Notes: a model not told the origin generated them from the sequence alone. DNA of 64,000 nt from Azolla caroliniana (GCA_043228905.1 JBHGNT010000001.1:15810001-15874000), one strand, 5' to 3'. Shown: positions 1 through 64,000, counted from the first letter of the stretch. A program made the numbers and translations.

Positions 1-1533
1 TCTTATCCATATATGTGCTTCCTTTCCCGTCCATTTGAGCATTTCAGCCTTTATACATTGAAGATCGCTTGCCTTTCGAGAGGCCAATTTCTTAAGTCCT
101 ATGCATATATCTTCAATTGTAAAGAAGGAAGGCATATGTGAAAGAGAACCATAACACATCATCTTTCCGGCAAGAGATAACTCATATAAATTCTTACAAT
201 GCATAGACAAGTCGTGAAGAGTTAAGTCACCATAACTCTCAACACGTTTTCCCTTTAGATTTCCCCAAAATTTAGCACATGCATGTGCTTTCTCTTGCGT
301 TTGGATAAATTGTTGAGTAACTTCCCATATTCTTCTCTTTCTTTGAATAAGCCTTTTATACTCATGCAAATGCTTTTGGTAATTCTCTTTATCCTTAACT
401 ACATCCAAAACCATAAGGCACTTTCGAGCTTCACGACATTCTTTATCAAACCATTTTTTCCTAAGTTTCTTGGTGCATTTCCAAGATGTGCGGTTGGTCG
501 AAAAACATTTGTTTGTACATGAGAGAATGACTTTCTTGAAAGCTTCCCATTTGCATTCTAGTGTGGCACCATGTTGTATCTTTGTCATTTGTAACATATC
601 CTCAACCATCTTGGAATACATGGGTGCTCGCTTAAGGTTCATGCTCAAGTGCGGTTGTTTATTATCTTCAATAGCCTTCTCACAATCAAACCTATGCATA
701 CATTTGAGATCAATACATAAAGGCCTATGATCTGATTCCGGTGTCCATTCACCAAGTGAGAATTTATGTATACGATCCAAAATACCTTCGGAAAGTAGCA
801 CATAATCAATCACACTATTTCCGTTGTATTTTCTACATGTAAAACCATTAGTGTTGGGCCATAAGGAAATACCATTTGCAATAAGCAATCCGGTACTATT
901 GCACATTTGTAGGAGTAACTTCCCAAATTGGTCCGGATCTTTTTCATCGCTAGAAGAGCGGTTATACATTTGCATATCCTCTTGCATCCTTGAGATATGT
1001 GGCATGAAAGATTCTTGTGAATCAAGTTGGAAACTTCTTGTACGAGCATTCATGTCACCAAAGACAATAACTTCCCCTTTGGATTTGAAATAAGCAATAT
1101 CATCTTCTAGATTGGCAAACGGTTGATCTTTATCCAAACACGCATAAAAGTTAGAATCTTGATGAGGAATGTAACATCCAACAACAAAAGTGGGCAAATC
1201 ATTAGGTGTTTCTATTTTGAGCCATATGTAGCATTTATTTTCATCATTTTTTATGATTGACACATATTTCTCTATTTCCTTCTTAATCAAACATGCCACC
1301 CCTCCTTGTCCTCTTCTTTGTCTTGGATTTTTCTTCCATATCAAAGAGTGTACATTATAGTTTCCTAAACCTTGAATCCTTTGAGTATCATGCTCCCATG
1401 TTTCAACAAGAAGTGTGATATCCGAGTCATTGGTGAACTCCTCTATGCCAAATCCCGCATTCCATGGGTATCCATTGCAGTTCCAAAAGCATAGTCGTAA
1501 AAGGCGTGGGTTAGTCTCATAGATCACGTGTCC
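1..1533 (-). CDS. LINE ORF2 (AP endonuclease, linker and start of RT), partial
   Basis: Manual translation shows 511 codons without a stop; the ORF track misses it because it is open at the edge. Motifs: CFWNCNG, LLVETW, GGVA, GCYIP, GDMNART, SVIDY, SDHRP, WFDKECR, KASDLQCIKAEMLK. Confidence 0.92.
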
Positions 1534-1791
1534 CTATTTGCCTACATTTCCATCTTTAGGCACATCCTTAACCTTGTTTTTCAATCTTTCTTCATATGCT
1601 TTACGACGAGCATTTTGTTGTGAGATAGTACGATCTTCACTCACAAAGCATTGTGTACCTTTGAGGTATACCCAACTATTTTCGAGTATGATCCGCCGCT
1701 TTGTATCATCTGTCATTGTGCATACAATAGGCCTTTCTCCGGAGCGAGTAACACCATGTTTCCCAACTCGGTGTGCCCCATATACATTCAC
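1534..1791 (-). CDS. LINE ORF1 C-terminal part (RRM/CTD type)
   Basis: AHRVGK...RPIVCTM...LKGTQCFVSEDRT resembles ORF1 C-termini of non-LTR elements and lies directly upstream of the endonuclease. Confidence 0.75.
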   Translation of the reverse strand: MNVYGAHRVGKHGVTRSGERPIVCTMTDDTKRRIILENSWVYLKGTQCFVSEDRTISQQNARRKAYEERLKNKVKDVPKDGNVGK

Positions 1792-1795
1792 ATCT

Positions 1796-2353
1796 GTATG
1801 GGCTTATCGCACGACCTTTAAAACCAGTATCGGCTCAACGCCTTTTCAGCTAGCTTTCAGATTAGAAGCCACAATCCACATTGAATTCTAGGTACCCAAC
1901 TTACGTGTACAAATAGTCGAACGATTACCGGAATCAGAATCCGAACACCAGCATCTGGTCCAATTGCTCGAACTCGGAGAACAACAAATTACCAGTCTGG
2001 CTCAATTGGAGCATGGCCAGAGACGAAGGAAATCCTTCGTCGACAGACATTGTCGGATACCAGACAAAACTTTTGAAATCGGGCAGCCGGTCCTGGTTTT
2101 CCAAACAAAACTTAGGGCTATGGCCAGCAAGCTTCGATTCTGGTGGACAAGACCTTTTTGGATCATCGACACATACAATGACACCTTTCAACTCAGCACA
2201 TTAGCCGGTGAAGTGCTGCCACATTGGGTAAACGGGTTTCGCTTGAAACCGTACCGTGGAACGACACCACCTAACCCCTTTACCAACCAACGACACAATT
2301 TTGACCAAACAATGGTCGGTGGAATAGAAGATTATGAGGGCATCACCCCTTGA
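1796..2353 (+). pseudogene. Ty3/gypsy (Athila/Tat-like) integrase C-terminal fragment
   Basis: VWAYRTTFKTSIGSTPFQL, a GPY/F-like module (WTRPF) and VNGFRLKPY; in-frame stop at 1889-1891. Confidence 0.85.
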
Positions 2354-2844
2354 TTACAATAACAACCCTACCTACCAGCCACGTGTACAGTATTATTATG
2401 AAAAAATAATAGAAAAAAAATAGAGAGACCCACTCACTATTTAAAGATGAGGTACGAGGTTCAAGAAAAGCAAGTACAAAAGCTTCACACAACACGTGGT
2501 CCTTACCTCTCAGCATGACAGGCAAGATTCTGAATCTAGGGCACAAGGGCACATCTCGAGAACTGAGGAACCTACACAAAAACATCACCAACAACCAAAG
2601 CCACCACACTTGCAAGAACTCTCAAGCTTTCGCTCCTTCTACGCAGAACTACTACCATTCGCCTACTCTCTCTAACGAAGCTTTCTCTCGTTCTCCATCT
2701 TCACATCCTTCTCCCTATCTACCTGACTCTCCAGCCCTCACCATGCCGCTCGAAGTATTTAAAGAAATCTGCACCTGGATGTCCAGACACAACCTCCCAC
2801 TTCAGGCGCTGACTTCTACAAACATTTGGGACTTCTGTGAACTT

Positions 2845-3628
2845 GTCAACCGCGCACCATCCTCAAACTGAAAGAGTCAACCAAATCCTCGAACAATACC
2901 TTCGGTGTACAGTCAACTACCAACAAGATGATTGGGTGGACTTCCTTGCCTACAATAATAGTATCCATGCCTCAACTAAGGTTTCCCCATTCTCTACAAA
3001 CCACGGTTTCCACCCTCGTTTCAACATTTCCATTCCGGATACTTCCATCAATCCTTCGGCCGAGAGGCGTACCCACACCTTACAAGATGTCCATCATGAC
3101 CTCTCCCTCAAGCTCCGTGCCGCTGGCAAACAATATAAAGCTCACGTTGACCGACATCGCTTGGTCGCGCCGACCTTCGCAGTCGGTGACATGGTTTGGC
3201 TGCTACGTCACCACATCGCAACCACCCATCCATGCGCAAACCTCGACTACAGAAAACTAGGCCCCTTCCATCCTCCAACGTGATAACCTGGTTGCCTTTT
3301 GGTTAGCACTTCCCCCCACATTTCAGCTTCACAATGTTTTCCACGTCTCTCTCCTCGAACCCTACCATCCTTCTCGCATTCCGGGACGACAACCTCCGCC
3401 CTGCCGCCCGTGGAATTATCAATAGGTGAGGAGTACGAGGTTGACCGGATCCTTGGATCCCGCTTGCGTCGCCAAAGACTTCAATACTTGATCTTATGGA
3501 AAGGTTACCCTCTTTCGGACGCCACATGGGAACCAATTACACATTTACAAAATGCGTCGGAGGCAATTTGCGCTTTTCATCAACGATACCCTCATAAACC
3601 GGTTGTGGGTGTTAGGAGGCGACCTTAG
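2845..3628 (+). pseudogene. Chromovirus integrase and chromodomain fragment
   Basis: STAHHPQTERVNQILEQYLR, LGPF, and chromodomain EEYEVDRIL...YLILWKGYPLSDATWEP; frameshifted. Confidence 0.9.
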
Positions 3629-3639
3629 AGTGAGGATAA

Positions 3640-4046
3640 TGTTATAGACATATGCCACGAAGGAAGATAGATTGAACCCAAGACCCTTTTCATGGTCTCT
3701 ATTGGGCAACCCTACCAATTGAGCTACCTATGTGTCCTTGTACCAAATCCAACTTCATGTAGTGTAGATTGAACATTCGAAGTTTCTAGCTTGCACACAG
3801 TCTCATGCATTCTCTATTGCATGCATCCTCATGCATTCTCCATTGCATGCATCCTCATGTATACTCTATTTCTAACTGGCTTACATAGATAGCCCTACCT
3901 TCTTGTATAAATACTCAGGTGCACCTTGATTCTAATGAAGGTGAACAACACCAGTTACAGATTCTATAATTTGAATTCTTGTTCTTTTTCTCTCTCTTGT
4001 GTTCTAGTCTTCTCTTCTCTTTGCTCTATTATACTTGTCCGTGACA
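3640..4046 (+). repeat. 3' LTR of the chromovirus fragment
   Basis: Follows a purine tract; TGTTA...TGACA ends; TATA (TATAAATA) at about 3906. Confidence 0.75.
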
Positions 4047-7000
4047 ATATCCGGATGTAGACCGTGTTACAAAGGGCACTACGGCTCTTTTGTGTGCACA
4101 GCGGATCGTGATGTGCTAGATCGTTTAGTGCTTAAGACAGAAAGGGGAAGGGGAAGGAGACTTACCTCTGTAGCAAAACAAAAGCTACTATTCCATTACA
4201 TGTAGAGCTCAACTTGCTCTCATCAGTTTTCTGTTTTTTGTTCTTACAACTCTCTGCACTACTCTCACTCTTCTACTTTTCTACTTGCTTTTTACCTAAG
4301 TTATAAGTGACTTATATATGTAGCTAATTAGCTATCAGTACCTAATTAGCTGTTTGTAGCTAAATAACTGTCAGTAGCTAAATAGTTGTGCATAGCTAAA
4401 TAGTTGTTTCACCTTTATGTCCACTAGTAGCTAATTAGCTAATAGCTACTATAGCTTATTTCTCAATAAGCATCACATACATTTGTTGAGCTTGCTTCTC
4501 AACACTCCCCCTCAAGCTCAACTTATCCTTTCTTTGGATCATGTTCAATATTCTTTTCTTCATGCTTTTCAGCTACCATGCCGATGGTTATAACTCCCAT
4601 CATGTCTCTAAACTGTGTATGTTTTTCCATGCTCAATCTCTTCGTAAGAATATCAGCCACTTGCTGATTTGTACTTACATATAGCAGATCCACTTCTCCA
4701 TCAATCACTTTTTCTCTAACAAAGTGATAATGCACTTCAATGTGCTTTGTTCTTGCATGGAACACTGGGTTTTTTGCCAGCTGAATGTTGATCATATTGT
4801 CACACCAAACTGTGACTGCACCATCTATATACTCTCCCAAATCAGAAAGCAATCTTCTGATCCATACCTTTTCAAAGGTAGCTATTGCAGCTCCTTTATA
4901 TTCAGCTTCAGTACTTGATAGTGCAATAGTAGCTTGTTTCTTGCTACTCCATGAAATAGCTGCACTTCCCAATGTAAACATATATCCACTTGTGGATCTT
5001 CTATCAGTTTGGCTTCCAACCCAATCAACATTTGTATATCCTTCCAGATCAACCCTGTAAAACAGTTCATAGTTCTGAGTAGCTTTGACATACCTCAAGA
5101 TTCTTCTAATGCAGTCCAAATGTGGCTTTGTTGGTTGTTGCATAAACTGGGTGACTAATCCAACACCATAACTCAAATCAGGTCTTGTTATAGTCAAATA
5201 TATGAGGCTGCCCACCATAGACCTCTACATTTTACATCTTCTATTTTGGCTCCCAAATCAACCCTCAATTTTCAATTCTTATCTAGTGGTATACCAATAG
5301 GTTTGCATCCAAGCATACCATACTTCTTCAACATAGTTGTTGCATACTGTTTTTGCAACATATATATACCACTTTCAGATCTGATCATCTCAATGCCAAG
5401 AAAGTATCTCAGCTCTCCCAAATCTTTCATATGAAATTGCATTTCCAGATTTTTTTTCAGCTTTCTTATTTCATCCATGGAATTACCTCCAATGATTAAG
5501 TCATCAACATATATCAAGATAACAACAATGCAATCATTTATCTTCTTTACATACAATCATGGATCATCCTTTGACATTTTGAAAGCAAATTTTTTTAGAG
5601 ATTCTGAAAGTTCTTTATGCCATGCCCTTGGTGCTTGTTTCAATCCATAGAGAGCCTTTTTCAGCCTTCATACATATTCTGGATGCTTCTTATCTTCAAA
5701 ACCTGGTGGTTGACACTGTACACTTCTTCTTCCAAGTTACCATGTAAAAAAACATTTTTTACATCCATATGGTGCAGAACCCATCTTTTGGCTGCACTCA
5801 CAACAAGTAGTGTTCTCAATGTTGCCATCTTTGCAACCGGTGCAAATGTTTCATCATAATCAATACCTTCAATTTGGGCATATCCCTTTGCCACAAGTCT
5901 TGCTTTATGTCTGCTAACATTTCCATTGGAATCGTGCTTTTTCTTGTAGACCCATTTGCAACCTACAACATTTTTTTCTTTCGGTAACTTCACCAAAATC
6001 CCATGTTCTGTTTTTAGCCAATGCATCTATTTCTTCTTGCATTGCATTCACCCATTTCTTTTCAGATTTTGCTTCTTCAAAACTATTTGGATCAGGGATT
6101 TGCATAGCCATATATGTGTCATAACCAAATCTTTCAACAATCTTTTTCTCTCTATCTGATCTTCTTAGTTTTTTATTAGCATTTTTCATTACTTTTTCCA
6201 TACTAGGGATTTTCAAGGCTCGTATACCAAGCTCATCATCCAATGATGTATCTGAATTTACATCTTCCATGTTTCTAGATCCATCATCAAGCATTTCATA
6301 TTCTGGCATTTTCTATTTTCCCTTTTTATCATCATATTTTTTGTGTCTTCCATTTTTTCCACTCCATGCATTAGATTCAGATTTACTACCATGCATTAGA
6401 TTCAGATTTACTTTGTTGTCCAACATTGTTTCCATCTCTGTGGTTATCTCTTACATTTTCAGATTTATCCCTGTCTTCATTTCCATTGTCTTCGTCAGTT
6501 TCTACATTTTGTTTTGGGTTGTACCAGCTGCCCAACTTATCAAATATTACATCTCGGCTTACCACAATCTTTTTTGTCAAAGGGTTATAGCATCTATGCC
6601 CTTTTGCCTCCTCTGAATATCCAACAAAAATACATTTTTCAGCTTTTGATCAAGCTTACTTCTCACTTCAGCAGGTACATGAACATAGGCAAGGCATCCA
6701 AACACTTTTAAGTGTCCTAAGATAGGTTTCCTTCCATAGAAACATTCTTTAGGAGTTACTTCATGTACTCCAGATGTTATACATCTATTTAGAATGTAGT
6801 TTGCTGTGTTTACAGCTTCTGCCCAATAATACAATGGCATATTTTTTCCAGTCATCATGGCTCTTGCAATGTTCACCAGAGTTCTGTTTTTTCTCTCAGC
6901 CACTCCATTTTGTTGTGGAGTATATCTACATGTAAATTGTCTTCTTATTCCTTGATTGCATAGAAAATCAGAAAATTCATTTGAGAAGTACTCTCCTCCT

Positions 7001-8820
7001 CCATCAAATCTTAGGCATTTTATTCTAGTTCCAGTCTGCTTTTCTACCATGCATTTAAACTTACGGAAGCAATCAAATACTCCACTTTTCTCTTTCATGA
7101 AATAAACCCATGTTTTCCTTGAGCAATCATGAATAAATGTTACATAAAACTTACATGCACTATTTGATGCATTTTTTGTTGGTCCCCATACATCTCTATA
7201 TGTATCATATCCAACAAATTTTTGCTTACATGTCTTTCATGAGGGAATGGTAACCTGTTTTGCTTTCCATATTGACATTCTTCACATATTTTGCTCATTT
7301 CACAGTTTTTTAGCTTAGCTTGTCTAGCCACTGCATTTTTCCTCAACATAGTTTTCAATGTTTGCATACTTATGTGACTGATTCTTTTATGCCACATTTC
7401 CAAATCTGAGATTACATTCATTTCTCCTGCAAACATGGTTGTAATCTTCCTAGGCATATCCACATCCAAAACAAACATTCTTCCTTGTCATTTCCCTTTT
7501 GCAATAAGCTTTCCATTTTTCTCTATGAAGCATCCACTTTGCTTAAATTTCACTTGCATTCCTTGCTCCGCTATCTGTCGAACAGAAATCAGATTTTTTG
7601 CAAGGTTTGGCACATGCATAACATTCAACATATATTTTGTTTTTCCTTTTTCTTCCCACAATGGGATATCTCCAACATGCTCTATTTGGTGAGTAGTATT
7701 ATTACCTGTCTGTACATAACCAGGAATCTCTGGTTCTCTTAGTCTTTCAAACCAGTTTGCATGTCCTGTCATATGATTAGATGCCCCAGAATCTACATAC
7801 CACATAAACTCTTCATTGCATCTCTGTGAACATTCAACCATTGTTGTTGTTTCATGTTGCACCACAAATGCACCATCTTTATCACAGTCTTCACTAGTTG
7901 AGGCATAATTATTTTGTTGTCTCTTCCCTCTTTTTTCATCATTTTTCTTTTTATTGCATTCCGCATGTGTATGGCCTAGTTTTCCACAATACCAACAACC
8001 ATCATCATTCAAATAAGTTTTCTTACCTCTTCCTCGATTGCTCCCCCTACCTCTGATGTTGTTTCGTCCACTTACAACCTGTTGTCCTCTTCCTTGATAA
8101 TTGTTGTTGGTTCTAACTGAACCAAATCTTCCATGGCCTCTTCCTCGGCCTCTTCCAGCACTATTGTAGAGGGCTTGCCCCTCAGTCTTAGAGTTTCCTT
8201 TGTTTACATCATCCATCTGATTTCTTTCTTCCATTACAAGCATTGAAACAAGATCTGGAAAACTTCGGATGCTATCCCTTGTGAGAATAGATGTTTTGAA
8301 GCTTTTATATTGAGGTCCTCAGCCTCTTAAGCATATTTCCACCTTATCATCATCTTCTACCTTCACATTGATAGAAGAAAGTGATTTACATATGGTCTTT
8401 ATTTTCAAAGCATACTCATTTACTGACATCTTACCTTTTTCCAAGGTATTTAGCTCAGTTTTCAACTGAAGCTTTCTAGCCTTTGTGTTCACTGCAAACA
8501 GTTTTATTAAACTGTCCCAAGCTTCTTTTGGAAGCATAGCATCTTGTATGCGCCCAAGCATCGAATCTGAGATGCTAAGTGAAAGCTAATGCAACACCTT
8601 CCTTGCCCCTTGATTCCATTCCTTAAATGCTTTAATCTGTGCAACAGTTGCATTTTCTTCCGGGATCTCTGGAACCTCTTTTAGGTCTCCTTCAATGTAA
8701 TCCCAGTATCCTTTTCCCATCAAGAAATTTGTCATTCTGAATTTCCACGTCGGGAAATTGTTTTTATCCAGCTTTTCTGTGACTATTTGGCTTACATTTT
8801 CTGTAATCATTTTCTCTTTC
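4047..8820 (-). mobile_element. Degenerate Ty1/copia element (family 2): gag-PR-INT-RT-RH plus 3' LTR
   Basis: Gag CWYCGKLGH, PR WYVDSGASNHM, INT DGGGEY/PQQNGVAER, RT IYVDDL, RH CDN/ADI. PPT TGAGGGGGAG at 4505-4514; LTR begins at 4504 and its left end is uncertain. 5' LTR and PBS are missing. Confidence 0.92.
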
Positions 8821-9914
8821 AAATTATCGGTTGGTTTAGTTTCTTGTCCGAATCCGGTCGGTTCATCGAGTGTCATCCGGTTACCAGCTAATTTTCGGTT
8901 TTCAACTGAGTAAGTCCTTGTGTCCTCAAACCGGTTTTCATTGGTTGATCCGGAGTCCATCATCTTCTTCTCCGACTCCCACTCGACAATGGTCTTGTCT
9001 TCCATGAAGACTATGTCCCAACTCCGGAACACCTTCTTGTTGACCAGATCCCACACTCGGTAACCGAACTCATCATCATCGTATCCAAGAAATATGCATG
9101 GTCGGGACTTGGGGTCCAACTTTGCTCTCTTGTCCTTTGCGACATGCACATATGCAAGACACCCGAACACCTTCAGATGCCGGTAAGACACGTCTTTACC
9201 GGTCCATACTCTTTGTGGTGTGTCTCCTTCCACGGGTGGTAAGGGTGATCTATTAATCACGTACATCGCCGTCATCAGCGCCTCAGCCCAAAACATCTTG
9301 GATAACTTTGCATGTGCTAGCACACTTCAGACTCTCTCCATTATGGTAGGGTTCATCCGTTCATCCAGACCATTCAATTCCGGCGTCTTCGGCACAGTGA
9401 ATTCGAGCCGGATTCCCTTCGACCGGCAGTACTCCTCAAGCTGCCCCTGGTATTCGCCTCCGTTATCTACTCGAACCGCCTTTAGCTTCCGGTCGGTTTC
9501 CCTTTCCACTCTCGCATGGAGCTCCTTGAAAATGGACAACAGCTGATCCATCGTCTTCAATGGTGAGATCCATAGCTTCCGGCTGTGGTCGTCTATGAAC
9601 ATCACAAAGTACTGCGATCCAACATGTGACTTCATGTCCACTTGACACACATCGGTATGCACCAGCTCTAGTGATGCATTCCGTCTCATCATAGGTCTTG
9701 ACCGGAAGGAGGTTCGGTTTTTCTTGCCGTCCAAGAAATCGGTGCACTTCTCAAGATGCACGCCTTTAACCTCCGAAATGAGGTTATCTTCGACAAGTCT
9801 TCTCATCCCCTTCTGGCTCATATGACACGGTCTCTTGTGCCACAACTCACCGGCAGTGTCGAATGCTATGCTCACTTATTCCCGGCATATCCGAGCATGC
9901 ATTAGATACAACGT

Positions 9915-10582
9915 TGTCGTGGTGTACTTTGTACACTACGTAAAATATGTGTGGGCTACCCAATTGACTAAGTATAAAGAAATAGGAGAAAATACTACAA
10001 TAATTATGTTACATGCATAGGGCAGGATTTGAACCCTATACCTCCATGTTAACGATTTTAAGCCTTACCATTATACTAGCATAGTATGAGTTTTCAAAGT
10101 TATACTATACTTTATCCCATGTAAATATTCTAGATAAGAATGATAGAAAAAGTTATTCATACATACACACTCGAGTTAAATGAAAAGATGTGATAGAAAT
10201 CTAATCATGCACATGTGGTGTGCATGAAAACTAAAGTTAGAAAAGGCATGATGCTTGCATGTGGTAAACTTAGACTCTTCCATCACTATATAAGGAAGAG
10301 AGAAAGGTGTATATGGGGGTTGAATATTTTTTTAGAAAAGGGGATTAACAAACTATACTTGTGCGATTCACAAGTTTTTTATCTCTTTCTTTTCATCTAA
10401 ATTCATATTCTTATCTAAGTGTTGATTAATACACTATACCCGTGGGATTCACGAGGTTTTTATATCTTTTACTTACAACCTATTCACATTCTTATTTGCC
10501 TTGAATTATCCAAACTCCTAGTCCAAAACCCCAGCGGTTCCCACCCGACTCACGCAACGATCCGGCACCGAAAGGCACAATA
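9915..10582 (+). repeat. Solo LTR related to gypsy element B
   Basis: Similar to LTR 36931-37825 apart from the CCGG array; flanked by ACGT (9911-9914) and GCGT (10583-10586); interrupts copia pol. Confidence 0.88.
10020..10080 (-). promoter_or_regulatory. tRNA-like Pol III A/B-box cassette inside an LTR (representative copy)
   Basis: TAGTATAATGG ... GGTTCAAATCC with starts 43 nt apart; similar cassettes at 3668-3726, 24954-25008, 37279-37332, 49607-49660 and 51115-51168. Confidence 0.7.
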
Positions 10583-12039
10583 GCGTGTTGATCTTCCGGG
10601 CTCATGCCACAATTAGGCTTCCCTTGCTGAACTTCATGACTCCGTTCCAAATGCTACCCGTGTAGCCTTCAACCGAACCTTCGGAACATGTCAAAGATCA
10701 TTTAGCAACAACTTGCATCTGGTTAATGTCGTCAACAACACATCTCCTATGCCGATGATTCGGTAGGTCCCTTCATTCCCCATCTGGACACAACCGTGAT
10801 CTCCGGTTGTGTAGGATGAGAAGCATCTCCGGTCCGGTGTCAAGTGGAACGACGCTCCGGAATCAACAACCCACATTGTCTCATCGCCGAAAAGGTTTAA
10901 TTCATTTTCCTCGATGATGAGCAATAGTTCTTCTTCACTTGTCGTGATTGTTGACGTTCCCTTCTGATCCGAGCCTTTCCGGTTCGAACTCTTCCTCAAA
11001 TCGGCACTGTTGGTTCCTTTCTCTTTCCGGAAATGTCGACAGTTCTTTTGGAAGTGCCCTGGTTTCCCAAAATAAAAGCAAGTAGGCCTCCCCCTTGACT
11101 TCGACCTTGTCCCCAACATTTCCCAGTTCTGGGGATTCTGGTTCCAGTTTCTCCCTCGTTGTGTTTTGGATTCAGATAAGGTCTTTTGAGTCAGAGATCA
11201 CTTCCTTGTCTTTCCGATGCACCTCTTCATCTAGCAAGCTCGACTTCACTCTTGCTAGGTGTGAAGTCGATTTTTGCTCGTAAGAAAAGACCGTGACAAA
11301 TACATTCGATGTGAAGGTATAAAAGAATAGAGCATAATATGAAAAGATTCAAGAGTTAAAAGATGAATGAAATTGAATATATATAAAGTTAGAGGCGTTT
11401 TTCAAAGGTAGAAAAAGTAGAAAAAAAGAAAAAGAAGAAAACGCAGGGAAAAAGCAAGGTAGAGAAAAAAGCTCATAACTTCTTCATCTCTTATCGGGTG
11501 GAAGCATGCTACGGTGTACCAGAAAAGTACTGTTTTTGGCCACAAAAATTGTCAGTACTTTCGATACTGTTAGTACTGAATAATTCAGGAAAAAAAATCA
11601 GAGAAAAAAAAAATCAATTTTGGAAGTGGGGTGACTGTAGTACAAGTGTCATTTACTACAAGGAGTGGGGGGAACACGTGAGGAGATGTTCTTTCCATTT
11701 TGGGGGTTGTTTTCCCCTCACGTCGTTTTTGGCGGTTCCCTTCATAATCCTCTTCCTCTATCCCTCTGAGCTCTTCATCTCAAACATCCATGTCACGTTT
11801 ATGCTTTTCCTCCAATCTAAGAGTTTTGTTAGGGTTTAGGGAGCAAATCTCAGACATCCATGTCAGGTTGGAGCTTTTGAGTTGAGGATTTTTGGTTTTT
11901 TTAGGGTTTCTGTTTTTGTTAGGGTTTAGGTTGAGGAACAGAGACTATTCTGAGGCCTCTTATAACAGCCAATATTGACTTCTTCGACAACGACTTTCTT
12001 ACTTCCACCGATTGTAGTTTATGTCGTGGTGATTTGGGG

Positions 12040-12530
12040 CTTTTTCCATCGAGGCGAGGATCCTTCCACCGAATCCAAGCGGCATATCACAAAGATTCAA
12101 GGCGCCCTCCACCATTGGAGGTTCCTTCCACTAAATCAAGGCGGCATATCACAAAGATTCAAGGTGCCCTCCACCATTGGAGGTTGTTTCCAGCAAATCG
12201 AGGCGGCATATCACACAGAATCAATGCTCCTGCCACCATTGGAGATTCCTTCCATCCAATTTTTTATTTTCAGGACTAAATTTTTTCATTTCTTCATTTT
12301 TCAGTACTAAATTTTTAGATTTTACAATTGTCAAATTTGTACATCGTGCTTCCCCCATTGGAGGTTCCTTCCAGCAAATCGAGGCGGCATATCACACTGA
12401 ATCAACGCTCCTGCCACCATTGGAGGTTCCTTCCATCCATTTTTTTATTTTCAAGACTAAAATTTTTCATTTCTTCATTTTTCAGTACTAAATTTTTAGA
12501 TTTTACAATTGTCATATTTGATCTGTAATT
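12040..12530. repeat. Subterminal tandem repeats (about 60-bp units within an about 180-bp duplication)
   Basis: Recurrent CCACCATTGGAGGTTCCTTCCA...GCGGCATATCACA; block 12170-12330 repeats at 12350-12512. Confidence 0.85.
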
Positions 12531-12646
12531 CTAATGTTCGAAACGAATTATTTCTCACTTTGCAGGCCACATTTAAAAACATTTGACTATGTTTTCTTAG
12601 TGTAGTCTATATAACATTAACTACTCTTGCCGGACCCTTAATTTTT

Positions 12647-15600
12647 TTGGATAAATCTAGTGACCAAATGGGGGTCCCCAACGAGAGTGAGTTGTCAAGT
12701 AACTCATGTATATATGAAAGAACCAAGAGACGGGTGGTTCTTCACATAGTTCATTATTTGGTAGAAATAATGAAGAGATTTAGTGAAGAGGATCGTAGGG
12801 ATATTATATGTAGAGTGTTACACCATCAACGTTTGAATGAAGACATGGAGAGAATAAAATTTAGGTACCAATGTGTTTCAGAAGAGATTGTAGAGTCTAT
12901 GAAGTCATCCCTAGACTTAGTGAAAGGTGTAGAGAGCATAGACAAACTTGCTGCAAAGAGGGCAGCCCTACACATGGTTGTGAACGGTGCGAGAGAAAAA
13001 AAATATAGTGATACTAAAGTTGCCTTAGCCCTAGGTATTCAAAGAAGGAACTTGAGGAAACATCACCGAAATATACACTCAAGCCAATTCATGTGGCTGG
13101 GGTTGGGACGTAGACGACGATACGATGCCTTATCTCAAGAGATTATTGAGAAAGTGGATTCATTTTGGGCCAAAAATACGCGTTTCTCACCAAATAAGAA
13201 GGACGTGTGTAGACAACAAATAAGTTAGGGTAAGTACCAGATTCACCCTAGACACTTCTTGGAGATGACAGAGGTATTCCATTTTTTTATATCAATTCAC
13301 ATTCCATAAATTTGTGTTTTGACCAAGTGTATATTAATGTTTTCTATATATATTGGTTGATGTAGGCTGAATTGTACATGAACTTTAAAGACCAACATCC
13401 AAGCTTGACTGTTGGATTCCACAAGTTCCAAGGTTTGAAATCATTTTATGTTAGAAAATTAAATGAGAGGAATACATGTTGTTGTGTGTACCACGTGAAG
13501 ATGGACATGTTAAGGTTAGGAGTGAATGCAATGCGTACTGATTCTAAGGGTATACACGAGGAATTATGTGCCTGCACTTGTGAGGTTTGTAGACCAAATG
13601 GGGAGGATAATAGGTGTAATGCACGAAACATGACTTATGCATCCGTTTCTGAGCTATGGAGGTCTTGTGTTTGTGAAAAAGAACCATCATATGAGTGGCA
13701 TCGTCGTACATGTCTATTAAGAACATGTAAGGTTTGTCCGCTACCATTATTTTGTAGGTAAGAGCTTGATTTGGGAAACAGTCATATTGTGAAATGGAAA
13801 TATTTAGAGTATGTGACTGAAAATATTGGCAAGGGACTTGTAACTAAGTGTATCAAGGAAGTATATAAGGAGACATGTGCTGTTGCCCTTGTCTCAAAAT
13901 TTAAGAAACAACTTGGGGAGTTCATTCCACATAACTTCCGAAGTTATTGGCAAAATTCACAGTTCAAGGAATGTATTAATAACTTACCAACGAGTGTCAT
14001 CGTATCCGTTATTGACTTTGTAGAAAACTATACATTTAAAGTTCAAAATGAGGTTCAATCAATGCATTGGTACAATGATCAATGTACAATACTTGTACAT
14101 ATTTGCTATTGGAGGCAAGACGGTGAGTTACATAAGAAATCAATATTTTACATTTCAGATGATAAAAAGCATGATACACTATTTGTTCAACATTGTTTTA
14201 AGCTTCGCCATGTAGATTTATTGTCTCTAGGGTTAACCTTTAATCGTCATTGGGTTTGGTCTAATGGTGCTGCCTCGCAGTTTAAGGCGACACGATCGTT
14301 CTACTTTATCGCCAGGTAATTTTTAATCCATATGTTTAGTACTTATCATGCAATGTGTAAGGAAGTAATTCTTGTCTTAGTGCATGCATACTAATTATGT
14401 TTGTAACTATTTGAACACAACACTATTCACATGGATGCATGCATACTAATTTTGTTTGTAACTAAGTTAACTATTCTTGATTGATCAAATAGTACTATCT
14501 TGTCACGTGAATCTGTGTTTATTATCTTTTAATCCATGTGAAGCGTTCTCCATAGACACATTGTACTATGTTGTGTGTTGTATCTTTACTAAATCAGTAT
14601 TTACTGAAGAATGTAAAGTACTCGTATTGTACTCTATAGTATTGTCCGTCCTCAAAAGAATTGTACTAATTATCTTTAATCCATGTGAAGTGTTCTCCAT
14701 AGACACATTGTACTATGTTGCGTGTTGTATCTGTACTAAATCAGTATTTATAGAAGGATGTAAAGTACTCGTCTTGTACTCATAGTATTGTCTGTCTTTA
14801 AGAGAATTGTACTAATTATCTTTTAATCCATGCGAAGTGTTCTCCATAGACACATTGTACTATGTTGTGTGTTGTATCTTTACTAAATCAGTATTTACAG
14901 AAGGATTTAAAGTACTCGTCTTATACTCATAGTATTGTCCGTCCTTAAGATAATTGTACTAATTATCTTTTAATCCATGTGAAGTGTTCCCCATAGACAC
15001 ATTGTACTATGTTGTGTGTTGTATCTGTACAATGTTGTGTTTACAAAAGGATGTAAAGTACTCGTCTTGTACTCATAGTATTGTCCATCCTTAAGAGAAT
15101 TGTACTAATTATCTTTTAATCCATGTGAAGTGTTCTCCATAGACGCATTGTACTATGTTGTGTGTTGTATCTGTACTAAATCAGTATTTCCTCAACTTGT
15201 ACTCATAGTATTGACCGTCCTTAAGAGAATTGTACTAATTATCTTTTAATCCATGTTGAGGGTTTTCCATGGACACTGTATTGTACTTTGTGTTGTATCT
15301 GTACTAAAGAAGTAATTATCGAAGGATGTAAAGTACATGTCTTTTACTCATAGTATTGTCCTAGATTGAAGAGTTTGTACTAATTATCTATAAATCAATG
15401 TTGAGTGTTCTCCATGAACACACTGTATTGTACTTGGTGTTGTATCTATACTAAATCAATAATTATCGGAAGATGTAAAGTACATTTCTTGTACTCATAG
15501 TACTGTCTTATATTGAAGAGTTCGTACTACTTATCTATTAATCCATGCTGAGTGTTCTCCATGAACACATTGTATTGTACTATGTGTTGTATTTATACTA

Positions 15601-16945
15601 AATCAGTGTTTATTGGGGAATGTGAAGTACATGTGTTGTAGTACTAATTATCTTCTAAGGAGGGTTGTGTTCTCTGTGGACACATTGTACTGTATTGTGT
15701 ATTGTATTTGTACTAAATCAGTATTAATGAATGTAAAGTACTCGTCGTCAGCAACATAGTACTATCTGATATTGAAGAGTTTGTACTATTTATCTGTTAA
15801 TTCATGTAGAGTGCTTTCCATGAATTCATTGTACTATGCTTTGTGTTGTATCCATACTAAATTAGTATTAATGGATGCCAAGTTCACATGCTTGACAACA
15901 TAGTACTATTTATCTTTTAATAAGTGTAGAGTGTTCTCAATGGATACGTTGTGCTATGCTTTGTTTTGTATTTGTACTAAATCAGTATTAATGGATGTGT
16001 AGTACTCTCGATTGACAACATAGTACTAATTTTGTTGGAAACCTGAGATACAAAAGTAGGTATTTCTCCTTATTCAACATTCATATGCAATGGAACTACT
16101 TCGGGTTTGGACATGGAAAAGGAGAGCATGATGGCGCGGGGGCTGTGATCAAACGTGCCCTTACAAGTGAGCAGTTGGATAATAATGGTGCTAAGTTACA
16201 AAATGCACATGATGTTGTGCAGTGGCTAACATGGAAGATGTCAAATGATGGTAAGAACAGATTGTTTGTTGAAGTTCGCGCTAATGAGGTTGATAAAACT
16301 AAATCATATGGTTGTAAAACCGTGAAAGGCACACGTAGCACCCATTGTGTATTAGGGTTTAGCCGCAAGGACACAACACAATTGTTACTCCGTACTTTAT
16401 CGTGCTTTTGTTCCATGTGTATAGATGAAGCTTGGGATAAATGCATCAACCTATCAATCGTCGAGCCCTGGAAGTTGCAGAAGCTTGAGCCTGAACGACA
16501 AGATGATATTGAAGAGGATGCACATTCAAACGATATTGTATACTACAACCAACATCAAGACTTGGCAGTTTTATTGGAAGTTGGAGATCATTTTGCAGTG
16601 CTCAAATCTCCTCAGAATGAAGATTTAGAAGACAACTACATTGTGGTGTGCAAGCAAGGCAAGACATTATTGAAAGAAGTGGTGACAGATGGTTGGGGCA
16701 ACAATTTCAACCTTGGTGAGTCTGTCATGTATGGAAACTATTATGCAAAGTTGCCGCAGTGCAAGAACACATATGCATTACTAAAAGAAGCACTGATCGC
16801 AATAATCTACGTTGATGCCATTCTTGCGATCAAATTCAATATGACTCAAGCAAAGCACAAGGTTAAGGGATACAACACTGTCTACAAGGTCCCCCAAGAG
16901 GTTCATGAGCACATATTAGGAGAGATCTCTCTATTTAATGCTTGA
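12647..16945 (+). pseudogene. Spliced DDD/E-type transposase with Cys-rich insert and premature stops
   Basis: Motifs IDFVENY..QNEVQSMHW, SDDKKHD, WSNGAASQFK, GHGKGEHDGAG, SCFCSMC. In-frame GT-AG introns at 13274-13365 and 14316-16059; stops at 13226 and 13759. Start codon uncertain. Confidence 0.85.
14505..16030. repeat. About 147-bp tandem repeat array (about 11 units) in transposase intron 2
   Basis: Anchor AATCCAT at 14531, 14678, 14825, 14972, 15118, 15248, ~15393, 15540; units diverge rightwards. Confidence 0.95.
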
Positions 16946-19493
16946 AAGTCACCCTATCAATACATTGTACCAGAAAACTGAAAAATATCCACTTGTAGTT
17001 CACTATTTGATGTATTGATATATTAATTTTGATGATTGACAAATGAATCGATATAATTCCTCTTTCTTCTATTATGTATTATGAATCAATATATTTGATG
17101 TATTGAGACTATTTATTGAGCTTGTATTGTAAGTGTTTATGGTAATTATAGAGTTGCTTGTTTCCATGGTTTAAGGTGTGAAGTCTTCAATACTTTTGTA
17201 TTGTCAATGTTTATGGTAATTATAGAGTTGCTTGTTTCTATGGTTTAAGGTGTGAAGTCTTGAATACTTAGTAGCTTAAATATGGCCCAAACTTATTCAA
17301 CTATCAAGTCTCTATTGTGTGCACTCAAGTCATTATTCAACTCTAACCATGTGCACTCAAGGAGACCATACTTCGCAAGTATCAATATACATATTAGTAC
17401 TAACGCAAGTATCAATATACATATTAGTTTAGTAGTAATGTCAATTGCAAGTATGTCAATTGCAGTCTCCCAATGTCAATTGCAAGTATTAAGTAATACA
17501 TAGTAGTCTCCCAAAGTATCTCAGTTAGACGGATACATACATCTAATGTAAAGTTTGGTTGCATGACAGTATATACCAGTCTTCTAAATCTTCATCTGGT
17601 ATAACGAACTATATATAACATCTCAATTAACAATATAGAATTTTATTTGTAATCAACACAATCATGGCTACATGGGAGTGTACCTGGGAGTGCATCGGAA
17701 GAAAACTCACCCATGTCAAACACATACCAATTAAAAACAGACAGACAGGAAACATAGAGAAAATGAAAACATACCAGTTGGGATGCAACACATAGACTAT
17801 GAATAATCAAAACCTAAAAATGCCCATACACATACAAATTAAAACCAGACAGACAGGAAACACAGAGAAAACGATAACATACCGGTTGGAGGCAGATGGA
17901 GCCAAGGTCAAAGGCAGAGGTACCACACCTTCGGAGCACACCAAGCCTTCAAAATCACCTATATGCAAGAGGTTGTTGACGAGGCTGCTGCAGAGGAGAC
18001 AAACGAGCATTAACAGAGGAGACAAACGAGCATACACAAGGAAAGAAAATCAACAACAAGAACATCAATCCGGGGAAACAGAAATCTCTTTATATACAGA
18101 GACAGAGATCGAACCTGGCACAGAGGGGAACACAACAACAACTACGCGGGGAAACAGAGAATCGAAGGGGGAGTGAGAGAGAGAAACAGAAAGAAAGAAA
18201 GAAACAAAGATTCAAAGGTGGAGTGAGAGAGAGAAAGAGAGAGATAGGTAATAGATATGTGTTGTCTTTCTAACTTTCTGCCTCTGTCTGTCTGACAACT
18301 TCGAGACAAAAGAGAGAGAGACTGAGACTGAGACTGACCAACTATCACATTCCAAACCTTCTCCAGGTGTGCTTTCGTACAACTCTACCTAGGAGAATGA
18401 AGTTACAATTAATGTATTAAATATGGCCTTGGGACATTTCGAGTGTGACATATATTATCTTTGTACATTCGAGTGTGACGTAATGAATTTGTTATTTGAA
18501 ATTGAACACCATTCAATAGATGATAATTGTTTTATTTTCAATTTTTAATGTTTATTTTCTTCCTCGATTTAGTACTAAATTTTTGGCCAAAAGTTGGTAC
18601 ACCGTAGCATGCTTCGACCCTATCCAAATTTCAAAAGAAAAGATTCATAAGAAAGCTGACAAAGGGAGCTTTCTTATATGAAAAATTTCGATGACAAACC
18701 AGAAATAATGATATAAAAAATGCATCACATAAACTCGAGCATATGTAAAAAGAAAAGAAAAGAAAAAAACAAGAATAACACAACTAAAAATCTATAAATA
18801 TGAAGGTATTCTTAGCAATTGGGAAGAGGAAGGAAGAATAGAAGATCTACAAGAGAAGGAGGGAGTAAGAAGAGAATATCTACAAGAAGAAGGGAGGAAG
18901 AATAACAGGGCTAGAAGAAGTGAGAAGAAGCTTAGTAGAAGAAAGGGTGACGAAGAAAAGACTATTTTCAATTATTGTCATTGAGGTTAGAGTAGAGTTA
19001 TTTGGGGTTGTTATTTGTAGAGTCTAAGAAGATGATATTGGTTTCCTAATAGTGTATTGAAGTATTTTTTTCTCTTCCTCTACTCTCTTCTCTATCTTTT
19101 TCCTCGCTCTCATCATCACTAGGGATAATTGCTTTCCTTCTGGCCCGGCGTTGGCCAAAGTGACAACTAGCGTCTCCCATCTATCCGGAAGGGAACCGAG
19201 CAATAGCAACGCAAGTACCTCATCGGCCAGAGGTACATCCAACTAGGTGGCTCTCTCTTATAGTATAAACTCTCTTTCCATTTCTAGTGTTCTCTCTCTC
19301 TCTCTCTCTCCCTCCCTCTCTCCCTCCCTCCCTCTCTCTCTCTCTGTATACCTTCTATCGTTATCTTATCTTTGTCTCTCCTATTCTCAAGTCTCGACAG
19401 TTTGAACCGAATATCTCTCGTTTCTTCTTCTCCAACTTCTTCTTCTTATTTTAACCTTATTTCAAGAAAATCTAGCAACTTTCTCTCGTAACT

Positions 19494-20471
19494 ATGGAGT
19501 CTGTTAGCAAGCAAGAATATATGCGTGTTCTCTCCGAGCTCGACATGCTAACAACCAAATTCATGGCACTGGAGCATGAAAATCAAAGATTACTAGGAGA
19601 CCTACAACAAGTAAGTGCTAAGAAAGTACAACAATATGAAGAATTATCTCAACAAGTGCATCAATTGGAGACTACTCTATTGCATCCACAAGCGGCAGAA
19701 GTTCAAACCTCGCCGAAGGAACCCAAGTTTAGTCTGTTGGCCAAGTTTGATGGTACAAGGTCTCAATTTCGTGGATTTTTAAATCAGGTACGGCTTGTGA
19801 TTAAATTGCATCCTAGCCGTTACCCAACTAATGTTGCTCGTGTAGGACTAGTTGGTACCTTGTTAACGAGTACAACATTGGCGTGGTTTGCACCACTCCT
19901 AGAGAAGCACTCACCGTTATTAGAAGATTTTGAAGGGTTTATTAATGATTTCCAAGCCAACATTGGAGACACCGATAGTATGAGGACCGCAATAAACAAA
20001 ATTCAGCGATTACAACAAGGAGATCATCCTGCTTCCGCTTATCCTGCAGATTTTCGCCTTCTAGCATGTGATATTCCATGGGACGAGGCGGCGTTAATGG
20101 ACCAATTTCGTCAAGGTCTGTGCAATGATGTGAAGGATTTACTTCTTACCTTCCATGATGATCCAAAATCTCTTACTGAAGTAGTAAGTCGGGTTGTGCG
20201 ATGTGACAATCGCTTATTTGAGCGGCGTTCTGAGCGCCAACAAATGTTACGCTTCAGACCAACAGAAACATATGCTTCGGTGGTCGCAACTCCACCCCAA
20301 CTATCAAATTCAAGCGTGGTTGAATGCCCTACTCCAATGGAAATTGAGACAACACGACGTCGAGGACCATTATCGGATGCTGAAAAGCAACGACGGCGAG
20401 CAAATCGTCTATGCCTCTATTGTGGTGTTCCAAGGCATATTGCTGTGAATTTTCCACATAAACCACGATGA
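19494..20471 (+). CDS. gag: Chromovirus Gag (PEG10/Tcn1-like)
   Basis: KFDGTRSQFRGF, LQQG, PMEI and zinc knuckle CLYCGVPRH. The stop at 20469 is probably CGA>TGA; the natural stop appears to be 20610-20612. Confidence 0.88.
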   Translation: MESVSKQEYMRVLSELDMLTTKFMALEHENQRLLGDLQQVSAKKVQQYEELSQQVHQLETTLLHPQAAEVQTSPKEPKFSLLAKFDGTRSQFRGFLNQVRLVIKLHPSRYPTNVARVGLVGTLLTSTTLAWFAPLLEKHSPLLEDFEGFINDFQANIGDTDSMRTAINKIQRLQQGDHPASAYPADFRLLACDIPWDEAALMDQFRQGLCNDVKDLLLTFHDDPKSLTEVVSRVVRCDNRLFERRSERQQMLRFRPTETYASVVATPPQLSNSSVVECPTPMEIETTRRRGPLSDAEKQRRRANRLCLYCGVPRHIAVNFPHKPR

Positions 20472-20599
20472 CAAGTTAACCAAGTAAATGCTCATGACAA
20501 TCCCATCTCAATTTCTGCCCCGCCTTTTCGTAACCCAAGTAGGCCTAGTAGTCCCTGTCATTAAAATACATTTGATGTCTTGAGCCAATTAGATGATGT

Positions 20600-23500
20600 G
20601 TTAAATGAGTAAGTCCGGCCAAAATCGGAGCCATTTGGTTGGACAGCCCTAGGCATGTAACGTCCATCCCTAGTTGTGGTTCCATTTCATCCGGTCAAGT
20701 TAGTCGAGTTTTCTCTGCACAAGTTGAGCTTAACACATCAAGGTGCCATCGAGTCCCAGCTTCTGCCCTCTTAGACTCTGGAGCCAACTCTTGTTTCATG
20801 GATCGTGAGTTTGTTGTAATGCATAATATTCAATTGCATAAGCTCCCAAGCCCAGTGTCTGTCGGAGTCATTGATGGACGCCCCATAGCATCAGGTGATA
20901 TAGTTGAAGAGTCTGAACCAATTCGTGTAGTCCTAGGCAATTTGGCTAATGTCATCTCATTCAACATCATTAGTAGTCCAGAGCACTCCCTAGTTCTTGG
21001 TCTTCCATGGTTTGAGCTACATAACCCAACTATTGATTGGAGAAAAAGAACCATTGAAGAGGTCACAATACAGTATGAGTCACTTAAAACTCCAACAAAG
21101 GATATGACATTCCAAAAGATTTCGACAATCTCTATACATCAGTTACGTGAGGAAGGACGGAAGGAAGACATGTTGGTGTTCGCAGTTTTAACAACTCCCA
21201 CATCGAGCTCAAGAGGATCGGGGGTCCAACTACGAAAGAAATATATAGAATTCTCCGATGTGTTTGATAAGGTGAAGGCCAATATGTTGGGAGATAGGTC
21301 CCTCCGGATGGGAAGGGAGAAGAACAGTGCTGATGAACAAACTCTGCCGAGGCCGAAACCGTATGAGGAGTCCCGGGCTACGGAGAGCCGGATGGTGCAG
21401 ACCCGGTGAGAACCGGATGAGGAGTACCCGGCTACGGAGAGCCGGATGGTGCAGACCCGGTCAAGACCGGATGAGGAGTACCCGGCTACGGAGAGTCGGA
21501 TGGTGTAGACCCGGTCAAGAACCGGATGAGGAGTACTCGGCTATGGAGAGCCGGATGGTGAGAGTCCATCATGGCTATATTTGTAAATAGCCGAAAAGTC
21601 ATATTAGTATAAATATGACTTAGGGCAAACTTTTAGTTGTGGGTTGTCATTTTCTTGTTGGTGTAAGCAGAGAGTGTGTGTAACAGTGTACAGAGAGCGA
21701 GAGAGAGAGAGGAAGAGGTCGTTGCCTCTGTTGTAACCGCCGCCTGTGGCGAAGATCGTGAGCACGAGGTCATTGCCTCCGTGAACTCACTGTTGTACAT
21801 TCTAACATAGTGATAGTTTGCAGCCTGTGGGCTGCCGTGGTTTTTCCCTTAGTTTGGGTTTTCCACGTAAACATCCTGCGTACTCTTCTCTTCTTCGTGT
21901 CGTGCTTTATTTCCCGTTTTCTGTGTATGATTCTAAGCTCGGTTGTGGCTGAGCGTTGTGTATAACGAGCGTTTAGTTCCCGTCAACACAATAGACTACC
22001 AAAGCATCGACCATATGATTGCCCGATTGATTTGAAACCTAGAAAAGAGCCTCCATGGGGGCCAATTTATAACCTTTCGCCCACGGAGCTAGAGGTTCTT
22101 CGAGAATATATCGATGAGAACTTGGTGAATGGGTTTATCCAGCATTCAAGATCTCCTGCCGACGCACCCATATTTTTCGTTAAGAAGAAAGATGGTTCGC
22201 TTCATCTGGTCATGGATTATCGAGGATTGAATAAAGTAACTATTCGAAACCGATATGTTCTACCATTGATTTCAAGCCTTCTGGAACGCCTCAGTGTTGC
22301 TAAGTATTTCACAAAGTTAGATCTTCAAGGTGCTTACAATCTTGTTTGAATTCGTCCTGGGGATGAATGGAAGACTGCTTTTCATACTCGCTATGGCCAT
22401 TTTGAGTATACAATGATGTCATTTGGTCTCACGAATGCACCAGCAGTTTTCCAACATATGGCAAATGATATTTTTCGAGATTTCCTCGATATTTTCATAA
22501 TAGTTTACCTGGATGATATCTTGATCTACTAAAAAACTCAAGAGGATCATGACATACGCGTTCGACAAGCTTTGCAATGGTTGCGTGAATATGGTCTCTA
22601 TGCAAAATTGGAGAAGTGCAGTTACGACCAGCGTCAAGTGGAATTTTTGGGGTACATAGTCTCTTCACATGGCATCTCTATGGATCCAGCAAAGGTTCAA
22701 ACAGCTTTGGATTGGCAAACACCACAGTTTGTGCGAGATGTACAATGTTTTTTGGGGTTAGCAAACTTTTATCGCAAGTTCATCAAAGATTATTCAAAGA
22801 TCGTATTGCCCCTCACTCAACTGACACAAAAGATTCGACCATTTGTTGGAGTATAAATGAAAACTCTGCATTTGAAGTATTAAAGCAAGCATTTACATCC
22901 GCACCAATTTTGATGCATGTTGATCCATTGAAGCACATTATACTCGAAGTTGATGCATCCGACTTCGCACTAGGAAGCGTATTATCCCAGATTAGCAATG
23001 ATGGCCAACTGCACCCTATGGCTTTTCATTCATGGAAATTCGAAGCTGCTGAAATCAACTATGAGATTCACGACAAAGAGCTTCTTGCGATTGTGGATTC
23101 TTTTCAACAATGGCATCATTTTTTGGAGGGTTCGTCTCAACAAATCATTGTCTATAATGATCACCAAATCTAACATACTTCCAAAGTGCTCGAGTCTTGA
23201 GTCATCGACAAGCTCATTGGGCGCAGTTCTTAACTCGTTTTGATTTCGTAATTCTATATTGCTCTGGGACGCAACAAGGAAAAGCAGATGCTTTATCTCG
23301 GCATTCATATATGGAACTTCAACCAGGCGAGGCCGCATTTGAAAGTCAGAAGCAAATCCTCTTGGGTCCTAACCATCTACGACTAATGGCATTTCATGCT
23401 ATAGACACACCCAGGGATTCAAGTCTTCTGGACTCCATTTGGGAGCATATTGAGACTGATGAATTCGCCCAAGACATTCTGAACCATATTATCCCAGATC

Positions 23501-24920
23501 GTGCTTCTTGTTCATAATCTCAAAATCCTCGTCAAGACTACAACCAGTTCAATTGGCATGATGGTTTACTTTTTCGACAAAATCTCTTATATGTGCCTGA
23601 TGGTCCTTCTCAACTCCAAGTCTTGCAACAATGTCATGACACACCAATGGTTGGACATTTCGGCATCCACAAGACTTTGGCGTTAATTTGTTGAAGGTAT
23701 TGGTGGCCACGACTTCGCCATTTTATTACGGATTATGTTCGTAGTTGTGATACATGTTGACGATCCAAAAAACCTCGGCATCATCCATATGGCTTATTAC
23801 AGCCAATGCCTATTCCTGAGAGTCCATGGAAATCTATTTCATTGGACTTCATTACGGATCTACCACCTTCCAAGGGTTTTGATTCTATTCTCACGGTAGT
23901 AGATCGTTTTACCAAATGGCACATTTTCTTCCTTGCACAAAGGCCATTACAAGCCAAGAGACAGCTGAGTTACTCATGCGAGAGGTGTTTCGGCATCATG
24001 GTCTTCCTATTGATATTATCAGTGATCGGGGTCCCCAATTCATCTCAAAATTTTGGTGGAACATGTTCAAACTCTTACATACTTATTGCAAACTCTCTTC
24101 CAGCCACTATCCAGAAACTAACGGACAAAGTGAGCGCACCAACCAAATAGTAGAACAATATTTTCATTGCTTTGTCAACTATCAACAAGGTGATTGGGTT
24201 GATCTATTACATTTGGCGGAATTTTCTTACAACAACTCAGAACATTCTTCTATTGGATATTCCCCATTTTTTGCAAACATTGGGTACCATCCTCGTTGGA
24301 CTATGCTTGAACATCCCAAACTCCCGACAAACCTGGTTGCTGAAGATCGGCTCACCCGACTCCAAGAAGTTCAAGATATCCTTTTGCACCATTTATGTGA
24401 TGCTCAAAACACTCAAAAGAAGGTTGTTGACCGTCACTGACGTGATTCATCGACTACGTTTCAAGTGGGAGATCGAGTATGGCTTTTACAAGGTCGCATT
24501 AAAACAACCCGACATTGCTGCAAATTGGATTATCAACGTTTTGACCCATATGTGATATCTGGTAAGATCAATGATGTGGCATTTCGCCTTGATCTTCCCC
24601 CTCATATGCATCTTCACCCGGTCTTCCATGTTTCACTTTTGGAGCCGTACACAACCAACTCTATTCCAGGCCGTCTTACATCTCCCCCACCTCCAATCGA
24701 TGTTTCGGATGGCTCCGAATATGAAGTTGCTGCCATTCTCGACGCCAAGATCATTCGCAAGAAACTGTATTATTTGGTTGATTGGTTAAGATATACAGCT
24801 AATGATCGAACATGGGAACCTCTCGAGAATCTTACTAATGCCTCCGAAATGGTAGCTGCGTTTCACAACAAATATCCCCATAAGCCAAGTCCGAAATCCT
24901 GTCTATCGAAAAGGGGGGAT
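20600..24920 (+). pseudogene. pol: Chromovirus pol (PR-RT-RH-INT-chromodomain), disrupted
   Basis: Domain motifs occur in order across ORF fragments; several stops and frameshifts; solo LTR insertion. Confidence 0.9.
21285..21988 (+). repeat. Copia family-1 solo LTR with about 54-bp CCGG repeats
   Basis: TGTTG...CAACA ends; TSD CAATA at 21280-21284 and 21989-21993; similar to LTR 36072-36758. Confidence 0.93.
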
Positions 24921-25302
24921 AATGTCATGAAGACATACATTTTGGCCTTACAAGGATTCAAGCCCAAGACGTCTTGGTCTATATGTTAGACCTTTAACCA
25001 TTATAATAACATATATGATGTATAGTTATAATAAATGTATTATTAGTTATTACAAGACATTTAGAGTATTCTGGAACTTTCTAGAGTATTCTAGAACATT
25101 CTAGGATATTCCATGATTATATTAAATATCATAAATATCTAAAATATTCTAGAACATTCTAGAATACTCCATAAGGACCTATAAATCGGTGTCTATTCAT
25201 TCATTACAACTCATTCAGTTCAACACTAGTTTGTAGCCCTTTAGCCTACTCTTTGTAATCCTTGCTCTCTCTTATAATATAAACTCCCTTTCCATTTCTA
25301 GT

Positions 25303-25351
<49 letters not shown>

Positions 25352-25884
25352 ACCTTCTATCGTTATCTTATCTTTCTCTCTCCTATTCTCAAGTCTCGAC
25401 GTGAAGCATCTAATGTATGTCTTCGTCTTCATGTGCATCACCTCTCATGTCATATCATCGATCTTGTCTGGTTTCTTGTCCCGAACTGTACCGGCAGCAA
25501 GAGATCTTTGACCACGAGCATGTCCCTCGTCTTCGACTTCTACACTGGGTAGTTGGAGACGGTGAGCTTGAACATGCTTCCGAATGACTCTTCCATTTTC
25601 TTGTTCACTCTTGATACCAGTTTGTGAGGAATAGTGCTCGGCCACAACTGAGCCTCAAACACTTTATGAAAGAACAAAAAACAGAAATGGAGGTTCCTAC
25701 ACTTACATCGAAGATACGACACAGGATGTTTATGTGGAAAACCCTAACAGGGAAAAAACCACGGGAGCCCACAAGCTTCAACTATCACTATATGAGGAAG
25801 AAGGTACAATAGGAGACTCAGAGGCAACGACCTTAAGCTCTATGTCTTCGCCAACCGGCGGTTACAACAGAAACTAATTCTTTA

Positions 25885-25930
<46 letters not shown>

Positions 25931-27332
25931 ACGTTCTATGTACAACAATGATACAACAACTACCACTTCTACTTTTCAAAGTGGTTGCGCTAAGACATAT
26001 TTATATTTATATGAATTTTGGTCTATTTACAAATATAGCCTCAATAGGCTCACCATGAAACATATTTACACATATATCCTTGGATTTGGTTTGCACCGGA
26101 TCCATCCGGATTCACTCGATCCGGTTTTCGTGTCTCATCCGGAACCCTTCCGGATCTGGTTCCTTCATCCGGATCCCATCCGGAGGGACCGAATTCCCAA
26201 CAGAGAATCATGCTCTTCTTGGGTCTTTGAATAAACCAATAGATCATCCAAATAGATGATCAAACAAACATCCAAGAGATCTCGGAATATATCATTTGCC
26301 ATGTGTTGGAAGACTGTTGGTGCATTACTGAGACCAAATAACATGACTGTATACTCGAAGTGCCCATATTTGGTGCGGAACGCGGTCTTCCATTCATCTC
26401 CTGGTCGGATCCGTACGAGGTTATATGCTCCTCGTAAGTCGATCTTTGTGAAGAACCTTGCACCATTGATCCATTCTAAAAGACATTAGATAAGGCGAAG
26501 TGCATACCTATTCCTGATGGTGACCTTATTCAAGTCGCGGTAGTCTACGAAGAAAATGGGTGTGCCTGTTGGAGATTTTGAATGTCGAATGAAACCATTT
26601 GCCAAATTCTCCTCTATATAGGCTAGAAGGACTTCTAGCTTGGTTGGTGACAAATTGTAGATCGGTCCCCATGGTGGCTCTTTTCCCGGTTGTAAATCGA
26701 TGGGCCAATCATACGGTCGGTGATGAGGAAGTGTATTGGCTTGTACCTTATTGAACACATCGGCATACTCACGATACTTCTCTGGAAGTTGAACTCTGGA
26801 TTCCTCTTTAGTAGTGTTGGAAGGTTTTACTGATACCGCGAAGTCAAACATTGCTTCCTTGCGTCCTTCCTCACGCAATTGTTGTAGTGAAATGGTTGCA
26901 ATCTTATGAGTAGATCCTCGGATTTGTCGATATCGGATTTCTATTGTTCTCCAATCTATGTCTGGGTTATGTAATTCGAACCACTGTAACCCCAAGACAA
27001 TTGGATGATCTCTACTACTAATTATATTAAATGATACTACACACACCAAGTTATCTAGGACAACTTGAATCGACCCTGACTCCTCTACGATTTTTCAGGA
27101 AGCCATGGGACGACCATCAATAACTACTACATATGTTGGGCAAGAAATTTTTCTTAGGGATATTTGATGATCTTGGGCAAAATTCCTATCCATGAAGCAA
27201 GAGTTGGCTCCAGAATCTAAGAGTGCTAAGACATGTACTGGAGGAGTACTTCTAGTACTAACTATTACTTGAGCTAAGAACACATTGCTAACTTTCTTAG
27301 AGGAAATGGAACCACTAATGGGCTGCACATAT

Positions 27333-27385
27333 CTAGGGCTATCCAACCAAACGGCTCCTATTTTGGTTGGACTTAATCGTTTAAC
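27333..27385 (-). promoter_or_regulatory. Predicted gag-pol -1 frameshift signal (G_TTA_AAC plus stem/pseudoknot)
   Basis: Heptamer, then stop, then 11-bp stem GTCCAACCAAA/TTTGGTTGGAT; homologue at 20600-20652. Confidence 0.72.
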
Positions 27386-27982
27386 TCTTCTTCTAGTTGA
27401 CTAAGGATTTCAAATTTGTTTGAAAGGCTTGGGCTATTAGGACTTTCGAACACACCTAGAGAGATAGACTCGGGTTTGGTACTATTAGTACTAGCGGTTA
27501 TTTGATTTACCTACATTCTTGGCCAATGGGAACAGTTCACTGCAATATGCCCCGGTCCACCACAATAAAGAATTAATTGATTTGCTCGGTGTCGTTGCTT
27601 TTCTTCTTCCGTTAGTGGTCCACGACGACGTGTCGTGTCAATTTCCATTGGATTCGGAGTATTTGTTGGAGACGTATTAAATGACTCCCTTGGGAAAGGC
27701 TTTGCTACAACTGAAGCATAGGTGGGCTCCGATCTTGCCCTCGACATTTGAAACTAACGTTCCGAACGTCATTCGAAGAGGCAGTTATCGCATCGTACTG
27801 CGCGACTGATTGCTTCTATCAATGACTTTGGTTCTTCGGGGAAAGTCAAGAGTAAATCCTTGACATCGTTACATAGGCCATAATGAAATTGCTCCATTAA
27901 TGCTTGGTCATCCTAGGGGATATCGAAGGCGAGTAGACGGAAATCTACAGCGTATGTAGAGGCTGGATGGTCACCTTAACGT

Positions 27983-30900
27983 TGTCGCGTTGTTACGCGC
28001 GTGCGTGGAGAATGAGGCGGGACCACGAGGTCCTTGGACCGAGAAATAACCGAATGAGAAGAGGGGAAGGAAACTACCGATGTACTTCACACGCGCACAG
28101 ACACATCAATTCACAGGAGCTGCAACTAACTCTGAACAATGGAGACAGAACAAATGTATATGTATATATAAACCAAGGAGTTAGAACCGGCAAGCCGGCG
28201 AGTGATAGGCTCCGATGCCTACACGCACACACACACGCACACACACAGAGAACGCGAGATGGAGACTCTGTCGGAAGCACTCGGGTGTTCCGCGGAGCAG
28301 AGTCAGCCTCCCAAAACCTGCACAGAATGACTATGGACAAGACAAAGGAGAAGAGCTCAGTTCTAGTCCGGTAGCACTTCGTCCTCCACAAAACGCGATA
28401 TCCCCCCTTTTACAATACATCTCCCTCTCTTTTATATCCCAAGGAGGGAGGCCATTACCACCCGTTACATCATGTTTATTCCCCATCCTTTCGGACAGGG
28501 ATACGCCTCGATTTTTTTTTCCCTAATGAATGCGTGCTACTTAGTATTTCACCTCAACCGACTTGAACCTGCCTACGTACTATACAACAAAACTTGTGCC
28601 CACGTGTAAGGCCCGGTTTACGCACGTTATACCCAGTTTCCGCCTAGGGACGGTTTTCTCCACGACATCCGCCCCCACCTAACCGCGCATCCACTGGTAT
28701 GCGCCAAAATTAGACTCTTGCCTGAGAAGACTGGCCCACGCTTATCCTTTGTCTTCCGGACCGACATCCGTTCCGAGCCAGTCGTTGTCGCTATCCAAGT
28801 CGTCCGGGTCCGGTTCAGCCTCGTGCCGTTTTTTGAATCCTTTGATCCTTTTCCCCGCCACCGGTACCACCATCCTTGTCCCGTCGAGCTCCGCGAGATG
28901 GTAGGTCCCATTGTCGTTGGTGCTTGTCACCACATAAGGCCCGAACCACCTTCTTGTAAACTTCCACATTGCCATGTGTTGGTTGTCGAGGCTGTTGTCA
29001 TACACTAGAACCCAATCGCCTTCCTCGATCTTCTTTGGTCTCAATCGGTGAGTCTGGTCAAACCGTCCTTTGTTCTTTACCCTCGCCACCCGTAGCTTCT
29101 CCGCGGCTCGGTCCACGTCCTCCGGTCTTCACTCCAGCTACCGAATTCGTGCCGCTAACAGCTCCTCCTAGCTCATCTCGTCTTTCCAGTCCACCGTGGC
29201 CCATGAGGAGATTGTCTGCTCCATTGGCATGATCGGCTTCTGCCCGTACATTAGCTCTGTCGGCATGAACCCGGTTACCGAATTGTGCGTAGTTCGGTCC
29301 ACCCACAACGCATAGGGTAAGAGCCGCGACCTGTTCCCGACTTGGCCTCCACACACCCGTACTAACGCTTTGACGATCAGCCCATGTCCGCGTTCCACCT
29401 TCAGAGGTGGATTGTATGTTGTGGTGAGCGAGAGTTTAATCCCTAGTCGAGCAAACAGCTCTTCCGCCTCTTGCGCGTCCAATTCTCCGTGGTCGGCCAC
29501 GATCTTACCTACGCACCCGTACCATCATACCACTTCTTCGATTAGAAATCGGCACACGGTCGTGGTCGTTTTGTTCTGCAATGCTCGGTTTTCCACCTGG
29601 TTCGTCAGGTCCTCCCGAGCCAGCACCAGATACCGCATCTGCCCTATCCCCACCGGTATCGTCACCAGATCCACCATCCACTTGAAGTGGACAATCGGAG
29701 GGCAGGTCGGGTGAAGCTCGTCCCGATGTCGGACTATGGAGTGCACCTGACAACTTTCGCAAGTCGTCACGAACCGATGCACGTCCTAGTATAGTCCCGG
29801 CCACCAATACTTCCCCTTTAGCTTCTCGAATGTGGCCCACGTCCCACGGTGTCTAGTCTAGGGACTCTCGTGGTATGCCGTCAGTAATTCTTCCTGTACC
29901 TCTTTCTTCGCCACCACTCAAAACGGGATGTCGTTTCTCTTATTCGGGTGTTTCCATATGCTCTCGTCCCATAGGAAGAATCGGTACGCTTTCCTCCAAA
30001 TCCGGTTGGTCTCTTCCTTCGCCCACTCCGCATCTGGTGTCATTATCTTTAGGAACCCGCCGATCTGGAGCCACTCCCCGTCGTACTTGCTCTCATCGAA
30101 TTCGTTAAGCGCCGGAGTGCTCCCCTTTCTTGTTGTTACGTAAGCCGCTTCGAAGAAGTCCACGCCGACTTCCTCGCCCTCCGAAACCATGTTGTCCTCG
30201 TCATCGAACCTCGCTCTCGAAAGCATGTCGGCCATGGCATTGTCTTTTCCGGAAATGTGTCGCATTTCCGGATTCAGGGACTTGATGTATGCGATCCACC
30301 TGATCATTGCCAGGTCTGGCGTCGCGCATCCGGAAACCATGCTGAGAATCGGGCAGGCAATCCGTCTCGATTATCACCTATGTCCCGATCAGGTAGTCTT
30401 TATTTGCCTTGACCGCCGAAACGATACCCCAGAGTTTGCGTTTAACCTGGGCGTACCATCACTGTCACTCACTGAGGACTTTTGCGCTGAACCGGATGGA
30501 GAACCTCACACCGTCATCATCCTCTTGGTTGATCACTCATCCGATCCCAGTTGGGTTCTTGTCCACTGTGACGTAAATGGGGACTTCCTTGTCGTAAACC
30601 GCTTTCCGTAGAGCCGGTCCCGCGGCAAGCGCCTCCTTCAATCTCCGGACCGACTCCGTGTGCTCCGTCCTCCATTCGAACTGGCACCCTTTCTTTAATA
30701 AACCGTAAAGCGGCTCCGCGACATGCGCGTAGTGCGGAATCTAGATGTGATAGAACGCACATGCCCCCAGGATCCTTCGAACCTCCGTGACCGACCCGCA
30801 ATCATCCTTCATCGCGGAGATGGCCTCTACCTTCGCCGGGGACAGGTTCCGGCCGTAAGGCCCGCACAGGTGTCCAACTACCAGGATCTCCGGTTGTACG

Positions 30901-33900
30901 AAGGCTAATTTTTCTCCGGAGAAGGTGAGCCGCGCGCTCTCGAGTCTTTGTAGCACCTTTTCGCAGTCGCGGATGTGATCCGTCACGAAGCTCCGGCAAC
31001 CGTCGGGCCCGACCGACTCATCCTTGTCCTCCACTGGACATCCTTTGATCGGGATGTCATCCAGAAATGGCATGGTGATGTCCGGGATGCAATCCCTCAA
31101 CACCTTGTTCATCGCATTCACCATGTGCGCCACCGAGTTCGTTCCCCCTTGCGGTAGGGTACACATCTGAACTAGGCCGAGAGGAGTCCACATCGTCGTG
31201 ACATCCCTGCTCTCTACGGCTAGTTGGAACTAATCGTACCCTGAGTACAGATCCCCGACCGAGTAGATCGACCTCCTTGCGAAGGCCTCTGCGAACTCAT
31301 CAATGGTCAGTCTGATACCTACGTTTCGAATGGTCACCTTGTTGACCGGCTACAAGTCCTGTATGAAGCGCAGTGTGTCGTTCTTCTTCAGCACGGTAAA
31401 CCACCGATTCGAATATGGGGCACTCAACGGTTCGAGGATGCCCATTTCCACCTTCTATTTCAGCAGCTCCATCAGCTTCGGGATGTGAGCTCTGGGTACC
31501 AGAATCGGTTTGAGATTCCACCGCACATGCGGTACTGTGAAGATCACCATTGGTTCCACAACTGTCGGGTCTACACACCCGATCTCCTTCGGTGAGAATG
31601 CGAAAGCCTTCCCATGCCTCCCGAGCATTCTCCGAAACCGGTCCTCTTCCGCCGGCAGTAAAAAGCCACCCCCACCGATCTTGAGCTCTTGTAGCGTTAT
31701 GTCGGTGAACGTGTGTCCTATGCTGGCCAGATCTCGTAAACTTGGGTCCGATGCGACCCCCTTTATCCATAACTCGCTGCCCTCTGGTCCATAGTCTTGT
31801 ACTTTGTATCCACTCGGACTGTCTGATCCGACTCGAGTCGATTACCGAAGTCAGCGATGACTTCATACATCCTTTCCGAACATACCGGAATCGTTCGGTC
31901 CTCATTAAGGCCTTGTCCGAACACCTCTCGTAACTTCCCCAAGGTGTCGTCGAAAGAGACCGCCTCCACGGCCCCGTTGATTTCCTCTTGAGGGCCGAGG
32001 ACTCCGCATGCCCGAAGTCGCTCCTCCACCTACTTCTTTTCCCAGCCAACTACGTTGGCCATCGTACAACCTCCGCTATCGGAGAACCAAAATTTCCTAC
32101 CTATGGTACAGGTCTTTTTGCCTATAGTACATCTGTGGGGTTTTTCCAGGGTTTCCGGACTATCGCGGCCCCACGCCTTGATAGCCCTCTCTAAAAATCC
32201 TCTTAGTTTTCGCCACTGAGGGTCTCACGGTTACGCTCATGGTTCGGTCGCATCGTCAGGAACTAGACCGAGTGACGCCCATCCTGGCTCTGGACTCGTG
32301 CATATGCCGAACCATTGTCCAACACCTTTGTCTCCATCCGTGCCGCCGTGATGTACGGTTCCTCGAGTATAACCAGATGCGACGACGTCTCCTGCACGAA
32401 GAAGTGTTGATCGATCTCGACATCGCCGATCTTCACTCGTACATTCGGGCAAGCTCCATGTAGCTCTTCCATGGCGTGCGTTGCTGCCCGTATCTTCCAC
32501 CCGTGCTTGGTGTTGATCGACCACTTCCCCTTCTTGTAGAAGTCCATCGACATCAAGTTGATTTCTGAACCATGGTCCACCAACGCCACCACCGGCTCCT
32601 GAACATCTCCGATCTTGACGGGGGTCTCCATGGTTGCTTTGGCCCAATGTGGCCTTGAATAGTGGCTCTCTGCCAACTCTTCTTCTAGAGCCATGTCTTC
32701 TAGATGCGTCGTTCGCACCTCCACCGACTTCTCCGGCTCCGGCTCCATCGAAAGCCTTTTCCGCTTCACCAAGTCTACGACGGAGTCGTGGAACTCCTTC
32801 TTGGCGATACAACACTTCCCTCAGCGATAGCTCCACTTTGTTGTCGAGGATCCGTTCCTCCAGGACCTTTCGTAGGTCCATGGTTCTTTCGATCTCTATG
32901 CTCAACCGATAACCGGCTCTCCTGGCCTTATCTGGTGCGTCGGTCGCACCGGCATCATTCTGCTTTTGCCCGAACCGGGTCTCATACCGTTGTGAGGGTC
33001 CGACCCCTCCGATCTTACCCGCACACTTGTCCTCCACTAGAACCTCGTAGGTTTGGCAAGCGGCTTCAACGAAACCCGTCTTCTCTTCAACTGGGTCACT
33101 CCACCTGGTTGCCTCCCGGACCCATCTTTCCGCGCAGTCCGCTTCCTCTTTCCTCAATCGTACGCCGGCGAGGCCTTCCAACACCAACGGCCAGAATCCG
33201 ACTTCCTTTGTCTTCCGGACTTCATCACTTCCGACCCGGATTCTAGCCGACGCCGCGTAGTGAACAATCTCTGCGTGCCAAGCTGTCGCTACTTCCATCA
33301 GCCGTTTCATACCCCCTCATCCGACATTCAGATCCAGGGCCCTCCGGGTCTCGCTAGCATGCACCCAACCAATCCACATTAGCTCTTATCGCTTCGGCAA
33401 AGTCCCCGCAATCCTTTCGGGCGTGGCCGACCGCGTCGCACCACAAGCACCGGTTCCTAGTCGGTGGCCTTCAGTCACGGACTTGTTCGCCGCCGTCCCT
33501 CCGTGCTTGTGCAATCTCGAGGTCCCTCACCATCTAAGTCAGCTCCTTCAGAGCCGCTCCTCCGGACGAGCCTTTGACCATGCCGGTCAAAGTCTAGCCG
33601 GTCTCGAGCCAGTCTCGGGTCTCTTCCCTTCGCACCGGTGGGGGTACCTCGACCATTCTTGTCGCAATAGAACCTGACCCCGTCAAGCCTTTATCGACCC
33701 ACTCACGTCGTTTGTCAAAATGGCCACAAACTCTCTTTACCACGGCCCAGTCGGTTGTTAGGCCGTCATCGGTCTCCAGCAAGAAGCCCACTTGGTCCCG
33801 GTTCCTTACGTCCACCGATTTAACGAACAATAGGACACGACTTGTGTCTAGTACGGTCCGGTCTAGCGCCGAAAGACGTGCGAAGCGTTCTTCAAACTCC

Positions 33901-36900
33901 CGAAGGAGCACCGACGCGTTTCTCCCCTTTTCGGGGATCACCCTCAGTACCCTTGGACGGAGACATGCCACAGAGAGTGTGGACCGGTAAGGAAGTATCC
34001 TACCGGCATTTGAAGGTGTTCGGGTGTCTCGTGTACGTGCATGTAGCTAAGGACCGGAGAGGAAAGTTAGATCCAAAGACCCGGCCATGCATATTCCTCG
34101 GTTACGGTGACGATGAGTTCGGCTACCGAGTGTGGGACCTGGTCAACAAGAAGGTATTCCGGAGTCGATATATTATCTTCATGGAGAACAAGACGCTCGC
34201 CGACTGGGAGTCGAAGAAGAAGATAATGAACTCCGAGTCGACCGACAAGGATCGACTCTACGATGAGCAGACCCAACCGGCGAGAGACCGGTTAGCACTT
34301 GAAGAACCAGCCGGATATGGTGAGTATACCGGACAGGCTGAAGAAGAAGTAGAGGAAGCCAAATCCGGAACCGGCCAAGACCCTGAATCGGATTCGGATG
34401 AAGAGCAAATGGATGAGCCAGTCACTGAAGCCCGAAGACGGAGATATCCTCTCAGAGAGAGAAGGGCCCCCCGGAGATTTCCGGATGCAGAGCATGTTCT
34501 GCTGACCGATGAGGGGGAGCCGGAAAGCTTCGAAGAAGCGAAGGAAGACACCCAAAGCCGAAAATGGTTAAGTGCCATGCAGGACGAGAAGGATTCCCTG
34601 CATGAGAACCATACGTACGAATTGGTGGAGTTGCCGAAAGGAAATCGGGCAGTCCGAAACAAGTGGGTGTACAAGTTGAAACCGGGTGATGTCGGAAACC
34701 CCCCGAGACACAAAGCCAGGATCGTGGTGAAGGGGTTCAGCAGAAGAAGGGCGTGGACTTCGACGAGATATTTGCCCCGGTAGTAAAGATGACCTCCATC
34801 CGGACAGTGCTGAGTATAGTAGCAAGCATGGACCTCGAGGTAGAGCAGCTGGACGTGAAGACGACATTCCTTCACGGTGACCTCCACGAGGAGATTTACA
34901 TGCAGCAACCGAAAGGATTCGTGGAGAAAGGGAAGGAGCACCTGGTATGCCGGTTGAAGAAGAGCCTGTACGGACTGAAGGAGGCTCCCAGACAATGGTA
35001 CCGGACGTTCGATTCCTTCATGACCGATCAAGGGTACCACAAGACACAGGCCGATCACTGTGTGTTTGTGAAGAAGTTCGAAGGAGGCGACTTCCTAATA
35101 CTCCTTCTGTACGTGGATGACATGTTGATTGTCGGACGTGACCAAGTCAAAATACGGATGCTAAAGAAGGCTCTCAACCGAACCTTCTCAATGAAAGACT
35201 TGGGTCCGGCAAGACAGATGCTGGGGATGCACATCATCCGGAATCGGTCAGCGAAGCAATTATGGCTGTCACAAGAGAAGTATGTGACAAAGGTGCTTCA
35301 CCGGTTCAACATGTCAAAAGCGAAACCGGTCGGATTGACACTTCCGGCAAACTGCAGGCTATCCGGCAAGCAAAGCCCGAAGACGAAAGCAGAGAAGGCG
35401 GATATGATGTAGATTCCATATGCCTCTGCCATCGGGAGCTTGATGTACGCAATGGTTTGTACTCGACCGGATATAGGATACGCAGTCGGAGTGGTGAGCC
35501 GGTTCATGAGTAATCCCAACAAGGAGCTCTGGAACGCGGTCAAATGGATACTCCGGTATTTGAAGGGCACTTCAAATATGTGTCTCTGATTCGGCTCCGG
35601 AAAACCTCAACTAGACGGTTTCACCGATTCGGACATGTCGGCTGATGTTGATACCAGCCGGTCTACATCCGGGTATGTAATGACATATGCAGGGGGAGCT
35701 GTTTCGTGGCAGTCGAGGCTGCAGAAGACAGTTGGATTGTCAACCACGGAGGCGGAGTACATGGAAGTTGTGGAAGCCGGCAAGGAAATTTTATGGATGA
35801 AGGACTTCATCGAAGAGCTCGGTATCCGGCAAGAGGAATACCGACTCTATTGCGACAATCAAAGCACCATCCATCTTGTTAAAAAAGCGGCCTACCATTC
35901 CCGGAGGAAGCATATCCAGCGTAGATGACCAGGAGTTCGCACTAACGAAGATCCACACGGCCGAGAACGGGTCAGATATGCTGACCAAAGTTTTGACACA
36001 CGACAAGCTGGACGCATGCTGGAAGAGGATCGGACTGGTAAGACACCCCATGCCGGAGTGAAGGGGGAGTTTGTTGGGAGACAAGTCCCTCCGGATGGGA
36101 AGGGAGAAGAACAGTGCTGATGAACAAACTCGGGAAACCGTATGAAGAGTACCCGTCTACAAAGAAGCCGGATGATACAGACCCGGTGAAGACCGGATGA
36201 GGAGTATCTGGCTACGGAGAGCCGGATGATACAGACCCGGTGAAGACCGGATGAGGAGTACCCGGCGACGGAGAGCCAGATGGTGCTGACCCGGTATGAA
36301 CCGGATGAAGAGACATATTCGTAAATATGTTTTCTGAGAGTTCATCGAGGCTATATTTGTAAATAGTCGAAAAGTCATATTAGTATAAATATGACTTAGG
36401 GCAAACTTTTAGTTGCTGTTGTTGTTGTCAATTATGTTTAGCACGAGATCAATGTGCGTAACTGTACAGAAAGAGAGAGAGAAAGAGATCGTTGCCTCTG
36501 TTGTAACCGCCGCCTGTGGCGAAGATCTGTGAGCACGAGGTCGTTGCCTCAATGAACTCACTATTGTACATTCTTACATAGTGACAGTTTGGAGCTTGTG
36601 GGCTGCCGTGGTTTTTTCCCCTAGTTTGGGGTTTTCCACGTAAACCTCCTGTGTATCTTCCTCTTCTTTGTGTTGTGTTTTATTTCCCGTTTTCTGTGTA
36701 TCATTCTAAGCTTGGTTGTGGCCGAGCGTTGCGCATAAGGAGCGTTGAGTTCCCGTCAGATACGCCTCGATTATTTTTTCCCGAATGAATGCGTGCTACT
36801 TAGGATTTCACCTCAGCCAACTTGTACCCGCCTACGTACTATACAAAAAAACTTGTGCCCATGTGTAAGGGCCGGTTTACGCATGTTATACCCGGTTTCC

Positions 36901-36926
36901 GCCTAGGGACGGTTTTCTCCACGACA
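27983..36926 (-). mobile_element. Non-chromovirus Ty3/gypsy element A (TGTCG...CGACA ends, FLDD RT)
   Basis: 3' LTR 27983-28667, 5' LTR remnant 36759-36926, PPT 28668-28680; PR ALVDHGSE, RT PFLDDIPIKG, RH ADMLSR, INT WFGPY; flanked by ACGT on both sides. Confidence 0.9.
33936..36758 (+). mobile_element. 3' half of a copia family-1 element (INT end, RT, RH, 3' LTR 36072-36758)
   Basis: LYVDDML and CDN motifs; PPT GAAGGGGGAG. Inserted in the 5' LTR of element A, with a deletion junction near 33936. Confidence 0.92.
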
Positions 36927-38347
36927 ACGTTGTCGTAGTGTAATTCGCACACTACGTGAAAAATTACATTTTTGGTTTCTCCGGATAGGATATGGAGTAC
37001 CCAGTGAGAACCAGAAGGAAGAACCGGTGAGGACCGAAACCGGTAAGGAGACCGGCAAGAGCCGGATGAAGAAGGCCAGTGAGAGTCGGTGAGAAACGGA
37101 CGAAGAGGGCCGGTAAGGAGGATCCGGTAAGAACCGGATAAAGAAAACCGGCGAGAACCGGATGAAGCAGAACCGGCAAGAGCCGGATGAAGAAGGTCAG
37201 CAAGAGTCTCTCACCAGATGAAGAGACATATTTGTAAATAGAAGAAAGTATAAAATTATATATTACATGCATAGGGCAATATTCGAACCTTGCACCTCCA
37301 TGTTAATAATGTTAAGCCTTATCATTATACTAGCGTATTATGAATTTTAAAGTTATACTAAACTTTATCCCATGTAAAATTTCTAGACATGCATGGTACA
37401 AAAAGTTATTCATGCATAGACACTCGAGTTAAAAAGAAAAAGATGAGATAGAAAGCTAATTATGCACATGCAGTGTGCATGAAAACTAAAGATAGGAAAA
37501 GCATGATACTTGCATGTGATAAACTTAGACTCTTCCAACACTATATAAGGAAGAGAGAAAGATGTATAGAGGTTGTTGATTATTTTACAAGGGTTGATTA
37601 ATGTAATATAATCGTGGGATCCACGAATTTGCTAACTATTTTTCTCTCTTAATTTGAGTACTCACTAATACACTATACTCGTGGGATTCATGAGTTTTTC
37701 ATATCTTTCTTTCTTACAATATATTTCACATTCTTAATTGCCTTAGAATTTTCTTTCCTCCTAGTCCAAAACCCTAGTGGTTCCCACCCGACTCACGTAA
37801 CGATCCGGAGCCGAAAGGCACGACACAAGTCGTGAACCCAACGTGAAAACGGGTGGCAAGGAGATGGAAAATCAACCGGAGGCGAACAACATGATGATGA
37901 TGTTCGAGCGGATACTTCAGGAACAACGTGTGATGTCGAAGATAGCGGCGGTAGTAGAGCGGCTCATGCAACGGATCGGGCAATTCAACGGAAAGGACGT
38001 ATCACGCTATCTTCGGGACTACAAGGCGGAAATGCTACGGTGCGGGATTTCGAAAGGAATGCAAGTGGCATCCTTCAACCGGGTGGCTATCGACAGGCTT
38101 CAAGCAAGTATCCACGGGCTACGACAACAAAATCCGACGTGGGAAGCATTTGAAGAGGCGCTAAAGAGCACGTTCGCTATCGAGGACTCTTCCAAGGCAA
38201 TGCAGAGAGGATTCGAGGATTGGGTAGAAACGCTGGACAAGGGGATGAAGGTCCTCGATATGTTTTTGGCATTCAAAAGTCGGTTCGGGAGGTTGTCGGC
38301 GAGAGATCAAGCTATCCTCGCACTGGACAAAGTTATCATGTTCTTAC

Positions 38348-41300
38348 TGTTAGGAGAAGAACGGTACTGATGAGCAAACTCAGATAAAGAGTACCCGCCA
38401 TGAGCCGGATGAAGAGTGCCCGACATGAACCGGATGAGGAGTACCCAGCAAGACCGGATGATGAAGACCCGGTGAGAACCGGATAAGGAGTACCCGACAA
38501 GAGCCGGATGATGAAGACCCAGTGAGAACCGGATGAAGAGTACCTGGCAAGAGCCGGATGGCGAAGGCCCGGTGAGAAGCGCTCACCGGATGAAGGGACA
38601 TATTCGAAAATATGTTTCTGAGAGTCCATCGGGGCTATATGTGTAAATAGCCGAAAAGTCATATTAGTATAAATATGACTTAGGGCAAACTCTTTTAGTG
38701 TTGTTGTCATTCTTGTTGGCGTAAGATTAGAGTGTGCAATTGTGTATAGAGGAAGAGGTCGTTGCCTCTGATTGTAACCGCTGCCTGTGGTGAAGATAGC
38801 AAGCTCGAGGTCGTGGCCTCGGTGCTTTCTTATTGTACATTCTGATATAGTGATAGTTTGTGGTCTGTGGGCTGCCGTGGGTTTTCCCGAGTTTGGGTTT
38901 TCCATGTAAACATCATGTGTACTCTTCCCTCTATCGTGTTGTGCTTTCATTCCCTGTTTTTTGTGTTTTATTCTAGGTTCGGTTGTGGCCGAGCGTTGTT
39001 CATCGGGAGCGTGTAGTTCCTGTCAAAGTGGTATCAGAGCAAAACGACACAGAAAATGGACGATTCGTTGGGAGGCATGTTCAAGCTCACCGGCTCCAAG
39101 TATTCGGTGTCGAAGTTGAAGATGAGGGACATGCTCGTGGTTAAAGATCTTTGGTTGTCGGTTCAGTTTGGGGACAAGAGACCGAACAAAATCGATGCCA
39201 CGATATGGGAGGTGATGCACATGAAGACAACGGCTTACACACGGTGCTTCATCGACATGAGCCTATACAACAACTTCAATGAAGAGAGCAAGGCTCATGA
39301 GCTCTGGGAGAAGATCGGCATTATGTTTCAAAACCAAAAGGTTGTTAACCAGGTTTCGGTATTCCGGAAGCTCGTAAGACTCCGGTACCAAGATGGCTCC
39401 AGCATGGTGGAGCACATGAATGCCTTCCAGGGGCTGATACACCAGGCAACATCATTGGAAGTACCTCTCGCGGATGAGGTACTAGTGCTAGTCCTGCTCG
39501 GTTCCCTCCCGAATAGTTGGGAGACGTTGGTTGTCACTTTGGGCAACGCCGGGCCGGAAGGGAAACGGTTATCCCTAGCAAGAGTGAAGTCGAGCTTGCT
39601 AGATGAGGAGGCGCATCGGAAAGATAAGGATACGAGCTCTGACTCTAAAGCACTCCTTACCGAATCGGAACGCGGAAGACATAGAAACCGTAGTCCCCAG
39701 AACCGGGAAAATTCGGGGACACGGTCAAAGTCAAGGGGGAGGCCTACTTGCTTCTATTGCAGCAAGCCGGGACACTTCCAAAAGAACTGTCGGCATTTCC
39801 GTAAAGACAAGGAAACCGACGGTACCGATTCGAAGCGGACACCGGACCGGAATGGTAAAGACCGGAGGGGAACGGACCGAAAGGGCACGACGGCAATCGC
39901 AGCAAGTGAAGAAGAGTTGATGCTCATCACCGAGGAGAGTGAGCTAAACCTTGCAGGCGATGAGATGACCTGGGTGGTCGACTCCGGAGCGTTGTTCCAC
40001 CTTACCCCGAACCGGAAATGCTTCTCATCCTACTCAGTCGGTGATCACGGCTGTGTTCAGATGGGGAATGAAGGTACATGCCGAATTTTCGGCATAGGAG
40101 ACATGTGGTTGACAACACCAACCGGATGCAAGTTGCTATTGAAGGATGTCCGACACGTTCCGGAGGTTCGTCTGAACCTTATATCAGCCGGTCGGCTAGA
40201 TGATGAAGGCTACACGGGTAGCATCCAGAACGGTGTTATGAAGTTCAGCAAAGGGAGCCTGATTGTGGCTCGGACCCAGAAGGTCAACACGTTGTACCTG
40301 ATGAATGCCCAGTTATGCCCGGAAGAAATGAACGTGGCATCCGACATTGCCGGTGAGCTATGGCACAAGAGACTGTGCCACATGAGTGAGAAGGAGATGA
40401 AGAGGCTTGCAAACGACAACCTCATTCCAGTGAAGAACGTGCACTTGGAGAAGTGCACTGATTGTCTGGCCCGTAAACAAAACCGGACCTCCTTCCGATC
40501 GAGGCCACCGATGAGACATAATGCACCACTGGACTTGGTGCATTCTGATGTGTGTCAAGTGGACACGAAGTCACATGCAGGATCACAGTACTTCGTGACA
40601 TTCATAGATGACCACAGCCGGAAGCTGTGGGCCACACCATTGAAGACGAAGGATCAGGTGCTATCCGTCTTCAAAGAGCTCCACGCGAGAGTGGAAAGAG
40701 AAACCAGCCGGAAGTTGAAGGCGGTTCGAGCAGATAACGGAGGTGAATACCGGGGGCAGTTTGAGGAGTACTGCCGCTCAAAGGGAATCCGGCTCGAATT
40801 TACCGTGCCGAAGACACCGGAACTGAACGGCTTGGCCGAGAGGATGAACCAGACCATAATGGAGAGGGTCCGGAATATGCTGGCGCATGCAAAATTACCC
40901 AAAAAGTTTTGGGTCGAGGCACTGTCGATAACGACATATGTGATAAACAGATCACCCTCAGTACCCTTGGACGGAGACACGCCGCAGAGAGTATGGACCG
41001 GTAAGGATGTGTCCTACCGGCATCTGAAGGTATTCAGGTGTCTTGCGTATGTGCATGTAGCTAAGCACCGGAGAGGAAAACTAGATCCAAAGACCCGGCC
41101 ATGCATATTCCTTGGTTACGGCGACGATGAGTTCGGCTACCGAGTGTGGGACCTGGTCGACAAGAAGGTATTCCGGATTCGAGATATTATCTTCATGGAG
41201 GACAAGACGCTCGCCGACTGGGAGTCAGAGAAGAAGATAATGAACTCCGAGTCGACCGGTAAGGATCGATTCTACGATGAGGAGACCCAACCGACAAGAG

Positions 41301-43794
41301 ACCGGTTAGCACTCGAGGAACCAGCCGGTTACGGTGAGGATACCGAACCGGTAGAAGAAGAAGTAGAGGAAACTGAAACCGGAACTGGCCAAGACCCCGA
41401 ATCAGATTCGGATGAAGAGCGAATGGAGGCGCTGGTTACCGAAGCCCAGAGACGGAGATATCCTCTCAGAGAGAGAGGGACCCCCCGGAGATTTCCGGAT
41501 GCAGAGCATGTGCTGCTAACCGATGAGGGGGAGCCAAAAAGCTTCGAAGAAGCGAAGGATGACACCCACAGCCGCAAATAGTTAAGTGCCATGCAAGATG
41601 AGATGGACTCCCAGCATGAGAACCATACGTATGAATTGGTGGAGTTGCCGAAAGGAAAGCGGGCACTTCGAAACAAGTGGGTGTACAAGTTGAAACCGGG
41701 AGATGATGGCAAACCCCCGAGATACAAAGCCAAGATCGTGGTGAAGGGGTTCCAGCAAAAGATCGTAGTAAAGATGACCTCCATCCGGACGGTGTTGAGT
41801 ATAGCGGCAAGCATGGACCTCGAGGCAGAGCAGCTAGACGTGAAGACGGCATTCCTTCACGGTGACCTCGAAGAGGAGATCTACATGCAGCAACCGGAAG
41901 GATTTGTGGAGAAGGGGAAGGAGCACCTGGTATGCCAGTTGAACAAGAACCTGTACGGACTGAAACAGGCTCCCCGACAATGGTACCGGAAGTTCGACTC
42001 CTTCATGACCGATCAAGGTACCACAAGACGCAGGCCGATCACTGCGTGTTTGTGAAGAAGTTTGAAGGAGGTGACTTCCTGATACTCCTTCTGTACGTGG
42101 ACGACATGTTCATCGTCGGACGGAACCAAGCCAGGATACAGATGTTGAAGAAGGCTCTCAACCGAACCTTCGCGATGAAAGACTTGGGTCCGGCAAGACA
42201 GATGTTGGGGATGCATATCATCCAGAACCGGCCAACGAAGCAACTGTGGCTATCACAGGAGAAATACGTGACAAAGGTGCTTCAGCGGTTCAACATGTTA
42301 GAAGCAAAACCGGTCGTATCGACACTCCCGGCAAACTGCAGATTATTCGATAAGCAAAGCCCGAAGACGAAAGCAGAGAAGGCGGATATGATGAAGGTTC
42401 CATATGCCTCTGTCGTCGGGAGCTTAATGTACGCAATGGTGTGTACTCGACCGGATATAGGATACGCAGTCGGAGTGGTGAGCCGGTTTATGAGAAATCC
42501 CGGCAAGGAGCACTGGAACGCGGTCAAATGGATACTCCAGTACTTGAAGGGCACTTCAAATATGTGTCTCCGATTCGGCTCCAGAAAACCTCAACTTGAC
42601 GGTTTTACCGATTCGGACATGTCGGCTGATGTGGATACCAGTCGGTCTACATCCGGTTATGTAATGACATATGCAGGGGGAGCTGTTTCGTGGCAATCGA
42701 GGTTGCAGAAGACGGTTGCGTTGTCAACCACGGAGGCAAAGTACATGGCGGCTGTGGAAGCCGGCAAGGAAATATTATGGATAAAGGACTTCATCGGAGA
42801 GCTTGGTATCCGGCAAGATGAATATCGGCTCTATTGCGATAGTCAAAGCACCATCCACCTTGCTAAGAATGCGGCCTACCATTCCCGGACGAAGCATATC
42901 CAGCGAAGGTATCACTAGATCCGGGAAAGAGTAGATGACCAGGAGTTCGCGCTGACGAAGATCCACACGGCCGAGAACGGGTCAGATATGCTGACCAAAG
43001 TACTGATACCCGACAAGCTGGATGCATGCCGGAAGCGAGTCGGACTAGTAAGACATCCCATGCCGGAGTGAAGGGGGAGTTTGTTAGGAAACAGGTCCCT
43101 CCGGATGGGAAGTGAGAATAATAGTACTGATGAGCCAACTCGGATGAAGAGTACCCGACATGAGCCGGATAGTGCAAACCCAGTGAGAACCAGATGAAGA
43201 GTATCTGGCTACGGAAGACCCGGTAAGAACCGGATGAGGAGTACCCGGCAAGAGCCGGATGATAAAGACCCAGTGAGAACCGGATGAAGAGTACCCGTCA
43301 AGAGCCGGATGGCGAAGGCCCGGTGAGAAGCGCTCACCGGATGAAGGCACATATTCGTAAATATATTTCTGAGAGTCCATCAGGGCTATATGTGTAAATA
43401 GCCGAAAAGTCATATTAGTATAAATATGACTTAGGGCAAACTTTTATGGAGTGTGTTGTTGTCATTCTTGTTGGCGCAAGATTAGAGCACGCAACTGTGT
43501 ACAGAGAGAGTGAGAGAGAGGAAGAGGTCGTTGCCTCTGATTGTAACCGCCGCCTGTGGCGAAGATAGCAAGCTCAAGGTCGTGGCCTCGGTGCTTTCTT
43601 ATTGTACATTCTGATATAGTGATAGTTTGCGGTCTGTGGGCTGTCGTGGTTTTTCCCGAGTTTGGGTTTTCGACGTAAACATCCTGTGTACTCTTCTCTC
43701 TATCGTGTTGTGCTTTCATTCCCTGTTTTCTGTGTTTTATTCTAGGCTCGGTTGTGGCCGAGCGTTGTTCATCGAGAGTGTGTAGTTCCTGTCA
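38348..43794 (+). mobile_element. Full-length Ty1/copia family-1 element C
   Basis: LTRs 38348-39025 and 43082-43794; TSD CTTAC at 38343-38347 and 43795-43799; PBS TGGTATCAGAGC (tRNA-iMet) 39029-39040; PPT 43070-43079. Confidence 0.97.
39056..43071 (+). pseudogene. Copia gag-pol polyprotein with stops (41579, 42916), a small deletion and a frameshift
   Basis: CFYCSKPGHFQKNC, WVVDSGA, WHKRLCH, DNGGEY, LYVDDM, RNase H; ends VRHPMPE* overlapping the PPT. Confidence 0.95.
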
Positions 43795-44940
43795 CTTACG
43801 AGCGGTAGACGTCCGGGACCAGAAGGATCTTGGAGTGCTTCTAGAGGACACTAATACCGAGAGTGGCCTCACCGAAACATGGGAAAGCATGCAGGATATC
43901 GTCGCACGATACACAAAGAGGGGGCAATGGCTTGCCAACGAAGGAAAGAGGGTTTCAGAACCAATTCCGAAACCAAGATCCGGATCGGAAGACCATCAAC
44001 CGCGGGCTCGGGAAGCTACGATTGAGAAGGGAATCGACACAACTACGGTGGAGCAGTTGCTGAAGGAGATGGAGAATCTAAAAATCGCGATGGTGAAGAA
44101 GTCGGATGACCGTCCCATAAGTTCCAAGTATATGAACCGTCGATGCATATGGTGTGATAGCACCGAACATGATCAGAGGGATTGCGACGAGCACAAGGAA
44201 GCACTACGACAGGATCTTATCTGCTACGAGGGAAATCGAATTCATTCGATTGACTCTCGGAAGCCGCTCTGACCGAACTTCCGAAAAGGCGGCATGAAGA
44301 AGGTCCTAGAGGAGGAAATAGCGGCGAAGAGCGATTACGTGACAACCGCGAGAATACGTGTCGGGGAGTCATCAGGAGCAAAGGTGTCTTTTTGGCCGAA
44401 AGTGCTAGAAAACACCGAGAAAACCGACTCTAACGAGATCCAAAGCACCGCGGAAGGCATCCGGGAAGCTACGGATGGGAGTGCCCCGTCGATAAGAATA
44501 GCGTGTTTGCTTTATGCTAATTGCATGAAGTGTATGTAGATGAGAAGCGACAGCGCACGGCTGAGGCGGCCGGTCCATCGAAGACACCGGAAAGCTGGAA
44601 AAGAAAAGATGATTCCGGCATTCAAGCTCGCCTCGGACATCGAACAACAAACGGACTTGAAAAAGGTGTTCGAGGAGAGAATCCTCGATAGCCGGGTAGA
44701 TTTTTCGCTTCGAGAATTACTCGGAATAGCGAAGAAGGAGTTCCACGATCTTCTTGTGGATCTCGTGAAGAGAAAAAGGCAAAGTACGGAGGAGAACGCT
44801 CCAAGGGTGAATGCAAATACCATTCTAATGAAGGACACCAAATTGGAGGACGAAATACCGAATTCTCACTACACAAAGCCACACTGGGCACGCGCAACTA
44901 TGGAGACTCCGGTCCAAATCGGTAACATCAAAGAACCCGT

Positions 44941-45070
44941 TGTCGCGTTGTTACGCGCGTGCGTGGAGAAAGGCGGGACCACGGGGGTCTTGGACCAGGG
45001 AGTGACGGAGCGTAGGAAGTCGTGCTTCACCGTTTCCGGGGAATCCCAGAAGGACACCGGAAGCGACCGA

Positions 45071-45107
<37 letters not shown>

Positions 45108-45720
45108 TTAACACCGACTCACGCACACACACGCACACACACACACATGTCGGCCCGACTCACGCCCTTATGTACAGGAAACGCAGGAAAGAGGAAGCAC
45201 CCGACACCAACAGAGACGCAGATATACACAGACAGACGCAAACGTATATATATATAAAAGAAGAATACATTCCCGGCGTCGAGCCGGACCGAGGTAGGTT
45301 ACAGTAGTCGTCAACTGCCAAGCCACCGGTCGGGGAGCTCACGGGCTCGTCGCGCCGAGCGGGGTCTTGCGCAGGAGATGAGCTGAAGCAAACCCTAAGC
45401 GAACACGAAGGGGGGAGAAGAAGAAGAAGAAGAAGAAGAACCTAACTCTAAACCTAACGGTATACCCTCTAATGCAAAATGGGCAACCCTTTCACAAAGG
45501 GCGTTCCCTTCCTTTTATAGAACAAGGAAAGGGATGCGTTACAATGTGGGATAAATCCCGACTTACATGGGATTGTCTGTCCCGACTTGACTACTCTTCG
45601 GCGCCATAAAGGCACCCTCGTTATTCGCACTAAATGTACATGGGTGCGTACACACGTTGCACCCCGCCGATGTAGCCAATGTTTCCCGGTTTCCGCCTCT
45701 GGCCGAAATTCTTCACGACA
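44941..45720 (-). repeat. Solo LTR related to element A
   Basis: Shares the terminal TGTCGCGTTGTTACGCGCGTGCGTGGAGAA with 27983; ends CACGACA; 4-bp TSD CCGT at 44937-44940 and 45721-45724; splits protease EPV|LALIDHGSE. Confidence 0.92.
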
Positions 45721-46115
45721 CCGTGCTAGCATTGATTGATCACGGATCAGAGATCAACTTGATGTCCAAGGAATTCTACCGGAAGGGGTAAGTGGCCTAT
45801 TAACACGAATCATGGGTGGAAGATCCGGGTGGCCACTAAAGCAACGGAAGATCTATTTGTGGCTTGTCCGGATGTGACGATGAAGATCGGGGATGTCGAG
45901 ATCGACCAAAATTTCTTCGTACAAGACGAGGTCTCACACTCCGTGATCCTCGGGCAACCCTTTATCACGGCATCACGGATGGAGACGAAGGTGCTCGATA
46001 GCGGTGCGGCTTTTGCGCGAATTCGGAGCCAAAACGGAGGAAAATCCGTCCAATTCCTAACGGTGCCGGCAAATCAGGAAAGGAACAAGAGAGAGCTCTT
46101 GTCCCAAACAAGAAT

Positions 46116-46179
46116 GGATTTTTAGAACGGATTGTTGTGAAGTGGGGAAGTGATAGTACGAGAAGCCCTGATACCCCAC
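46116..46179 (+). promoter_or_regulatory. Predicted -1 ribosomal frameshift signal (G_GAT_TTT plus pseudoknot)
   Basis: Heptamer directly before the gag-PR stop; the -1 frame is open into RT; conserved in element A at 32135-32200. Confidence 0.75.
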
Positions 46180-49100
46180 ACAGGAAGAAACCTCTCGATG
46201 CAAAACAAGTACGAATCGGTTCGGATGGGGCATCCACGTACATGGCCGTAACCGGAGGAATGAAGAAAGAATACCGAAAAGTGGAGGATAAGTTACGGTC
46301 GGCATCAATAATAAAAGAAGACGAAGAAATCGTGGGAATAGTCGAAGAAGTGTTCTATGGGAGCACACTACAACGGCTTGAAGAGCTCGCGGAAGATACA
46401 AGCCAGGGAGACCAGGTAGTCCCGGTGGAATCGGTCGAGATGTACGAGTTCATTGTGAAAATGGGGCCGGATGTGCTCTGCAAAGAAGAAGCAATGGTAA
46501 GTACGAAATACAAGACCGTGGAGAAGAAAGGGAAACCGGCCGCGGGACCGTTACCCGCAGATAGCGAACAAAAGAGGAAAGAAGTCGGTCCGATAGTGGA
46601 CGAATTTGCGGAAGCATTTGCCGGTCGCGTGATATACTCCATCGGAGACCTATACTCCAGATATGACCAATTCCAACTAGCTGTGAAGAGCCGACACATC
46701 ACTACCATGCGGACACCGATAGGATTAGTCCGGATGTGTAGGCTACCACAAGGCGTGACGAACTCAGTCGCACATATGATGAATGCGATGAACAAGGTGC
46801 TCCGGGATTGCATATCGGAGATAACAATGTCGTTCCTAGATGACATTCCAATGAAAGGATGCGCGGTAGAAGAAAAAGATGAAACTATGGATGATCGGGG
46901 ATGCCGAAAGTTCGTAGTCGACCATATTCGCGATTGCGAGAAAGTGCTTCGAAAGTTAGAAGATGTGCACCTAACACTTTCCGATGAGAAATCGGCATTC
47001 GGGCAAGAAGAAATATTGGTAGTCGGACATCTATGTGGGCCCTACGGCCGAAGACCGTCATCAACCAAGATCAGCGCGATTCAAGCTATGAAAGAAGTAT
47101 GCGAGTCACAATCTGAAGTTCAAAGGTTTCTTGGAGCATGTGCATTCTACCACATATGGATTCCACACTATGCACATATAGCGGACCCACTCTATCACTT
47201 GTTGCGGAAGGGTAAGAAGTTTGAATGGAAACCGGAGCATACCAAAGCCGTGAAGAAGCTCAAGAAATCACTATGGAGGGCAAAAGCACTAAAGAAGCCG
47301 AACTATGACCAACGATCATAGTAACAGTTGACACAAGTCCAACCGGAATCGGATGGGTCATTAATCAAGCCGATCCAGAAGGTTCACGATATCCGATCCG
47401 ATTCGGAGCAAAGGTTCTCAACGAAAGGCAACGCGGATATGCACAAGTTAAAAGAGAATTATGGGGAGTCGTGTCGGCAATCAAATCGGATCGAGATTAT
47501 TTGATCGGAGCCGAAGCAGTGATCGAAACGGATTGTCTTCCAATACTTGGGATGATGCGGTGTTGCACGATACCGGATGTGGCTATGCTAAGATGGATTG
47601 CATATGTTAAGTCGATTAATCCGGAGGTACGACACATCTCCGGAAAAGACAACGCGGTAGCGGATATGTTATCAAGGGCGCGGTTCGGAGATAACATAAC
47701 TGAACCCGATAATGAAGAAGTTTCGGGAGCACATATGCCGGGTGAACGTAAAATCCGAGAATTCCGGGAAGAAGAATACGAGGGAGAAAGCTTGCTGATT
47801 GGGAAAGTGCTACAAGAAATCAAGGAATCATCGGACAATAAAAAGAAGGGAGCCGAGATCCGAAGTAAGAAGCGGCAAGTCCGAAAGTTCTTCCTGAAAA
47901 ATGGATTACTATGGAGGGAGCCGAAAAGACCGGATGGCATACCACTTCGAATAGTCGGGACGAAAGAGCAACGAAACCGGATAATGTCCAAATTTCACGA
48001 ATCCGATTGGGCTGGACATCGAGGAACATGGGCAACTTTTGTGAAAATCAAACAAAAATATTGGTGGAAGAACATGTACAAAGATATAGTGGAGTTCACG
48101 GAAAGCTGCGAGAAGTGTCAAATCTACTCCGGAGTTCGACACCGAGATGAGTTACATCCGACATTCTCACCAACAATCAACTTCAAATGGATGGTCGATA
48201 TTGTAGCCATGCCAACCGAGATCGGACAAAAGAAGTACTTGGTGTTAGCTCGGGAAGATCTCACAAACCAAGTAGAAGGTCGGGCGCTACGGAGGAAAAC
48301 GTGTTCTACGGTATGCCAATTCCTTTTGGAAGAAGTGTTTTGCAGGTACGGGTGCATAGGACAAGTGATTGCGGATCAGGGAGAACTCGACTCTGATAAA
48401 GCTAAGGAATTCTTCACTAAACATGGAGTTCGTTTAACACTGACAACGGCATACAATCCGGAAGCCAACGGGAAGATCGAACGAGGACATAGTCCGATTG
48501 TCAAAGCACTTGCGAAGGCATGCGATGGAAGGGTGAAGGATTGGTCGTAAATGCTTCCGTATGCACTATGGGCGGATCGGATGACGCATAGCTCCGTAAC
48601 CGGTTACATGCCGGCAGAACTCATGACCGGATAAGCACTGGTAATGCCAAACGGAAACCGCAATCACGACATGGACAGTGCTACCTTGGAAGGAAGAGAT
48701 GAGCCGGGAAGAACTACTAGCAGTCCGGATACGACAACTAGAGGGAAGACCGGAAGACATAGCGGAAGCAATACGCCGACAACACGAAGCGTGATTCCGG
48801 AATAAAAGCCGATTTGACACAAAGCACCGACTACGACCGCGGAAGATTGAAGAAGGAGATTGGGTGATTGTCTACGACAGTAGTTTGGATCATCAACATA
48901 CAACGATGCGGAAGTTCGCGAAAAGTTGGTTTAGGCCATATGAGGTTCGGAAAGTTTTCGACAACGGAACTTACCGACTATGCGAGTTGGATGGAACGAC
49001 ACTACGAGTGCCTATAGCCGGGAAACGGGTGAAGATTTTCAAGAAGCGGACTGAAGAAGAACCCTATGTGATCCTAGACAAGACCGACAAAAAGGAGCAA

Positions 49101-51183
49101 TCGGACGAAGATCGCGGTGATGCGGAAAGCGAGGAAAGTGGATTACAACTCATAGTTGACTTAAGGGGAGAATTGGAGGAAGCTTCGAATGAAGGTGAAT
49201 AGCAAGCATCGGGGACTTCGGCACATACCGGAGGATGTGCGGATTCGGAGGGGGCGAGTGTCGTAGTGTAATTCGCACACTACGTGAAAAATTATATTTT
49301 TGGTTTCTCCGGATAGGATATGGAGTACCAAGTGAGAACCAGAAGGAAGAACCGGTGAGGACCGAAACCGGTAAGGAGACCGGCAAGAGCCGGATGAAGA
49401 AGGCCGGTGAGAGTCGGTGAGAAACGGACGAAGAGGGCCGGTAAGGAGGATCCGGTAAGAACCGGATAAAGAAAACCGGCGAGAACCGGATGAAGCAGAA
49501 CCGGCAAGAGCCGGATGAAGAAGGCCGGCGAGAATCTCTCACCAGATGAAGAGACATATTTGTAAATAGAAGAAAGTATAAAATTATATATTACATGCAT
49601 AGGGCAATATTCGAACCTTGCACCTCCATGTTAATAATGTTAAGCCTTATCATTATACTAGCGTATTATGAATTTTAAAGTTATACTAAACTTTATCCCA
49701 TGTAAAATTTCTAGACATGCATGGTACAAAAAGTTATTCATGCATAGACACTCGAGTTAAAAAGAAAAAGATGAGATAGAAATCTAATCATGCACATGCA
49801 ATGTGCATAAAACTAAAGATAGGAAAAGCATGATGCTTGCATGTGATAAACTTAGACTCTTCCAACACTATATAAGGAAGAGAGAAAGATGTATAGAGGT
49901 TGTTGATTATTTTACAAGGGTTGATTAATATAATATAATCGTGGGATCCACGAATTTGCTAACTATTTTTCTCTCTTAATTTGAGTACTCACTAATACAC
50001 TATACTCGTGGGATTCACGAGTTTTTCATATCTTTATTTCTTACAATATATTTCACATTCTTAATTGCCTTAGAATTTTCTTTCCTCCTAGTCCAAAACC
50101 CCAATGGTTCCCACCCAACTCACGCAACGATCCGGAGCTGAAAGGCACGACAACGTAATCATCGGATTTTGTTGATTGTTGTTCTGATGCTATCAGTATC
50201 TCCAAAACAGGCTTTAAACTCACTTATAAACTCCTCAAAATTGTTTAGTAATGGAGATTTCTTTTTTAACAACGGAGTGAACCATGCCAAAGTTGAGCCA
50301 CTTAACAACGTGCCTACTAGACCCACTCGTGATGCATCGGTGGGATATCAGGAAGGATGCATTTGAATGACTAATCATACCTGATTAATGAATCCTCTAA
50401 ACTGTGATCGCATTCCATCGAATTTCATAGGAAGGTCGATCTTGGGTTCTTTATGAATCCCTTACATACTTGGTCCTTGTTGTTGCAACGCTACAATGGT
50501 CGCTTCAAGCGGTTGCACGCGTAACGCTAGTTCCCCATGTTGTTGTTGCGTTTGGTGCTTTTATAAGGTGATTTGTTGAAGATCCCCCAACAGTCGTTGA
50601 TTTTCTTGTTCCAATGCAAGAAAATTCTCTTTCAAGCATTGCAACTCCGAGAAAACGGATTGATATTCTTGAGCACTAGTGGCCATAGTATGAGAGAAAA
50701 GAGGAATAAGATATTAGTATGAAGGGAGGGAGAAGTAAGAAGATAAAAGGAAGAGGCAAAAGGAGAAAATTCGGTTCAAACTGTCAGGGATAGTACTGAG
50801 ACAAAGAGGAGATTAGTACTAAGAGATGAAGATTAGTACTAACAGGAAAAGAGGGTGTAGAACACAAGAGAGAGAGAGAGAGAGAATGATGATGACAACA
50901 GATATATTATGTAGAAAGAATATACAAGGATAGTTAGGAGGCTTAAGACTGGCGTTAAACCGATTTGGTTCAAAATAATGCCTTGTGCCTCCTTATATAG
51001 TGTTTTCAGGAGTACTCCTAAAGTTTCTAAAATGTTCTAGAGAAATCTAGAATATACATCAATTTTCTATAGTCAAATAATAAATGAAAATAATATCCTT
51101 CATATTACAATGTATAGTCTAATGACAAGGGCTCGACCCATATAACATAAGGTCATGGGTTCGAATCTTGCCATATCATGATA

Positions 51184-53244
51184 GCGGCTAAAGATATGAA
51201 CGTTAGCAGCAAAGAAGCACGTAAGCAAGCCAATACCGCCACCAAGTTGTGGCAAGCATCGGAACACCGCCTAGCCGCACTAGAGGCACGACTCCAGAGA
51301 TAAGCGGAGTTTGCTTTGCTCGGCTTGCCCCCTCCCACCTCCAACCCATAGGAAGCGTCGACCCAAATGAAACGACGAAGTTGCGTCGAGCTGATAGATA
51401 TATCCACCCAAACATATTCACCCAGCCCCTGCGCAATGCAGGATGAAACAACCCAAACCGAGGACGGTCATAACACGGTTCCGTTCGAAGATGTCATCCG
51501 CCAATATAGGGAAGAGCTTATCATTCAAACGGCCATTGCAGACAAAGCTAAGGAGCGATACGACACAGCTAAAGCCAAGATTGCCAAGATAAAGGAGCAA
51601 GCAACGAAAAAGGAAGCCGAGCTAAAACAATTGCTCCATGACCGGACGATCAAGCTCCATGAGATAGAAAACAACGTCACAGCCGCCCTCAAGACTACAT
51701 AGGATATAGCTACCACACAAATATCATCTCTAAACCAGGAGCTCGTGGAACTAAAGGAGCGCTCCAGTCAGTTCCTGCATAAATTGGACCAAACCGAGAC
51801 GGAGCGATGCCAACCGGCGAACTCCCTTCACGAACATCAAATAAACACAGCGTTGGAGCTCGAAAGGCAACACGAGAAGTATTTGAAGGAATCAGCCGAC
51901 AGCACGGATCGTCTCCTCCGGCGGTTTGACCAATTAACGGAAGAGACGGAGGCAAGGCTCACCACGATCAACATGTCGTGCTCATCACTGAAGCGGGAGG
52001 CAGAAGAAACTAAAAGAGAAACTATCACCCTACAAGCCAAATACGACATGTGTGAGGAACGAATCCACGACTTGATGGTCAAACAACGGTAGAAGCTCAA
52101 CCGGAAGGTCAAAGAGACTCTCTCCAACGGCTGGAAGGAATGGTCGGCTCAAGCAAACAAACACCTGGTTTTACGGGCTAACGCCGAAAACCGGAAGAAA
52201 GAAGGTCGCGCCTTCTATAAAATGGACGAAAATAGCATCCAAATGGTCCGAGAAGACCTCGCTGAAGACTTCCAAGCCTTGGTAAAAATGCACACCACGG
52301 TAATCGAAAGCCTCCTTGAGGAATTCAACAACAACCAGTTGTTGTTTATGCTTGAAACCGAACGGGCCTTCACGGAAACAGCTTCTGACCAGACGGACAA
52401 AGCCGTGATGGAGACGGCACCACGACCAGACCAAGAACATGAAGCCCCCACCCCACCAGCAACGAGGACAGTTACCGAACACGAGCCCGATTTTTCAGCC
52501 GAGCGACCTCACAGAACGAGCCGGAACCAACTATCTCGGCGACCACGATGGAGGAAACAACCATGCACCCAACCTCCGAAGGCATCCTTGACATTTTGAC
52601 CAAGGAATGAGTACCATATAAATTTTGCGGTTCTTTTCGATTTTGGTGGGTTCGACGTGCGAAGGCACTGTCCCACAAGCGTGCCAGGTGTTGTCTGTGG
52701 GACAGATTGATAATTTGGGTATGAAATGAATCTAGATGTAGGTGAAGTAGGTAAAGGAAACCATAACATGGAAGGTATCGAAGAAAATGTTGCCGTGAAA
52801 CGTGGAGCCAAAAACAAGTAAAGACTGAAGCACGCCAAGCGGGAAAGAAAACTATAAAACATGAAGTAGAAATGAAATAGAGGAGGAGGACAGAAGAGGG
52901 AAGAGAAGCTACCTATTTAGAATAGAAATATAGTACTAAGACACATAGAATATCTTATTGAGCTTTTTGTTTGTAACTCCGGCCGTGCATCGTGTATTAC
53001 TATTCCGGATTAGATAATATATATCTAGTTTTGTGTCCAATCTAGTTTGTGTCTTGAGATCGCTTCTGAACTATAACATCTTAAATTAATATCCTATTTT
53101 ACGGTTAACATACGTTGACCGTCTCTCTGTACGAATCGGATTGCCGAGCAATCCCTCTCTCACCCTGACCTCCACCACGTACCACAGTCCCCTAATCCGA
53201 TTACCATAGGAGTAATCGAAGGTGTTGCTTCCGAGAAGGAGACA
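51184..53244 (+). mobile_element. 3' end of a probable LTR element: decayed coiled-coil extra ORF plus putative LTR 52692-53244
   Basis: E/K/Q-rich heptad-like ORF pieces at 51184-52599; TGTCT...AGACA ends; no clear PPT. Confidence 0.55.
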
Positions 53245-54385
53245 ACGTGGATTGGTTCCGGATTCTTGGTCCTTCCGGTGAGCTTCTTCATCCAGCAAGC
53301 TTGATTTTATCCTTGCTAGGGACATGTGTTTTCCTTCCGGCCTGGCGTTGCCCAGAGTGCCAACTAGCGTCTCCCAACTATCCGGGAGGGAACCGAGCAA
53401 CAGCAACGTGAGTACCTCATTGGCTAGAGGTACTTCCAATGAGGTTGTTTGATTTAAAAGCCCCTTGAAGGCATTCATGTGCTCCATCATACTGGAGTCG
53501 TCTTGGTATCGGAGTCTCACTAACTTCTGGAATACTGAGACCTAATTCACATCATTCTTACTCTCCAACATGGTACCAATTTTCTCCCAGAGCACATGAG
53601 TCTAACTTTCTTCATTGAAGTTGTTTTACATGCTCATGTCAATGTCACATCGGATGTAAGCCATCATCTTCATATGCATCACCTCCTAGGTCGTAGCATC
53701 GAACTTGTCCAGTCTTTTGTCTCCAAACTGTACCAGCAACCAGAGATCTTTAACCACCAACATGTCCCTCATCTTCAACTTCCACACTGGGTAGTTGGAG
53801 TCGGTGAGCTTGAACTTGCCACCGAATGGACCTTCCATGCTCTGATACCATATTGATAGGAATAGTGCTCGGGCACAACCTAGTCTCAAACTCACAATGG
53901 AAGAAATAAACAGAAAGTAGCAATGCACTTGACAAGATAGAAAAGACAACACCAGATGTTAACGTGGAAAACCTTAATCGGGAAAAACCACGGGAGCCCA
54001 CAAACTCCAACTATCACTATGAGAAAGGAAGGGTACAATGGTATGAGACTCAAAGGCAACGGCCTCGAGCTCTACCTTGGCCAACCGGCGATTACAACAT
54101 CAATTATAATGATGATCTACAACTCTCAGCCAACACATAATAACAATATTGCCCTAGTTATATTTATACTTATATAACTTTGGGGCTATATACAAATATT
54201 ACCTGAAACAATCACATTGGAACATATACATAAACTAATGTCTGACCGGATACCAACCGGATCCATCTGATCCGGTTTTTGGATATTTTCCGGATCCATC
54301 TATTATGGTTCTTTCCTTCGGCTCGTCCGATCCGGCTTGTCTGATTCTCATCAAGATCCCATCCGGAGGGACTAAATTCCCAATA
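53245..54385 (-). mobile_element. Copia family-1 5' fragment (LTR 53854-54385, PBS 53839-53850, gag)
   Basis: TGGTATCAGAGC directly followed by ATG; LLLGSLPDSWETLV. Confidence 0.9.
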
Positions 54386-55197
54386 AGTTTCACACGAGGA
54401 GGTCCCGGAGGATCACTCTGTTCTCTGTCACTTCGCTTGATTATTGTACGTACCAAGTGGCGGCGACATTTTTGAGAAGGGTACGAACTTCCAAAGCTTT
54501 GCACTCGTCAGACCATCAATGATAAATGGAGATGATCTCAAAGTGGTCCAACCAGGCTAAGACATCCTCAGAAGGCAAGCCGGATAAGGACTTTGGTCGG
54601 ACCTTGGAATTTGGCCAATCTTGAGCGTGATCGTTGTTAGTGGAGAGGAAGGAGAGCATAGCTAGATTTGTGTGGCTGATTTGAAGCATGGTGTTGGAGA
54701 GGACTTGCAGGAGCTGCTCCATTTGAACAGGGGGTGGCCGTTCATGAGGTTGCGGGAACTCAGGCTACATAGGGGTATCGGCTTCGGAGGCGACGGAAGC
54801 GAATTAGGATGCCATGAATGAGGTGGTAGTGGCCAAAATTTTACCCCGCTTCTCCACCAATATGTGAAATGCACATAAAAGGAATCCAAACCAGCTTGCT
54901 TAGCTTCTTACTTATCATTCAATTTATAGAAGATACAAAGGTACCTATTTTGGGTTGGCCTAGCTACATGCGTGCCAAAAGGGTATGCCAAAAGGGTGGT
55001 GTGTTAAAAGGCATGCACTTGCACGAAAGGGACACCACAATATACTAAAGACTAGAATATTCTGAGTGTACTATATGTTAGACTATACAATATTAAACCA
55101 TATATAATTTATATGTAACTTAAGGGTTTCCATATGGTTTATCTAATACTATTTATTGGTTGTGTTATAGGTCAGAGGTTTGAGTCTAGAGGTGACA
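54386..55197 (-). mobile_element. Gypsy 5' fragment: LTR 54863-55197, tRNA-Ala-like PBS 54841-54859, gag start
   Basis: TGTCA...TCACA ends; PBS TGGTGGAGAAGCGGGG; PKSLSGLPSEDVLAWLDHFE gag-like motif. Confidence 0.78.
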
Positions 55198-57162
55198 GCA
55201 AAGGCAGAGGAGGTGGACTCGGCCCATCTTATGAAGGGAATTCAAACCCTTAGAAAGGAGATGGAAGCCTTCAAGGAACCTTCAGAAGAAGGGGGAGTTC
55301 CCATCCTGAACAAGGTCTGCAAAGCAAACCATTTACCTGCAACTATTTTGGGAAGATTGGCCACACCGGAAAAAGGAGTGCCAAAGGAAGAGAAAGGAGT
55401 CGACTTCCACAAGGCGACAACTCACAAATTACGCCACCAACTCCGAATACGACAACTATGGTGGATTGTTCGTCATGCACATTAAGGCTAACTCTATGTC
55501 AGCATCTGACTCCACTAGCACCTCCAATTCGGAAGACATGTGGTTCATTGACTCCAGCGCCTCAAATCATATGATGTCACACCAAGAATGGTTTTGTCGC
55601 TTAAGAATGTCGGATCGTCCCGGCTACATAGACACGGGAGACAACACCACACATCCTATTGGGCACATTGGCAACGTTCCATTCAGAAAAAATGGCATAA
55701 ACAATTGCATCAAGAATGTCTTGCAGGTTCCTACAATAACAAATAATTTGGTCTCGATCAACCAAATCGTGGAGCAAAGCATGCAAGTCCATTTCAACAA
55801 CGGAGTATGCTTTATAGAAAAGAATTGGACCGACTCATAGCCATAGGAAGAAAAGAAGACTGGATGTTTATTCTTGATTCGAACGAGGTAAAATCGGCCA
55901 TGTATGCCAAAGGTCTCAAGGTGGAGACAAATATAGAACTGTGGCACAAGAGAATCTGCCACATCAACCTCCAATAGCTTCGAACGATGCAATCAAAGGG
56001 AATCGTCATCGAACTTCCAGCATTTGAGTCAAAACAAGTGATTGAGTGTGTGAAGCATGTCAACTCGGCAAACAACGCAAATTTCCCCTTCCAAAGGAGA
56101 GCTACATAAGCAAAGGCCTCCTCAACATGATCCACTTGGATGTATGGGAACTGGCTCAAACACCGACGATCGGAGGATGCCGTTATTACTGTCACCTTCA
56201 TCGACGACCACTCGCACTACACATTGATCTTCCCGATGAAGAAGAAGAGTGAAGTGCTCTCACACTTCCAAAAGCTCAAGAGCCAAGTCGAAAAAGAAAC
56301 TAGACGACATATTTGATGCCTACGATTGGATGGAGGAAAGGAGTACTTCTCCGATAAATTCATCTCCTATCTCCAAGATGAGGGAATATGGAGAGAATTT
56401 TCATGTTGACACACACCCCAAAAAAATGGAATAGCTGAAAGGAAGAATTGACATATACTTGAGGTAGCATGTGCCATGTTGCATGAGAAGCACATGTCGA
56501 CCTTCTATTAGGTTGAAGCAACATCCACAACTTCCTACCTTATGAATCGGTGCACCACTAATGGAATGCATGAGCTAACTCCATATGAGATCTTTGTTGG
56601 AAGGAAGTCGATCCTTTCGCACGTAAAATTATTCGGAAGTATTGTGTATGTTCACATCCCGAACAAAAAACGGTAGACGCTCAACCCGAAGTCAGAGAAA
56701 TGTATCCTCATAGGATACTCGTCTAAGCAAAAGGGGTACAGGTGCTTCAACCCTTCGACCCGAGCGGTTCAGGTAAGTCAGAACGTAATCTTTGATGAAT
56801 CAACATCATGGTATGAACCTGATTCGACTCCATCCGAATTGACTGAGGAAGAGTTGGACGTCAATACGGATGACAAAATTTAGCCGAGGCATGTACCTAG
56901 TGGAAGTTCAAGCTCAACCATGATGAGTGGACCACATGAGCCTCCAAACATCGAAAGCATATCTTGACCAAGGGGCCGGATCGGACAAAGGCAAAGGTAA
57001 GATGCTCGAATATGAAGTCAACCACCCCAACGAAAGTAATTCAGATGTGTCAACTCCATCGCTCGATAGTGAGTTTGGTGTACCCGTTATGCGGATACCC
57101 GATGTAAAGAAGGTGCTGACATCAACAAATGAAAAACTCTGACGCTTGTCTAGAGAGAACGG
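55198..57162 (+). pseudogene. Decayed copia family-2 gag-PR-INT fragment
   Basis: WFIDSSASNHM, WHKRICH, CEACQLGKQ, LDGGKEY; many stops. Confidence 0.9.
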
Positions 57163-57262
57163 TGTCGTGAAGAAAACCGTCCCTTAGCGCAATCGGTGCA
57201 TAGAGCGCGTGAACCGGCTCTTCACACGTGCGCGCCCTTTAATGTATATAGTAGAGAATTAG
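57163..57262 (+). repeat. Start of an element-A-family LTR, interrupted by a copia insertion
   Basis: TGTCGTGAAGAAAACCGTCCCT matches the reverse complement of the A LTR end at 28646-28667; preceded by ACGG. Confidence 0.8.
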
Positions 57263-57590
57263 TGTTGAGCGGCAAGCTCAATCGGAGCCGGATCGGCTGA
57301 ATAAGCCGGAGCCGGTAAGCGAGACAGATCGGGCGAAACGGATCGGTATGACGGTGAGCAACCGAACCGGCAAGCAGTGGAGGCCGGGTGCAATCCGTAA
57401 CCGGAAGTCCAATCGGAAGCCTAGTATAGGATAGACTACTAGGTAGCTATAGTCTCGTAGTAAGTGTTAGATGCTCGTGTGAGCATTGAAGTACATGGTA
57501 CTTCTGTCAGTCCCAAGAGGACTTGTATAAATAGTGCTACTTAGCACAGTGTGTAGACGGAGTCTTTATATAATTTTGAAATTGTGTTCT

Positions 57591-57635
<45 letters not shown>

Positions 57636-60600
57636 TGTTCTCTGTTTTACGCTTCTGCGAACACTTACATTCACATGGTATCAGAGCGCGAGGGTTGGGA
57701 ACCTCTGCTGCAGACATTTACTCTTGAGAAGAAAACCCTAACAGGTCGAAAACAGACACAGTAGAAGACATGGATAGAGGCATGGCTACGTCGCTCCCGG
57801 TGGAGAAGCTCGACAGGAGCAACTACGCATCCTGGTCTTACAAGATGCACCAGTACTTGCTTGGACACAGGTACTGGAGTTATGTCGAAGGAGCGAATGA
57901 TGCGGCGCAAGACTCGGCACACAAGGACTTCCCGGTATGGGAACAGGCGGCAAGCAGGGTGATGTACTGCTTCGCGTCCAGTGTCGGCAATCAGCTGCTC
58001 AACCACATCCGTGACGCCAAGACACCGAAGGATGCTTGGGGGAACCTGAAAAAGGTTTTCGCCGCAAGCACCACTGCTCGGAAGCTGCAACTCAGACAGG
58101 AGTTGAGCAATGTTCGACAGAAGAACATGTCCGTGGCAGACTACACGGGCCGGATAAGGAGATCTGCGACTCGCTTGCCTCTATCAATGTTACCGTAGAG
58201 GAAGACGAGATGGTGCAGGTATGTCTCGGAGGCCTGGCGTCCAAGTTCGGAGCGTTCCGGACTGCGGTGTGTACAAGGGAGAATACCCCCTCATTCTTCG
58301 ACTTACAGTCGATGCTCCTTGTAGAGGAGAACCACGCCGGTGCATCCAACAGTGCATCCCCGGACAGCCGAATGTTGTACACGGGAACAGATCGGCTCCA
58401 TGGGCGTGGTGGAAGAGGTGGGTTGGCACGCAATGGAGGCGGCCGGCAAGAGCAGGAACGGAGGCACTATGAGCGTGCCGACAGCAGTTCCGGGACTTCC
58501 ACAAGCAGGGGGAGTCAAGGCGGTGCCGGAGACCGGCAAGACAAATCCGCTACGGAATGCTGGTACTGTGGCAAAAAAGGCCACAAGGAAAGCGAGTGTT
58601 GGAGAAAGCGTGCCGATTCGGACAAATCCGGATCCGGCAAGACCGGTAAGGATGGCCAGCAAAACTCGCACTACGCAAACGGATCAGGAGGATCCGGAAC
58701 CGGAAAGGCCGGTAAGGGGCCAGCCTTGGTGATGAATCACAAGGCAAACTCAATGAAGAAGACCACTTCCAATACGGAGGAAGTGTGGTATGTTGATTCC
58801 GGCGCGTCGAACCACATGACGAGCCACAAAGAGTGGTTCTCCTTTCTAGAGAAACCGGATCAACCAGGAGTAGTCGAAACCGGAGACGACACTCCTCACC
58901 CAATCGTGCACGTCCGAGAAGTCCCTCTAAGCCACGTCGGACAGAAAGGGAAGCTGATGAACGTATTACACGTTCCGACAATCACGAAGAACCTGGTGTC
59001 CGTCGGTCAGATTGTCGACCAGGGGATGCAGGTGCGGTTTACGCACCTCGGGTGCTTCATTGAGGATGAGGGTGAAGTCATTGCGCAAGGGCGCAGAGAC
59101 GGGAGGATGTTTATCCTCAACACCAATGACGTTGGCACCGCTCTGTTCGCGAATCGACAGAAGGTCGAGTCGGACATCGACCTGTGGCACAAGCGGATAG
59201 GCCACGTCAACTACCGGAGGCTTCAAGACCTGCAAACGAAACAAGTCGTTTTCGGTTTGCCGAAGTTCAGCGGCCGGAGAGCCGAAATTTGTGAAGCCTG
59301 CCAACTTGGGAAGCAACACCGGCTTCCATTCCCCACCAAACGGAACTGGAGCCGTAACAAACTCGATCTCATCCATTCGGATGTGTGGGGACCGGCACAA
59401 AGTGTAAGCCTAGGCGGGAGCCGATACTTCGTCTCCTTCATCGACGACATTACGTGTTGAATATGCTATATAAGTTCGGCATGACGGATTGCTGACCTGT
59501 CTCCACACCCCTGGACCGGAACCAGAAGCTCCGTCCCAACTCCGGACCGGCCTACAATGAGAAACGGTTCCGACAGGTTGTCGGAAACCTGATCTACTTA
59601 ACCATCACCCGACCCGACATCAGCTATCCGGTCCGCATGGTAAGTCAGTTCATGCAGAAGCCGACCGTGGAGCACCTTCAGTGCGCGCAACGAATATTAC
59701 GGTATATCAGCGGCACTAAGGACCGGGGACTCCTATACCGGCGAGGTATACCCGAAGAGCTTGTCGGTTACACAGATGCTAACTGGGCCGGCGATGCTTA
59801 TGATCGCCGCTCCACTTCCGGATACATGTTCTCCATAGGTAGCGCGGCCGTTGCGTGGAGCAGCAAGAAGCAGCCCACAGTGGCTTTGTCAAGCACTGAG
59901 GCTGAGTACCGGGCCGCTACTGTTGCCACTTGTGAAGCCATCTGGCTTCGGCGACTGTTGCGAGACTTGCGGATCGAGGTACCGACCCCGATCCCAATGT
60001 ACTGCGATAACATGAGCAGCCTGCAGCTCGCCAGGAACCCTGTGTTCCATGCTCGCACAAAGCACATCGAGGTGCACTACCACTTCATGCGTGACCGGGT
60101 CCTGAGCGATGAAGTTTACCTACGGTATGTTCATACGGATCGGCAAGTTGCCTACATCTTCACCAAGCCGCTCGGATCGGACAAGTTGCAGCACTTTACC
60201 GACATGCTTGGTATTCAGCATCTCGACGTGCCGCACTTGAGGGGGAGAAGCAAGGGCAAAGTCTCTATCGAAACGGGCAATGGCCAAAAAATTGTTGAAC
60301 CCGTCGGTAAGAGGAGAGCCGGAAGAAGAGGAGACAAGAAGATGAAGGAAGCCGAGTCGACGAGGGAAGTCGACACATCCGAACAGGTCGGAGCAAGCGG
60401 CTGTGAAGAAGAGTTGTGCACTCAGGAAGAGAAGTGCATGCTGTGCGGAGGTCATCACGACGGTACTGACCATGATACAGAGTCGAATGAAGAATTTGAT
60501 TTCGGTTCACCGGCTGAAGAAGCCGAGGGAAGCATGGAGAAGGCCAAGACTCGGAAGTGGTTCGATATGGTGAGAGGCCTGAAGCCGGAAGTCGAATCGG

Positions 60601-61231
60601 AGTGTTCCGATTCGGACAAGAACTGGAACGAGTCGGAGATAGCTGACTCAGATCAACAGATGGATGCGGATGACTCAGATCGACTGAAGGCCAAGGGGAC
60701 ACGGACACAGCGGAAGTCGATGCCATCGTGGGAGAACCGACGGATCGGCAAGCGCCGAAGTCACAGCAACGTGAGTGCTAAGATGGGCCTATTGAGCAGA
60801 CATGCCGACCGAGAGGGTCGAGGCGCGCAAAACCAAAGGGGTCGCGGCAAACTGGACCGGACCGGACGAGGAGCGCGAGCAAGGCGGAGTGACGCTAGGA
60901 GAAGTCGGTTGGAAGAACCGACTGCCACAGAGGTCGACACTACGACCCCACCTCAGGTTGAGCTTGAGGGGGAGTGTTGAGCGGCAAGCTCAACCGGAGC
61001 CGGATCGGCTGAATAAGCCGGAGCCGGTAAGCGAGACAGATCGGGCGAAACGGATCGGTATGACGGTGAGCAACCGAACCGGCAAGCAGTGGAGGCCGGG
61101 TGCAATCCGTAACCGGAAGTCCAATCGGAAGCCTAGTATAGGATAGACTACTAGGTAGCTATAGTCTCATAGTAAGCGTTAGATGCTCGTGTGAGCATTG
61201 AAGTACATGGTACTTCTGTCAGTCCCAAGAG
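57263..61231 (+). mobile_element. Internally deleted copia family-2 element
   Basis: 5' LTR 57263-57675, PBS 57676-57687, gag-PR-INT start; deletion near 59448 removes the INT core and most of RT; RH; 3' LTR from 60975, interrupted at 61231. Confidence 0.92.
59637..60980 (+). CDS. Copia RT end and RNase H with an about 240-aa charged C-terminal extension
   Basis: SKKQPTVALSSTEAEY, CDN, HARTKHIEVHYHF, then an open frame running into the LTR. Confidence 0.75.
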   Translation: MVSQFMQKPTVEHLQCAQRILRYISGTKDRGLLYRRGIPEELVGYTDANWAGDAYDRRSTSGYMFSIGSAAVAWSSKKQPTVALSSTEAEYRAATVATCEAIWLRRLLRDLRIEVPTPIPMYCDNMSSLQLARNPVFHARTKHIEVHYHFMRDRVLSDEVYLRYVHTDRQVAYIFTKPLGSDKLQHFTDMLGIQHLDVPHLRGRSKGKVSIETGNGQKIVEPVGKRRAGRRGDKKMKEAESTREVDTSEQVGASGCEEELCTQEEKCMLCGGHHDGTDHDTESNEEFDFGSPAEEAEGSMEKAKTRKWFDMVRGLKPEVESECSDSDKNWNESEIADSDQQMDADDSDRLKAKGTRTQRKSMPSWENRRIGKRRSHSNVSAKMGLLSRHADREGRGAQNQRGRGKLDRTGRGARARRSDARRSRLEEPTATEVDTTTPPQVELEGEC

Positions 61232-64000
61232 TGTTGGGATTACGGTCCCTTTCGGATGGGATGGTCGGATGTCGGAGATGAATGCCGACAAGCCCGGTTT
61301 CGGTTTCGGAACCGGATGATGAAGACCCCGGTTTCGGAGCCGGATGACGAATGTACCCGGAGAGAGATCCGGATGCGGGGACATATCTGTGAATATGTTT
61401 GCCAAGGGCCCTTGAGGCTATAGTTGTAAATAGCCCCAAAGTCATATGTGTATAAATATGACTTAGGGCAAACAGTTTTAATGTTGCTACTCATTTTTCT
61501 GTTTTTCCACTTAAGAGGAGTGAAGAGAGAGCAGTCGTGAGAGAGATAGAGCGTGAGAGAGGAAGAGGTCGACGCCTCTGTGTATTTCCGCCGCCTGTGG
61601 CGAGGACAGCGAGCTCAAGGTCGTCGCCTTGCAGCTCGCCATTGTATACTTCTCTGTGCATAGTTTTGCTTCGGAGTCTTGTGCTCCCGTGGTTTTTCCC
61701 GTACAGGGTTTTCCACGTTAAATCGTGTGTCCACTCTATCTTTCGCATTTCCCATTTTCTGCAACAACGATTCGTGTGTTTTCCTTGGTTGTGGCCGAGA
61801 GGTGAAGTTTGGAAAGTTTCGATTAATTTCCATCAATTTGGTATCAGAGCGAACTGCTGCAGAAAATGGAAGGCAGCGGCAGCGGGCAGCCGGGGATGAT
61901 GGTGCTGAATGCGCAGAATTACGCCGACTGGAAGATCAAGATGGAGGATCTTCTGATTGTTCGGGACCTGTACGAACCGATTGACAGGTCGGAAATACTG
62001 AATTGAGTACTTGAGTCGGAATGGAGGCTTCTGAACCGGAAAGCCGTTGCAACCATTCGGCAATACGTAGACGTGAGCGTTCTACAACATGTGGCGAACG
62101 ACACCAACGCATATGAGATGTGGCGGAAGCTGTCGGGCCTCTACGAGAGGAAGAATGCGTTGAACCGGACCTCCCTGATGAGGAAGATAGTGAACCTCAA
62201 GTACCGGGACGGCGAGAGTATGGTGGAACACGTAAGCACGTTCATGGGATTCGTGAACCAGCTTGCGGCGATCAAGTTCCCGCTGGAGAATGCAATGCAA
62301 GCCATCATTCTGATGTGTACATTGCCGGAAAGCTGGGAGAACTTGGTGGTGACTCTCAGCACCTCCTGCACCGAAGATAACTTGTCCCTACAAACGGTAA
62401 AGACAAGTATTTTGAACGAAGAAGCGCGTCGGAGAGATAAAGAACCGGCCTCCGATCCGAAGATGTTGTTTACCGAATCGGAACGGGGAAGACAATGGAA
62501 CCGGAGTCCGCAAAGACGGGAGAAGTCGGGGACCCGGTCGCAGTCAAGAGGAAGACCCACGTGCTTCCACTGTGGGAAGCCGGGGCACTTCCGGAAGAAT
62601 TGCCGGCATTACCGAAAGGACAACGGAGCCGACGACACCGATTCGAAGAAGTCACCGGAGAGAAACGGTGCATACCGGGGAGCCACGGACCGGAATGGTT
62701 TGGATCGGCGAGGGCAGGACCGGAAAGGAACGACGGCACTCGCGGCAAGTGAAGAGGAGATCATGCTCATCACCGAAGAAGGTGAACTAAACATTGCCGG
62801 CGATGAGACTACCTGGGTGGTAGATTCCGGAGCGTCGTTCCACCTGACCCCGGAAAGAAGATACTTCTCATCCTACGCAGCCGGTGAGCATGGCTGTGTT
62901 CGGATGGGAAATGAAGGTACGTGCCGGATTGCCGGCATAGGAGACGTGTGGTTGACGACCCCGACCGGATGCAAAATGCTGCTGAAGGATGTCTGACACG
63001 TTCCGGAAGTTCGATTGAACCTGATTTCGGCCGGGAGGCTAGACGATGAAGGCTACACAGGTAGCATCCGGAACAGCGTAATGAAGTTCAGCAAGGGGAG
63101 CCTGATAGTGGCTCGGGCCCGGAAAGTCAACACACTGTACCTTATGAATGCCTGGTTGTGTCCGGAAGAGTTGAACGTGGCAGCCGACACTGCCGGTGAG
63201 CTGTGGCACAAGAGACTGTGCCACATGAGTGAGAAGGGGATGAAGAGGCTTGCAGAAGACAACCTTATTCCAGTGAAGCATGTGCACCTGGAGAAGTGCA
63301 CCGATTGCCTGGCCGGTAAGCAGAACCGAACCTCCTTCCACTCAAGGCCACCGACGAGACGTAGCGCACCATTGGAGTTGGTGCATACTGATGTTTGTCA
63401 GGTAGAAACGAAGTCACATGGCGGAGCCCAGTACTTCGTGACATTCATTGATGATCACAGCCGGAAGCTGTGGACGGCACCGTTGAAGACAAAGGACCAA
63501 GTGTTGTCCGTCTTCAAAGAACTCCACGCGAGAGTGGAAAGAGAATCCGGCAAGAAGCTGAAAGCGATACGAGCGGATAACGGAGGGGAATACCGGGGGC
63601 AGTTCGCGGAGTACTGTCGCTCGAAAGGAATCCGGCTCGAGTTTACTGTGCCGAAGACGCCGGAACTGAACGGGCTGGCCGAGAGGATGAACCGGACCAT
63701 AATGGAGAGGGTCCGGAGTATACTGGCGCATGCGGAATTACCCAAGGGGTTTTGGGCTGAGGCGATGTCGACGGCGACATACGTGATAAACAGATCACCC
63801 TCAGTACCTTTGGACGGAGACACGCCGCAGAGAGTGTGGACCGGTAGGGAAGTATCCTACCGGCATCTGAAGGTGTTCGGGTGTCTCGCATACGTGCATG
63901 TGGCAAAGGACCGGAGAGGAAAGCTAGATCCAAAGACCCGGCCATGCATATTCCTCGGTTACGGCGATGACGAGTTCGGCTACCGAGTATGGGACCCGGT
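61232..64000 (+). mobile_element. Copia family-1-related element, 5' part (LTR 61232-61835, PBS 61839-61850, gag-PR-INT)
   Basis: TGTTG...CATCA; TGGTATCAGAGC; CFHCGKPGHFRKNC, WVVDSGAS, DNGGEY; runs off the right edge. Confidence 0.93.

What the first reader, a model, noticed from the sequence alone, without database searches (positions are those of the whole stretch)
9911..57166. Gypsy lineage with 4-bp, CpG-centred target sites
Seen: insertions with TGTCG...CGACA-type ends have TSDs ACGT/GCGT (9911, 10583), ACGT (27979, 36927), ACGT (36927, 50153), CCGT (44937, 45721) and a left flank ACGG (57159). All five have CG at positions 2-3. The copia and other solo-LTR insertions here show 5-bp TSDs without such a pattern (CTAGG, CAATA, CTTAC). 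The integrase has no chromodomain. Inference: sequence- or methyl-CpG-directed integration that steers the lineage into other TEs.
Basis: partly seen in the sequence, partly recalled or inferred. Interest (0 to 1): 0.8.

Follow-up and report, generated by a model that had tools for sequence, protein, structure and literature searches.

The report
Plant jumping genes that target CG
These plant jumping genes insert at four-base sites centred on CG, a habit already published for the moss 'Phygy' group that they likely belong to, and their integrase likely reads the CG itself; whether it senses methylation is untested.

Summary
In detail: five LTR insertions at four independent sites have 4-bp flanks with a central CG (ACGT/GCGT, one ACGT shared by two tandem elements, CCGT, and a lone ACGG). 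Three control insertions have 5-bp TSDs without CG. The trait is lineage-wide: 10 of 13 candidate external LTR ends in related contigs are NCGN. It is not new. Neumann et al. 2019 define the non-chromovirus clade Phygy with '4 bp (100%) (NCGN)' TSDs in 186 elements, and Phygy is already reported from ferns. These elements fit Phygy on TSD, lack of chromodomain and aRH, and (by recall) a tRNA-Trp primer site; clade membership could not be tested against a labelled reference. The best mechanism is direct sequence and bend readout by the integrase. Methyl-CpG sensing is untested, and steering into TEs is not shown, since control insertions are nested too. New details: sites avoid T first and A last (14 of 14), and the integrase core is one residue short, likely at a target-contacting position. 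The scan earlier noted NCGN TSDs in another genome and a Phygy-like nest in this one.

The parts
9911..9914 (.). left TSD ACGT of solo LTR A
9915..10582 (+). A: solo LTR, 81% like C's LTR, inserted in a copia pol; right end decayed to CAATA
10583..10586 (.). right TSD GCGT of A (1 mismatch)
27979..27982 (.). ACGT, first of three copies, in a chromovirus gag
27983..36926 (-). B: gypsy element. 3' LTR 27983-28667, polypurine tract from 28668, integrase core 29243-29872, 5' LTR remnant 36759-36926 cut by a copia; LTR pair 7.1% diverged over 168 bp
36927..36930 (.). ACGT shared by B and C (head-to-head junction)
36931..50152 (+). C: gypsy element, LTRs 36931-37825 and 49259-50152 (2.1% diverged), 6,986 bp net of nested inserts; DUF4100 (below cut-off), RT, RH, integrase
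37830..37847 (+). primer binding site of C, same motif in 6 related contigs; tRNA-Trp identity recalled, not from a call
47309..48550 (+). RNase H and integrase frame of C; catalytic D-x34-E spacing
49247..49258 (+). polypurine tract of C
50153..50156 (.). ACGT, third copy
44937..45724 (-). D: solo LTR 44941-45720 of the B subfamily with CCGT TSDs, inserted in C's own gag-protease region
57159..57262 (+). E: ACGG flank plus the first 100 bp of a B-type LTR, cut by a copia; host is a copia
11260..19118 (.). control: TG...CA element with 5-bp TSD CTAGG, in a copia
21285..21988 (+). control: copia-type solo LTR with 5-bp TSD CAATA, in a chromovirus pol
38348..43794 (+). control: copia element with 5-bp TSD CTTAC, in C's gag

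Best explanation
These are non-chromovirus Ty3/gypsy retrotransposons, likely of the Phygy clade, that insert with a 4-bp duplication centred on CG, and their integrase likely picks the site by reading and bending the CG step itself, with no need for methylation. Shown: 4-bp CG-centred flanks in three subfamilies, no chromodomain, a core one residue shorter than usual. Inferred: a 4-bp stagger needs a sharp kink at the central step, as in foamy virus intasomes; base contacts then narrow the general pyrimidine-purine bias to CG and exclude T at the first and A at the last position. Candidate determinants (inferred) are the shortened loop after the second catalytic aspartate and a conserved loop of the C-terminal domain. 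Any bias towards young, CG-rich TEs would be a side effect of CG density.
For: 4 of 4 independent window sites and 10 of 13 probe-defined external LTR ends in 38 related contigs are NCGN; CG is only 20% of YR steps, so flexibility alone does not explain it. 14 of 14 CG sites lack first T and last A; P 3e-5 given NCGN frequencies, post hoc; the same exclusion is reported for 4-bp retroviruses. Phygy: 186 elements, 4 bp, NCGN. PFV intasomes are the top sequence and fold matches. D-x34-E in 107 of 120 homologues, none matched the x35 pattern; the gap scores best at the third position after the aspartate, where PFV has Ala188. Precedents: ZAM integrase binds and nicks near CGCGCg on plasmid DNA; Ginger1 transposases give CCGG or CCGT/ACGG 4-bp TSDs.
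Against: No labelled Phygy sequence turned up in three protein searches (best 120, 25 and 120 listed), so clade membership rests on features. C's net length (7.0 kb) is below the moss range of 7.7-10.0 kb. Gap placement margin is slim against the chromovirus (46.5 vs 44.7) and one copia family here also has D-x34-E. PFV Ala188 contacts bases outside the TSD, not the central step. TE CpGs here are decaying (6 of 36 in C's LTR pair), so most targets were probably methylated and the two models are not separable by these data. Related contigs were fetched by the pol gene, some are collapsed repeats, and one counted end (L008:2943) has no longer LTR homology.
Confidence: 0.65

Rival explanations
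1. The integrase prefers or requires 5-methyl-CpG at the target centre, which would confine the lineage to silenced DNA without a chromodomain.
For: All window sites lie in TEs, and TE CpGs here show deamination decay (6 of 36, 5 of 15, 2 of 21, 12 of 41 in four LTR pairs). Phygy was enriched in liverwort centromeres and found nested in Tcn1 in moss. Recalled, no call: CpG methylation made hot spots for avian retroviral integration in vitro.
Against: No methyl-binding domain at E<=0.1; the tail after the last conserved motif is short and acidic (median 37 aa in 94 of 120 homologues). Control lineages are nested as well. ZAM shows CG-rich target choice on plasmid DNA.
Confidence: 0.15
2. The elements are a separate 4-bp, CG-targeting lineage next to Phygy (or TatI-like), with the same readout mechanism.
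For: No named Physcomitrium protein among listed hits; shorter than moss Phygy; TatI also has 4-bp TSDs and a tRNA-Trp site; another genome in this scan had NCGN TSDs (unchecked).
Against: No aRH domain in the intact pol, which TatI has in 100%; Phygy is the only plant lineage Neumann lists with a TSD motif; Phygy is reported in ferns and liverworts, where the named homologues come from.
Confidence: 0.12
3. A host factor that binds CG-containing DNA tethers the integration complex, and the integrase cuts next to it.
For: Tethering is common in LTR elements (Ty3 with TFIIIB, passages).
Against: CG sits exactly at the dyad of the staggered cut, where the intasome itself holds the DNA; no wider flanking motif is evident in the flanks.
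Confidence: 0.07
4. Chance or a boundary-calling artefact.
For: Only 4 independent sites in the window; motif chosen after seeing the data.
Against: Gap-free empty-site alignments; independent replication, 10 of 13, P 8e-10 at the highest local CG frequency; published for 186 elements.
Confidence: 0.01

Closest known systems
Phygy clade of non-chromovirus Ty3/gypsy (Neumann et al. 2019, PMC6317226; abstract, passages, section 15, supplement file 3 read)
   Same: 4-bp TSD, NCGN motif, no extra polyprotein domain, no extra ORF seen, compact gag-pol, primer site that I recall as tRNA-Trp.
   Different: Host is not shown to be Physcomitrium (named homologues are fern and liverwort); C is about 7.0 kb net; the motif here is narrower (no first T, no last A); the integrase loop feature is not mentioned in the parts I read.
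Ginger1 DNA transposons (Bao et al. 2010, PMC2836005; passages)
   Same: Gypsy-type integrase, TGT ends, 4-bp TSDs CCGG (75%) or CCGT/ACGG (24%).
   Different: DNA transposons with TIRs in animals; ACGT is the commonest site here.
ZAM of Drosophila (Faye et al. 2008, PMC2527525; abstract and passages)
   Same: LTR retroelement whose integrase itself binds a CG-rich target.
   Different: 6-bp consensus CGCGCg plus a second binding site; different lineage.
Retroviruses with 4-bp TSDs: PFV, MoMLV, PERV, XMRV (Serrao et al. 2015, PMC4422553; passages and section 6)
   Same: 4-bp stagger, central YR step, T and A disfavoured at first and last TSD positions.
   Different: Their YR enrichment averages 63% over background and is not CG-specific; here CG is near-obligate.
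TatI and Selgy (Neumann et al. 2019)
   Same: Non-chromovirus, 4-bp TSD; TatI has a tRNA-Trp site.
   Different: TatI has aRH, absent here; Selgy is about 5 kb with a tRNA-Ala site; neither is listed with a TSD motif.

Membership tests
Phygy | RT, RH and integrase cluster with P. patens Phygy | not testable with these tools
   REXdb FASTA too large to read; no named Physcomitrium hit listed. The tree has no labelled Phygy and no outgroup.
Phygy | 4-bp TSD | tested here: met
Phygy | NCGN target motif | tested here: met
   4 of 4 window sites; 10 of 13 related ends
Phygy | PBS for tRNA-Trp (81%) | tested here: inconclusive
   Conserved TGG-starting site in 6 related contigs and a variant in C; its complement occurs in plant small-RNA papers (listing only); Trp identity is recalled, searches did not confirm it
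Phygy | No chromodomain, no aRH, coding region fills the interior | tested here: met
Phygy | Length 7.7-10.0 kb (descriptive range in moss) | tested here: inconclusive
   C is 6,986 bp net and interrupted; the relative L002 is a collapsed contig
Ty3/gypsy | Order gag-PR-RT-RH-INT between LTRs with PBS and PPT | tested here: met
Chromovirus (Tcn1, Galadriel) | Chromodomain after the integrase | tested here: not met
   integrase only 25% identical to the window's chromovirus
TatI | aRH domain | tested here: not met
   no extra RNase H hit in L002 pol at E<=0.1
Selgy | About 5 kb, tRNA-Ala PBS | tested here: not met
   length about 7 kb exceeds the 4.4-6.7 kb range; PBS type by recall

The most novel reading that the evidence does not exclude
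Phygy integrases read methylated CpG directly at the centre of the cut, through a lineage-wide shortened core loop and a conserved C-terminal loop. They would be retroelement integrases that find silenced DNA by the methyl mark itself, with no chromodomain, across moss, liverwort and fern.
Probability: 0.15. Interest if true: 0.75.

Novelty: new member of a known kind. Interest (0 to 1): 0.25.

Why it matters
The headline trait has been in print since 2019, so the finding is mainly a rediscovery. What it adds is modest: the CG rule holds outside the moss, in three subfamilies whose integrase cores differ widely (C 93%, B 62% identical to L002), and there is a concrete candidate residue position to test. 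Phygy is the one plant LTR lineage listed with a target motif, and I found no mechanistic study of it (searches; open-access library only). If methyl-CpG sensing were true it would be a new targeting route and a possible methylation-sensitive insertion tool.

Tried and rejected
No whole genome is held, so no genome-wide TSD logo. An LTR-end pattern found 0 matches in viral contigs. Laying contigs of 4 runs on the whole 3' LTR showed no rows at the junction. Laying 2 runs on a 58-base stretch gave depth falling only 2-fold per two bases across ACGT and then 13- to 20-fold, and 70 and 49 contigs with unrelated tails after ACG or more; this agrees with NCGN, but the 85% likeness and length thresholds favour such contigs and 33 rows were hidden, so I do not count it as a measurement. 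Three protein searches and a cluster look-up gave no labelled Phygy. PBS identity was not confirmed by Rfam, ARAGORN or papers. GingerRoot has 6-bp TSDs without a motif and is not a precedent. The P. patens TE paper had no target-site or methylation passages. L010:192 (ACGG) and L003:597 (CCGT) look like further CG ends but were missed by the probe scan and are not counted. The AlphaFold model (pLDDT 79.5) confirmed the fold only; residue-level overlay on PFV was not available. A rule of re-using old TSDs was rejected: 0 of 10 CG flanks in related contigs run into another LTR start.

Full report
Observation. The window is a nest of plant LTR retrotransposons; no whole genome is held. Five insertions begin TGTCG. 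A is a solo LTR at 9915-10582 with ACGT/GCGT flanks in a copia pol. B (27983-36926, minus strand) and C (36931-50152, plus strand) lie head to head as ACGT-B-ACGT-C-ACGT in a chromovirus gag. D is a solo LTR at 44941-45720 with CCGT flanks in C's own gag-protease region. E starts at 57163 after ACGG and is cut by a copia; its other end was not found. A scan of TSD lengths 3-8 gives 4 bp for A (1 mismatch), B, C and D, and 5 bp for the three controls CTAGG, CAATA and CTTAC. Flanks with one copy of the 4-mer align without gaps across the junction to paralogous empty copies. There are 4 independent sites; CG makes up 3.3-7.1% of positions in the hosts, so 4 of 4 has P of 3e-5 or less (post hoc).

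Replication. A pol search of metagenome contigs gave 38 loci. Sixteen terminal 24-mers, defined without looking at flanks, were scanned over all 38. After setting aside ends next to a PBS or PPT, 13 remained and 10 are NCGN (P 8e-10 at CG 0.071). Of the other 3, L017 is a PBS stub at a contig end, L038 is a 17/24 probe hit, and L003:333 (ACAG) is a real but decayed LTR end whose flank falls on the arginine codon of a conserved copia motif, so it is likely a decayed CG site. One of the 10 (L008:2943) lacks longer LTR homology. Some contigs are collapsed repeats and all were fetched by pol, so hosts are biased. CG ends occur for C-type, B-type and L010/L011-type LTRs, which are distinct branches in the integrase tree (31 rows, no outgroup). 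All 14 CG sites (4 window, 10 loci) avoid T first and A last, though only 48% of the window's NCGN 4-mers do. Contigs of two public runs laid on C's 3' end agree qualitatively, but thresholds bias that read-out and I give it no weight.

What it is. C and the intact relative L002 have gag with DUF4100, protease, RT, RH and integrase, a PPT, and a conserved PBS. There is no chromodomain, aRH or methyl-binding domain at E<=0.1. Named homologues come from Adiantum and Riccia, so the host is likely a non-seed plant. Neumann et al. [quoted passage not shown] Their per-element table and FASTA could not be read and may already show the narrower motif. Phygy's 4-bp TSD is also in PMC6911290 (passages); Phygy is reported from ferns (PMC13477047, passage) and a liverwort (PMC12885004, passages). 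I recall the PBS here as complementary to plant tRNA-Trp, but no call confirmed it. Clade membership could not be tested against a labelled sequence; on features I put it at about 0.85.

How it likely works. The integrase's best sequence and fold matches are foamy virus intasomes, then Ty3. In retroviruses with 4-bp TSDs the target is kinked at the central step, YR is favoured, and T and A are disfavoured at the first and last positions (PMC4422553). That fits the geometry here, but CG is only 20% of YR steps, so base-specific contacts are needed as well (inference). Two candidates: 107 of 120 homologues have D-x34-E, with an acidic residue after the DRG motif in 113 of 113 that cover it, and the missing residue scores best at the position of PFV Ala188 (slim margin against the chromovirus, and a copia family here has the same spacing); and a conserved loop in the C-terminal domain. 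ZAM (PMC2527525, abstract and passages) and Ginger1 (PMC2836005, passages) show that gypsy-type integrases can carry CG-centred or CG-rich specificity.

Methylation and steering. CpGs in LTR pairs decay fast (6 of 36 in C against 2.1% overall divergence), so TE DNA here is probably methylated by default and cannot separate the models. All 3 control insertions are nested in TEs too, so the window gives no sign of special steering. A CG requirement would favour CG-rich young elements such as C's interior (7.1%) as a side effect.

Verdict. Real, lineage-wide, and already described. I found no study of the mechanism or of the motif outside moss in searches (one search listed 40 of 110 papers; open-access library only). 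New member of a known kind; interest 0.25.

Noticed in passing
window 36927-36930: Two elements of different subfamilies sit head to head sharing one ACGT; the younger likely re-used the older one's TSD copy.
   Followed up: partly
window 36988-37240 and 49319-49568 versus 38432-38612 and 43183-43363: C's gypsy LTRs carry about 100-135 bp of CCGG-rich repeats 75-81% like those in the copia LTRs nearby; solo LTR A lacks them. Possible exchange of LTR sequence between superfamilies.
   Followed up: no
window 11501-18615: A DNA transposon-like insert with 21-bp inverted ends and a 147-bp tandem array (14450-16030) lies inside the CTAGG element; its long ORFs had no Pfam hit.
   Followed up: no
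window 48374 and L002 integrase residues 156-191 of the model: Lineage-wide D-x34-E spacing with an acidic residue after DRG; one copia family in the window (40733, 63576, 9467) also has x34.
   Followed up: partly
L006:258, L026:188, L028:1020, L032:2141: Four more insertions of this lineage into the pol of its own lineage; ascertainment by pol search inflates this.
   Followed up: partly
window 51200-52610: A region with broken coding potential between LTR elements; the ORF 52093-52599 has no Pfam hit.
   Followed up: no
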